Below are positions 1-64,000 of a stretch of DNA of 64,000 nucleotides, piece after piece (the stretch's first letter is position 1; every line of letters starts with the position of its first letter). A program made the translations under genes and the position numbers. This DNA is from Lepidodermella squamata. Taxonomy: Eukaryota; Animalia; Gastrotricha. The notes beneath the pieces were generated by a model, which ran no database searches, was not told the DNA's origin, and was given only the letters and a program-made list of their open reading frames with translations. The stretch spans positions 861,869 through 925,868 of the forward strand of contig JBLDXI010000045.1 in the NCBI GenBank assembly GCA_047495785.1, given 5' to 3'.

Positions 1-205
1 GTGATTTTTTCATGTTTTTGGTCCTAAACTGTTTTATGTGGGCAAAATGGTGTGGAATTCACTGAGCCCGAGCGTGCGTGGCGTACTTGCTCGATTAAAA
101 ATACGTGAGCATCCTTCGGCCATGGGGCTAAAATTCTTTGTCTAATTTCATAACAAAAATTCGAGTTCTCCAAAATACACGCAAAAGACCACAAATTGCG
201 CTCAC

Positions 206-656
206 CTCCTCCGTGAATATAAATCAGACAGGGCAATTTAGTAAGGAAGACGCAGCTTTGCTCATCGACTGCTTTCACTGGCCGATAAATGCGGACTTTG
301 ACCCCGGCGATATTCGACTTGGAATGGTGAACATGAGGATGCTGAAGCCGTTTCGATCCACTGAAGGCCCTCATAAAACGCCGCATGACGCTGTAGTAGG
401 CGCCTTTGAAGCCGAAACGCGATAGCATTTCGCCGAGACCGAGCGCCCCACTGGCCGAGCCCAACAAGAGCCGACGTCGCCACCGATTCTCAAGGTAAGC
501 TTTCCTGACTTTAGCATCCTCCTCGTCTTCCAGGAATTCCGGTCCTTCGGCGATTATTTCGTCCGCGCCCATTGCTATTGTCAACCGGCGGCTGTTTTTT
601 CTGCCAACAATTGACTCACTGTCGATGAATTTCAGCTCTTCATCGCTAGCTGCCAT
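206..656 (-). CDS. First coding exon of an arylacetamide deacetylase/NCEH1-like (HSL-family) alpha/beta hydrolase; the rest lies off the left edge
   Basis: Translation ends ...GVKVRIYRP...PCLIYIHGG|G, the HGGG oxyanion motif preceded by VRIYxP. A GTGAG donor at 205 splits the HGGG. ATG at 656. Confidence 0.75.
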
Positions 657-1532
657 TATTTTACCGCCGATACCTCGATTTGTCAATTAGTTGAATTAGT
701 TTTAAAAACAAATTGCTAGCGAGTGTGAAATAAACAATAAAAAAGTTGCCGGCAAACCGCGTGTGTACTCAAGAAGTACTTTTTTAGCTGTTGGGTGCGT
801 GTGACCCCGCGATTTCAAATGATGAATCTTAGATAATATATAGCTACTTTTTTCGACAGCGAATAATAAGGAATATTACGGCGCAGTATAGTCGACAACA
901 GGTAACGGGGCACACACGTGCTGCTTGTTAACCCCGTCTTTTCGCGGACTTTGGACCCGCATGAGCCTTTTGTCGTTCTCGGTAATGAGATACACGCCGT
1001 GGCGCCCTCAGTCAAGAGTGGGCTCGCGCTTAACACTCATTATCCTTATACTTCACGAATGAAAAAAATGAAAAATACCGGCAATATACACAAACAAGCG
1101 CAGCGTATTTCTGGCGGGGAATTTTAGAGTAAGTAATACGGCGGCAAAACAAACAAATAGCTGAACACTCTTTCATTTGATCCTCTCCAAGTTGAGAGCA
1201 TTACAATTATAGTTGTCATTAGGAAATTTCTGGCGAAATTGACCAACAAAACCGCGTTAATCTGATCTTGGCACTTGTGAGCTTTCGTGGTGGAAATAAA
1301 AGTTGACAAGTCATCATTTATCTCTCAGGGTTCAAAGTCCAATTTCAGGTAACATGACTGCTGTATTCAGCTATTCACCCTGAAACTCGGGACAACGTCA
1401 TAAAACAAAAATGACAAAACTCACAGCGACTTTATTTTTTTTTCATCAACTCAACATCAAAGTTTTACAGTGAAAACAATAAGTATTATTTATAAAAATA
1501 ATTACAAAATTACTATACATTTTGATAATTAG

Positions 1533-2460
1533 TTAGGCGCTAAAATTCGAAAAATAAGTTGCAGCTAATAGCGATGCCAAAGATAGCAAAGGCAGCGAAG
1601 CGAGGCTGATGGCGCCGGAGAAGGCTTTGCACGTCAGGCCACGATTGCAGTTATCTGAGCAACACGTGCACATTTGAACGCTAGAAAATGCACCGGCATT
1701 TGTGTCGTAGGCGATGCTAGACTCGAAGCAGGCATTAACCTGCGGGTAATACGTTCCGGGCAGGGTAGCTGGCGGCTGGACGTAGCCGGGTGCTCGCCAC
1801 GCAGTCCACGGTACAGGCTGAACCCAAGCAGCCCACGGTGCTGGTTGAACCCAGGCAGACCACGGCGCCGGCTGAACCCATGGCGCCCAAGGTGCGGGCT
1901 GCGTCCATGGGGCCCAGATCGCGGGCTGTACTGCCCAAGGCTGCGTCCAAGGCGCCCATGGTACGGCACCCCAAGCAACGGGAACTGGCGACCAGCCAAC
2001 AGGTGGTTGGCCCCAACTTGACCAGGCAGCGACGGACCAGGCTGCAGACCACGCCCCGGACCAAGTTGTCCACGAAGGCCGCGATCCGGGCGCCTGTTTA
2101 GGGCGGTACAGGTCAGTTGCTGCGGGGATCATGCCATTCAAATTGAACTGAGCTGAACTACCGCACACCCAGATCCAGATGGCGCCTCGATTGCCGTAAT
2201 ATTTTCCGCGCTAAAATATGTCCAGAAATAGGCCAAGAAATTTTAAGGAAGTTTCAAATTACCGCGCAGACATCACAACCGGTCTGCTGCCGACCATTTG
2301 ATGGGTAATCGGAATCGGCATCCGTAGAGCCGACGTAACAAGTCAAGGCTGAAATAAAAGAGCAATTGAAATTCGGATGACCAGTTTTATTTGTGAATTT
2401 ACCAGCAGCTCTGTTTGCGAAGATGGCGATTAGGAGGAAGGATAATTTTCCGGGCGACAT
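1533..2460 (-). CDS. GPI-anchored Ly6/uPAR (three-finger, quiver/sleepless-like) protein with a long Trp/Pro-rich insert; exons 2460-2403, 2348-2263, 2210-1533
   Basis: Signal peptide MSPGKLSFLLIAIFANRAAA, then LTCYVG...GCDVC...WVCG...ACFE...CTCCSDNCN (LU-domain cysteines with terminal CN), then a hydrophobic tail LPLLSLASLLAATYF. Two phase-compatible GT-AG introns of 54 and 52 nt. Confidence 0.8.
1795..1965 (-). repeat. Coding minisatellite, ~27-bp unit encoding PW[AS][PA]W[VT]QPA
   Basis: Repeated ggctgaaccca/ggctgcgtcca units; protein reads PWAPWTQP...APWAPWVQPAPWSAWVQPAPWAAWVQPVPWTAW. Confidence 0.85.
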
Positions 2461-3951
2461 TTCACTTGACAAATCACAGGGAGGCGGCAGGTGGCGACGG
2501 CTTAAATTTTGAGCTGTTTCGATAGCTATTCAATTACTATACTGCCTGTGGCGTGTAATGACTTAGAACCGGCTCGAGTTCGCAAGTTGCGTGACGCAGA
2601 AATCACTCAGTATGAGCGCGCTCCTTAGGCAAGCAGCCCAGGTATAACGACGGTGTCCCAGGAGCCGGAAGCGCTGGGCATGCTCACTTCCGGCGTTGCT
2701 AAGCGTTGCTGTAAATAAACAAAAGTCGGCGCTTTGTGTTAGCCAACTGCGTGCTTAGCAATTCGTAAACTTGGCTGACTTCACTTGCCGACGGATGCTA
2801 AAACACAGAGGCTACTATTCAGAACGCTGCGGTCGCGGGAATATTTTCAAATCTATACCGTAAATAAAAAATGTTTACCGGGCCGGCAATCGAACCCGTG
2901 ATAAAATAGTGCAATCTACGCAGTAGTGTCACCATGGTGATTTTTTCCTTATATCAAAATTCTCACTGCTATATTATTTTGCAATAAAAAAGTAGAGAGT
3001 TAAAAAGGAACGCAATCCCATGCATCCATTGAGTGTATACTAGAAAATTTATGCAGCCTAAAAGCTTGAAAACGGAAAATTCTTAGCAATTGGCTTCAAG
3101 TTTAGCGGTGTCTTGGAACAAAATTTCAAGCTGGATATACTGTCAATAAAATAACAGAATCTTTTTGTGGAACCGAATTTCGAACGTTGGCACCAAACGC
3201 AAAATATTTTTTTGGTATTGTTTAATCAATCGTGCGATTCCTGGAAATTTAGAAAACGCAGTTTAAGGTGATTTTGGTTCCGAAACAGGCAATATTTGCA
3301 AGTAAGACCCATAAAAAAATTTCGCACGATTTTGGACAATATTTGGACTTCAAGAATAATGGGTCTTCCTGTTACCGTAACCAAATTAACGGTGAGCCGA
3401 ACCTACTTTGCCGTAGCGGAACCAAATATGCTTATAGCGTAACCAAATTTGGAAATTCTCTAGTGCCCTGAAATCACTTTTCGGATTTTTTTGCGGGTCA
3501 ACATTGACCACAATAATTTGACGAAAATCACCAGTATATTCAGCGTAAAACATTCTCTACAAGACAGAGTGTTCAATTCAGAAGTCATGCTTCACCTATA
3601 ATTCAAATATAATTATTCAAAAAATGACTCTCGGCATATTTCGGCTTTGGTTCCGCTAAAAGATATTCTGAAGAATAATTGCTCGAATTTGAAAGCTGAG
3701 TTTGCTACCTTCAAACAGAATCCTCCTTTTTTTGATGATTATTACGTGTATTTTTTGTTCATTATTCTGTGTCAAAACCTGCTTGAATCGAGCTTGGTTC
3801 GACTCAATTTTCCCATTAAAAAACGGTCACGGAATCGTTGTCAAAAATGAAAAGAAACACAGATATTCGATGTAAATATACATTTTTATTCGATTTTTTT
3901 ACATATTCGAAATTAATTTTTGCACAAAAAATGATGAATATTTGCAATTGT

Positions 3952-6219
3952 TTACTTTTTCAGTGATTTCAGCTGTTCGCGAAGTTGCGGGACCACTATA
4001 GGGCGCCAGTCTCGTTGTCTCGCGATAAATCGTCGAAAATGAGGCGATTGTTGCACCAAAGTCGCAGAGAGGATAGCTCCAGTCATCGAAGCGATTTTCA
4101 TCAATAGCCCATAATCCTTGAAAGTCGATTGATGGACTTTGCTAACTTTTCCCAAAGCGGACGTCACGCCCATAACCTCGCTAAAAAGCTCTTCAATTTC
4201 ATTATTCCCCATTTTAGCTTGAATGAAAACTTCAGTGATAGGAACCATCGCAGGATCGCCAGAAATGATCGAATTTAAGCCCAGCATGAGGTTCATCAAT
4301 TCATATGGTTCCGGCTCCTCGAAAGACATCAAACGCCGTGCGATGAAAGCAGCAAATTGCTTCAGAGGCCCCGCAAATTCCTGCGACCAACGGGCTCGAA
4401 CGTCCTTATCAGCAATTCGCACGAGGGTGGCGAAACAAAACACGCTACTTTTTTCCTTATTGAAGGCAAATCGCACCATATCGCGAGCAACTGCAGTGTC
4501 CTGGAAAATCAGCCGAGCGAATTCGCCATTTCTCGACGACAAAATCATGCTGGCGACAAAATCAGCGACTCGAGCCGTGAAGCCAAGTTGCAGGAGGTAG
4601 TGATGGCCGGCATGCTCAGACGCGTATTTCTCCATGATTTCAGTCGCCCTGGGTAGAAATTTCACCATTCTCGTCGAAAACTCATCACAGTCCGCCAGAT
4701 TTTTCAGCAACGCCAGATTCGGCCGAGCTAAGGCAATCGTCACGACAGTATGTTTCATACTCTGAGAGATATCCGCCTTTCCGTCTTTCATCAATCTCTC
4801 GCCAAACGGCACCGTAAATTCAAGCCTGACCGAGTTGCAAACGTGAAAGGATAGATGATTATTGATTAAATAATCCATAGGTAGAAACAAGTTGCAGAAC
4901 TCATACGGAAGGTGAGTTAAAACTCCGAATAAGTTCAACATCAACCAGTTGAACGTGGTTGGAGATTCATTAAAGCCTGGGTAACTGTTACCCGGGTCTT
5001 GAACCAGGGTTTTATTGGCCCAGTCGCCAAATGACAGCAGATAGGCAAGCATTATTAAATCCAGTGATTTTCCACGTTGTACCAAGGGTGAATTTTCTAT
5101 GCACCGCAGGAAAACTTGGTTGTCGCGAAGTTTTTGCAGGACATCTGAAAAGTGGTACTGCCACTCGGAGGTTCCGACCTTTTGAACGCAAGTGCGAAGA
5201 TCGCCGAACTTCCGGCCGGAGAACACGAACAGAATTATCGCAGACGCGTACCAGCTCAAATCGTCGAACGGTTTGACTAGAACAGCCCGGGCCGGGTCGG
5301 CCGTGATTTGGCTGAAATACGGCAGGGCTAAAATGCCCCAGCCGATGAAAGCATTTTCAATATAGCCAGGTTTAGACGAAGCGAGTCGAATTAAAGCTTG
5401 GCGACTGACGCAACTGTAACCGAATGATTTTAGGAAATTTCTGTACCAAGGCTGGTTGATGACAGACTTGCATACCGGACCGTTTTGAACCCCATCGGCG
5501 ATATAAATCCAGTTGGCAAGCATTTCGGAGAACCAATAGAAAAATCTAAGTTCTGAACTCGTTGAAGTCGCAGGGTTCAGGCGTTCGAAAAACCAGAGAA
5601 GAGCTTTATTTTCGTTCAATTTGCTCAAAAGATGAGACTTCCGTCGAAAAGCTTCTTTATACTCTTTGGTTGTGTCGACAACGTAACGCCGCATGTGGAC
5701 AACGGTGTATAGGTTGAAATCCCAGCTTTTCGAATCGTCAATTGCTACAAAAATTTCGAGGCATTTCTCTAAATCTTGAACTCCGAACTGCCCTACGCCA
5801 AGTTTTGAATAGCCAGCCCTGAAATACGGCACCAGCTCTTCGCCCTCGCCTTCGTTGCTGATCGCGTGAGTCGCTAGGGCTATTGCGGTTAGTTCTTCGT
5901 ACCGTTTCAACTCGAACAACATAGCACAGGCTTCCATGGCGAGTTCAACCGTGTAGTCGCCGTGCATTTCAGCTGCTTCGTTGTAGCACTCGAGAGCGTC
6001 TTCGAAGCGACGCGAATTTTTAGCGAATCGGCCGCGTCTCATAAGTTCGAGGATTTCGCGGTCACGCTGTTTCGCCGCTGCCGGGCCACCGCCGGCTTTT
6101 TCTCGGGTCACCCTGCAGAACTCGGCGACTTTGTAGCGGTCTTTCAGGTCGAGGAAGTGCTGGTAGACATCGACTGACCCCGGCTTGGCATCATCGCCGA
6201 ATATCAGTTCAAAAGCCAT
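3952..6219 (-). CDS. Helical-repeat family ('LIFG-PGS' family) copy 1, 755 aa, intronless
   Basis: MAFELIFGDDAKPGS start, TPR-like GRFAKNSRRFEDALECYNEA, family motifs LRFF, QPWY..FL.SFGYS and KPFDDLSW. AATAAA (minus strand) near 3886. Confidence 0.9.
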   Translation of the reverse strand: MAFELIFGDDAKPGSVDVYQHFLDLKDRYKVAEFCRVTREKAGGGPAAAKQRDREILELMRRGRFAKNSRRFEDALECYNEAAEMHGDYTVELAMEACAMLFELKRYEELTAIALATHAISNEGEGEELVPYFRAGYSKLGVGQFGVQDLEKCLEIFVAIDDSKSWDFNLYTVVHMRRYVVDTTKEYKEAFRRKSHLLSKLNENKALLWFFERLNPATSTSSELRFFYWFSEMLANWIYIADGVQNGPVCKSVINQPWYRNFLKSFGYSCVSRQALIRLASSKPGYIENAFIGWGILALPYFSQITADPARAVLVKPFDDLSWYASAIILFVFSGRKFGDLRTCVQKVGTSEWQYHFSDVLQKLRDNQVFLRCIENSPLVQRGKSLDLIMLAYLLSFGDWANKTLVQDPGNSYPGFNESPTTFNWLMLNLFGVLTHLPYEFCNLFLPMDYLINNHLSFHVCNSVRLEFTVPFGERLMKDGKADISQSMKHTVVTIALARPNLALLKNLADCDEFSTRMVKFLPRATEIMEKYASEHAGHHYLLQLGFTARVADFVASMILSSRNGEFARLIFQDTAVARDMVRFAFNKEKSSVFCFATLVRIADKDVRARWSQEFAGPLKQFAAFIARRLMSFEEPEPYELMNLMLGLNSIISGDPAMVPITEVFIQAKMGNNEIEELFSEVMGVTSALGKVSKVHQSTFKDYGLLMKIASMTGAILSATLVQQSPHFRRFIARQRDWRPIVVPQLREQLKSLKK

Positions 6220-7185
6220 GGAATAAAACTTCTAAATATGATGGCAAAATTATTTGTCGAACTAATGAAACATGTCACATCCAACTATTTCAATTTAATC
6301 AAATCAAAATCACATAAAATCCTGGAATTTTGCAAACTTGGGCTCACTTATATGAGAAAATGAAGAACTCTCACGGGGACCAAACAATCGAGGCTAAATT
6401 TTGGCAGGAAAAGGCATTAGAAATGGATCTTACTTTTAGCGGAAAAATGTCTAGAATTTCAAATAGGCCTAAATCACTCTTCGAACTTTCAAGGATTGAC
6501 TATCATAATTCAAAAAGTGGAAAGTTTCAAAAAATCTACTAAAAATCTGAAATTAAAAAAAGGTTTCTTGAAATTCCTACATGCGCATGGTAAAATTTTG
6601 CCATTAGGAAATTGAATTTCTCTATGGCTGAATTAAATTTTTTAAGGCGGACTTTTTTCAATATTTTTACTTTATTTCCACAGAGGTATGAGCATTTAAC
6701 ACCCCAAAAAAGGCTCCAACGCAGCCAAAACAAATCGAGGGGTTCCAGAGAGGGTTCCTCTAGCCATAGAATATTCCCTTATTCTCCCAATTTTAGCAGC
6801 CATAGGTCATACAGCAGTAGCTGCAAAAATGTGAAAAAGAGGAAAAAGTCGCAACGGGGGAAAGTTTTTCTCCGAAATGAAATGAAAAATCCAAAGTTAT
6901 GAGTTTATACGTGCTTTTGATAAAGACTAGCTAAAGGTACCATGTTTCAAATTTTTTCCGACAAAAGAAGCTTTGACCTGACCAGATTTTATTGCTATCG
7001 ATTGCAACATCGCAACACAGAATGTGAGTAATAAGGAAACAAATCATCACGTGCGTCTCAGCCATTAATAATGGACCATCAAAGCATCGCAATAGAAAAA
7101 GCCCATCACTTCGGTGCAAATGTTGACCCGGTACAGAAACATAATGCAAAATGGTGAATTATACGAGTATGGTATGTAACAGTTT

Positions 7186-9503
7186 TTATTGATAATTTTT
7201 CAGCGCTTTTAGGTGATCGCGTAGTTGTTCAGTAGCTCGCGGCCGCCATTCCGGATTTCGCAAGATGATTCGCCGAAAATGCGGCAACTGTTCCGAAAAG
7301 GCGGCGGCAACCAACGCGCCCGAAATCGACCCGATTCGCATCATCAACTCGTAATCTTTGATATTTTGACGACCAGCCGCTAGTTTAGACACCTTCCCTA
7401 GCGCCGTAGTAGCGCCCATTATCTCGCCGAAAAGTTGGCTCACTTCTTCATTCGTGATTTTCGCCTCGTCAAAAACTTGTTGAATCGGCACGAGGATAGG
7501 ATCCCCAGCAATCAGAGAGTGAAAACTCAACAGCAAATTGACGAGTTCATGCGGGTCAAACTCGCTGAAATGCATCAATCGCCGCATTACGAAGGCCGCG
7601 AATTTTTTCAAGGGACCAGCAAACTTCTTCGACCAGCGAAGTCGCGTTTCAGGGTTAGCACTCCGCAATAAGGCAGCCAGGCAGCGAGGGTTACTCTTCT
7701 CCTTATCAAAGCAAAACTGGGCGAAATCATCGGAAGAAACTGTATCTAGAAAAACGATTCGCGAAAATTCCCCATTTTTCGCTGCTAAAATCATGTGAGC
7801 GATAAAATCGGCGATTTTCGACGAAAATCCGATTTGCAACACGCAATGGTACCCAGAATAGGCCGCAGCGTATTTCGACATTAATTCAACAGCTTTCGGC
7901 AGGTAGCGGACGATTCTCGAAGCGAATTCCTCGCAATTTGCCAATTTTTTGATTAAACCTGGTTCTTCCAAGCAAACTCCGACCTGAATTACGGAATGCA
8001 TAATACTTTGCATTATGTCGGCATTTCCGTCTTTCATCAACCGGTCGCCAAACGGGACGGTGAATTCCATGCGAACTGCGTTGCAAACATGGTACGAGAC
8101 GTGTTGGATCATAAATTCGAACGTGAAGAAAACATCGCGAAATTCGAGGCCGAAATGGCTCATTAATTGGTAAATGTTAAGCATTAACCAATTACTGGTT
8201 GTTGGAACAAGTTCACTACCCGGGAATTTACCAGGGTTCTGAACTAGGAGCTGGTAGCAATAATCGCCGTAAGCTAGCAAGTAGGACAAAAGGATCAAAT
8301 CAAACGCCTGTCCACGCTGTTCATTCGTTAGATTTCCAACACATCGAATGAAAACTTGGCTGAATCGAAGCTGTTTTAAAACCTCCGAAAATTGATACGG
8401 CCACTCGGCTGTTCCAACCTTGTGAGCATTCGGCCGTAAATCGTTGAATTTCCTACCCGCAAAATTTTAATCGAAATCGCCGACGCCAACCAGGCGAAAT
8501 CGTCGAAAGGTTTAGTCAATAGGGCAGTCGAAGGCTCCAGCTTCATTTTGGTAAGGTAAGGAATTGAAAGCAGGAAGAAGCCCATGTAAGCATTTTCAAG
8601 GGCGCCAGGCCTTGACGACGCTAGCCGGGTCAGCGCGTCCTTAGTTACGCAGCTGTAACCGAACGATTTCAGGAAATTTCGATACCATGACTGGCTACAA
8701 ATCGATTTTCCAAACGCGCCGTAGCCCAAGTTATCAGGCCCGTCCATAATATTCATCCAATTAATCACGAGTTCGGCGAAAAATCCAAAAAAACGAAGTT
8801 CAGAAGCTGAGGACGTAGCCATGTCCAGACGTTTAAACAGCGCCATCAGCGCTTTATTCTCAGAAAATTCCGCGGCTAGATGCGATTTCCGCTTCATAAC
8901 TTTCATAGCTTCGTCCTTATTCTGATACAAATGGTGGGTAGTATGGCTGACAAAGAAAAGATTGTAGTCCCAGCCCTTCGAATCGTCGATTTTCACCAGT
9001 GTTTCAAGAGTTCTTTCTAGATCGGCGGCGTTGAGTGTCTTCAAACCTTTCTTTTTAGCCTCGTCTTTGTCGAGTTCGTAACCCATTTCTGAATAGCTCG
9101 CAACAAAATGGTCGATCAAATCGTCACCTTCGCCATTTTTCGACATGCTGTGGATAGCCAGGGCGATGCCAGTTGATTCTTCAAAACGGCCAAGCTCGAA
9201 TAGAACTTCTGAGGCTTCAATGGCGAGTTCAATACTGAAGTCGCCAAGAATGTCAGCGGCTTCGTTGTAGCATTCGAGAGCGTCTGCAAATCGTTTGGAA
9301 TTTTTGGCGAAACGGCCCCGTCTCGTGAGTTCGATGACCTCGCGTTCGCGGTGTTTCACCGCAGAGGGACCGCCGGCTGCTTTTTCGCGAGTTTGTCGGC
9401 AGAATTCGGCGACTTTGTACCGGTCTTTCAGGTCAAGAAAATGCTGGTAGACATCGACTGACCCCGGCTTAGCATCCTCGCCGAAAATCAACTCAAATGC
9501 CAT
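7186..9503 (-). CDS. Family copy 2, closest to copy 1, broken by a 1-nt frameshift at ~8461-8464 (assembly error or young pseudogene)
   Basis: ORFs 8376-9503 and 7186-8298 join if one T is added to the run in aaaattttgcg, restoring IFAGRKFNDLRP...VGTAEW, collinear with copy 1 VFSGRKFGDLRT...VGTSEW. Confidence 0.85.
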
Positions 9504-10633
9504 TTAAAAATCTAAAAATCAGAGGAAATTAATGAAGATGATCACACAGCCCTAACCGGATTTCGAAACTGACAATAATTGAGTAATATCAGACGACCCC
9601 GTTTGGCATTAGGGAAATGGATTGAGTTCAACTGTTTTTTGCGCCGAATAAACACCATGGAAAAATACCAATTTTGGAGAAAAACGCAATGCGAAAACGC
9701 AAGCGGACTGCGTAACAGTAATTTGTACTCGAATTTGTAATATTTTTCACGCTCATTCACACAATTGCCATTCAATAAGTCGGGCTGAACGGCTATAATA
9801 TGCCTAGTGGGGAATGAAAAAGTTATGAAGACCCGATCAGCGATTCCGGGACCCCATTATATTAACGGTCATTCAAATATACAGAACAGCTGATGCATAA
9901 CCATTATTACGCAATACGCAACTGCCATTTCTTATTTAAAATTAAAATAAAAAAACAATTTAGTCCTGACATCATTTTTTGAGTTTCTATTTTCAAATGA
10001 GGAAATCGCGTGCGAGACCATTGCTGCTCACACCACATGTTGTAAGGGCAACTTTTAATGCTTCAGAAAATATACTATACCTTGAGTTGATTTTCAAGTT
10101 TTGTTAGTCAATGGTACTCAGTTTGAGCGGCTTGAACAAATATTTCACGAAGATTAATACAATTAAATGAGTTATCAATTAAGATGGCTCAAGATTCATT
10201 TGGCTCAGGTTAGTTAGGCGATAGCAACTACAATTCATAAAATCCCATCAAACACAAATCTTTCTTTTTTATTATTCGGAACCAGACCGATTATTAGGTA
10301 ATAGGTATGGTGGCGCTAGAATTAGCTTAGCTGAATATGACTCGACCAGTCGATCAGGAAAACAATTATTCTAAGATCTACGCTGAAACACCCGAGTTAC
10401 CAATTTTTCTGATTTCCATGGTACTTAACCGCTGTGTTTGATGTTTGATCAGCTCGAAATGAAAATAATCAGCATTACCGCCGAAAATATGCTCTTCGTT
10501 TGTACGTAAATAATGGTCACTTCTGCCCAGGTAACAAGCTCAAACTCAAAACAAAGTTTAAAAAGCAGTTTTATTCGATTTTTTCGACTTAATTCGATGA
10601 AACAATTAAAAAACCATCAACAAATGACAAGAA

Positions 10634-12739
10634 TTATTTCAAACATGCACGGCATTCGGCAACAAGTTTACGGCGTAGAGTCGGCTCAGCTTTGGAAACA
10701 AAGTTAAAAACTGGCGACTTTTCCAGTAAAATCGCTGTGACGATGGTGATACTCATCGTCGCAATTGCCCGCATGCGGCGGGTGAAATGGATATCGAACT
10801 GGGTGCCAGGCTGCGGTTCCCATAATTCACGTACTCCGGACGAGAAAATAAGCAGAGATGTCATTATTTTGAAAGCTTCTTTCTGGCGCAAGTCCAACTT
10901 CCCTAAGGTTGTTGCCCGGCCGTATAGCGCTTGAAATGACAACAGGGCCTGCACGTATTCGTCAGGAGTAACCGAGTAAAACGTAGCCATTTTCCTGCGG
11001 ACTGTTAACGCGAATTTTTCAAGAACCGACGGGTACAGCTTCGACAATCGAGTTAGATCCTCAGCACTAGCAGCTCTCACCATCGCTGTCATGGCCCGGC
11101 TGTTGATTTTCTCGTTGCTGAACAGATAACCCAGGCACAATCGGCCATCGATTGTATCCTGCATCACCATTCGATGAAAAACTGACGATTTACTCGATAG
11201 CGTGAATAGTTCAGCGATGAAACTCAACGTGTACATGTCAATCTTTTTCCGAATATCGCGGTCGTTGTGAATTTGCGTAGATTTGATTGCCGATTCAAAG
11301 CAGCTGGTGAATATTTTGAAGTACCTTGAACAAAATTCCTCACAATCAGCCAATTTCGGAACCATATTATTACGAACGCCGGTTAACTGTAGGTACTCCT
11401 CGCCAACCTCTGTCGTGCCGTGAAGGTTGAAATTTCCAGCCGATTTCACGAGCCGCTCAATGCTGAATAGCCGCGACATAGGCAGAGATGCCAGTTCGTT
11501 AATTACAGGAAAATCTTGGAAACGGCGAGTTAAATAAATCATCGGCCACAGAAAATTTTGATCCGTTATCGGTTTCTCGGCTTTACCCGGGTACTCGCCG
11601 GGTTCGGCCAGGAAGAATTCGTGACCCCACTCGCCACAAGCGACGTGCCGGGCGAGAAGTAACAGGTCGAAAGATTTCGCTAGCTGTTCTTTCGGTAACG
11701 ATTCAACTCGATTCGAGAAAACCGGGTGATTTTCAAGAGCCATAAGACAATCGACGTAGATTTGAACGGTGTTGGCACTAGCCCACGCGTTTTTTCGGAC
11801 ATTCGAAAGTTCGGTTTTGGTGAACAAAAACAAGCTCATCGCTGATAAGAGCCATGAAAAATCGTCGAAAGGTTTCATCACAATTGCTTTTTCTTTGGAA
11901 TTGCGAACACGGCACATCACCGGCCATGCGAGTTGCGTCCAGCCGAAGATGATGTCTTCGAAAAATGCGTCGTTATTAGACTTGACCAGCCGGGTTAAGG
12001 CCTGTTTTGAGACGAGACTGTAACCGAATGAGACGAGAAATTTCGAGTACCAGGGCTGCGATGTTAGAAATTGCAGAGGCCGGGCCTTCTTGGTTTGCTT
12101 CACAATTTCCACCCAAGTACCGATGACAAAAATGAACCAAGAAATGAAGCGAAGTTCAGGTATGGACGAAGTTCCAACATCAGCAGAATTGAGTAATTTC
12201 AATAGGGCAACATTTTCCTGGACCATCGAAATTTTATGCAGATTTTCGACTAAATATTCGACAGTTTTCGGCTCTTTCAGCTGAAGATGGCGGCGAATGT
12301 GCATCACAGCAAATAGGTGATCGTCCCAGGATTTTACGTTTTCGATTTTGAATAGGCGATCCGTTGCCAGGTCGAAGTCAGTCACGTTGAATCGGATCGC
12401 TACCATGTTCTTGTTGGTATAGCCAAGATTTTTGTAGCACTTGTTGTAAAGAGGTAATAACAGTTTCGATCTTTCGGTTTCAATGCTTGATTTTACGACA
12501 GTCCCAGATAAAGCAGCGGCTTCTTCGTATCGACCCGCAGCAATCAGCTCATCAATGTCTTCTACGGTTATTTCTGGGGCTAATTCACAGGTGAGTTCAA
12601 CGGGTAAGTCGAAAACGCAGCGGCGGATCGATTCACGAAGCACCGCGACGCTGGTTCGGTCTTTCACGTCTATGAAGTGTTTGTAAACGTCAGATGAACC
12701 AGGTACAGCATTTTCTCCAAAAATTAATTCGAAAGCCAT
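10634..12739 (-). CDS. Family copy 3, 701 aa
   Basis: MAFELIFGENAVPGS, SQPWYSKFLVSFGYS, KPFDDFSW. tttttag lies directly before the ATG. Confidence 0.9.
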   Translation of the reverse strand: MAFELIFGENAVPGSSDVYKHFIDVKDRTSVAVLRESIRRCVFDLPVELTCELAPEITVEDIDELIAAGRYEEAAALSGTVVKSSIETERSKLLLPLYNKCYKNLGYTNKNMVAIRFNVTDFDLATDRLFKIENVKSWDDHLFAVMHIRRHLQLKEPKTVEYLVENLHKISMVQENVALLKLLNSADVGTSSIPELRFISWFIFVIGTWVEIVKQTKKARPLQFLTSQPWYSKFLVSFGYSLVSKQALTRLVKSNNDAFFEDIIFGWTQLAWPVMCRVRNSKEKAIVMKPFDDFSWLLSAMSLFLFTKTELSNVRKNAWASANTVQIYVDCLMALENHPVFSNRVESLPKEQLAKSFDLLLLARHVACGEWGHEFFLAEPGEYPGKAEKPITDQNFLWPMIYLTRRFQDFPVINELASLPMSRLFSIERLVKSAGNFNLHGTTEVGEEYLQLTGVRNNMVPKLADCEEFCSRYFKIFTSCFESAIKSTQIHNDRDIRKKIDMYTLSFIAELFTLSSKSSVFHRMVMQDTIDGRLCLGYLFSNEKINSRAMTAMVRAASAEDLTRLSKLYPSVLEKFALTVRRKMATFYSVTPDEYVQALLSFQALYGRATTLGKLDLRQKEAFKIMTSLLIFSSGVRELWEPQPGTQFDIHFTRRMRAIATMSITIVTAILLEKSPVFNFVSKAEPTLRRKLVAECRACLK

Positions 12740-13329
12740 CTAAAAATATGAAAAATTGAGTGAGCTCCATGCGAACCTTTTCGCGGCAGTTGAACGAATT
12801 CGCGAGGAAACTATAATTCTTGTTTATGAAACGTAACGCATTTATTCATAAACAACATTTACTCAAAGAAACTTGTAAAACTATAATTCATTTTGAATAC
12901 ATGAATACTAAATGAGGCATTCAAACGGGTAATTATGATTCTATTATCGAGCGCAAAAGGAATGTCCCCAAACGAATTTTGAAATTGCTGAAATCGATTT
13001 GAAAAATAAATCAGTAATTTCGTCGATTCCTAGCTAATCAGCTTGATGAGCTTAATATTCACATTTTCTCATTGATATCGGAGTTTAGGGTAAAATTAAA
13101 ATTGGGTTTAATAATAATTAAAATTGAGTGGAATGGGGCAAGTTGAAAACGCAAAATAAGAAAATTGCCTCGCCCGCCTCCTCCTAACCTATTAGGGCAT
13201 TTGGCTCTTTAGCCGCGACGGTCGGACCTTGGAACGGTCCGCAATGCATCGCTGCAATTGGAAAGTTACAGACTGACTGAGTTGGAAGGATCAGATGCGC
13301 ATTTTCATTATTTTCCAATTAATTTTCCT

Positions 13330-13706
13330 GGGTCCCCCACAGAGTAAAAGGCTTCAAAGCAGTATAAACCCAAAAAGCGGTGCAAACGCCACGCAACAAT
13401 AAATCGAATTAATTACGATAAAATTCTGCGTAATTTTCTGCATATGGGCTCATCATAACTTTAAGAGCCTGGCTTGTGAATTTTGGAAAATTTTCGGAAA
13501 ACGACTTTTTCGACCAAATTGAGGTCTGAGCTAGATTGCGGAGTTTTCATGACATACGTTCCTCAAGTTTTGGTGTGGAAAGCTAGAATAGCAGACCATC
13601 ATGTTATTCCATTGGTTGAAAATCAGAGGCTAAGCCTGAGCGCCTACTGGGAAGACTTTTTAGTGCGTTTACCCTGCTTTGAAGCCTTCTGCTTCGTAGG
13701 GGACCC
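13330..13706. mobile_element. Non-autonomous Mutator-like (MULE) MITE, 377 bp
   Basis: ~40-bp imperfect terminal inverted repeats (gggtcccccacagagtaaaaggcttcaaagcag / ctgctttgaagccttctgcttcgtaggggaccc) flanked by a perfect 9-bp direct repeat aattttcct (13321-13329 and 13707-13715). Confidence 0.85.
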
Positions 13707-14055
13707 AATTTTCCTAATTTACAAAATTTTGTGAAGTGTAAAAAATGTGTGTTTTACTATTAGGCCTTGAATGTCTAAGAGGAACCCGCAGTAATGCTCT
13801 TAAAGAAAGCAAAAGAATACCTGCAGTTGGCAGAAAAAATAACAAACTTAGTCATGCTCACAAGGTTCTTTATCCAGCGTATTCATTGATAAACAAAATA
13901 TGTTGATAACCTGGAGACATATTTTGAAATAAATCAATCCAATCAACGATTTCACTTCGATACAAGCCTCCTGGAAAATTAGGCGGCAGTTGCACTGGTG
14001 AGTTTACCTTTGATTAGACCTGTGAATGTCCAGGGGTGAGAAACAGGTGTTACAC

Positions 14056-14196
14056 GGATTAATGTAGAGACAAAACGCGCACAGGTCACGACGCGATCAG
14101 CAGTCCTTAATCCGCGCTAATCCGATGAGCGACCGCTTTTGCCGTCTTCGCGTCACATTGAGCCGGTAATGTGGCTTACCGATTTAATCCTAATCC
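14056..14196. promoter_or_regulatory. Cluster of K50-homeodomain (Otx/Pitx/Gsc-type) TAATCC sites; candidate enhancer
   Basis: GGATTA at 14056; TAATCC at 14108, 14118, 14185 and 14191; the variant GGCTTA at 14173. All lie in a CpG-rich intergenic patch. Confidence 0.4.
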
Positions 14197-14538
14197 ACCG
14201 CGTGATTGACAAAATCGAAGGTTACCAGCTGGAATTTTAACACCGATGTGAGAAAAGATCAAGGCAATAAAAATTTCTAGTCCGTTCTAATCGTCGATAG
14301 TTGGAAGCAGAAATTGTGCCCGTATATTAATCTCTAAAACAGGAAATTTTCCGGAAATTTGCCAATAAGCTTTCACATAGCATTTTCAGGACACCTGTTA
14401 AAATTTAAAACGCCTATAGAGAAAAAACGAAACGTATATTGGGTCAATATTTCATCAAAAACAACGAAAAAACTATCGACGGAAACCACTCAAAAAATTC
14501 CAAAATAGGTAATATCATCAATTACTAGAAGCGAACGA

Positions 14539-16296
14539 TCAAGTTTTGAGATATGGAGAAATATGCGCGAAAATGCTAGCCCGCCATTTCACGTCACTTT
14601 CGATGGCTTTACGGAACCGCGGCGATTGCTCACAAAAAACAGCCGCCAGTAGCAAGCACGCAAGTGATCCAGCCATCAACAACTGATAGCATATCGACGG
14701 CTCGCAGGTCATCGCCAATTTGGACAAAGTGCCCATGCCCAGCAACGTATTTAGTACTTCAGCGTATAACTTCTCCACCTCGACCATAGTCAGTTTAGAG
14801 CAGCGGCGTATTTCGCTAAAAGGTACAACAACAGGTTCGATTGACGTCAAAGCATGCAGAGCTAGAAATGAATCGATCAATTCATTCGGATCAGAAATTG
14901 CACAGCCAGAAATCCTGCGAACAATGGCGCAAGCGAAATTTTTCATTTGACTCGAAAATTTAGTCTTTAAATGCGATCGAATTTCAGTGCCGGAATTTCG
15001 TACGAGATCGGCTATGCAGTGGACGTTTATTTGAGAATAATTGCTCAAAATTAACTCGCTCAGGGCTTCGAATTCTCGAAATAAACAACGAGATAATAAA
15101 GAATTCTTCGTGGATAAAACAGCCATTGCAAGAAAATTCATGAAAAATTCAGCAGAATCTCGATCAGCCTCGATAGACCGGCCCGATTGAAATTGAGTAA
15201 ATCGTTGAAATAAAGAATCAGATTCGCCGAAAATGACCGCAATCATTATCAAAGCTTCAATTCGCCATTCAAATGTTGCTAAAGGTTCTCCAGCCGCAAG
15301 AAACAGGAAATGGATAAATGGGCGGCAAATATCGGCCGCGAATTCAGGTTCCATAGTCGCGATACGGATGAATCCTGATTTCGAAGTTAAACTGCGGCCA
15401 AATCGATGCAAATAGTCGAAATACCATGATTGCTGAGTTAGCAGCATTTTCAAGCCACCGATTTCGCGATCATCAAATTGTTCATCATTAGGAGGAAACC
15501 ATGTTAGAATCAATTTAATCAGTTGACTGAGAAAGCGCAGTTCTGAAACCGATGAAGTTACAACATCAGCGGTTTCCAGCAACTTCAACAACAGCCGATT
15601 TTGCGAAATCGAGTTAACCAAGTCGAATAAATTTTTCTTGGCAAATGAATAGACTTCAGTATTCAAATTCGATCTAGCACGAGACAAAATATTGCGGATA
15701 TGAACCAAGTAGAAGAGGTAGTAATCCCAATTCTTGGAGCCATCAATCGAAACCAACTTATCCAGAAATTCCCTTAAATTCGAATGATGAAAATATTTGA
15801 ACTTGGCGAATATTAAAGGATCGTTAGGGTAGAATTTGAAAGCCAAATTGAGGTACCCTTCGGCAGCGAGGCTCGCATTCCTCTGCGTATTCTCGCAAAG
15901 AGGCGTGCTCATTAGTATTGCGACGGCATCTTCGAAGCGACCAAGTTTGATAAGTAACTTGGAAACCGAAACAGAGATTTCTGAGTTGAATCCTCCTGAG
16001 ATTTCTGAAGCTTGATAAAACAATTCGAATGCGATTTCCAATCGATTGGTGTAAAAATCATCCAGCTTAACATTGTCTCCAGCTTCTAGAACGGAGGTCA
16101 TTTCTTTTCGAGCGATTTTAAGGAGTTCAGCCACTTTCCTGCTACGATCACTGATAGCCGCAGTGCCTCCAGCGGCGTGTATGCGGATATTCGTCAGGGA
16201 AATCTCGGGTTTCAAGATATTCAATAGCTTGGCGAAAAATCGGTGGAGGCTATCTGAATCTGTAGCGACGGTTTTTCCATACTCATCAAAAGTCAT
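14539..16296 (-). CDS. Family copy 4, divergent and internally shortened (585 aa)
   Basis: IRIHAAGG, DGSKNWDYYLF, ADVVTSSVSELRFL, QQSWY..YLHRFGRSL and the C-terminal FCEQSPRFRK align to copies 1 and 2. It lacks the PFDD motif and part of the middle. Confidence 0.85.
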   Translation of the reverse strand: MTFDEYGKTVATDSDSLHRFFAKLLNILKPEISLTNIRIHAAGGTAAISDRSRKVAELLKIARKEMTSVLEAGDNVKLDDFYTNRLEIAFELFYQASEISGGFNSEISVSVSKLLIKLGRFEDAVAILMSTPLCENTQRNASLAAEGYLNLAFKFYPNDPLIFAKFKYFHHSNLREFLDKLVSIDGSKNWDYYLFYLVHIRNILSRARSNLNTEVYSFAKKNLFDLVNSISQNRLLLKLLETADVVTSSVSELRFLSQLIKLILTWFPPNDEQFDDREIGGLKMLLTQQSWYFDYLHRFGRSLTSKSGFIRIATMEPEFAADICRPFIHFLFLAAGEPLATFEWRIEALIMIAVIFGESDSLFQRFTQFQSGRSIEADRDSAEFFMNFLAMAVLSTKNSLLSRCLFREFEALSELILSNYSQINVHCIADLVRNSGTEIRSHLKTKFSSQMKNFACAIVRRISGCAISDPNELIDSFLALHALTSIEPVVVPFSEIRRCSKLTMVEVEKLYAEVLNTLLGMGTLSKLAMTCEPSICYQLLMAGSLACLLLAAVFCEQSPRFRKAIESDVKWRASIFAHISPYLKT

Positions 16297-16716
16297 CCTA
16301 TCAAATGAATTGAAAAATCGTGAATTCGTGAAATACTAAAATTATAAAAATGTTTATTAAGGAGTATGCGGTAACTTTTCTTTTACGCCATTCTTAGCTT
16401 TATTATAAAGCAAGAAATTCAATCGAAAAGGGGCGATTCACAAACTAAGATAAAAATTCATGCTTCATTGTTCATTTTTTACTGCGTACAATTAATCTAT
16501 TGCAAAAAACGGTCGCGAAGCCATTGAAATCATGAACGATACCCGGTCACAAATTGTTAATCATTACTCATGTTTCAAGTGGCGACTTTTTGTGCATCGA
16601 ATCAGCATTCAAATTAAGTTTTTCCTTTAACCGATCAGTGGCCATACTGGAAGTTGTCGAAACATGAGGCGATGTATAGGCGTTAACATTTTCATAGAAA
16701 TACGGCTTTGCTATAG

Positions 16717-16802
16717 ACGATCACCGAGGCCTCTTAACGCTCTGAACACTGCGTTGGATCCAGGTACAGCATTTATATCCAAAAATTAATTCAAATCCCA
16801 GT
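16717..16802 (-). pseudogene. 5' relic of a family copy
   Basis: Minus strand reads GFELIFG-(+1 frameshift)-NAVPGSNAVFRALRGLGDR and then stops, matching MAFELIFGENAVPGSEDVYKTFIGLDNR. The ATG is lost. Confidence 0.75.
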
Positions 16803-17113
16803 CTAAGGTATAGAAAAAAAAACATTTACGATTTACGTTCATCTTGTGCTGTCATCAAATTGTAAAACAAGATCACAAGACATTACAAAAATGCAACTTC
16901 ATCTTTTCACTTATAACAAACACTACATCAAAATTAATCAATATTCCCAACACTCCTTTGTGGCAACAAAATTAAAACAAAAACGGGCAGTAAAGCTCAG
17001 TAAAGATTGTAGAAAAAACACGACGAACAACAATTCATGAGTTATCAATTTCTCATTTGAGGAATAAGAATATGAGTTCAACAATTTCAGAATTTATAAA
17101 AGTAAATGCATGA

Positions 17114-19348
17114 TTATATGAACGAAATCTCGAAACAACATCCGAGTTTCGGCAGTTCATCGAGGAGGCTAGGAAGAATGTCGCCAAACATAATTTTTCG
17201 CACAGCTTTACCGAAATTGCCGCAGATTTGACGTTGCCGCTCCGAAAGTTTGGCGCTGCTCGCTTTGATAATTTTTGTCAGAGCGATCGCGAATGCCATG
17301 GCAAACGTCTGATGAATTCCTTTGTCTGCGTCAAGTTGATTCGGTCGTTGCAATAGGTTGTTGATGATGCCGAAAAACTCATTGATCAGACGAGGCCTAG
17401 CTTCCAGAATAACTTCGATCGGCAACAGAGGGTTCGAACCAGAAATTAGTACCAAGAAACAAATTGTACCATTCAGTGGATCAAGGATGTTTTCGCACCA
17501 ATTCGGCCCGAAACTCGATAGGCGTAACAGCGATGTCGCAATTTTGACCAACGATGGGCGATATTTGGTCGCGATTCTAGCACGATGGATTGGATCTTTC
17601 AAGTTCCGCAAAACCGCAGCGAGGCCAACGTAGCCAGCGGTTCCTTGCTCGTAAAAACTGAAGTATAACCCGAGCAAAGGGTCGAATTTCGGGTCAGTGA
17701 GAAGTTTCGAGAAAATCGACTCGCCTTTCATCGCAGGCCAAGCCAAGAACCTTACAAGTTGAAGAACCACTAGTCTCAGTGGCGAGTTCGATTCGATAAG
17801 TTTTGTATTTTGCGAAATAACCGTCATGAAATTGGAACAGAATTCGCGGTCATTTGCAGGAATCGAAGCATGCTTCAACGCCTCGATATTTTTCGTGTAG
17901 AAAATATGCAAGCCTACCAGGGCAGTTGTCGCTATCTCGTCCAGCTTGAAAAATTTAAGGAGGACGCCGAGATACGAATAAACCGATGCCAATTTGAAGA
18001 ATGTATCGGACGGCTTGGATCCGGCGTTATATTGCCAAACCAACGCGTTGATCAACTGGAAGACATTGAAATTCACTTCCTCGGTCGTGACGCTGTTACC
18101 TGAGCAGCCTTCATGGAACTCTGCGACCGATGCTGAAGCCATGAGGCAAAATCGATCAATGACCTGAGCGATTTCTTGATCGGGAAGATTCAGAAAATTT
18201 CGGCGCATCGCTTCATTTGATCCCCACTCGGCGAAAGCTTTTTGAAGGATGAAGTGAGAGAAATTGGCCTTCGAACTTCCGAAGCCAACGTAGTGGAAAT
18301 CGTGATCAGCAGGCCCGCTGAAAATCATGAGCATCGCAATTTTCGAAAACCATGCCATGTCATCGAAAAGCGGCAACTTTCGGTTGACTCTACACCTGGA
18401 TCCAAAGCCCTTCCAGAGTGGTGATTCATTTTCACCGATAGCAAAATCTGGAAACGTGAAGTTGATCCAACTGCCGATGATTTCAAGGTAAGTTCCAGGA
18501 GGAGCTATAGACAGTTTTTTTAAAGCGCCAGGCTTAGCTAGGCTAGATCCGAAATTGATTAGGAATTTGCGAAACCATGGCTGCTTCTCTACCTTGCCGG
18601 CAAGGTCCTTGTCGAAATAATACATCAACATCCGCATGGTCGAAAATAAATGGCCAATGAATCTCAACTGCGATGGATTCATAGCGACGAAATCGGCATT
18701 CGAGATCAAGTCACAGAGAAATTTATTTTCAGCCAATTTTTCAATCAGCAAAAAACATTCCCGGGTATTTTCCGCAGTTATATCGGCTGAATAAATTCCA
18801 TGCGGGTCTGGAATAGTTCGAATCAGCCACGTCAGGTACATCAATCTGTCGTCCAGGTTGTCTTTCGGCGTTGTCGCCAAAATCATTTCAGCCGGTGAAC
18901 TCGATGATATGAAGGCATAAAATTCCTCGGATTTAATGTAGTTTTCGATTTCATACTCAATAACTTCCTTAGGTTCAACTTTCACTTGATTGGACGCGGC
19001 CATCACGAGAAAGGCGTTAGCACGTATGGAATTGCCGCTTCTGTGAAGAGCTTTGGCAGTTTGGCGTAACAATACAGAATCGAATCCTCCGAGCAAGTCA
19101 CCGATTTCGTATAGCAAACTGACGGCACTGCGCCAATTGTTAGATTCCTGAGCTTTGGCAACTTGTCTTTTCAGCTCGGCGATTTTCGCGTTTCTTTTGC
19201 TGACTTCGGCATCACCACCGGAAGCTTTAATACGAGCCTCTTCGCTTAATTTCAAGACGTCCCTGCGGCTATTCAATCCGTGGATAACTTTGCCAACCTC
19301 GGCTGACCCTGGGGTTACATTTTCACCGAAAATCAGGCGTAGTTCCAT
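17114..19348 (-). CDS. Family copy 5 (subfamily B), 744 aa
   Basis: MELRLIFGENVTPGS, KQPWFRKFLINFGSSL, LPLFDDMAW. Confidence 0.9.
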   Translation of the reverse strand: MELRLIFGENVTPGSAEVGKVIHGLNSRRDVLKLSEEARIKASGGDAEVSKRNAKIAELKRQVAKAQESNNWRSAVSLLYEIGDLLGGFDSVLLRQTAKALHRSGNSIRANAFLVMAASNQVKVEPKEVIEYEIENYIKSEEFYAFISSSSPAEMILATTPKDNLDDRLMYLTWLIRTIPDPHGIYSADITAENTRECFLLIEKLAENKFLCDLISNADFVAMNPSQLRFIGHLFSTMRMLMYYFDKDLAGKVEKQPWFRKFLINFGSSLAKPGALKKLSIAPPGTYLEIIGSWINFTFPDFAIGENESPLWKGFGSRCRVNRKLPLFDDMAWFSKIAMLMIFSGPADHDFHYVGFGSSKANFSHFILQKAFAEWGSNEAMRRNFLNLPDQEIAQVIDRFCLMASASVAEFHEGCSGNSVTTEEVNFNVFQLINALVWQYNAGSKPSDTFFKLASVYSYLGVLLKFFKLDEIATTALVGLHIFYTKNIEALKHASIPANDREFCSNFMTVISQNTKLIESNSPLRLVVLQLVRFLAWPAMKGESIFSKLLTDPKFDPLLGLYFSFYEQGTAGYVGLAAVLRNLKDPIHRARIATKYRPSLVKIATSLLRLSSFGPNWCENILDPLNGTICFLVLISGSNPLLPIEVILEARPRLINEFFGIINNLLQRPNQLDADKGIHQTFAMAFAIALTKIIKASSAKLSERQRQICGNFGKAVRKIMFGDILPSLLDELPKLGCCFEISFI

Positions 19349-19965
19349 TATTAAAATTTTCTGAAATGGAAATAGGAGTCATTAAGAGCGATGGAGAGAG
19401 GCTTCGCACCAAATCGAAGCCAAATCGCGCCAAAAGCAAACAATAGGGTGAAGGCTATATTGGCAATCTTTTCTCAAGCTTCTTTAGGAGGCCTTAATAC
19501 GATGAGTGGAAGAAAAGCTCCGACTAGATGGCTATACTATAAGTAGAAGTTCAATGGCTGGGAATAGTGATCTATTAATATTTCAAAATTTGGGAAAAGC
19601 CAAGCTAAAAACGAGAGCCAATTTGAAAATGCTGATTATAATTTCAAAAAAATTATAATTTTCAAGGTTTAAGGTGTAAGGTTTAACATTTTTAAAGATG
19701 GAAACATTCAGCATGTGACGCATCTAGCAGGTGCGATCTCGGCAAATTTCCTGTAACAGCAGGGCACTAGCGTGTGTTATCAAATGCTTTAATCCTATCG
19801 TTCGTAATCTTCGAAAGTAAAGTCTATACCTATAAAGAAAAACCAAGTAAAAGCCATTGAAAAATAAATCATATTTGACAAGTGAAAACGATTATCTTTT
19901 ATTCATATAAAATTTCAAAATGGAGCATCAAGATTATTGTTATGATTAATTCATCGGAATGAAAT

Positions 19966-22008
19966 TTAGACGCCGGGAAAAATGATATCATCGAAATGAA
20001 ACAGATCAAGGCTTTCGAACTGGGAAAATTCAGCTTCAAATTCCATATCCTCTAGATTTAGATATCGCATGAGGCTCACAGGTAGGGGCAGGCTTTTGAT
20101 AACATTTTGTCGGTTAGTGAGCCCACGAGGTAACTCGCGCAAGATGGTTTGTCGAGCAAGAAACTGCAGAGAAAACGGATAGGCGGACGAGAAGATTACA
20201 GGCAGATGAGCCGGCAGATCAACACCCATGTCACGCAGCCAATAATTCAAGTCTTCCAATGAAAACTTTTCGACGATCGTCGCCTTTTCGAATTTTTCAA
20301 GGTTGCACAACGAGAGGGCGAAGCAGAAAAATGCATGGCTCAGCGACGCATTTTGTATGATATCGGATTTTAGAATGAAAGAAATTAGCCGAAGCATTTC
20401 AGCATTTTTGAATGGCATCAACCCTTCCTGGAGATACCCAGCACGAGCCAGCGGTAGAAAACAGAACTTTAAGAAAGAAGGGGCCATTAATTCAATGTCC
20501 GCATGCTCAATTGGGAAGGAAAATATGTGGCAGGCCAATTTTGCGAATGAGGCATCTTGGCCGCGTTTGCGCGCATTTTCGACAATACGTTCAAAAACAT
20601 GGTGGAAATTCGGAGTGTGGTGAGCGATCTGCATAAGGTAACGAAGGAGCTCAACGCAATCCAAGTCTTCGATAGATGCGAGAAAAGTATCCAACAGCAT
20701 ATCGACAACTTGTATTAGGTTTGTTGGATCGCTTTCAGTCTTGAATTTTCGAAACCAGCTGTAGCACAATTCTATTAATTAATCAAAAAGAACAGTGTTT
20801 ATTTAGAAATTAAATTAAATTAAATTAAAAAATAATCAGTCTAGAAAATCGTAAAATGTCCAGATATATAATGAAAGGCCCATTTTCCATTGTTTTGGCA
20901 TATATTTTAGGCGGTTTTTCACGCTCTACACGATGGCAGTAGGCGTTGAATGGTCGAAATATTAGGTGTCAAAATCTCCGCATAGCGATTTTTCTCCGCA
21001 AGACAACAGTCCTATGGCCTTGTAACACCAAGGTTCAACTATGGTAAACAGCCCAGCAGAAAAACGTGTCCGGGAGTGGAGATCCAGCTACTTGCCAATG
21101 TTTTGCTATGATTTGGCGGTGATTCACGTGTTGAATTTTACAGGTGAGCGAGTGCGTCGGATGTGAAATTCGCAAGAGTAAAATCACCTCAGTATCGAGC
21201 TCTATCTGAAAAAATATTTCAAGGTGATCTGAAAACATGGGTTGGGTCGTCGGTTGAATTGACATGGAATTACCCTATTGAATTTCTTGAAATTAAGGTA
21301 GCTTTTAAAATTCTTCGTACATTGTGCCGATTGAAAGACATACTTAGATGAGCGAAATAGCTTATTATTCAAAGTCGTTACGGTAGTTAAAAAATTACGT
21401 TCGCAATAATGATTTCCGAAGCTGAAATAACTATAGTTGACGCTTCCCGATATCAGCTTCAGGTCACTTCGCCACATTTTAGCCAATTCTCCACAAATCA
21501 GCACGCTGTCTTCGGGAATGCTATTCGTCGTGCGGCTGTGCCAGTATAAAGCTTCAAAGTAAGCCGTGACAAGTGACGGTAAAACATGAGCTGGAATTTC
21601 TCTTTTCTCATTTACGATTTGCCGGAATTTCTCGTAATCGCCACAACTTATCGCCAGTGATAGACCGATAAAGTCGCAGGGTGAAAACTCTGTTTTCAAC
21701 TTGAAACGTGACGGCCCAGCTTTCCCAGCTTTCACGCGATTCAGCTCGATACAACAGTCAATGAGCGGTGGTGATAGCCAAGTGAAGAAATTTTCAATAG
21801 CAGAATCTCTAACATAGATTGAACCGTGGGATATGTCCAAGCCCAAGCTAACTGACCCGAAATCGGGAAGAGGCTGTACTGAGACCTGGTCAGCCAGCTG
21901 GGGGAATTTCTCCTTCAACATGTAAACCAGCAATCGCAAAGCATCATCCAACGATGGACCGGCATTAAACTTATCGCTAGCGAACAAATTATAACGGACT
22001 TCAGTCAT
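19966..22008 (-). CDS. SOCS-box protein A; exons 22008-21399 and 20771-19966 (627-nt phase-1 intron)
   Basis: C-terminal FSLQFLARQTILRELP...IKSLPLPVSLMRYL is a BC box plus LPxP Cul5 box. Paralog of 39144-40569, with an intron at the same codon. Confidence 0.85.
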
Positions 22009-22398
22009 TCTTTATCACTTCAATTTCGCTATAAATCCCTAAAAGAATAAATGAGAGACACCAAAATTTGACCGATCTGCCGCTAGAGCTTGGATTGAAA
22101 TAATGAGCAACATAGAAATTCAGATATTTCGGACCTCGACAGTCATCCACATAAAAAGCCAAGGTGCAGTCTTTTTCTCGATTTAAAAGCCATCTAAAAA
22201 ATTAAAAAGGGTAAATGGTTACCATTATTCTTCTCACAGCGATAAAAAGAACGCATGTATTAAGTTCAAAGATATGACAAAGTAATAGCAATGCATCGAT
22301 AATTTGGCAAACGACCATTCGTTTTCCGTTGTAATTTAAAAATCGAACAAGATCACGTAATGAAATGTTTAAAAAAAAACAAGCATTTAGTTTTTCAG

Positions 22399-24666
22399 CT
22401 AGAACAAGATTTTGAAACAAGAGTTTTTCTTTCGTATCTCATTGGTGAGACTGGCAGGTATGTTGTCAAACGAAATTTGTCGCAAAGCTTGAGCAAGAAG
22501 ACCACAGATTTGACGTTGCCGCTCCGAAAGTTTGGCACTGCTTGATTTGATAATTTTCGTCAGTGCAATAGCGATTGCCATTGCGAACGTCTGATTCATC
22601 CATTTTCCCTCATCAAGCTGATTTGGACGTTGCAACAGGTTGTTGATGATGCCGAAAAGTTCATTGATGAGACGCGGCCTAGCTTCCAGTAAAACCTCAA
22701 CAGGCAACAAAGGTTCCGGGCCAGAAATTAGCAGTGTTAAACAAATCGAAGCATTGATTGGATCAAGCGTGTTCTCATACCACTTCGGCGCAAAACTCGA
22801 CAATTTTAGAATTGACGAGGCTACTTTCAGCAACGAAGCGCGATATTTAGCCGCAATTCTCGCGCGAGGGACTGGATCTTTCAAATTACGAAGAACAACA
22901 GCGAGGCATACATAACCGCTAAGCACGGTGCCTTGTTCGTAAAAACTGAGATATAACCCGAGCAAAGGGTCAAATTTCGGGTCAGTGAGAAGTTGCGAGA
23001 AAATCGTCTCGCCCTTCATAGCAGGCCAAGCCAGGAACCTTACCAGGTGAATGACCAGTTGTCTCAAAGCTGGGTCGGTTTCGATGATTTCAGTATTCAA
23101 CGCGATCGCCGTCATGAAACTTGAGCAGAATTCGCGGTTATTCGCAGGAATCGAAGCGTACTTCTGCGCATCGGCACTTTCCGTGAAATTATGCAATCCT
23201 ACCAGGGCAGCCGTCCCTATCGTTGATCCGTGATTTTCTCGCTTCTCCAGCTTGAAAAATTTGAGGATGACACCGATAAACGAATATAATGAGGTTAATT
23301 TAAGCAACGAATCGGGTGGCTTGGAACAACAACTTGTGGGGACTTGCCACATTATCGCATTGATCAAACGGAAGGTCCAGTAGGTCACTTCACAGCCAGT
23401 GACGCTGTTTTGTCTGCTACCGTCCCAGCCATGGAATTCTGCGGCCGAGACTGAAGCGACGAGGCAGAAACGATCAATTGTCTGGGCGATTTCTTGACCG
23501 GGCAGGCTCAGAAAGTTACGTCTCATAAGTCCATTTGATTCCCATTCAACATTAGCCTTGTTGATGATGAAATAGGAAATATTTGCATGTGAGCCGCCGT
23601 AACCATAGTAGGAGAAAACGTGATCAGCTGGTCCGCTAAAAATCATAAGCATCGCTATTTTCGAGAACCAATTCAAATCGTCGAAAAACGGCAATTTCCG
23701 ATTGACTTGATAGCTGGATCCAACATCCTTCCAGAGTGGCGATTCATTGTCCCCGGCAGCCACATCTGGAAACGTGAAGTTGATCCAACTGCCGATGATT
23801 TCAAGGTAAGTTCCAGGAAGGGCTGTAGAAAACTTCTTCAAAGCGCCTGGGGTAGCGAGGCTAGATCCAAAATTTATCATGAATTTACGAAACCACGGCT
23901 GCTTCTCTACCTTGCCGGCAAGATTTTTGTCGAAAAAACACATCATAACCCGCATGGTCGAAAACAAATGACCAATGAATCTCAGTTGCGATGGATTCAA
24001 AGCGACGAAATCAGCATTTGAGATCAAATCGCAGAGAAATTTATTTTCAGCCAATTTTTCAATCAGCAGAAAGCATTGCTTAGTGAAATGTGGAGTTACC
24101 ATCGGAAGCCTATTCCCAAATGGATTGATGACATTTCTAAGCAGCCACGTGAGATAGATCAACTTTTCATCCAGGTTGTCCTTCGGAGTTATCGACAAAA
24201 TAACACTCGCAGGTGAAAGACAATACATGACAGCATCAATTTCCCTCGAATCGATGAATTTTTCCATTTCGTTTTCAATCGCAACTTTTTGTTCGACTTC
24301 CCAGTGACGGATTTTGGCCATCGTGAAGAAAGCATAGGCCCGTTTTGAGTCTCCACTTTTGTACAGCGCTTTGGCAGTGCGGCAATACAATTCTGAATCG
24401 AATCCTCCCAACAAATCCGAGATTTCGTACAAACAATTGACGACATCTCGCCAATTTTTAGATTCCTGGGCTTTCGCAGCTTTTTCTTCCAGCTCGGCAA
24501 TTTTCTCGTTTCTTTTGCTGACTTCATCATCACCGCCAGCAGCTCTACGACGGGCTTCATTACTCAAGTTCAGGACGTCGCTGCGATTATTCAATCCATG
24601 GAAAAAGTTGCCCACCTCGGCTGACCCTGGGGTTACAGTTTTGCCAAAAATAAGCTGTAAATCCAT
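22399..24666 (-). CDS. Family copy 6 (subfamily B), ~755 aa
   Basis: MDLQLIFGKTVTPGS at 24666; collinear with copies 5 and 9. Confidence 0.9.
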   Translation of the reverse strand: MDLQLIFGKTVTPGSAEVGNFFHGLNNRSDVLNLSNEARRRAAGGDDEVSKRNEKIAELEEKAAKAQESKNWRDVVNCLYEISDLLGGFDSELYCRTAKALYKSGDSKRAYAFFTMAKIRHWEVEQKVAIENEMEKFIDSREIDAVMYCLSPASVILSITPKDNLDEKLIYLTWLLRNVINPFGNRLPMVTPHFTKQCFLLIEKLAENKFLCDLISNADFVALNPSQLRFIGHLFSTMRVMMCFFDKNLAGKVEKQPWFRKFMINFGSSLATPGALKKFSTALPGTYLEIIGSWINFTFPDVAAGDNESPLWKDVGSSYQVNRKLPFFDDLNWFSKIAMLMIFSGPADHVFSYYGYGGSHANISYFIINKANVEWESNGLMRRNFLSLPGQEIAQTIDRFCLVASVSAAEFHGWDGSRQNSVTGCEVTYWTFRLINAIMWQVPTSCCSKPPDSLLKLTSLYSFIGVILKFFKLEKRENHGSTIGTAALVGLHNFTESADAQKYASIPANNREFCSSFMTAIALNTEIIETDPALRQLVIHLVRFLAWPAMKGETIFSQLLTDPKFDPLLGLYLSFYEQGTVLSGYVCLAVVLRNLKDPVPRARIAAKYRASLLKVASSILKLSSFAPKWYENTLDPINASICLTLLISGPEPLLPVEVLLEARPRLINELFGIINNLLQRPNQLDEGKWMNQTFAMAIAIALTKIIKSSSAKLSERQRQICGLLAQALRQISFDNIPASLTNEIRKKNSCFKILF

Positions 24667-24955
24667 CTTAAAATCTAAATAAAAGGAATAAACCAATTAC
24701 CAACAACTGGGGGACTTTGGGGATTTTCCAAAATGTAGCACTTTCGCATTTCAAAATTCGAAAATGGTTTAGTAGAGACAGCAGTAGGGGTACAGCAGTA
24801 AATTCCAACAAATCCAAAGATATATTTTCAACCATCAACCATTCAACAATCACAATTCTCCGGTGATAATAACCTCGTAAGTAACCAAAAACAAGGAAAA
24901 GTAATCAATAATGGTGATTTTTACTTTGCAACAATTTGGAATGAAAGACAACGCG

Positions 24956-27142
24956 TCAAGGGTTGACAAATTTTCGAGCTCGAGAAATGAGCGGTTTCAA
25001 TAGAGATCCGCTTGACTTAGCAATATACCTAAAAGACGGTGAGTTTTCGCACAAAACAGACGTGGCCAACGTAACAGATGAAATCACAATTTTCACAGTT
25101 ACTGTTAGATTTTTTGTGAATGCCGGCTCTTTCAGCCATAGCGATTTGCTGTTGATGAAACTCCGCAGATTATTATGGATAGATTCGGCATCTTTGCGGC
25201 TTAAATCGCCGATTTTCGCCAACATCGGCTGACGGCCGATGAGACCATGTAAAGATAACATTGCCCATACAAAGTTACTGGGGTCAGTTGGGCGAGATTT
25301 CAAATAGCTAATCACATCGCCGAGAATCTTATTCCATTGCTTGGCAAATTGAGTCATTTCAAGGCGGCAATCGGCATCAATATTTTCCAGTAAGACAAAC
25401 AAACACTTGAAATCACCGCCGCATATAAACTCAACCACGTTGCGGGAGTAGGCTGAATCTTTGGCCATCAACCTGACGAGCTGAGGCGATTTAGGATGCA
25501 AAATTGTAAGCGCGAAATATTGATGTGCAACATATAGCAGGCGGTGAAAAGATTCATCCTGGTGTGTCACATTGACAGCACAAGGCAGCACTTTGATGAA
25601 TCGATAGTAAAAATCGTCGCAATCGAGCAAAGCTAGGATGCTGGCATTTGCTTCAAATATAATAAAACGGAGACAAAATTTCGATGTCAAGATGCTGAAT
25701 TCATTCAAGTTGCCATACGCATCAATCAATTTTTCCAGTTCGAGAATTTTAAAAGCTCCAAACGAAGGATGGTCGGGTAAAAATGCACGCAGAACGTCGC
25801 TGTCAACAAGAATTCCACAGAAAAGATCCATCAAATAACGAAAATCTGCTATAGACGTTGATGGCGATTCGTTTCGACCAGTGAAATTTCCTGGCTTCTC
25901 AAGCATCACTACTTGGAACCAATCGGCCGAAGTAATAGCCTTCGCTATGAGCAATAAATCAATAGCCTTCGATAAGACGGTTTTATCAGTGGTTTCGATT
26001 GCTTTCATGACATTTGGATTTTTAGGCGCATCAACAACGTACGAGCTCAGTATTAAGCTCGCGATGTCAGAAGAAGGGAGCGCTTTTGAAATTTCATTTA
26101 GATTTTCTGGCAGTACTCGAGTGAAAATACGAAGATTTATAGCTGAGGCAATCCAATGCAAATCATCCAGTGGTTTAATGGGAAACTGATCCTTCTTCGA
26201 AATGATCAAAGTAGCCAAACCCCACCAGGACAAGAAAATGTCCTCAAACAGCCCTTGGCCACGTGTTGAGCAAATCCGTTTCAGAGCCTCTTTCGTGACA
26301 AAACTTCGACTGAAAGACTCAAAAAAGCTTCGAAACCATGGGAGAGCAATCAGAAACTGAATTGCCTCTCCGTTGCCTCTCAATTTTTCGCAAGTTATGG
26401 TCCAGATAACCAACACCCGGCAAAAAAACGAAACAAATTGAATGTGGAAGAAACTCGAAGTAGCGAGGTCAGCTGTTGCTAGCAGCTTCGCCAATTTTTT
26501 GTTTTTCTCAAGTTCAGGGAGACATTCCAGTCGTTCGGACAATAGCTCATTTTTCTCATTCTTCACAACTTCGTACAAGTGAACGATAATGAAAAGCAAT
26601 TGTTCAGGATATTGGGAGTCATCAATGTCGAAAAGACGGTCAATCGCCTCTTGCGTGACTTCCCGATCGATATTTGTTAGTTTCCCCATAGTAAATTGCT
26701 CGCCGGTCATTTCAAAGCCGAGCAAGCTATACGCCCGCCGTATCAACGCGTAAAGCAACTCGACGCGAGGAATAACGTCTTTCCGAGAATGAGTGAGGAC
26801 AGAACCGATGGCAATAGCTTCTTCGTACCATTTCATGCCAATGTAGCCAGTCATTATTTCGGCAGCTTTTTCAGCCGAAATTCCGAACGCAGTGTTCGTC
26901 GCCCTGCGAACAAGGCCTTCGATGCAGGTCAATCGAGCGGCAAAGCCCGGCCTTTCAATGAGTTCTTGAATTCGCAACAGATCGCAATAATACTCGCAGG
27001 TGCCGAAATTCGGGGCGGCATTCAGGACAACGCTTTTCGCAAAAGACGCTACTTTGAAGCGATTATCGAGACCTATGAAGGTCTTGTACACGTCTTCAGA
27101 TCCGGGTACAGCGTTTTCGCCAAAAATTAATTCAAAAGCCAT
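24956..27142 (-). CDS. Family copy 7 (subfamily A), ~728 aa
   Basis: MAFELIFGENAVPGS, LPWFRSFFESFSRS, KPLDDLHW. Confidence 0.9.
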   Translation of the reverse strand: MAFELIFGENAVPGSEDVYKTFIGLDNRFKVASFAKSVVLNAAPNFGTCEYYCDLLRIQELIERPGFAARLTCIEGLVRRATNTAFGISAEKAAEIMTGYIGMKWYEEAIAIGSVLTHSRKDVIPRVELLYALIRRAYSLLGFEMTGEQFTMGKLTNIDREVTQEAIDRLFDIDDSQYPEQLLFIIVHLYEVVKNEKNELLSERLECLPELEKNKKLAKLLATADLATSSFFHIQFVSFFCRVLVIWTITCEKLRGNGEAIQFLIALPWFRSFFESFSRSFVTKEALKRICSTRGQGLFEDIFLSWWGLATLIISKKDQFPIKPLDDLHWIASAINLRIFTRVLPENLNEISKALPSSDIASLILSSYVVDAPKNPNVMKAIETTDKTVLSKAIDLLLIAKAITSADWFQVVMLEKPGNFTGRNESPSTSIADFRYLMDLFCGILVDSDVLRAFLPDHPSFGAFKILELEKLIDAYGNLNEFSILTSKFCLRFIIFEANASILALLDCDDFYYRFIKVLPCAVNVTHQDESFHRLLYVAHQYFALTILHPKSPQLVRLMAKDSAYSRNVVEFICGGDFKCLFVLLENIDADCRLEMTQFAKQWNKILGDVISYLKSRPTDPSNFVWAMLSLHGLIGRQPMLAKIGDLSRKDAESIHNNLRSFINSKSLWLKEPAFTKNLTVTVKIVISSVTLATSVLCENSPSFRYIAKSSGSLLKPLISRARKFVNP

Positions 27143-27660
27143 CAAAAATTGAAAAACTGAAAAACCTAATTTAAAATATAGGCAAGTTGAAATTCTAAAT
27201 TGTCAGAACATGTATCGCTTCGATCTTTATTTTCCGAGACAAATAGGTAACCAGAGCGTTGTATCGTCAAATTTCGATAAACTCAAATCAGAACTCATAA
27301 TGCGATTCCAGATCCTCGTCGAGATAGGGGTCATTTTATTCAAAATTTGTCATAAAAAAAACAAATAGAAGACGCAACATTCAACATAGCGCAATATAGC
27401 AAAACAGAGTAATTAGGCATGATCAGAGTTTGTTAATGAGATTTTATCGATACCGTACAAGGTTATATTTATAAGCCCATATTGGCCCCTGAAATTTCAA
27501 CTATGAAACACGTTAGGATAAGCAAACAATTACGATTAGTTGCAGTCATAATATGTCTGAAAGAAAAACGTTTTATTAAAATTAATTTATAAATTCACAA
27601 ACACAACAAAGAATGATTAAATAACCGGAATCAAGTAGAGCGTTTCTTAGTAAAATTTGA

Positions 27661-29826
27661 TCAAATTTCCAACAACAGGTGAGAATTTTCAAAAATAGAA
27701 CACAGATGGGGAGATTTTCGACGTAAGAAAGTGCATAGGCTAACAATGTCAGACATTTGTTTCGAGGCAGATTCAAAGAAAGGCCCTGCCCTTCCGGCAC
27801 CAAGTTCACCTAAATTTTGAGAAATATGGCTGAAAAGGAAAGCTGCTTCTTCGCTAGTCCAATCTTCAAATTGAGCCAATTCAGGTTGGCGACAAATAAG
27901 CGCATGCAAAGCAAGCAAGACGATCAGCGAATCGTTTGGACAGGCAATTTCACCAGCTAAATTTCGGCGAACCCGTGCCGAAAATCGTTGCAATTCCGAA
28001 GGAAATTCAGCAGCGAGTTCACGGCGGAAATCGGCATCCGCGCTTCGTAAAATCGCAGTCAAAAACGGGAAGCTGAATTTGTCATAATGAAACGCAAATT
28101 TGAACATTCCCCGCGACAATTCGAAATTCTCAAGGACACTTCTGTAGACTGAATATTTCGAAAAAGTTGTAGCATCTGTCAAAAACTTGAAAAACCGAGT
28201 AAGAGCCGACTTTCGTCGTTCTTTTTCGACAATTGAAATCGTAGCAAGCTGAAACGCTCTCGGAAGCACTGCGAGCAACTTTTTTGAAAATTCGTAGTTA
28301 GAAATGAGAGGACGAAAGCTCAACTTGGACAACAGCATCATTAGCCAGCTTCCGATTACTTTTTTCCCACGTTCGTTCAACGCGAATTGCGATAATTTTT
28401 CGAGTTGCACTAGGCAGACAGCCGCATGAGAGCCTCGATTTCGCAGCAAATTGCCCAGAATCTCAATTACGTCGGCTGATTCGTACAAGGCATTGAAAAT
28501 GGTGAAATACAACAACCGACTGGAGGTTGGGTCGTCTTTCTCAACAGGCGGATATCGAGTATAAGCTGTTTTATCCCAGTCAGCGCAAACCAAGATATCG
28601 ACAAGGGACAACAAATCGATCGACTTTGAAAGCTTCTCTTTACCCAAATTTTCAGTTGCCATTTGAAACTCCAAGTTGCTGGTAGCTAACAATTTCAAAC
28701 AGGAAGCCATTTGCATAGCAAATCGATCACTTCCAGGAAACAAATGTTCAGCACAATCGGGTTCAAAATACGTTTCCTGGAAGAAAAGCTGGAAGGCAAT
28801 AATCGAGGCGTACCATTCAAAATCATTGAAAGGTCCCAACAGCTGCAAATCCTCTTTGTTTGATAATATGCGAGAGATATAAGGCTGAGCCAGTGAAGAC
28901 CAACCAGCTAACAAATTCTCATAGGTCCCTTCGCCTGGTTTCAGAGCCAGGCGAATCAAGCTTTCCTTTGAAACCAAGTTGTATCCAAATGATGAAATGA
29001 AGCTTTTGTACCAGTCTTGGCTGATCAAAAAATCACTGGCCCGGGTTGACTTTTCCACTATATCGACCAATTCGACCCATTTGCTAACCATCAAAGTGAA
29101 CCAAGCGACAAATTGAAGTTCGAAAAAAGAATCCGAACACAAGTTGATTTCCGATAGGATGTTTGAAATGACAGGATTCTGGCCAAATCTAGCGATTACG
29201 TTCAACCTCCGACAAAACACCTCCGTAATGCCAGGGTCATTACAATTTATGAGGCGCAAGAGATGGGTGGCGAGAAATAGGAGTTTTTTCGTACTATCGA
29301 ATTGATTTGCCATGAGAAGGCGATCGATTGACGAATCCGCCTCGGCTGCGTCGAATTTTTTCTGCTGCCCGCCTAGCATGATATTATCGATGAGTGAGAC
29401 GCTAGGCAGGCGGTCATAGCCGAGTTGGGTGTAACACGATTCAACGAGAGATCGAACGGCTGGTGAACCTTGAACATTTCCGAGCGACAATTCGTAGATG
29501 GATCCAAGTCCGATTGCTTCTTCGAAGCGGCCATTGTCCATGTAGACATTCATTATAGCAATGGCATAGCGAGTGGGAACCGAGCCGTTTCTCCAAAACA
29601 AATAATTAACAGCCCTTACTTCAGCCTCTTCCACAGGACTGACAATGATGGGCCTATGGTAAATTAAAGGCCATTCTTGAGGATCTGAGTAGAAATTGAG
29701 CAGGTGTTGGCGTAAGTCTGCGATGAATTTAGCAACTTTTGACCGGTCATTCAGCCCAACGAAACGATTGTAGACGTCTTCAGAACCCGGGACGGCATTT
29801 TCACCAAATATCAGTTCAAAAGCCAT
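27661..29826 (-). CDS. Family copy 8 (subfamily A), 721 aa
   Basis: MAFELIFGENAVPGS, SQDWYKSFISSFGY, GPFNDFEW. atttag lies directly before the ATG. Confidence 0.9.
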   Translation of the reverse strand: MAFELIFGENAVPGSEDVYNRFVGLNDRSKVAKFIADLRQHLLNFYSDPQEWPLIYHRPIIVSPVEEAEVRAVNYLFWRNGSVPTRYAIAIMNVYMDNGRFEEAIGLGSIYELSLGNVQGSPAVRSLVESCYTQLGYDRLPSVSLIDNIMLGGQQKKFDAAEADSSIDRLLMANQFDSTKKLLFLATHLLRLINCNDPGITEVFCRRLNVIARFGQNPVISNILSEINLCSDSFFELQFVAWFTLMVSKWVELVDIVEKSTRASDFLISQDWYKSFISSFGYNLVSKESLIRLALKPGEGTYENLLAGWSSLAQPYISRILSNKEDLQLLGPFNDFEWYASIIAFQLFFQETYFEPDCAEHLFPGSDRFAMQMASCLKLLATSNLEFQMATENLGKEKLSKSIDLLSLVDILVCADWDKTAYTRYPPVEKDDPTSSRLLYFTIFNALYESADVIEILGNLLRNRGSHAAVCLVQLEKLSQFALNERGKKVIGSWLMMLLSKLSFRPLISNYEFSKKLLAVLPRAFQLATISIVEKERRKSALTRFFKFLTDATTFSKYSVYRSVLENFELSRGMFKFAFHYDKFSFPFLTAILRSADADFRRELAAEFPSELQRFSARVRRNLAGEIACPNDSLIVLLALHALICRQPELAQFEDWTSEEAAFLFSHISQNLGELGAGRAGPFFESASKQMSDIVSLCTFLRRKSPHLCSIFENSHLLLEI

Positions 29827-30204
29827 CTAAATAATAAATAATATATCGCGATAAAAATGAAAAATTAACCAAATACGAACTTGAAAGGAAAGGTCTAATT
29901 CCGCTCAAAATAAATGGTAAAGGAACTTCAAATTCAGATAAGGAGAGGATGGGCGTTATCCGGAATAAGAAATTTTAAAAAATCTGGCAGTTAAAAAATA
30001 AGAAAATACTTTCAAAATATCGTTGGGTTCTGCTGAAAGCTGTAGTCTTTTAGAGTACCAAGGTGTGGATTTCAGCTTTGGAACGGATCCCCTAGAATAA
30101 ATTCCCTGATCTGCGTTTATTGGGGATTTCTTCCTAAATTTTATTCCACATTTCGCGCGAAATCAAAATCGCAGCAGGAGAAATAGTAGTGATATAAAAA
30201 TGAC

Positions 30205-30270
30205 TAGAGCCAAGCAAACGAAATTCCAAGTTTCAAGTAGAGCCAAGCAAACGAAATTCCCAGTTTCAAG
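30205..30270. repeat. 33-bp tandem duplication
   Basis: tagagccaagcaaacgaaattcc(a/c)agtttcaag, two copies with one mismatch. Confidence 0.9.
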
Positions 30271-30906
30271 CTAAAGAAAATTTCGTGAAATGACCTTCGC
30301 CATTCTGAAATCATTCTGAGCGTCAACAGCTGCACGAAGAATGCATACATTTATTTGAACAATTTGGCTGGCTAGGCCACAAAACACTAATTTTAGACGA
30401 CCCCATGTTTGCACATTCGAGCTGTCGCCACGGAGATAAAATTGGTGATTCGCCAAGTTCAATAAAATAGCTTACTCATGGCACAGCTTGGCTGTAATCT
30501 GAAAACACCTTTTCCTCACCTTTCTGTTTCTAACTAAAAGCAATAAATGAAATGCATCAGCCACTTATGAGCTTGAAATCACGTAAGTTTCAAATATCTA
30601 CCTTAAAATTAGAGACTCACTGTTACTTAGAAATTAGAAGGTGGCCACATAAAATCGGCAAAAATGTCAATTTATAAAGAATTTTATTCGAATCCTCTTG
30701 AAGTTCGAAGCCCAACATTACCAACTTCTAGGAAATCAATCGGATGTATGAGTCGGAAAGACAACAATTCAAGAATTGAAGCGAAACAGTTTTATTCCTT
30801 TCTGCTATATTCGACGATTCATTGATCAAAATATTTATCAACATTCAAGCATGCAATTGAGCAGAAATTACAAGAGAAGCGCAAAAACGGGATCATTGAT
30901 CTCAGG

Positions 30907-33159
30907 CTAGAACAGAACTTGGAAACAGCCGAGTTTCTTACGAATTTGATCATACAGACCACAAGCTATATCATCAATTGTTTTGCGCATCATCTTCGTG
31001 AGAGAAGCGCAAATTTGAAGCTGGCGCTCAGACAACTTGACGCTGCTGCTTGCTTCGATAATTTTCGTTAGCATGATTGTAAAATTCAAAACGAACAGCT
31101 GATTCAGTCCTTTCTTGGCGTCAAGTTGATTTGGTCGATTCAACAAATTATTGATAATACCGAAAAATTCATTCATGAGACGAGGCCTAGATTGCAGTAC
31201 AACTTCGATCGGCAACAGAGGATCCGGGCCAGAAATTAACAGGGTGAAACAAATCGAAGCGTTGAGAAGATCCAACGTGTCCTCATACCACGTGGGCCCC
31301 AAATCCGTCAGTCGAAGAATCGATGTAGCAATTTTCACCAATGAACTCCGATATTTGGAGGCGATTCTGGCGCGATGGGCCGGATCTTTCAAATTGCGAA
31401 GAACAACAGCAAGGCAAATGTAACCATTAAGCACGGGGCCTTGTTCGTAAAAACTGAGGCATAACCCGAGCACAGTGTCGAATTTTGAATCAGTGAGAAA
31501 TTGCGAGAAAATCGAGTCGTTAGTCATACCTGGCCAGGCAAGAAACTTGACCAGCTGAATGACAACGCGCCTTAATTCTAGGTCACCTTCGATAAGTTTG
31601 ACATTCAGCGTAACAATGTTGAGAAAACTGGAGCAAAATTCACGGTTATTTGCAGGGACGGTGGCGTAATTTTGCGCCTCGATATCTACCGTGAAATTGT
31701 AGAGACCGATTAAAGCGGCACTTGAATAGTTAGTTTTCATCGGATTCGGCTTCTCCAGCTTAAAAAAGTTCAGGATGACACCGATATACGAATATACCGG
31801 GGATAATTTCAGGAACGCACCGGTTGGTTTGGACCCGCGATTTTGCCAAAGAATCGCGTTGATTAAAGGGAAGACATGCCGGTTAATGGCGCAATGAGTC
31901 ACGCTTTTACCGTCTTTCTTTTCATGAAATTCAACAACCGAAGCAGAAGCTATTAGACACAGCCGATCCATGGTCGGAGCAATTTTTTCATCGGACAGGG
32001 CCAAGAATTTGCCCCTCATTACTTCATTAGATTCCCATTCATTTAAAGCTTTTTGAAGAATAAAATGCGAGAAATTAGCTGCCGAAATGCCATAGCCACC
32101 GTTAACAAAAGCATGATTGACTGGGCCACTGAAAACCATGAGCATCGCAATTTTCGCGAACCAAGTCAAATCGTCGAAAATCGGCAGTTTTCGATTGACT
32201 CTAAACCTGGATCCAACACCCTTCCACAGAGGTGAGTCATTGTCAGCATAGGCTACATCTGGAAACGTGAAATTGATCCAACTACCGATAAGTTCAGCGT
32301 AAGTTCCTTCACGAGCAATTGCGAATTTCTTCAAAGCACCAGGTTTAGCGAGGCTTGATCCAAAATTAATCAGGAATTTACGAAACCACGGCTGCTTCTC
32401 CAATTTGCCAGCCAGCTGAGCGTCGAAGAAACACATCATCACCCGCATAGTCGAAAACAAATGGCCGAGAAATCGGAGTTGCGATGGGTTCAAAGTCACA
32501 AAATCGGCATTCGAGATCAACTCCGACAAAAACTGATTCTCCCCCAATTTTTCAATCAATAAAGAGCATTGTTGGGCGAAATACGAATGTATAGCCGGGG
32601 GTCTAGCTCCGAATGGAGCAGGAACGACGCGAAGCAGCCACGTGAGGTAGATCAGCCTATCATCAAGATTGTCTTTCGGAGTTGTCGATAAAATCAACTC
32701 AGCTGGTGAAATCGAACTCATGACACTACTGAATTCCGACGCATCGATAAACTTGTGAATTTCCCTTTCAATAGTTTCCTTCGCCTCGATTTTTATTTCA
32801 CGGATTTTGGCCATCGTGAAGAAAGCATAGGCCCGTTTCGAGTCTCCACTTTTGTGCAGCGCTTTGGCAGTGCGGCAATACAATTCCGAATCGAACCCTC
32901 CGAGCAAATCCGCGATTTCGTAAAAACAATTGACGACATCCCGCCAATTTTTAGATTCCTGAGCTTTCGCAGCTTTCTCTTCCAGCTCGGCGATTTTCTC
33001 GTTTCTCTTGTTGACTTCATCGTTACCACCAGCAGCTCTACGACGGGCTTCATTACTCAAGTTCAGGACGTCGCTGCTATTTTTCAAGCGATGGAACAAT
33101 CGACCAACCTCGTCAGAGCCTGGGGCAACATCTTTGCCGTAAATCAGCCGTAAATCCAT
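30907..33159 (-). CDS. Family copy 9 (subfamily B), ~750 aa
   Basis: MDLRLIYGKDVAPGS at 33159; LPIFDDLTW. Confidence 0.9.
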   Translation of the reverse strand: MDLRLIYGKDVAPGSDEVGRLFHRLKNSSDVLNLSNEARRRAAGGNDEVNKRNEKIAELEEKAAKAQESKNWRDVVNCFYEIADLLGGFDSELYCRTAKALHKSGDSKRAYAFFTMAKIREIKIEAKETIEREIHKFIDASEFSSVMSSISPAELILSTTPKDNLDDRLIYLTWLLRVVPAPFGARPPAIHSYFAQQCSLLIEKLGENQFLSELISNADFVTLNPSQLRFLGHLFSTMRVMMCFFDAQLAGKLEKQPWFRKFLINFGSSLAKPGALKKFAIAREGTYAELIGSWINFTFPDVAYADNDSPLWKGVGSRFRVNRKLPIFDDLTWFAKIAMLMVFSGPVNHAFVNGGYGISAANFSHFILQKALNEWESNEVMRGKFLALSDEKIAPTMDRLCLIASASVVEFHEKKDGKSVTHCAINRHVFPLINAILWQNRGSKPTGAFLKLSPVYSYIGVILNFFKLEKPNPMKTNYSSAALIGLYNFTVDIEAQNYATVPANNREFCSSFLNIVTLNVKLIEGDLELRRVVIQLVKFLAWPGMTNDSIFSQFLTDSKFDTVLGLCLSFYEQGPVLNGYICLAVVLRNLKDPAHRARIASKYRSSLVKIATSILRLTDLGPTWYEDTLDLLNASICFTLLISGPDPLLPIEVVLQSRPRLMNEFFGIINNLLNRPNQLDAKKGLNQLFVLNFTIMLTKIIEASSSVKLSERQLQICASLTKMMRKTIDDIACGLYDQIRKKLGCFQVLF

Positions 33160-33937
33160 ACTAAAATATCTAAAATGATTGAATGACAACTATGAAAATG
33201 GCAAAATAATAATTCCAGCAAATAAATTAGACAAGTAAGGCATTCCTTCTGGTTTACACCAAAATTTAATAAAAAGTAAGAATGAAGGTGTAAAATAAAA
33301 AACCACACAAAATGTCTGAATGAGTTTAACGCCCAAAGCAAGAAGAATCTAAATCAGCACGCGACTACACAGAGGCATGGACAAGCTCAGACTAAACAAT
33401 CTCAACGACATAGGAACTATTCAAGTATTACAATGTGAAACTTAATTGGCGTAAAATGGTCGAAACAAGGTCAGACCTCGGAACAAAATTGAATCGAATT
33501 TTTTGTTTGCATAAATAAAGCAATTTTTGAACTTCCCAAATCTCGATTGAACTTAACATTTCATCCGAAATCGATTTTTTACGGCCGTAGACGCGGAAAG
33601 TGGCAAACCCCTACGACAGATTTATCAATGCCGGTTCTTTTCGAAGTTTATAGTTCAGCCAATCTTCCCCTCCAGATAAGTTGACCCCAAGGTTCGGCAA
33701 CACAACGGCCGCTTTTAAGGATAAAAAAGGTGTTCATCTAAGATCTTCACCGTCACAGCTCAAGTTGAAAACCAAGATTCGCGATCCAATAAGTACTAAA
33801 ATACCTAAATCAAGATAAAAATATGAAATGGCACAATCATACATGGATAATTTTTCCAAATTAGGCAATGTTTCGGATTTAGTAATTGATTAGAAAAGCT
33901 GGAAAAGGTTTAAAAATCATTAGGGCACAAGTTGAAT

Positions 33938-35125
33938 TCAAGAAAGCAATAAGGCGTCAGGAAGGTGATCGAATTCCGAAAAATTCAGGTAATTCTTGAG
34001 AGTCATTGGTAACGGAAGCGACTGGATAGCGACTTGGCGATCAACAATGCCAAAAGGTAGAGTTTCGACAATAGCCTCTCGGCAAAGATCTTGCAAAAAT
34101 CGCGGAATTCTCGGAGGCTGATAATCAGAAACAGCATTGTAACAATGAAAGCCAAACTTGCGGGCCAATTCGCTGAAAATCGAAAAGCCGGGATTCGTGA
34201 TATAAAAATTGCCTTTAGCCCGGTATCCAGCACGTAGAAACAAGAGAAGCCCGTAAATGATTCCTTTCCTTTCAAGCAACGAGTCGCCTTTTCCAACAAG
34301 ACTGCGAACTACGTTCCAAATTTGATTGACAGGAAAAATCGGTGGTTTAGCAAAGGCGAATGCAAACAGCTCAGCGCATTCCGCATCAAACGCAGCCATA
34401 GTAGTAAGGCGTTTCATTATCGTAGCGAAAGCACTGTGAGATGAAAATGAGTAATTTTGCGAAATTAATTTCTTCATCACTATTTTAGCCACGTTCAGCC
34501 ATCGATTCAAATAACGATTTGCGTACGAAGATTTTCTCAACGCCTCCGCCAATCCATGGGACATGTAGATCATAGGGCAGAAGTGGCTGTAACCGAGTCG
34601 AAAAGGCACGTCATACTTGACCACAGCTTCGATGCCAGCAATCGACCCGGCCGTGTTTCTATAGCAATACGCCAGAAAACACAGCGGAAAGGGCCCGTCA
34701 AGGCATGAGAAAGCTTTATCCAGCAGCGCGTAGTTCTTTTTGATCAGGCAACAAATGGCAAGAAGATGAAACTCCGGTCCATATCGAATAATTTTGACTT
34801 CGCCCAGGTCGAAATAGTTATCATTCAATTTCTTCATCAAGCCGTTAGTTAAAGAATCATCAAACACTTGAGACCTTCGAACCAATGACATGGAGTTACG
34901 AAGTTGAAGAAAGTGAGAAATATCCAAGCGAAAAAGCTCGGGGTCGAAAATAATGTCAATCAAGTGATTTCTATCAGCAAGACTCGCAAGCTTTCCGGTT
35001 GAATTTGCGAAGATTTCTTGAAAATACCGACTGGCCGTGTTGCACAAATCATCTTGAAATGTCGAGTTGGAAATACAGCAGTCACCGCCGCAAATCAGCC
35101 CCTGGTGAAGTTGTGCTGTATTCAT
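33938..35125 (-). CDS. SOCS-box protein B, ~395 aa
   Basis: C-terminal PRFLQDLCREAIVETLP...IQSLPLPMTLKNYL. The N-terminal CGGDCC motif is shared with 35213-36565. Confidence 0.85.
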   Translation of the reverse strand: MNTAQLHQGLICGGDCCISNSTFQDDLCNTASRYFQEIFANSTGKLASLADRNHLIDIIFDPELFRLDISHFLQLRNSMSLVRRSQVFDDSLTNGLMKKLNDNYFDLGEVKIIRYGPEFHLLAICCLIKKNYALLDKAFSCLDGPFPLCFLAYCYRNTAGSIAGIEAVVKYDVPFRLGYSHFCPMIYMSHGLAEALRKSSYANRYLNRWLNVAKIVMKKLISQNYSFSSHSAFATIMKRLTTMAAFDAECAELFAFAFAKPPIFPVNQIWNVVRSLVGKGDSLLERKGIIYGLLLFLRAGYRAKGNFYITNPGFSIFSELARKFGFHCYNAVSDYQPPRIPRFLQDLCREAIVETLPFGIVDRQVAIQSLPLPMTLKNYLNFSEFDHLPDALLLS

Positions 35126-35212
35126 TAATAAACCCCTAGAATTGATCGATACATCAAAGTTATTTATCACCAACAAACAGCGAAGGACTACTTAGAAAAT
35201 TGTTATTATTAT

Positions 35213-36565
35213 TTAGAAGGATGGTATATCAAATTCTTTGAATAAAAGGTAGTCCTCGAGCGAATTTGGCAACTGGAGAGACTTGATGGATTTAGGACGA
35301 TCGAATATGCCTGAAGGCAGACTCTTCAAAATTACGATGCGCGAAATTGCCTGCAACGGTCGAGGGAAATATTTTGTCGCTTGGCCCAAGAAAAACATTG
35401 TATCTCTGAGATGAATCGATCTTTCCGATCTCAACGCATTGATTCGTTCCGTTACTTGACCGATATCAAAAGCTGAACTGCCAGTACACTCGATTAATAT
35501 GTAAAAAATCATGTTTTCATTCCTCCAAATGCGACTGCTGAACGAATTCTCCGAGGCGTAGAACCTTTCAGAGCGGGTGAAAACGTGGCAAAAATTTTGC
35601 ATCGGGTGACTCCTAGCGCCGGCCCGTAACAGCGGCAGCACTAAATTTTTGAAAACTTTGACCAGGATATCAGTCGAAAATTGCGAAGATGGGACGTTTA
35701 TGAAAGCCCACGCCAATAATTCAGCCAAGTTCGAATAGAAAAATCCATGAGAGCCTTCGAGATGGAAACAGGATTTGAATTTTTCAATAAGAAACTTGGT
35801 CAAATTCGGACTGAAAACGCTTAGACCGACGAGTTTTGCCAGGCAATTCGCAGGTTCCCTAGCATGTGACGCCAATTTTGTTAAACATCTGTCCCAGATT
35901 TGGACATCATTTTCAAAATGTGGAGGCCATCTTTGAATCCTGAGGCTATCGTGGAAAAGTTCAAGATAAGCATCGATGCTGTGAGCAATCGGGGCTTCTT
36001 CTCGTGGGTCCATTCCCATAGGTTCGTCTTCGTCCACATCCATCTCATTGATCTCTTTCAAGAGGGTCGTGTCGACATCGGCGTCATTTAAAATCAGCAC
36101 ATCAATGCCATCAGCCCACTTGGCGCGAACTGCGGATAGCAAAAGAGACTGAATAACGCATTTTGGAGTAGTATCCCCGACTGATACTAAGGCATCTAAA
36201 AGGGTTTCACGATCCTCGCAGCGGACAGCAAACAGCATTTTAACGTAGGCTTCGGCATTGAATTGTTCTGACAAAGCAAGATTTTTCGTTTGATTTCCAA
36301 TAACAACATTGTGATCGGTTAATTCGTTTTCAGCAAATGGTATGAGTACGATTGCGTTGCTAGTCTCAAATTCCAAATCTTCATCCAAAAATAAAACTTC
36401 GTCCTGTTCATGTCGAACTAATTCGGACGTGACCAATACACGACCGGCGATGTCGCGAGTAACATGGCTAGCGACTCGCGTTAAATCGTCGAAAAATTGC
36501 TCGGTTGATATTATACAGCAATGGCCACCGCAAACGAACCTTTCGTTGTGACCTTCAAATCGCAT
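35213..36565 (-). CDS. SOCS-box protein C, 450 aa, possibly with degenerate ankyrin-like repeats
   Basis: C-terminal PRPLQAISRIVILKSLP...IKSLQLPNSLEDYL; N-terminal CGGHCC; LLLSAVRAKWADGIDVLILNDADVD resembles an ankyrin repeat. Confidence 0.85.
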   Translation of the reverse strand: MRFEGHNERFVCGGHCCIISTEQFFDDLTRVASHVTRDIAGRVLVTSELVRHEQDEVLFLDEDLEFETSNAIVLIPFAENELTDHNVVIGNQTKNLALSEQFNAEAYVKMLFAVRCEDRETLLDALVSVGDTTPKCVIQSLLLSAVRAKWADGIDVLILNDADVDTTLLKEINEMDVDEDEPMGMDPREEAPIAHSIDAYLELFHDSLRIQRWPPHFENDVQIWDRCLTKLASHAREPANCLAKLVGLSVFSPNLTKFLIEKFKSCFHLEGSHGFFYSNLAELLAWAFINVPSSQFSTDILVKVFKNLVLPLLRAGARSHPMQNFCHVFTRSERFYASENSFSSRIWRNENMIFYILIECTGSSAFDIGQVTERINALRSERSIHLRDTMFFLGQATKYFPRPLQAISRIVILKSLPSGIFDRPKSIKSLQLPNSLEDYLLFKEFDIPSF

Positions 36566-36910
36566 GAAATAAGAAAATCGGAAATTAATAGAAATCTAAA
36601 AAAAAATAAAAAAGCTCAATAAGAGGCAGAACGATTAGATTGGTTAAACTAATCGGTTGTTTTCAAGTAATCAAATAAGTATCGAATCCAGCTTGTAACT
36701 TCGGCGTGACCTAATTCAGTGCTTGTACGATTAGAATTAAAAAAATCTGCTCATCTTTCAAGGATCTCAAATTCCATCAACAAATTGGGGCAAATTATCC
36801 AATAAAATTTTAACAAGAGCAGTTTGTGAACATAAGCTTTTCAGCTCTCTCCGCAGCTGTCGCAGCTGTCAACACGTGACTTGTGAGCGAAATGAAGTGA
36901 AGATCCCGTT

Positions 36911-38445
36911 CTACTTCGCTTCCTCGACACCCAACTCTTGGACTGGCATCAATGCAGCCTCGAAAGGTTCCGTGGCATCTCGGCCGGCTGCTGGTTCCCC
37001 ATTCGTGTTGCCGTCAAGAGCGCGGCCGGTAACAGCTGGTCGCGGCGGGCTGCGGCTTCCGAGGAAAACAGGCCCCATTGTGGTGACGTCTGCATCACGG
37101 CTGTTACTGGAACGGCCAACATCAGGCGGTACGAGGCCACGTTCCATGGCCCAACTTCGGAATTGCACGTTATCAGCCGCGAGTCTGATGACTGTTGATC
37201 TATAGAATTCCTTCGATAACTGAATGCGGTGAAACAGAAACATTACGAAGCTCATCAATGCTGTCTAACAACTTCCTACCATTCCATCCAGTTTATCAAA
37301 TTCGGCCGGTGTTCGACAGGAGCGAAACATCAGCTCAATACCCCGCATCATCGAGTTGCCGTCTGCTCGGTAGAGCGTCAACATCCCAGCGAGTTTCATC
37401 TCGCCTCTCTCGACCATCGCCGGGATGACGTGAGCATCGAGTGTCCGAGCGTCGAGATTCTTCAGCACCTGGAAACGAGCGCGTTCGGTGGTACATGTCG
37501 TTCGAAGTCTAGTGAGATAAATCTCGGCAGCTAAGCGGCTGGCACTAGGATCGACTTGCACCTTTTCAAGATAATTTTATTTAAAGATTTATATTGGTCT
37601 TAGTGGAACCATCGAATCCACAAAATCGCTATTACTGGACTAAAATTTGTTGAAGGAAGCGATTGGTTAGATTTTCCAGCATCTTGGCATGTTATTTCGT
37701 GGAAAGCAAAAATATCTCAGAAAAACGATGCTCGGCCCCCGCGAATCGATACCTGGAATTCAGGATTTTCTTTCTGTTCAAGAAATAACAAGCTAAGATG
37801 CTGGAAAATAACCAGCCCGTCGTCCTTTAGCAAATTTTAGTCCAGCCAATTGCGATTTTGTGGATTCGATGGTTCCACGAAGTTAGAGTTAAGTAAGTAA
37901 TTAATTAAGTAAGTAATTTAACTCTAACTTCATCGTGGAACCATCGAATCCATTTAATTAATTAATTATTAATTTAATAATTTAATTAATTTAATTAATT
38001 AATTACTTGAAATAAATGCATCCCGGCTTGACGGCATCGCGTAATCAAATCTGATGCTGAGCCTTGCAGAGGAACGACTTGCTGCAATTCGTAGAGATAA
38101 GTATAAGTGTTGTCCAAGCCGCCATTTTCCAGACGCTGGCCGAAAATAAGCAAATTGCCGTGGTTGATCATGTAAAGGTCGGCCGTCTCATCTAGCGGTT
38201 TTATGAGCCTAACGCCGACTTTTTTGGCAACACGAACCAACGTCCTTTAACGTAGAAAAATTGTACAGGTAACAATTTATGCATCAGCATTCAACTTACA
38301 AATGAAACTTGTCATCAGCCTCCGAGTCGTTGTTGTAAGCGTCAATGATAATTCTGTCCGAGGGACAGTTGGCGAACCGGGCTAAAACACACTGAAAGGC
38401 GTCGACTGCCATTCGAATCCTCACTTCTTTAGGGATTCCGGTCAT
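36911..38445 (-). CDS. Unknown multi-exon gene; exons 38445-38300, 38244-38007, 37561-37280, 37219-36911; possible disrupted upstream exons to ~38930
   Basis: Three phase-consistent GT-AG introns (55, 445 and 60 nt) join four open segments. No recognisable domain. Upstream exon-like pieces do not splice in frame. Confidence 0.55.
37603..37878. mobile_element. MITE-like element with ~80-bp imperfect terminal inverted repeats, inside an intron
   Basis: gtggaaccatcgaatccacaaaatcgc...ctggactaaaatttg...ttttccagcatctt is inverted as aagatgctggaaaa...caaattttagtccag...gcgattttgtggattcgatggttccac. No clear target-site duplication. Confidence 0.75.
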
Positions 38446-39143
38446 GATTTCTTAAAGATAAATAGCCACCTAGATGATGTCATTATGAAATTTATTTTTA
38501 ATCTTTAAACATGACGTAAAGATCCGCTTCGATAACTCGACGTTTGCTGATGACTTCTTTCAATTCTAGGGGTAAATGATTGTTATTTGCAAAATGAGTA
38601 GAATTGTTTAAAAAGTCCGGGCTGTCTTCTTCAGGATCATCAACACCACCTCGTCGATACTGAACTGCAGAGTCTCCACTCATTCTTCGCCCCATACACG
38701 GTCAACTGATATCAATTATTCAACAAAAGTTACTCATTCAAGGTATTAATCGATGAAATTACCATAGATACGGCTGGACACGAGATCCTCGAATACAAAA
38801 CGTCTGAATGTCACCGTTCGGCCATCTTTCAGGCCTGCCTCAGGCTCATCGCCAACTTCAGTCACTTGTATCTCGTAGAAGTTGGGTCGCCCAACAACCC
38901 CGTCGATTTGTCGACATCGATGCGTAACACTTACTTTTTAGCGTTGTGGATGAAATTTTACCGCTAAATAATTGAGCATAACCTCCGCTTCTAAATTCTT
39001 ATAAAACCGAAACAAAATTTAGTTTATTCCACGCAACCGGATACAAGCAATTGAGCGATTATATATTCAAAATATAGGAGGGTATCAAAATGGGATTAAT
39101 GCACAATTAGAAAACATTGAGATGTCAATTGAATCAGCGTAAT

Positions 39144-40569
39144 TCACGACCTAGCAAACATAGGATCAAAGTCGAATAGGGCAACACTTTCGAAAGCTGA
39201 ACAGTCCATTTCGAAATCGACATCTTCCAAGTTCAGGAATCTCATCATAATCGGTGGCAAACCCAACTGTTGGATGGCATCCTGACGCTTCGCAAGGCCT
39301 TGAGGCAATTTTCGCAGGATTGCGCGCCGAGCAAGGAATTGTAAAGAAAATTGATAGGATGATGAGAAAAACGCCGGAATAGCAGCCGGTATCTCGACGC
39401 CCAGGTAACCGTGTTGAAATTGAAAATCCTCAGATGAAAAATAATCAGAAATAGTCGATTTCTTGACATTAGTCAGGTCGCATAACGAGAGAGCAAAACA
39501 GAATATCTTGTGGCAAAGCGTCGAGTTTTTCAACACATCAGATCGAACGATGAGCGTTATCAACCAAGTCATATCCGCATTCAGGAATGGCGCGTTTCCT
39601 TGAGACAAAAAACCAGCTCGAGCCAGGGGCAAGAAGCAAAATTTGAGCAGAGAGGGCGCTGCAGCTTTGATGGTCGGGTTCTCGTAAACGCGCCAAGATG
39701 GGTAGGTAAATTCCGAAAGCGAGACTTTATCACCCCGATCGTGGGCCATTTCGGCGATTTGGCAGAAAATTCGGTCGAAATTCGGGATGAAATGAGCGAT
39801 TTGCAGTAAATATCGGAGAAATTCCATGCAATCAAAGTCGGTGATTGATTTCAGGAAAGTTCCGATGAGAATATCCAACACTTTAGCACGATTCTCAGTG
39901 TCACTTCCAGACTTGAACTTTCGGAACCAGAACAGAAATAGCTCTGAAATTCGCAATAAATTAGAAAACATTGAAAAAAATGTTCTAAAAATTACGCTCG
40001 GGCCAACGCTCGCAACCGTAGTCTATGCTTCTACTCTTCAGCATCAACGGTAAATCACTTCGCCACAGTTTAGCGAGGGCTTCACAAATCTTGACAGAGT
40101 CGTCAGAAACTGGCTTGAAGCCGTGAAGAAAAGGCGTTTCGAAGAATGTCGTAACGAGCTCAGGTAAAACATGGGCCGGGACTTCGATTTTAGCATCGAC
40201 AATGCGCTGAAACCGCTCGTAATCCCTGCATTTAATAGCCAGCGACAGGGCAATGAAGTCGCATGGCGAAAATTCGACGTTTTCTCCGAAATTTGATTGC
40301 TCGATTTTGAAACGGTTCAGCTCGATGCAGCAATCGATGAGCGCAGGGAAGAGCCACGTGTCGAGCATTTTGCTAACGGATTTATCAACGCAGATCTGGC
40401 CGTGGAAAATGTTGTGGACTAGGTCGACACCCACAAAATCGTGTTGACATCGAAGTGATATTCTGCCGGCGAACTGGGGCCACTTCTCTTTGACCATGTA
40501 GATGATAAGGCGGCTGGCATCATCCAGCGATTCCCCGCCGATGTACGAATCGCTAGCGTAACGATTCAT
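39144..40569 (-). CDS. SOCS-box protein D; exons 40569-39996 and 39943-39144 (52-nt phase-1 intron)
   Basis: FSLQFLARRAILRKLP...IQQLGLPPIMMRFL; aligns end to end with SOCS-box protein A. Confidence 0.85.
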
Positions 40570-41703
40570 TAAACTTTATCCAATTCAAAGTCTAAAAAGA
40601 CATTAAAATTAAAATGAACCGAAAAAACCGAAATATAGGCGCCCACAATTCACAGGTAGGTATAACGAAATTGGAGATTTGCACGGTCTTATCAGAATCG
40701 ATAAAATTACGTGTTTTAGCCTTCCTAGTATAGAAGTGGCCTGTTTTGCGTGGCTGAGAACAGCAATCAAGTCACTGACCTCGCGCGCTCTCTTTTATAT
40801 GACCCGCGACACCGGCGCTTTATTACACCATCACCACTGATTGCTGCGCTAATTATCGTCACTACCAGGTGCTCTCTGCGTAATCGGCACTAATAATTAT
40901 TAAGTACCTGTACGCAATGGACTGCGCGCGGAAATGAAATATCGAATAAAATAATGACAGAAGAAAAAAATGCCGTGGCATTTTTTGAGCGATGTCGCTC
41001 TACACGGCCATTATTCACATTAGCCTGGATTTCAATTTTTGTGAACCCGGCTGATGTCGTCAGGCAGTCGCGTCTTAGCCTTACCGCAGAACTGACGTCC
41101 TTGAATCTTTGTTTTGAAAACGAATACGCCATTTACTATATGAATGCCATCAGACTTTCGATCTCACAGTTTTAACAATGTCTTGATTTAAAATGACTCA
41201 AGGACTGCCTTTTTTCTCATCGAGATTTTTCCTACTAATTTTCGCAGTGGAGGGTCGCTTAAACGCAACTAAAATGCGTCGGAGGGCGGTTTACTGTGAT
41301 CAAAATCTGCAGCTAGCGCGTCGAGTTTGCGCCAATTTGGCGCCACCCTATGAGTCCTATTGAGGGTGACTGCTAATCGCAGGTGCGGCGATTATTCACG
41401 CGGCTAGTATTAAATCTGCAATTTTGCGATTATTAGAGTGCGGCCTCTATACTGTATTCAACTGTATTTCTATACCCATCCCATCTCACTTGACAGATTG
41501 CACCTGCGTCATATCAAAAAAGCTTGATGCGCGAATGACCAAATGAAGAATACTACATCACGCTACATCAGATGATTAAATACGACAGCAGCCTGCTTTC
41601 TGAGAAAATAGATCGTGCTTATGGCATGCCGAACATGTGAAGATAAGAAAAAAACGCCGCGATAAAACTCGTTTTACAGAACCTTTTCCCAACCGCGATG
41701 TTA

Positions 41704-41775
41704 GCCACGGTAGTATAGTGGTTAGTATTCCTCGTTGTGGCCGAGGTGACCCTGGTTCGACTCCAGGCCGTGGCA
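41704..41775 (+). tRNA. tRNA-His(GTG)
   Basis: Acceptor stem GCCACGG/CCGTGGC plus A, anticodon arm CCTCG-TTGTGGC-CGAGG, T-arm CCTGG-TTCGACT-CCAGG, and an oligo-T Pol III terminator near 41810. Confidence 0.95.
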
Positions 41776-42185
41776 GAGTCACACAACTCGAGCAAGTGGC
41801 ATGCGGTTCATTTTTTGTTTTTTGTTTTTTTTTCAATTAGTTTTTTAATTAGTTTTAATTTTTCCAAGAAATCAATAAAGGAGGAGCCTTAAATTGGAGC
41901 TCAGAATATTTAAAAACGATGACTGGTCATCAAAATGGCTGACAGCTGAATTTTCATCATTTCCAGCTAAACCCGCCGGAAAACTTCAAGTTATAATAGA
42001 CTATAACAAATAAAAACAGAGTCGACGATTTAAGCTTTCAGGAACAGGATTTTAATAAATTATCATGAAATAAATTGTGTACCAGCAACATGAAATCGAC
42101 AAACGGTAAAGTGAGCATTAGAAGCGTAAAAGTTTGATTCGTTCGAAATCATCCGAAATTAAAAAGAAATACATCGTTCAGAATT

Positions 42186-43534
42186 TCAATGAGCAACAGG
42201 AGAGTTTTCCACATTTTGAAGAGAGCGGCGCTGTTTTGTCTCACCGGCTACACTTGCAAGCCGAGGGTTGACCAAGGCGGGGATTTCTGGACGTTCAATA
42301 ACAGCACCGACGATCATCAGCGTGAAGTTATTGGTAATACGAGGTTCATCGATCGTGGTGGCCGTAATTTCGAGATCGCCGGTTAAAATCTGACTCGATC
42401 GGCCAGTAGAAGAAATCGTGAGCTCTAACCAGCTTTTCTCATCAGGCATTACGACGGATTTTTCAAATTGAACTTTGTAGTCCACATCAGCAATAATCAC
42501 GCTCGGGCTAATTTCCACACCGCAACTTCCGAAATTCTGGATGAAAATAGTTTTACTGTATTGCGAGTCAGCTCGAATCGGAGGTAGGATGAGTTTTTCA
42601 AGAGTTTTGAACTGGTCATCGAACATTTTTAAATCAATCTTCTCAAACCTAGTTCGTATTGGCAAGCTGCTTATTTCAATTGAAGGCGAGCAGTCTAGAA
42701 ACGCGACCAGTTCAATGTCGTAATTTGCGCTAAATTTCGACGGTAGGCAGTAAAGTGCGAAATCTTGCCGGGATTTCGGGGCCAAACAGAACGAAAGCGA
42801 TGATTCAGTTTGGTGCAAAGACGGCAATTTAGGCGGAGTTTTGTTATTCGCCAGTAGAAAAAGGCCAAAATGTTGCCGGGCAGATTCGGGTCTCAGTTTT
42901 ACGACCAATTTTACATAGGGCTGAGTCATGTTAGTCGGATTCCGAAAACCGACCGAAAAAACGGCAGATCGACATTGGCCAACAGCAACTCGAGTGAGGT
43001 CATCGCCTTCGAATCTGGTCAAATTTACGGCAGGTAGATGGACCGAGGCGTTGAAATTAATTGCTGGCAGTTTCGTGATTTTGTCCTCCTCGCATGCGAA
43101 TAGCGTGATAGGAGCGGAAAATTCGCCGATTTCGCGCGGTTCGAATCGAAATCGTAGCCAGCCGATTCGACCGGCGAAAACGTGAGTAGACGATTTGGTT
43201 GCTACAAAGTTGCTGCTATCAGCTACCAATCGATCGTCGCATTTCAACGCTCCGACCACGGCAAAAACTTCGGCGCTTGATCGCTTTCCATCTGTTATTT
43301 CGAGATCAAGGATGACATCGGTGCTTTGGCCGATGTAAGTTAGGACATTCTCAGTTCGCCAACGGGATTCGATTGAAATCGACTCAAACTTGAAAATTAA
43401 GGAGGATATCTGATGATTCAAGTTTTGAAATAAATCACACCTACCGAGTCTTCAGGTGCCAGGTCTTCTTCGCCAAACGTCAAATTTGGCGAGATAGGTT
43501 GCAACAAATAATTTATATCAAGTTGATCGCCCAT
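42186..43534 (-). CDS. Tandem PapD/ASH-like Ig-fold protein, Cep192/SPD-2-like; short first exon 43534-43445
   Basis: Beta-rich repeats with ASH-type motifs (LRFRFEPREIGEFSAPITL, VGFRNPT, FCLAPKSRQDFALYCLP, KTIFIQNFGS, VVMPDEKSWLELTI). GTAGG donor at 43444. Orthology not established. Confidence 0.5.
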
Positions 43535-44206
43535 AATTAGAAAATAATTCTAAAAACAAACAAAAATTCTATGTTGAAATTCTAAGATTATGATGAAAAT
43601 TTCCCCCAAAGAAAAGGGGATGACACTAAATAAATCCCTCAAATAACCTAATAATTTTACATGGTCGAATTTTGATGGCACTCTGATGCTAAAATGAAAT
43701 AAAAAGCACCAAACAGCTCGTCGATCAACTTAACGAGGTTTTTTCGATGGAATCAGGCTATGCAGAATTCAATGATGCCTGGAAATTTGTTGTCTAAATC
43801 TGTGGATAAATACCTTAAAATGTTAGAAATTTCGTAACAGCAGCCTGTGCTTACACACATTTCGCAATTTATTGAACAAGATTTTCAGTAAACATAGCAA
43901 GATTTATTTAAAATGGTCCTTCAATTGACAGAAATAGTAACAACGTATCCAGGTGTTTTGACTTTTAGCCATCGAGGCAGCACAGTAAAAAGCGGTTTTC
44001 AACGTTTCAGTACATCCTGAGCAGAGGAAGGAGAAAATCATAAACAACTCATACTTTTCCGATAGATTATAGGTTTCAAACGAAATCAATGGTAAATAGG
44101 TACATAAGTGATTGGCACACAGATTCAATATAGAAGTAAGAATCAAGAGATTTCAAACGAGTTTCATTTTTCACCAGCAAATCCGCGAACATCGCAAACG
44201 AGGAAA

Positions 44207-46300
44207 CTACTTAGACTGATTTCCATGGCATTCAGAGTCGTTCGGTGCCAAGTGGGAAAGAACAACAGCCAGGGTCATCTTAGCGACTTCTGCAATCTGG
44301 CGCGTTTCGATGGTTGTGAAACGTCGGCGATAGCCCAAATTAGCGCCAAGTACAACAAAAACCTGGAACAGATTCTTGGTATCAAACGCGGATGTAGGAA
44401 CAAGGGGCGGCGATACGACAAAAATCGAATGAAAAACAAGCAGCTGATTGGCGATCTCATCAATCGGAGCATCGATGTCGTGAGGGAGCATCAGATTGGC
44501 AAGACGGCGTAGCTCAGCCTGGTACTTCGACGCAATTCGCTGGCGGCATGTTTCATCACGCAAATTTTGAAAAACAGAAGTAACGTGGCTCAAACGAAAA
44601 TGAGACTTGCCACTCTCGAACTGGCACAGGTATTTAACCAACGGGTCACACTGTTCGGATTGCAGAAGTTGAGCAAAATAGGACTCTTCGAACGGCTTTG
44701 CTTTCATGAGGCACTGCAGAACCGTGAAAATGACCGACTCGTCACAAGGCAGGCCGTTGAAGTTGATCTTGGAAATTTGCGAGAAAACAGCGGTGACAAA
44801 TCGATTGCAAAATTCGCGGTCATTCGCGACGGCCAGGGCGTTGGCTTCAGATAGGCAAATTCTTTCGAGTATCCAAATAACGCTAGAAATGCACATGACG
44901 AAATAAGGACTGCCGTGTTCAGGCGTGAGTTTAGCCAAATTCTTGCCGCCAAATTCGATTCTTGACGTGAAAAACGCGAGCATTGACGAGTAGTTGCCGA
45001 TCGAAATGCGGTAAGCGGATTCGCGCAAAGCCAACACCATTCTCGACATCATGTTAATCATTTGGTTCGACAACACGAGCTTCGTCATAACGAAAGGTCC
45101 AACATTGGCGATCGATCCAATGTGGAGATCTTGCCAGTCAGCAAATGCGAAAGTGCCCAGCAGTAGAAATCGATCGATTGATCGGGCGATTTCATCGCTC
45201 GACAAACCTCGAAATTTTTCGAAAAATTTCGGGTTTGAAGTTTCGAACAGGCGCTCGACAGCTCGAACAAACAGCCCAGGGGTGTCCCAAACTCTGCCAT
45301 CTTGATAGCTCCTTCGAACATGGAACTCGGATCCTCCAAAAACGACAAGAACTGCAATCTTCGAGTACCAGCTGAAGTCATCATAAGGCGCGAAAACATC
45401 AAGGTTGTCCAGTGCAGGGAATGACAAGTTGGCCCATCCGAAAATGACCTCGCCGAACGCGCCCTTAGGAGCCATGGCAAGCCTTTTCACAGCCTCCGGG
45501 GTAGCTAGGCTTTTCCCAAAATTCGCCAAGAAAGGCTTAAGCCAGCTTCGTCTCGCCACGAGATCTCGAAGGTGAGGCATTCTCTTCAGAATTTTCGATA
45601 GGGTCAGAGTCAGTCGACCGAGGAAGCGGAGTTTTTGAACGCTGTAGGTAGCAAAATCGGCGTTGGCGAGAATATCGACTAAAACCGGATTTCGTTCGAT
45701 GCCAGTGATGAATCGTTCAGCAATCGGCTGCATGAATGCCACCGGTTTTCGCAGGACCGTCGAAAAAAGGTTGAGCAAAACCGTGAAATAGTGAATGCTC
45801 TGGTCCCAATCAACCGGGTTCTGCAAGTTCAGGATGAATTCGCCGGGCGGGAGCTTGTCGAAAATATCTATCTCGGGCGAGCACATGAATTGTACACCGA
45901 CCTCTTCAAAGTCCGTTTGTCCAGTCTCAGGCGTGTGGTGACGAACTTTCAGCAGCGCGTTCAGTCCGCAGCCTTCGATGAATTTGCCGCTTTTGTAGAA
46001 CGTCTTTATCGTCTGCTTCAGCAGCTCTTCGTCCGCTTCACCCGCTACCATGACAGCGTGTCGCAGGCTACTGAGCGCTGTGTTGAAGTCGCCGTCCTTT
46101 TTGGCGGCTTTCGCCGTTTTCATCAGAGTCGAAACAACCCAGTCACGTGAAGCAACTTCAGATTCGCCGCCAGCCGCTTTCATTCGAACAGAGTCGCAAA
46201 ATTTGACCACATCCGAGCCATTCTTCAAATTGTAGAACAATTCGCCAATTTTCACTGATCCTGGCTCGACGCCATCGCCAAATAACAGCTCAAAATCCAT
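44207..46300 (-). CDS. Family copy 10 (subfamily C), 697 aa
   Basis: MDFELLFGDGVEPGS, APYDDFSW; tttcag-acc-ATG. Confidence 0.9.
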   Translation of the reverse strand: MDFELLFGDGVEPGSVKIGELFYNLKNGSDVVKFCDSVRMKAAGGESEVASRDWVVSTLMKTAKAAKKDGDFNTALSSLRHAVMVAGEADEELLKQTIKTFYKSGKFIEGCGLNALLKVRHHTPETGQTDFEEVGVQFMCSPEIDIFDKLPPGEFILNLQNPVDWDQSIHYFTVLLNLFSTVLRKPVAFMQPIAERFITGIERNPVLVDILANADFATYSVQKLRFLGRLTLTLSKILKRMPHLRDLVARRSWLKPFLANFGKSLATPEAVKRLAMAPKGAFGEVIFGWANLSFPALDNLDVFAPYDDFSWYSKIAVLVVFGGSEFHVRRSYQDGRVWDTPGLFVRAVERLFETSNPKFFEKFRGLSSDEIARSIDRFLLLGTFAFADWQDLHIGSIANVGPFVMTKLVLSNQMINMMSRMVLALRESAYRISIGNYSSMLAFFTSRIEFGGKNLAKLTPEHGSPYFVMCISSVIWILERICLSEANALAVANDREFCNRFVTAVFSQISKINFNGLPCDESVIFTVLQCLMKAKPFEESYFAQLLQSEQCDPLVKYLCQFESGKSHFRLSHVTSVFQNLRDETCRQRIASKYQAELRRLANLMLPHDIDAPIDEIANQLLVFHSIFVVSPPLVPTSAFDTKNLFQVFVVLGANLGYRRRFTTIETRQIAEVAKMTLAVVLSHLAPNDSECHGNQSK

Positions 46301-46364
46301 GGTCTGAAATCAAAAGAAATGAGAATGAGAAATGAGTTGAATTTTTCTAGAATCTGGCAGGGTG

Positions 46365-46680
46365 TGCACCCTACATTTAGGGCTGCAGCTCTAAATTTGA
46401 GACTCCAGCACTGTATTTTCCCCAAAACATGGTTTCTCGAGTTCGATTCAAAGTATCAGTTTTACAAATCAGTGATTTTTCCGATATCATCAGCTTAGGA
46501 ACTCAAAAAATAAAGTATTTCTACAGCTTGGTACCAAATAAAATGCCCTATCGTCACGGGGGCCATCAGCCATCAGTATCAAATAGAAAGAAGAAAAAGC
46601 TAAAATCGAAAAAAAAATCGGAAATAATTAGTGGCAAGACGCTCAAATTTTGCGGTGGAACCTCAATTTTAGCGGTGCAA
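46365..46680. mobile_element. Degraded MITE-like inverted repeat
   Basis: tgcaccctacatttagggctgcagctctaaatttgag loosely matches the reverse complement of ctcaaattttgcggtggaacctcaattttagcggtgca. Confidence 0.35.
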
Positions 46681-47535
46681 ATGTTTAGACCAACAACTTA
46701 AAGGTGAGGGTTTGCGAGCTTTTCTGAAACCCCTAGAAGTACATTATCACGATATTTCACGATGTAAATGTTTGATAACTCAACATTTTTCGTACATCAA
46801 CTCCAGGTTCACGATCTGATGGTGTGATGCTTACCGGATTAGTAAATAACAATTCCTGAACTTCCGCATTCTGAATTGTCGGGCCGGTTTCTAGATTGTC
46901 GCTCAGAAGAAATAGCCCGATAATTTTCTGAGTTGTCGTAGCTAATTATGAAGCTTGTAGGAAATTTAACCAATATTTCAAAATAAACAGACCGAGAGAA
47001 TATTCCACATGTTATGTTTAACCGAAGAAATAAAAAATTTACCGTCGAAAACCCGGAAAACTCCGATGGTAATTGGTTCGGTAATTTTCGGTATTTAACC
47101 CGGTTGGACAGAAGTTCTCCTGACTTTTTTAATCCCAGTACCAAGTGACATACTTGATCACTATTCTTGTGATTTTTTGAATTTTTCTGAAGTTTTTCTG
47201 GACTACCAAGCGTGAACTCTAGCTTCAACTTTTTTCAAACTCGAAAATATCGTAATTTCCTAATACCAGCACATAAACAATAAATCGCATCGCGGCATTG
47301 CCACCGAACATACCTGATTACTGGATATCTTCGCTTCCGATTAATCTTAATTATTTTAACAATCTAAGAAGAAAATAATAACAGCAATTAATCGATTGTT
47401 ATTTGAGATCGATAACAAGTTTTATATTAGTTCAAGTACTTCGATAAAATCAATGGTGATAAATTAAGAGTTAAGGTAAAAAGCGTAAAAAGTTTACAAT
47501 ATTGGCAACGGAATTGCGTAACTGGTTAAAAAACT

Positions 47536-49497
47536 TCACAAGCCAGCAACAACACCGCTAACGTTACTAACCAAGTCCATCAAGTACTTTTTCGGCAGAT
47601 TCCCAGAGCATGCGGAGTCCATCAGAGTAAACCAGTGGGAGACAATAATAGCCAGAGAAACCGAAGCAAGATCGGAAATGTGACGCATCTCGGAAGTTAA
47701 GAAACGCCGGCGATACCCCAAGTTTGCGCCAAGTTCCAGAAGCCACTCGATTAGCTCCTTCGAATCGAAAATCGTTGTGGGAACAAGGGGAGGTGATACA
47801 ACAAAAATCGAGCGAAAAATGAGCAGCTGATTTGCAATATTCTCGATCTGCTCGTTGATTTTGCTAGGGACCACCAGCCTGGCAAGGCGGCTTAGCTTAG
47901 ACTGGTATTTGGAGGCTAGACGTTTACGGCATTTTTCATCAAGCAAGTTGCCAAACACAAACGCAACAAGTTTCAAATGAAAATGAGACTCGAAACTAAT
48001 CAAGCCCTTCACCAGCGAGTCGCACTGTTCGGTCTGTAGCAACTTTGCGAAATACGTCTCTCCAAAGGGTTTTGCTTGAACAAGTGACTGCAGCACTCTG
48101 AGAATCAATCTCCGCTCCACCGTGTCACAGTCAAAATTTGTCATGTCGAAAAATTGCGAAATTTGAGACAAAATCGCTGCGACAAAGCGATCGCAAAATG
48201 CGCGGTCATTCGCAACGACAACGGCATTCGCATTTGATCGGCTTATGATTTTATCTAATGTACAGAGTACGTTCTGCATGGTGTAGGCGAAAAAAGGATA
48301 ACCCATCTTCCGTGACAGCTGGGCCAGGTTCCTTCCACAAAATTCGATTTTTGATGTTGAGAAAGCGAGGATAGAGCAGTAGTTGGTGATACAAACGTGG
48401 TAAGACGATATTTCCATATTTCCCACTATGGTTGAGACCAAATGGTTCACAAGGGTAAAAAGTGTCAGCTTTGTCATTACGATAGGCCCGGCACTAGAGA
48501 TCGAGTCAATCATGGCGCACTTCCAATCGGCAAAAGCAACAACGCCAAGTAAGAAAAATCTGTCGATTGATCGGGCGATTTCGTCGCTGGGCATGGCTCG
48601 GAACTTCTGCAAGAACTTAGACGTTTCGAACAGGCGTTCAACAGCTCGAACAAACAGCCCAGGGGTGTCCCAAACTCTGCCATCTTGATAGCTCCTGCGA
48701 ACATGGAATTCCGATCCTCCAAAAACGACAAGAACTGCAATCTTCGAGTACCAGCTGAAGTCATCATAAGGCGCGAAAACATCAAGGTTGTCCAGCGCCG
48801 GGAATGACAAGTTGGCCCATCCGAAAATGACCTCGCCGAACGCGCCCTTTGGGGCATTGGACAGCTTTTTCACAGCCTCTGGGGTGGCTAGGCTCGCCCC
48901 AAAACTCGCTAAGAAAGGCTTCAGCCAGTTTTGCCGAGCCACGAGATTACGAAGGTGAGGCATTTTCTTCAAAATTTTCGATAGGGTAAGAGTCAGTCGA
49001 CCGAGAAAGCGGAGTTTCTGAATATTATAGGCCGAAAACTCGGCGTTGGCCAGAAGATCGACTAAAACCGGATTTTGTTCGATGCCAGTGATTAATTTTT
49101 CAACTATCGGCTTCACAACAGCATCTGGTTGCGTTGAAAAACCGTTGATCAAAACCGTGAAATAATGAATGCTCTCATTCCAGTCAACAAAGTTCTGCAA
49201 TGCCAGAATAGATTCGACGGCTGGAAGCAATTCCGAAGGATCTACTTCGGGCGAACTCGGAATTTTTAAATGAGTCGATTCAGCAGTCTGGTAACGCATT
49301 TTCACCAATGCGTTTTCGGCCAAATTCGTCAACGTAGAAACAACTGATTCGCAAGTAGCAACTTTGCCAGCCGCTTTCGCGCGAACGGAATCGCAAAATT
49401 TGACCACATCTGATACATCCTTCAAGCTGTAGAACAAATCGGCAATTTTTGCCGATCCAGGCTTGGTGCCATCGCCAAATAAGAAATCAAAATCCAT
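47536..49497 (-). CDS. Family copy 11 (subfamily C), 653 aa, lacking the TPR-like segment
   Basis: MDFDFLFGDGTKPGS; paralog of copy 10 with a ~50-aa in-frame N-terminal deletion. Confidence 0.9.
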   Translation of the reverse strand: MDFDFLFGDGTKPGSAKIADLFYSLKDVSDVVKFCDSVRAKAAGKVATCESVVSTLTNLAENALVKMRYQTAESTHLKIPSSPEVDPSELLPAVESILALQNFVDWNESIHYFTVLINGFSTQPDAVVKPIVEKLITGIEQNPVLVDLLANAEFSAYNIQKLRFLGRLTLTLSKILKKMPHLRNLVARQNWLKPFLASFGASLATPEAVKKLSNAPKGAFGEVIFGWANLSFPALDNLDVFAPYDDFSWYSKIAVLVVFGGSEFHVRRSYQDGRVWDTPGLFVRAVERLFETSKFLQKFRAMPSDEIARSIDRFFLLGVVAFADWKCAMIDSISSAGPIVMTKLTLFTLVNHLVSTIVGNMEISSYHVCITNYCSILAFSTSKIEFCGRNLAQLSRKMGYPFFAYTMQNVLCTLDKIISRSNANAVVVANDRAFCDRFVAAILSQISQFFDMTNFDCDTVERRLILRVLQSLVQAKPFGETYFAKLLQTEQCDSLVKGLISFESHFHLKLVAFVFGNLLDEKCRKRLASKYQSKLSRLARLVVPSKINEQIENIANQLLIFRSIFVVSPPLVPTTIFDSKELIEWLLELGANLGYRRRFLTSEMRHISDLASVSLAIIVSHWFTLMDSACSGNLPKKYLMDLVSNVSGVVAGL

Positions 49498-49679
49498 ACT
49501 CTAAAAAAAAGAAAATAAATGAGAGAGAGAGATAATATAATTATATAATTCCGTAAAAGCGCGTGAACAGTGGATAATTTGATGTGGTTAAAAATAGCCG
49601 TAATTAGATGTTCATCATTATGCCTTGAAAATGGTTCATACTTGCGGCATCAGATGAGAAAAACTGCGCTTTTGCTACA

Positions 49680-50140
49680 CATGACTACTTGGCGCGCGCG
49701 CCCTCGCCCGCTCCAAAAAAGTCACCCCACTTCGCTCCGCGCGCGCGGTTACACGACAAGGCGCCAACAAGGGCGGGAGCGAACGAGAGCGAAAACTGCT
49801 CGTGTAAACTAATTGTATACTAATCGTACCACTGAGCGCCTCTCACGGGCGGCCGGATGAGAGAGAGTAAGAGCCACTCTAGAGCGATCGCGCGGCCGCG
49901 CCCTAATATAATTTTATTGACTTCATAATTTAGTGCATTATAGGTCGCGCGCCCCTTACACTTCGGCCCGGGAAGTTGGTAATTAAGCGGGTAGCCGGTT
50001 ACGCTTCCGCGCGCGGCGCGTCACGCGATGATCGGTAGCGAGGACCCGCGAAAAGAGCGCGGCCGCCTTTTGACCAACAGCGGCATCAAACGCGCCGGCA
50101 CCCGCGCGCAAGGCGAGCCCGGCATCAACAGTCATGTCGA
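49680..50140. promoter_or_regulatory. GC/CpG-rich non-coding island upstream of copy 11
   Basis: Dense CGCG/GCGC runs in an otherwise AT-rich intergenic background; no credible ORF. Confidence 0.35.
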
Positions 50141-50562
50141 TATTACTGATGAGTGATAACATTAGTGTTACACGAGGCAATAAAACAAGTATAGCCGACT
50201 ATCACCTACTATCACCCGATCAAGTAATTGATTAGTTATAATTTGCGGATGATTTGCCGATTAGATACCGACTTAGCGACTATGCGGCTGTTTTATTAGT
50301 GCGATAAAAAAGCGGCGCGATACTCAGCGAAAAAATAGCAATAATCCGAAAAAGCGAAAAAACAGGCAATGGCGATTGCGAGGAGGAGCCCATTCGCCGA
50401 TTATATTTAGCTTTTCTCACCTGAAAAAACTGATGTAAAGAATTAGATAAAAAAATAGTTCATACATGCGCCTTTATTATATCACATCATAAGCAAGTTC
50501 CAAATCGTTATTTTTCAGCATTTCATGCACGACGCCAGATAATTTCAAAATAAGTGTTTTAA

Positions 50563-52758
50563 TCACTGAATAATTTTCCGAATTTTTGAAGCAAGAGTTT
50601 TGACAAAACGTTCATTCCCTGCTAAAAGAGTATTGCAGCCACACGAGTCATCTTCAAAAATTCCAGCCAGAATAATCGCAACAGTCATGGCCACAATGTC
50701 GAACAGCTTACCGGTTTTACGCTTTTTGTCACCCATGTTGTAGACGCGGATAAAATTTCCGACAATTTTAGCGCGGTCTTCAATTCTGATCGACACCAGA
50801 GCAGGCGATGCGGTTACCAATGAGTGGAAACAAAGCAAAAGAGAAGCCGTATTTTCGCTCAATTCACGCATTTTCTCGAGTTCGCTAAGAATAGATCGGG
50901 CTAATTCATCGAGATTTTTGCGATATTTAGTCGCAAGTCGCAAACGGCAGTCAATACTGCGTAAATTTCGAAAAACGCCCGCCAAACACAGCGGCGAAAA
51001 ATGCGTAGAAACCCTCGAAAAATCAGTCATAAATTTGATCGCAGGATCGAATCGTTTACTTTCCATAAGTTTGGCGAAGTAGGATTGGCGAAATGAAGGC
51101 GCCGATATCATAGCCAAGAGAAAATCGAAAATTATTCGGGATCCTCCGATCAACCGAATAGTCACATGCTTCGAAGCAGTCTCCATTCGAGCGAGAACAG
51201 AATCGACAAATCGATCGCAGAAAAAACGGTTGTTAACAACGGATGCCGCAGCTGAGTTGTCATTTGAGTGGCCGAGAATAAAGTCCAAGTAATGAATAGC
51301 CAGAACAAGTTGCTGCTCCCCGAGTTCATCCTTCTGTTCAAGCTTTTCGAGGTTTTCGAAGGTTAGCTCCAGTTTCAAGCCGATGAACGTGAAAATCGAA
51401 GACATCTTAACCAGGGCCGTATGCAGACGTTCAGACCCTGCTATAAAAGCCAGGTAGATAGACAAGAGGCCTGAAATATCGTAGCAAAGCAACATGGAAG
51501 TAACCACTTTGGTTGAAGTTGTATCTTTCGCTTTGATGAATGCGCTTTTCCAATCGCCGAAACCCATCGAGGCAGCAAGGCAAAGGCGGTCGATGGTTTC
51601 AATGCACTCGCGATCAGACAACGCTGTGAGGTTTTTCTGAAATTTCTTACTACCATTGTCCGGTGAAATGTGATGAACAGCAGTTCTGATCAAAATATCT
51701 GGCAATGTTTCCCTCGAAGCACTGTGCTCACGCATGATTGATTCATCGTAAGGTTCTCCGGTGAATAAATCGTACAACGCGAGTTTGGCATACCAACTGA
51801 TGTCATTCAGAGGCGCGGTCGAGTCAATAAATTCCGGAAATTGGCGAAAAATGCAGAAAATTTCTACCCATGACGTTAGCACATCTGAAAAAGCGCCCAA
51901 AGGAGCCAATCCAATTTTCTTCAGCGACTCGGGTTTCGTGAGGCTAGCAGCAAACTTGGCTACAAAAGCCCTCGCCCATGGCAGTTCAACTACCTTGGAA
52001 TAATCGCGTAAAACGTCCGCTGCTTCAACGACGAGCCTCGTAAGTCGGCCGAGAAATCGCAACTGATCCACATTCATTTCAAGAAAATCAGCGTTAGATA
52101 AAAAATCGCTTAAAAATTTGTTCTTCGCGATTCCGTCAATAAATTTAGTCGCTTGGTTGCGAGAATCGGGATGAGTTTCAGATAGCCAGGTCTCAAATCG
52201 AACCAAAAAGAAAATACTTTCCAGCCAATCGACTGGTTCTTTCATTTTCAAAATTTTGTCAATGGGCGAGTTTTTATCATTCAGGTCACTAAGATCGCTC
52301 GCAGTTATTCCCTCAGGGTGAAAATGGCCATTTTTGAGATAGGCAGCCGCTCGTGAAACTCCCAGTTCGGCATTCGGAGGCGGCTTCTTATTGCCGTATC
52401 GAAACACTCTTAACTTGTAGAGGCTAACCGCTTGCTTAAGCTTGCCAATTTTAGCCGCTAGATCAATCATGTGATCCAACAAATTGGCATCGAATTCACC
52501 GAAAACTTCACCGGCTTTCAAGTAGAGTTTGTATGTTCCTTCAAAGTCTTCGCCTGTTACAACCCGGGCAGCTTTCACTAACAGGTTCAATTGAGTCTTC
52601 TTCAACGCATCCATGGCTTCTTTGCCACCAGCTGCCCTGATTCGGACTTCATCGCGAAATTTAACGACATCAGCCCGGTTTCGTAATTTTACAAATAATT
52701 CGCTGATTTGGTCAGATCCAGGCTCAACGTTTTTGCCGAAAATAATGCCGAAATCCAT
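50563..52758 (-). CDS. Family copy 12 (subfamily D), 731 aa
   Basis: MDFGIIFGKNVEPGS, ELPWARAFVAKF, APLNDISW. Confidence 0.9.
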   Translation of the reverse strand: MDFGIIFGKNVEPGSDQISELFVKLRNRADVVKFRDEVRIRAAGGKEAMDALKKTQLNLLVKAARVVTGEDFEGTYKLYLKAGEVFGEFDANLLDHMIDLAAKIGKLKQAVSLYKLRVFRYGNKKPPPNAELGVSRAAAYLKNGHFHPEGITASDLSDLNDKNSPIDKILKMKEPVDWLESIFFLVRFETWLSETHPDSRNQATKFIDGIAKNKFLSDFLSNADFLEMNVDQLRFLGRLTRLVVEAADVLRDYSKVVELPWARAFVAKFAASLTKPESLKKIGLAPLGAFSDVLTSWVEIFCIFRQFPEFIDSTAPLNDISWYAKLALYDLFTGEPYDESIMREHSASRETLPDILIRTAVHHISPDNGSKKFQKNLTALSDRECIETIDRLCLAASMGFGDWKSAFIKAKDTTSTKVVTSMLLCYDISGLLSIYLAFIAGSERLHTALVKMSSIFTFIGLKLELTFENLEKLEQKDELGEQQLVLAIHYLDFILGHSNDNSAAASVVNNRFFCDRFVDSVLARMETASKHVTIRLIGGSRIIFDFLLAMISAPSFRQSYFAKLMESKRFDPAIKFMTDFSRVSTHFSPLCLAGVFRNLRSIDCRLRLATKYRKNLDELARSILSELEKMRELSENTASLLLCFHSLVTASPALVSIRIEDRAKIVGNFIRVYNMGDKKRKTGKLFDIVAMTVAIILAGIFEDDSCGCNTLLAGNERFVKTLASKIRKIIQ

Positions 52759-52832
52759 ATGACAAAAATCAAATCTAAAACACCATTACATAAATTATTA
52801 GCATTTTTTTAATAAAACAATTATGACAATTT

Positions 52833-53958
52833 TCACGCATCAAAGCCCAGACATTTGTAGAATCTAACCATATCTTCGGCGTTCAATCTGTGAACAATTT
52901 CTCTCAAATGAGCATAACGACACAAATCGCTGTCCAAGGGACCATCGACTTTGGAGTGACTGAAAGCTCGAATTCTCAAGTGCTGCTGACGAGCGGCTAG
53001 ACCGGTGAAGAAAGCATCCTCATTTGTCAGGGAGTTATCTGCGTGTCTCAGTCCGTAGGGTATCAACAAATCCAAATTTCCTAATTGAAAGATATACGCC
53101 GTTCCGGAGCAAAATCGCGGAAAATACATGGGTGCGTAGACTTCAAACGGTGTATAATTTTTGTCAAGTTGGTAGCGAATGACCCGAGAATTCGGCCATG
53201 CGCGACAATAGAATGTCTTGTCATCGGCACTGTTCCGCCTCATCAATCGACCAACTGAGTGAGCTACAGCGGGTAAGTTGACAAAAGTATCATCGTCAGC
53301 TTTAACCACGTAGTAGCTGGACGGGTTCACCGCTTGATTTGTCAATTTCAGTTTATGGCGAATCCAGATAAAAGTTTCCAGGCTTTTCAGGGTCAATAAT
53401 CGGTATTCATCGATGACGTTCAAAATTATCACATCGCCGTAAATCGAACTTTCATTCAGCAGTTTTCTGTCAATTTCCGCTTCATCAGATGCTGTCGTAT
53501 TCCGGGCTTTCCCTACGAAGAAGTAAGGTCCAATTACATTAGATCCGATAGTTGCTGAGAGAAATCGACGATTCGCCCAGGTTTGGCGAATGGCATTGCG
53601 GTTGTCGAATCGGTCGCGGCCTGAGATGACAGCGATTATTAGCGGTATTTCCACAGGCCCACTATCGTAGGTGGGATCTTGAATAAAAATACAAGAAATC
53701 GTATAATAATTGAATGCGTAATTCATGCGCTTACTAGTGTAATATGTAGTCAATTGATTCAAGTTGATAAGAATGCATTTGATCGAAATAACCGCGAAAA
53801 TACCTTAAAATAATGAATTATTTCCAGTCAACGAATAGCATTCGGATATATGACTCACTTGCGAATATCAAAACCCCAAAAATTCGAATCGAAAGCGATC
53901 CATTTTTACTTGGCAAATTCACATTTTCGGGGTCATCGATTGGTGCCGTATCAGTCAT
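52833..53958 (-). CDS. Beta-1,3-galactosyltransferase family (GT31) type II membrane protein, 3 exons
   Basis: Motifs RNAIRQTW, FFVG, ESSIYGDVI, DEYRLLTLKS, VKADDDTFVN, FCSGTAY and EDAFFTG. Two ~55-nt phase-1 introns, and an N-terminal TM segment IFGVLIFASIFAVISI. Confidence 0.92.
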
Positions 53959-54545
53959 TTCAGCGCGGTCCGCATTGAAAATGTGTGCTCACAGTCAAAA
54001 TTAACGATTTCCAAGAACAAGCGAGAATTTGTTCAATTGAACATTTCTATTAGGCAAGTCCTTGGCGAAAGACTGAGTGTACATTTTCATTTTATGCACA
54101 AGGATTGGTCGGCGAGTTCTGGCGGCCGGAAATTGCAAAATAGACTTTGTTTTGCGGAAAGTTGTCTCATTTAGTCACCTTAAAATCACGAAATAAATGC
54201 TAAAACTAGTTAATTCTGTCACAATGAACAAACTTCGACGGAAAACAGCAGCTTCGTAGCTTAAAAATGCAAAAATGCACAGTAAATCACCAAGTGAAAA
54301 CCACTAAAAAGAAATTATAAATCAATTCATAAAATAAGACAAATTTCGGCATTAAGATTCTTTATTTGAATATTCGAAATGTCACGAAGCCTTGAAATCC
54401 CAGCAATCACAAGTACAAAATCTGATCAGATATAGGTAAATAAGAGATGCATAGTTAAGAGTGTAAGTAAGCATACAGCATTAACAATATTAATGTGAGA
54501 AAATTGGTGACATTTTACGAAAACATGGGCAGAGTCAAATAACGT

Positions 54546-56762
54546 TCAAACATTAACAATCAGTTCAAGTTCTTTGATCAGCAATTTTATCGATTTTGAC
54601 TCGGCTTTGCGTACAAAAGTTTTCAACTTTGGATCAATCGAAACAAGCCAAGCGAGATTAATTGCAACAATCATCAAGACAATATCGATGTCTTTCGAAA
54701 TTTTCTTCTGACGGGTTTTCATTGCGGACTGAAAAATACGCAAAAAGCCTGAAATCAGCTTTGAGCGATCGCTTCCTTCGAAATCAACGCTTTCAATTTT
54801 GACCAATACAGGGCATGCGATAAACAAGGAATGAAACAGTAAGAGATACAGCGCCGTGTTTTGAACACTTGCGATTTCGGAATCGATGCAAATCCGAGAG
54901 ACAACATGCTGTCCGAGCTTTGAAAGCTTGATTGAAAATTTTGCAGCCAGTCGATCGCGGCAATCAAAACTCGTCAATGTGCGAAATACAGCGGTGACAC
55001 AACCCAGCGAGAAATGTGATGGAACCTTCTTGAACTCACACAAAAATTTGACTGCAGGATCGAATTTCTCTTTATTCATTAATCGAGCGAAAAATGAGTC
55101 TTTGAACAAAGGCGCAGAAAGCAGAAAGTCCACAACGGCAAAGATGAATTTGTGATAGCCTGGAATTAGCGAAGAAATTTCGTGACTCATCACAGCGTCA
55201 ACGCGACTTAACAGCGAGCCAACAAATCGCTTGCAAAATTCTTTGTTATTCACAGCGCGGGATGAATCTGGCTTTTCAGCTTTGAAAGAAATCAGTTCCA
55301 AGTTGCGAATCGACACAGCAAGCTCCGGCTGGCCAGAATCAGACGTCAGATTATCCAAGTGCCGACAGCAAAATTCGATTTTCAGCGCGTAAAAAACGTA
55401 AATCGAAGACATTCGCATGATTTCAGTTTGGACAGGAGTAGCTTTGAAATTCATGAAAACAGCGGCTAAAATGTTTGAAACAGCGCAGGTCAAAATCTGG
55501 GTTGTGATATAGTGAGGAACGTAAGAGTCTTCGTTCTTGTTGCTCAAGAACTGGCACTGCCATTCAGCAAAAGCGGTCATTCCAAGCAAGCACAATCGAT
55601 CAATCGATTCAATAACCTCTTTCGACGACAATTTGTTCGCTGATTTTACAAATTGCGTGTAATCAGGACGGTGCGGATTACCCTGTCCCATGGTCATCAA
55701 GAATGCGGAGATTTCAGTAGCTCCACTTGGGCTGCAGTGGGTAAGAGGATTGAATGGGCCACCGCTGAACAGCAGAAGGAGGGCCACTTTCGTGCACCAC
55801 GCAAAATCGTTGAAAGGCGGCATGTGATCGACTCGGATTTTGCAAGCTTTGAAAAGCATTGCGATTTGAAGCCAACCGTGAATAGCATCGTCAAAAGCTC
55901 CGATCGGGGCAATTGCCAGTCTCTTGATCGCCTCCGGTTTGGCGAGACTCAAGCCGAAGTTTGTAACAAATTTTCTGGCCCATGGCAGCTCGGGAATCAA
56001 AGAATGCAAATCCAGCGCTATGCAATACATGAAAATCATTTTGGTGAATTGGCCGAGGAAACGAAGCTGGTTCAAATTCATGTTAACAAAATCAGCTTTA
56101 TCCAACAAATCACTCAAAAACGGACTCTTGGCTATCCCAGTGACGAGCTTAATTCCTTCATTTCTCGCCTGGTTACGAAATTTCGCTAAATATTTTGTAG
56201 CCCGCAATAGGTAGAAGAACGCTTCCATCCAATCAAATGGCTCGACAAGGTTCAGAATTGGATCAATCGGAGATGACATATCCATCGAGCCGCCAATTTC
56301 GAAGGGTAAGACGAACTCGACTGGGAAGTGGCCGTGCCTTACGTAGAAGTCTCCAAGTCGCAGGCCGGGTCTGCCACAACGGGGGTCCATAGGGCCGTAA
56401 CACGACAGTCGAAGAGAGTACAGGCCAACAACCTGTCGAAATTTCCCTTTTTCAAGCAGGCGATCTGCGATGTTAGTGAACGCGAAAAAATCCCATTCTC
56501 CATCAATTTCAGCAATTTTATGCATGTAATTCATATAGCCGTCATAGTCACCCTCGATCGAAGCATCACCAGCTTTCATTTCCAATTCAAAAGTGGCATC
56601 ATGCCTTGCATCAATTGCCTCCTGGCCGCCAGCCACTGTCTCCCGCAGTTCTTCGCGGAATAGAGCAACGGCTTCGCGGTTCTTCAAACAAACCAGCACA
56701 TTGCTAACTGAATCTGATCCTGGTTCAACATCTTTACCGAATAAAAGCTGGTTAAAATCCAT
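54546..56762 (-). CDS. Family copy 13 (subfamily D), 738 aa
   Basis: MDFNQLLFGKDVEPGS, PPFNDFAW. atttag lies directly before the ATG. Confidence 0.9.
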   Translation of the reverse strand: MDFNQLLFGKDVEPGSDSVSNVLVCLKNREAVALFREELRETVAGGQEAIDARHDATFELEMKAGDASIEGDYDGYMNYMHKIAEIDGEWDFFAFTNIADRLLEKGKFRQVVGLYSLRLSCYGPMDPRCGRPGLRLGDFYVRHGHFPVEFVLPFEIGGSMDMSSPIDPILNLVEPFDWMEAFFYLLRATKYLAKFRNQARNEGIKLVTGIAKSPFLSDLLDKADFVNMNLNQLRFLGQFTKMIFMYCIALDLHSLIPELPWARKFVTNFGLSLAKPEAIKRLAIAPIGAFDDAIHGWLQIAMLFKACKIRVDHMPPFNDFAWCTKVALLLLFSGGPFNPLTHCSPSGATEISAFLMTMGQGNPHRPDYTQFVKSANKLSSKEVIESIDRLCLLGMTAFAEWQCQFLSNKNEDSYVPHYITTQILTCAVSNILAAVFMNFKATPVQTEIMRMSSIYVFYALKIEFCCRHLDNLTSDSGQPELAVSIRNLELISFKAEKPDSSRAVNNKEFCKRFVGSLLSRVDAVMSHEISSLIPGYHKFIFAVVDFLLSAPLFKDSFFARLMNKEKFDPAVKFLCEFKKVPSHFSLGCVTAVFRTLTSFDCRDRLAAKFSIKLSKLGQHVVSRICIDSEIASVQNTALYLLLFHSLFIACPVLVKIESVDFEGSDRSKLISGFLRIFQSAMKTRQKKISKDIDIVLMIVAINLAWLVSIDPKLKTFVRKAESKSIKLLIKELELIVNV

Positions 56763-56926
56763 CTAAATAATAATATAGAATCAATTCCAGTCATTGAAAG
56801 CAGCGAGTTTTATTTTTTGACCATTTATTCAACTTTTAGTTATGTGAGTTTATTGCGTAATGAAAAAAAATGAAAGATGAAATCATCACAAATTTAGAAT
56901 CAATGGAAATCAGCTTGAGAATGAGG

Positions 56927-59137
56927 TTAATTGATGACCCTTTGAAACTCGCGAATGCAAACGGCCATCATGTTTTGATCTTCAGTTTTGAGAGTTTTGA
57001 AAAGTAAGTAATCATTCGAAATAAGTTCGGCAAGAATAATTGCTATTGCCATCAAAATGAGATTGCAAGCGTTATCCCCGCCAGCGCTAATGCGATCGAC
57101 GAGCTTCAGCAAATATCGGCAAAATTTCACTCGATGAGAAGAATACGGGAAAACCTGCTCAGTTGATACCAGCCACGGCTTAGTAACGAATAACGAGCGT
57201 AAACACAACAAAAAGGAACAAATTTGCTCAACATCAGCGGTATCAGAATTTTTCTTCAAATTCCAAGCGAGGCTCTGGGCAAATTTTGAAAATTGCTGCC
57301 CATATTTTGCAGCTAATCTAGTTCGATTTTCTGCACGTTCCAGCCTCTGAAAAGTAGCAGCCAAACAAATTGAAGGTTGCATCTTGCTGTTGTTCTCGAA
57401 AGCACATAGAAATTCAATTGCTGGATCGAATCGCTCACTCTGCATCAGTTCTGCGAAGTATGAGCTGTTGAAGCAAGGCGTCGAAAACAAATTAAACAGG
57501 AAATCGAACAGCTGCTTCGGGCCGAAAGCGAACAACAGAGCTGGATGTTTTGATACGGCTTCAATATTACGAATCACAGAGTCGAAAAATCGATCGCAAA
57601 AATCTCGATTGTTCACGACAGAAGATGCACCGGGGTTTTTGGCGTCTTGAAAAATGACACCAAGGTTTCGAACGCAAACTGCCAACGCAGGCCGGCCGAA
57701 ATCAGAGTTGAGTTTATCCAAATTTTGGCAGCAAAATTCGAGTTTCAAAGCGTAGAATACGAATATTGACGGGATCTGCCATAACACTTTTTGTTTCGGG
57801 GTTCCCATCAAATTCCAGTGGATAAAATTGAAAAGATTCGAGACATCAGAATTCAGATCACGAAGCGTGTTGACTCGTTTTGAAGCAGCCTCTTCGGCCG
57901 GCTCTATGAACTCATTTTTCCATTCAGCAAACGCAATCATGCCAAGTAAGCAGAGGCGATCGATTGTAGCCGCCATTTCCTGATCGGAAAATTCTTCGAA
58001 ATTGCGGGAAAAATCGTTCGAATAAGGCAGCCGCGAGAACTTATCGGCAAGTTTGATCACAATACTTGCGCAGTCAAGCATTTCTTTCTTTCGAGATTTT
58101 ACGGCCACAACGTCCAATGGGTTTTTGCCAAACAGGAAAAGTAACGCGACTTTTGAATACCAAGACATATCATTGAACGGGGGTGTTGTATCAAGTCGAA
58201 TTCCGCAATTCGAAAATAGAATAACGAAATCCATCCACCCGCAAATGATGTCATCGAAAGCATCGAGTGGGGCATGGGCGAGTCGCTTCATCGAATTTGG
58301 TTTAGCTAGACTAGAGCCGAAGGTGGTCAGAAACGATTTAGCCCAAGGCTGCTCGCATAAAAGCGGCCGTAACTCGAATTTTTTCGCCCATTCAATGACG
58401 CAACGAGTGAATCGTCCAATGAAATAAAGCTGAAGGATATCCATCTCAGCAAAGTCAGCTTTACCAAGTAAATCACTCAAATATTGGTTATTTGACACCG
58501 TTTTAATGAATCTTCTTGCTTCAGATGCAGCCTCATGATAGCCATGATAAAGCCAGACTCCTAGTTTGTTCAAATAAAACAACCCTTCAAGCAATGAGGT
58601 AGCTCTATCCAGGTTCAAAACCGCGTCAATGTGCGACGATTTATTGCTGAGAACCAAATCCATGTCGCATCGTTTGATTGATGTCAGAAACGGCATGAAG
58701 CGGTTTAAGGTTGAAAACGCTTCAACCTGGTGTTGCGGACCCATTTTCAGCAGGTCGTTTGTTTCATCTCTACCATATCCAATAATTCTCAGGTAGTAAA
58801 TGCCCTGGGCGTGTTTGCCTTCCCCGGCACCCATGAAAAGGTCAAAAGTTGTGTCGAACAAACGGCGATCAAAACCGCCCGAAACTTGGACGGCTTGGAA
58901 CATTTTATTTAAAGCCAGATCGTATTCTTGTTTGATTGCGGCGTCAGCCGATTCTCTGACCAGCTTTTTGACGGTTTCCTCCCTGGCTGCAATTGATTCA
59001 GGTCCACCTGCTGCTCTTTCGCGAACTTCACGGCGGAAATTGTCGACATCCCCCCGGGTTTTCAATCGAATCAACAATCTTCCGACTTTATCAGAGCCAG
59101 GATCAATATCATCTTTAAAAATGAGATGATAATCCAT
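56927..59137 (-). CDS. Family copy 14 (subfamily D), ~736 aa
   Basis: MDYHLIFKDDIDPGS at 59137, EQPWAKSFLTTFGSSL, PPFNDMSW. Confidence 0.9.
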   Translation of the reverse strand: MDYHLIFKDDIDPGSDKVGRLLIRLKTRGDVDNFRREVRERAAGGPESIAAREETVKKLVRESADAAIKQEYDLALNKMFQAVQVSGGFDRRLFDTTFDLFMGAGEGKHAQGIYYLRIIGYGRDETNDLLKMGPQHQVEAFSTLNRFMPFLTSIKRCDMDLVLSNKSSHIDAVLNLDRATSLLEGLFYLNKLGVWLYHGYHEAASEARRFIKTVSNNQYLSDLLGKADFAEMDILQLYFIGRFTRCVIEWAKKFELRPLLCEQPWAKSFLTTFGSSLAKPNSMKRLAHAPLDAFDDIICGWMDFVILFSNCGIRLDTTPPFNDMSWYSKVALLFLFGKNPLDVVAVKSRKKEMLDCASIVIKLADKFSRLPYSNDFSRNFEEFSDQEMAATIDRLCLLGMIAFAEWKNEFIEPAEEAASKRVNTLRDLNSDVSNLFNFIHWNLMGTPKQKVLWQIPSIFVFYALKLEFCCQNLDKLNSDFGRPALAVCVRNLGVIFQDAKNPGASSVVNNRDFCDRFFDSVIRNIEAVSKHPALLFAFGPKQLFDFLFNLFSTPCFNSSYFAELMQSERFDPAIEFLCAFENNSKMQPSICLAATFQRLERAENRTRLAAKYGQQFSKFAQSLAWNLKKNSDTADVEQICSFLLCLRSLFVTKPWLVSTEQVFPYSSHRVKFCRYLLKLVDRISAGGDNACNLILMAIAIILAELISNDYLLFKTLKTEDQNMMAVCIREFQRVIN

Positions 59138-59639
59138 ATCTAATGCGAAAATTATAACGATGAAATACCTAGAAATAAGGTTAATAGTTGACGGATAAGA
59201 TCCGAATGCCAAGAAAAATTGACTGTAAATGACGATTGATAAACACTATAAAACCAAAAATCGATCAACTAATATCTTGATGAGCATTCCGCTTCAAATT
59301 CAGTCTATCATTGATATTTCTCGATCTTCACATCAGTTTTGCAAGCCGTGCACAAATCAAATGGATTGCCTGGTTTCTTCTCGTTCTTCTACGAATTTCT
59401 TGAATTTGAAAACATGAATGTTCTTTCTTCATCAAAAACAGTTCTGATGAAATTCATAAAATCTGAAAAATGATTAAACAGTGTTATGCAACCTAGATTC
59501 AAGTTAAAACATCGATTTACATGTTTATTTTGTAGCTGAAAAATATATGGTCAAACAATAAATCCAAAGTAGGGTATAACAACAAAATGTGACTCAAATC
59601 TCTTCAATAATCAGTGATCTAACTTCAAAAACAAAAATT

Positions 59640-60020
59640 TCACGAGGCGTAAAACGAAATAAGCGTAGCAACTAGTTCTCGAATATCAGTTCTGTAGTCT
59701 TCAGGTAGCGTCTTCAGGTAAGTTATTTCGTCGTCAATCAGGTCGAGTAAATTCGGAGGAAGCCCGTCGGCAACAGCGTCGGCAAATTTCTGGCCCAGTC
59801 CGAAGATGACCATATTTTTGGCATTTCCTCGCCCATCAAGGTGAATAAACTTTCCAGAACGAGTTCTCACGACATTGGAAGAAATCCGTTCAGCGATCAG
59901 GGTAGTATAACCTCTACCCCGCTTTTTCGACAAAAATCCTTCAACGATGCAGCCGCGGAAATTTTGCTCTGGAATGATGCTCCAGTCGCTTAGAATCAAG
60001 TCAACTTTGTACGAGGTCAT
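59640..60020 (-). CDS. Small SANTA-domain protein (M18BP1/KNL2-type domain), ~126 aa
   Basis: LSDWSI...CIVEGF...TTLIAERISSNVVRTRSGKFIHLDG...FADAVADGLPPN fits the SANTA consensus (LxxW, VEG, IxxRI, TxSG, LxG, GFP-like end). Confidence 0.75.
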   Translation of the reverse strand: MTSYKVDLILSDWSIIPEQNFRGCIVEGFLSKKRGRGYTTLIAERISSNVVRTRSGKFIHLDGRGNAKNMVIFGLGQKFADAVADGLPPNLLDLIDDEITYLKTLPEDYRTDIRELVATLISFYAS

Positions 60021-60217
60021 TGTCAACAGAAAAATAAAATTTGTATATAAAACAACAAAAATCTAAAATTAAATCAGAGGTTAAATATTAGCCAGCAAGT
60101 ACAATGATAAATGGATGGATATACAACTGAGCGTTGACCGGTTTAACATTCGATTAAAAGATGGTACAATTTAAAAGTTTGTAAATCAACAAGAAAGTCA
60201 ACAATGAATGCAGCGAT

Positions 60218-63200
60218 TTACGCTAGAAAGACAGTTTCACTTTCTTTGATTGCATTTTTCAGCTGAGCCAGGATGACTGAGCGATGAATTTCACGATCGG
60301 AAATGTAGATCTTGCGACAGCGCTTGTCGTTTTTAGAAAGACCAGCAAGAATGATACCAGATAACATCACAACCAAATAGTACATTTTAAACAGATAGAG
60401 CTGCTGTCCTCGTAGTTTTTGACGGCGAAACGCTGGTTTCATGTCATTAATTTTTTCGGAAATCGTTCGGATTGACACGGCAAGTGCGTACATCATTGCA
60501 ATCATTCGCCGGGGCTTCACCGCTTCGTCGAGATCAGCCAGAAATGGCGATGAACCGAAAATGGCGACAAGCATTGCCATGTAATTTTGGAAATCAGGGA
60601 GGGTAGCTTCAGATGTTGCGACACAAGTGCATTCGATGAATTCGTTAACAGCTCGACCAGCCACATTTTGGAGTTGAGATTTGTACTTTGCGAGAACTTG
60701 ATGACGATAGCTTTCAGTCCCAGCAGCGATGCATCTCAGGTAATTAGCGACACATTCATGGGAAACAAAGTCGAACTGATTTTTCGGGTTCAGAACAACG
60801 CTTAGAAATACGTCACTGATTTCAGGCCGGCGGAAGTAATCGGCAAATGATGAGCGGTAGCTTTTAACGGCTAGAAAGTCTGAAACAACGTTGATGACAT
60901 CAGCGTAAGGACCATTGCCATCACACAGCGCAAATGCACATGGATCGCTGAACCTGATTCCAGGTAATTTTGGCAGCAATATGGCATAGGTTTTGAACAG
61001 TCGTTCGGAATATTCTGGGCAATTCACAAGATCAGCCAGTAATGAATAATCTTTGAGGTGCAAGCGGCTGTTGACAACGTTGAGAATGCTCTCTAAAAAT
61101 ACATGAATACAGTATTTATCGAAAAGAATACATTTTCGTGCATTTAAAACTACTTACTTGAATTAAATTAAAAATTGAGAATTTTTGGAAATTTCAAAAT
61201 TTTTAATTTTCAATTAATCAACAGTACACTTTAATTCCGATATCCAAGGACTAACACTGACTCGCTCAACGCTGACTTTGAACATGGGCAGAAATATAAA
61301 TCCTAGGGTTTAAGCCATGTATTTCTTCATTTCCTGATTTTTAAGATGAGAACTCAATGCAAAGCCAATTCATGTTTCAAATGCTGATTCCAAGTTACTT
61401 TATACACGCAGTCATCGCCCGAACGTTTGTTGCTATGGCAAATGGAAACGTTGACCCGTCAATTTCCACATTTCGCTCTGCTGAGCAATTCACCCTCGTT
61501 CTGCAATATGAGCACGCCATCGACATATAAGACCACTGGTCAAGCCCGTCGACCTAAAACCAAGCTGCGACACTAGATTCACCGATGTATACGATTTCGA
61601 ATCGCCCGTCGGACCTGAGACGGAGGTAAACGTCAATCTCACTGGCCGAGTTCTTCAATTCACGCATAAAGGCATAGTTACAACGACTCAGGGCGACCAC
61701 AACCGCGACATTGCTGGAGCTGTTTTAACAGTCGTTAATTCAGTGAACGTTATGCCAAGTTAGTAATGATAATTATTTATTTTTAGATATTTTCAAGTCG
61801 CGAGGTTCACGAGGTTCAAGAGATCTAATTCTAATAGAGATCTAATAATCAAGCTGCGCTTGAAGTATGTAACCACCGGACGATTCCTCGCCATCGGCTG
61901 TGTTATCACGGAGGCGGCTGCCTATATTTCTGCCACTGTCACATGCATTGTGTCCCAACAAGATTATAGCTTACCTGCGATCTCTGCTACTCTGGCTACC
62001 TCATCCTTTTCGGTTAGGCTAACAATAATCGTGATCACATTACCATACCGCTCCAATTCAGCGGCTTAAATTTTACTGGTTTGCGAATCTCAATGAAAGT
62101 GAACCGCTGGTTCATCTAGTGACATTCTCAAGTTTCGGTATGTAGTACCTTTGCACATGTTCGAATGTGACACTTATTTCGCCAAAAAAGTGACATCGAC
62201 TATAGTAAAATATCGCGTAAAATAACGTAGGCCGAACCCAGGCCAGGACGGACTTGACAATACCAATGTATACGAGTATAACCACGGCCTTCATTCGTTA
62301 GCCGTTTGTAAAAACCCCAATGTGAGGACTGAGGAAATTCTGGAATCGCTGTATTCTAAGCTGGATTCTTCAAACCCAGGCGCTGAACTGTCCGTTACAC
62401 ATCTTGCTACCGGAACGGTAGGCGCGGAACTCAATGATAAGCCGATCGCTGCAGTGACGCCGATAAATATACTTGAAAGGAAATTAGTTTCCCCTTACTT
62501 TTACTTTCCTCATACAGATACCAGATGACCATCCACAGGACAACTTTCTTCTTCGCTGTAAGACATTACGTTTCACCTTGACAGTGATTCGCCAGACATA
62601 ATCAGCAGGAAAGTGTTTCGCCATTCAAAATCTCTATATGCCTCCCGTTAATGATGTTAACTTCTGAGAATTGAGAAGCCTCTTGAAGTACCTCTTTAAA
62701 CCCTACGTTGCACAGATAAAATTCCATAACGTGCGCATTTACCTGTCATTGAAAGCTACACCGCATGATTTGTTACAATTTAGAATTTACTGAGCAAGAC
62801 CCAATAATATTTACCAATCTGTATTATAACACGTTACATCGGTTAAGCAAGGTATTCGCGCGATAATACTTTGCTGCTCTTTTCATGCACTTGAACTTTT
62901 TGCTGCTATTTTTAGCTCAATAAGAGTATAGATAGCCCTCTAAATCTCTAATTAAATTTTTTTTTAATTCTTACGAAATAAGTCGAAGTCGATCGATTTC
63001 ACTCGGGACATATTTTCAACAAGATATTCGAGTCTGAAGGTCCAGTGCAAAGCAGACGTCAGATGAGCTGTAGCGTGTCCTTTGATGAAAATGTCATCGA
63101 ACATGGTCAGCGACGGCAGGATTGCATTCATGACTCTCATTAGCTCTTTCGTGGTGACAGTCGGTTCAACGGGCAAACCAATCGCCGGTGGTCTATTGAT

Positions 63201-64000
63201 TAGCTCCGATTTCCATTCGGCAAAATTAATCTGAGCAAGCGTGAACAGAAGATCGAGAACTTTGCGACACTCGACCCTTGACAAATTGCTCATGCTTTTG
63301 AAAATCATCGGATGCTCTTCGTCGATAATTCGAGTCAAGCGTTGAATAAATGTCGCCGATATGTCGGGCTGATCCTTATCGCAGATTGTTTTACGATCGA
63401 CGCTGTAGCGTTCACCCATGAAAATCGACAGCCAGCTCATCGAAACGAAGAATTTCACGTCATCGTACGGCGGAACAACTGGCAGTTTTTGGTGAACAGA
63501 ATCGATTGGCATTACCATCAAATGCATGCAAGTAAAGAAGAGCAGACTTTCGAAATTAAACGTGATCAATGAGTAGTCGTATTGAGCCAATCGAATCAGC
63601 GATTCTTTCGTGATAACGGTCTTCGCAAAATTCGATATCAGGACCTGGAACCATTTTTTACGCACTAAATCAGGCTCACCCACCAAGGTGTTCAATATCC
63701 GAATTAAACAGGTCATAAACCTCAACTTGGCCGGTTCATCCGTGCCGAAGTTGACCGACGTGAACAGATCAGAAACAGCTTGAGAGTTGGCAAAGCGCGA
63801 TACAATGCGATCAACATTATCTTCGAGATACTCGCGGTTTTGATCCTTTTTAATTTCGAATTGATATAAAATGTGGGTTGCGGGGAACACATTTTCCTCC
63901 CACGGCGTGCTTGTCTTGAACGATAACAGCTTATCAAACGATTTCGCGAGGTCTTGAGCAGTGAAAGAACAGGTCGGGAAAAGCTCTTCGTAACCTTTTT
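60218..64000 (-). CDS. Family copy 15, divergent, 5' end beyond the window; exons >64000-62975 and 61092-60218, split by an 1882-nt intron
   Basis: Motifs LRFM, KKWFQVLISNFAKT, PPYDDVKF, NFAEWK, VNCPEYSERL. Donor C|GTAAG at 62974 and acceptor TTTTTAG|AG at 61093 join in frame (CAG). Confidence 0.8.

What the first reader, a model, noticed from the sequence alone, without database searches (positions are those of the whole stretch)
3952..64000. Tandem array of an unrecognised, fast-diverging helical-repeat family interleaved with SOCS-box adaptors: candidate intracellular surveillance/ubiquitin system
Seen in the sequence: 15 copies plus one relic of a ~600-760 aa family. They share the N-terminal signature (LIFG-x4-PGS...R..AAGG), a TPR-like segment and spaced core motifs (LRF, PW..F..FG.SL, P[FY][DN]DxxW, F[AG][DE]W). 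They fall into at least four very divergent subfamilies, yet nearly all frames are intact, and four SOCS-box genes sit among them. No signal peptide or catalytic motif is evident. Established: SOCS boxes recruit Elongin B/C-Cul5 ligases, and clustered birth-and-death expansion with gene conversion is typical of host-defence families (for example nematode F-box and pals genes). Inference: this is a lineage-specific set of cytosolic solenoid recognition proteins co-expressed with E3 substrate adaptors.
Basis: partly seen in the sequence, partly recalled or inferred. Interest (0 to 1): 0.85.

Follow-up and report, generated by a model that had tools for sequence, protein, structure and literature searches.

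The report
Orphan TPR-armadillo array with SOCS-box neighbours
A tiny animal (probably a gastrotrich) carries a same-strand row of 15 very dissimilar but conserved copies of an undescribed protein-binding gene, mixed with four ubiquitin-ligase adaptor genes; the family is real, but nothing here shows that the two work together or act in immunity.

Summary
The array is real. It holds 15 loci of one family (median 21% identity): 13 intact single-exon copies, one with a frameshift, and one whose 'relic' is probably its second exon. Four Pfam-confirmed SOCS-box genes and five unrelated genes lie among them. AlphaFold (pLDDT 85) gives a three-repeat TPR head and a long armadillo-type body. Only four outside relatives exist among 1.84 billion proteins, all environmental. 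The most distant keeps an HSP70/90-type clamp and resembles TTC12 by language-model features. The window copies have lost the clamp. Evolution is mainly purifying (omega 0.27-0.33), with one proven mosaic tract and only marginal signs of positive selection. The SOCS genes did not co-duplicate with the family and are absent beside its relatives in two other animals (short flanks). One family copy and two SOCS genes are transcribed. Best reading: an old, lineage-restricted radiation of chaperone-independent binding scaffolds sharing a gene row with another expanded family. A joint surveillance/ubiquitin system is not shown (about 12%). The scan has already noted this family on at least six other pieces of this genome, twice mixed with SOCS genes.

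The parts
3952..6219 (-). A1, family copy, 755 aa; modelled: N-terminal cap about 1-45, three-TPR head 47-144, armadillo-type body about 145-755
7186..9503 (-). A2, closest paralog of A1 (52-55%); one frame break near 8465 in a short A/T run (true lesion or assembly error, not tested)
10634..12739 (-). A3, 701 aa; lacks the first part of the TPR head
14539..16296 (-). A4, 585 aa; degenerate N-terminal signature, about 170-aa in-frame deletion in the body
17114..19348 (-). A5, 744 aa; young clade A5/A6/A9 (62-67% identity)
19966..22008 (-). S1, SOCS-box gene, predicted two exons (intron 20772-21398, phase 1), about 471 aa; paralog of S3 (51-52%)
22399..24666 (-). A6, 755 aa; first about 120 codons (TPR head) mosaic with A9
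24956..27142 (-). A7, 728 aa
27661..29826 (-). A8, 721 aa
30907..33159 (-). A9, 750 aa; covered by contigs of RNA-like run X2
33938..35125 (-). S2, single-exon SOCS-box gene, 395 aa; covered by X2; starts 88 nt after the stop of S2n
35213..36565 (-). S2n, single-exon SOCS-box gene, 450 aa; covered by X2; allelic changes mostly synonymous (12 vs 3 listed codons)
36911..38980 (-). unrelated orphan multi-exon gene (approximate limits), no Pfam or PDB match
39144..40569 (-). S3, SOCS-box gene, predicted two exons (intron 39944-39995, phase 1), about 457 aa
41704..41775 (+). tRNA-His(GTG)
44207..46300 (-). A10, 697 aa; paralog of A11 (58%), shared 83-nt identical run
47536..49497 (-). A11, 653 aa; lacks most of the TPR head
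50563..52758 (-). A12, 731 aa; starts 75 nt after the stop of the galactosyltransferase gene
52833..53726 (-). unrelated beta-1,3-galactosyltransferase-family gene (PF01762, E 5.5e-25)
54546..56762 (-). A13, 738 aa; starts 165 nt after the stop of A14
56927..59137 (-). A14, 736 aa
59640..60020 (-). unrelated small SANTA-domain gene (PF09133, E 4.1e-9)
60218..64000 (-).

Best explanation
The array is an old, lineage-restricted radiation of soluble protein-binding scaffolds with a three-TPR head and an armadillo-type body (fold shown by prediction). The family probably descends from a clamp-type TPR-ARM co-chaperone of the TTC12/UNC-45 kind (inferred through one environmental bridge protein). 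The window copies have lost the carboxylate clamp, so they should not dock the EEVD tail of HSP70/90 (residues shown, consequence inferred). Each paralog most likely binds its own protein client along the ARM groove, as a chaperone-independent assembly, sequestering or trafficking adaptor (inferred). Copies arose by tandem duplication, diverged under mostly purifying selection, sometimes exchanged segments and sometimes lost parts (shown). The SOCS-box genes are Elongin BC-Cul5-type substrate receptors of a separate expanded family. They share a co-oriented, probably trans-spliced gene row with the family and with unrelated genes, as neighbours rather than partners (inferred).
For: Model pLDDT 84.6, pTM 0.84, all helical. 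Residues 47-144 match co-chaperone TPRs (Tah1 Z 13.1, rmsd 2.2; PP5; CHIP; HOP). The body aligns with beta-catenin, KAP3 and p115 over 400-450 residues (Z 10.5-11.8, rmsd 7-12). P0005 is homologous over A1 residues 5-389 (hhalign E 4e-12). It matches HOP and RPAP3 TPRs, keeps R/N/N/K at four of five clamp positions, and its six nearest Atlas clusters are TTC12 (0.94-0.96, 205-215 of 256 features). No window copy keeps both clamp asparagines. Omega is 0.27 (A5/A6/A9) and 0.33 (A10/A11); M1a vs M2a p=0.18 and 0.14. The other-species copy P0001 falls inside the paralog tree, with weak support. S1's paralog is S3 (dS saturated), not S2, while A5/A6/A9 have dS 0.8-1.2, so no SOCS+family unit was duplicated. 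No SOCS gene lies beside P0001 or P0005. An acceptor-like TTYAG lies within 35 nt of the ATG in 15 of 20 genes of every kind, against 10% background.
Against: No client, localisation or phenotype is known. The TTC12 link rests on a language-model score with recognition below the tool's threshold; no sequence search returned TTC12, and the C-terminal half of P0005 matches the family only at p about 0.05. The ARM-body Z-scores are in the range common to helical repeats. M8a vs M8 is marginally significant (p 0.02-0.03), so a few per cent of sites may be positively selected. Unchecked notes report the SOCS/TPR-ARM mix on two other pieces of the genome.
Confidence: 0.5

Rival explanations
1. One reading: the TPR-ARM proteins are cytosolic sensors that recognise foreign or damaged proteins and pass them to the co-clustered SOCS-box adaptors for Cul5 ubiquitination.
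For: All four SOCS genes lie within 21 kb around the young A5/A6/A9 clade, on the same strand. A9, S2 and S2n appear in the same RNA-like run. Mosaicism affects the TPR head. Unchecked notes report the mix on two other pieces.
Against: No co-duplication. No SOCS gene beside outside relatives. Five unrelated genes are interleaved in the same way. The SOCS proteins carry their own 300-400-aa putative substrate-binding bodies. No conserved BC-box or degron-like motif in the family. No RNA contig bridges A9 and S2 (zero depth 33164-33754). Notes list several arrays of either family alone.
Confidence: 0.12
2. The family is a stand-alone host-defence repertoire (pals-like): divergent binders of pathogen or selfish-element proteins, independent of the SOCS genes.
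For: High copy number, lineage restriction, deep divergence, deletions and mosaicism. About 20-35% of sites are near neutral and a small omega>1 class is not excluded. Listed A9 allelic changes are 4 non-synonymous to 3 synonymous, against 3 to 12 in S2n (tiny, incomplete sample).
Against: Overall omega 0.27-0.33 and a non-significant M2a. No effector or signalling domain. Expressed in a whole-animal library with no known challenge. Lineages look old.
Confidence: 0.2
3. The copies are specialised descendants of TTC12 that still act in cytoplasmic pre-assembly of axonemal dyneins or other ciliary complexes in a heavily ciliated animal.
For: TTC12-like features of the bridge protein, similar length and TPR+ARM layout. 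TTC12 loss reduces dynein arms in Paramecium and humans (PMC8836003).
Against: Clamp lost in all window copies. For a window copy the Atlas gave plant ARM_7 and UNC-45 clusters at 0.85-0.87, not TTC12. Dozens of copies exceed any obvious number of dynein clients (inference).
Confidence: 0.13
4. Mostly functionless duplicates drifting in a duplication-prone region.
For: One frame break and three large deletions.
Against: 13 ORFs of about 2.2 kb stay open at 21% median identity; omega is well under 1; a confident fold; expression.
Confidence: 0.05

Closest known systems
TTC12 (dynein-arm assembly factor, three TPRs; PMC8836003, PMC9406135)
   Same: About 700-750 aa, N-terminal extension, three-TPR head, armadillo-type body (TTC12's ARM region from my own knowledge); nearest Atlas clusters for the bridge protein P0005.
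   Different: No sequence-level match from the family profile; clamp lost in window copies; many copies instead of one; function untested.
UNC-45 myosin co-chaperones
   Same: TPR head followed by ARM-type domains; best Foldseek row (6qdl, E 1.2e-3) and Atlas rows at 0.85.
   Different: TM-score 0.12; about 200 aa shorter; no UNC45-central Pfam hit; no clamp.
Plant TPR + ARM_7 (PF26524) proteins
   Same: Top Atlas rows for A1 (0.87, 185-187 features); same two-part layout.
   Different: Below the 0.9 threshold; no ARM_7 Pfam hit; probably architecture only.
ASB (ankyrin repeat and SOCS box) substrate receptors of Cul5-Elongin BC ligases
   Same: C-terminal SOCS box with BC-box and LPxP-like Cul5 box; weakest PDB hit ASB8, in the SOCS box only.
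   Different: No ankyrin Pfam hit in any exon; single-sequence model unusable; bodies are orphan.
C. elegans pals genes and the intracellular pathogen response with CUL-6 (PMC6347328; bioRxiv 10.1101/145235)
   Same: Species-restricted, clustered, expanded genes of unknown biochemistry in the company of cullin-ligase components.
   Different: No homology; the pals link rests on infection-induced expression and genetics, neither available here; different cullin.

Membership tests
TTC12 orthologues | three-TPR head followed by ARM-type body in about 700 aa | tested here: met
   model and fold searches
TTC12 orthologues | significant full-length sequence or profile match to TTC12 | tested here: not met
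   profile against 1.84 billion proteins gave 4 unnamed hits only; blank; only an Atlas feature score for P0005
TTC12 orthologues | reciprocal best hit or tree placement with real TTC12 sequences | not testable with these tools
TTC12 orthologues | role in dynein-arm assembly | not testable with these tools
   needs knock-down
Clamp-type (HSP70/90-binding) TPR co-chaperones | K-N-N-K-R carboxylate clamp in the TPR groove | tested here: not met
   no window copy keeps both asparagines; P0005 keeps four of five positions
UNC-45/UCS proteins | UNC45-central and UCS domains | tested here: not met
   no Pfam hit; Foldseek TM 0.12
SOCS-box substrate receptors (S1, S2, S2n, S3) | C-terminal SOCS box above Pfam cut-off, with BC-box and Cul5-box-like motif | tested here: met
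   29-36 bits against cut-off 23.5; motifs
SOCS-box substrate receptors (S1, S2, S2n, S3) | binding to Elongin BC and Cul5 | not testable with these tools
   no multimer or bench test
ASB proteins | ankyrin repeats before the SOCS box | tested here: inconclusive
   no Pfam ankyrin hit; LLxxGA-like words by eye; model pLDDT 35
Arms-race host-defence multigene family | clustered birth-and-death expansion with mosaicism | tested here: met
   (max-chi permutation p 0.005)
Arms-race host-defence multigene family | site-level positive selection | tested here: inconclusive
   M2a p 0.14-0.18; M8a vs M8 p 0.02-0.03 with 2-3 sequences and recombination
Arms-race host-defence multigene family | induction by or protection against infection | not testable with these tools
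   only one RNA-like run, as contigs
Two-component TPR-ARM + SOCS system | co-duplication or conserved linkage of the two gene types | tested here: not met
   S1 pairs with S3, not S2; dS ages differ; no SOCS gene beside P0001 or P0005, though flanks are short

The most novel reading that the evidence does not exclude
A TTC12-like co-chaperone lost its HSP clamp and was expanded into a repertoire of cytosolic recognition proteins, co-transcribed in operon-like rows with SOCS-box adaptors that ubiquitinate what they capture. That would be a new intracellular surveillance system in a phylum whose immunity is unstudied.
Probability: 0.12. Interest if true: 0.8.

Novelty: new variant of a known kind. 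Interest (0 to 1): 0.4.

Why it matters
I found no description of this family in databases or papers. It is one of the larger orphan expansions in this genome: 15 loci here and, by unchecked notes, dozens more. If the TTC12-like origin holds, it shows a normally single-copy co-chaperone architecture turned into a multi-copy, clamp-less binding repertoire. That would be a clear case of scaffold repurposing and a starting point for gastrotrich cell biology. The stronger claim, a sensor-plus-ligase defence system, would matter much more, but the evidence here does not favour it.

Tried and rejected
Blank or uninformative: the search for homologous proteins with the family alignment, with P0005 whole and with its TPR region (limited by word index and length window). 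Pfam on all copies gave only sub-threshold TPR hits. PDB sequence search gave only designer PPR/TPR hits at the head. Foldseek on PDB, viral and Atlas libraries gave nothing at E<=1e-3 or TM>=0.5, so a viral origin has no support. The single-sequence model of S2n was unusable and was not searched. The primary TTC12 paper is not held. Rejected: the 'relic' as a 16th locus; variants at 32856-33028 as alleles of A9 (they match A6 at 98.5%); a death/CARD-fold reading of the orphan gene at 36.9-39.0 kb (no hit); BC-box-like words in family proteins (scattered, not conserved). Spliced models (S1, S3, A15) were searched exon by exon by reference; the joined models were not searched or folded, and their frames were checked by arithmetic only. 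The A2 frame break was not checked against reads, because the one read-laying run went to 30800-36700.
Full report
Setting. The window is 43% GC and gene-dense, with every protein gene from 3.9 to 64 kb on the minus strand. Spliceosomal introns, a SANTA-domain gene, a galactosyltransferase and SOCS boxes mark it as animal. The organism is probably the gastrotrich Lepidodermella squamata. This is inference: the scan lists about 1990 windows on 147 pieces, the published assembly has 122 Mb, 157 contigs and 43% GC (PMC11660948), and the runs holding the DNA date from 2024, 2015 and 2014.

Observation. BLASTP, alignment and a six-frame profile scan confirm one family. Thirteen copies are single open frames of 585-755 aa. 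A2 has one frame break near 8465. The two right-edge pieces cover consecutive parts of the profile and are bounded by a GTAAGA donor at 62974 and a TTTTAG acceptor at 61093 that join in frame, so there are probably 15 loci and no separate relic. A3 and A11 lack part of the TPR head and A4 lacks about 170 aa. Identity is 16-68%, median 21%, in at least six lineages. Four SOCS-box genes pass Pfam's cut-off; S1 and S3 each have one phase-1 intron at the same place. A galactosyltransferase, a SANTA gene, a beta-rich ORF, an orphan multi-exon gene and a tRNA-His are also interleaved. Spliced models were searched exon by exon; the joined step was left out.

Protein anatomy. AlphaFold with the 13-copy alignment gives pLDDT 84.6 and pTM 0.84, all helical. 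Residues 47-144 superpose on three-repeat co-chaperone TPRs (Tah1 Z 13.1, rmsd 2.2; PP5, CHIP, HOP). Residues about 105-755 align with beta-catenin, KAP3 and p115 over 400-450 residues at Z 10.5-11.8 and rmsd 7-12. That indicates an armadillo-type solenoid but names no family. Foldseek's best PDB row is UNC-45 at E 1.2e-3, TM 0.12; viral and Atlas structure searches give nothing specific. There is no signal peptide or membrane helix. The best-conserved parts are the first 50 residues and residues 200-300.

Relatives. A profile search of 1.84 billion proteins finds four, all unnamed and from environmental assemblies. One contig carries a GT-AG intron in the gene. P0001 (766 aa, E 2e-74) sits inside the paralog tree on a long branch with open support, which suggests but does not prove that the radiation is older than this species. 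P0005 (751 aa) is homologous over A1 residues 5-389 (E 4e-12); its C-terminal half is inconclusive. P0005 has a canonical clamp-type TPR (HOP E 3e-10, RPAP3 E 2e-9), and its six nearest Atlas clusters are TTC12 (0.94-0.96), although recognition was below the tool's threshold. A1 itself returns plant ARM_7 and UNC-45 at 0.85-0.87. In the alignment of heads, P0005 keeps four of five clamp positions while no window copy keeps both asparagines. I read this as descent from a TTC12/UNC-45-type co-chaperone followed by loss of HSP70/90 docking. The descent is a lead; the residue loss is shown. Earlier notes call the head 'chaperone-docking-type'; for these copies that holds for the fold but not for the docking residues.

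Evolution. Pairwise dN/dS is 0.16-0.32 wherever dS is measurable. Codon models give omega 0.27 for A5/A6/A9 and 0.33 for A10/A11, with 23-36% of sites near neutral. M1a vs M2a is not significant (p 0.18, 0.14); M8a vs M8 is marginal (p 0.03, 0.02), with two or three sequences and recombination present. The first 120 codons of A6 and A9 are significantly closer than the rest (max-chi permutation p 0.005), and A10/A11 share an 83-nt identical run. So conversion is real, purifying selection dominates, and a small positively selected class is neither shown nor excluded. The low identities reflect age and relaxed surface constraint more than a current arms race.

Expression and layout. Run X2, guessed to be RNA, covers A9, S2 and S2n and is empty over the 33164-33754 spacer and upstream of S2n. 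It therefore behaves as RNA and shows expression, but not co-regulation. The genome run shows a second, clearly divergent haplotype; of the listed differences, S2n has 12 synonymous and 3 non-synonymous codons and A9 has 3 and 4 (131 differences were not shown). Fifteen of 20 genes have an acceptor-like TTYAG within 35 nt of the ATG, against 10% of intergenic windows, and three gaps are only 75-165 nt. This fits leader trans-splicing and operon-like rows, and it applies to all gene types alike.

Are the SOCS genes partners? If a SOCS+family unit had duplicated, S1 (upstream of A5) should pair with S2 (upstream of A9). Instead S1 pairs with S3, with saturated dS, while A5/A6/A9 have dS 0.8-1.2; S1 and S2 align only in the SOCS box. 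The loci of P0001 and P0005 show single copies with unrelated neighbours and no SOCS gene, though flanks are short and only two animals are sampled. Unchecked notes list arrays of each family alone and two other mixed arrays. One of these (s1-387742) has the same ASH and SANTA neighbours and may be the other haplotype or a duplicated segment rather than independent evidence. From established knowledge, SOCS boxes recruit Elongin BC and Cul5, and these proteins carry their own large N-terminal bodies, so they need no separate sensor. Whether those bodies are degenerate ankyrin arrays I could not confirm.

Verdict. The best-supported reading (0.5) is an old, lineage-restricted family of clamp-less TPR-ARM binding scaffolds that shares a gene row with a second expanded family. 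Rivals: stand-alone defence repertoire 0.2, ciliary assembly role 0.13, joint surveillance/ubiquitin system 0.12, drift 0.05. It works like a TPR-ARM adaptor, but it is not shown to be a member of TTC12 or UNC-45, and it fails the clamp test. The pals comparison (PMC6347328) is an analogy without homology or induction data. Novelty: new variant of a known kind. Interest 0.4.

Noticed in passing
window:30800-36700: The genome run shows a second haplotype (depth about 40 against 60) differing by several per cent in coding and more in spacer DNA, with indels; high heterozygosity, as might be expected in a parthenogenetic animal.
   Followed up: partly
window:36911-38980 (-): Orphan multi-exon gene with short introns inside the array; no Pfam or PDB match.
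   Followed up: partly
window:37600-37960: Nested inverted repeats and a TTAA-rich tract inside an intron of the orphan gene; looks like a small non-autonomous DNA element.
   Followed up: no
window:59640-60020 (-): Very short (about 126 aa) stand-alone SANTA-domain ORF; this domain normally sits in long Mis18BP1/KNL-2 proteins (own knowledge).
   Followed up: partly
window:42186-43451 (-): Beta-rich ORF resembling ASH/PapD-like repeats; only about 750 nt are free upstream, so the gene is short. No Pfam or PDB hit.
   Followed up: partly
window:52833-53726 (-): Intronless beta-1,3-galactosyltransferase-family gene ending 75 nt before the start of A12.
   Followed up: partly
window:61093-62974 (-): The only intron seen in any family copy here (1.9 kb); may be a recent insertion.
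   Followed up: partly
window:24-686 (-): Exon of an alpha/beta-hydrolase-like gene (HGGG motif; arylacetamide-deacetylase-like by recollection); no Pfam hit for this piece.
   Followed up: no
window:1533-2210 (-): ORF with a 27-nt tandem repeat (1797-1901) giving W-rich repeats; already noted by the scan as a Ly6-like gene (s1-430998).
   Followed up: no
L002:10001-12243: The P0005 gene is split into two ORFs (P0003, P0006) in one sample and whole in another (L003); it lies beside a cluster of aldo-keto reductase genes and a TPR gene.
   Followed up: partly
L005:94-375: P0004 is a stop-riddled fragment with two N-terminal signature pieces; probably a pseudogene in another animal, called with a non-standard code.
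   Followed up: partly
whole window: Acceptor-like TTYAG just before the ATG in 15 of 20 genes, and gaps of 75-165 nt: signature of leader trans-splicing and operon-like transcription. A paper search found no report for gastrotrichs.
   Followed up: partly
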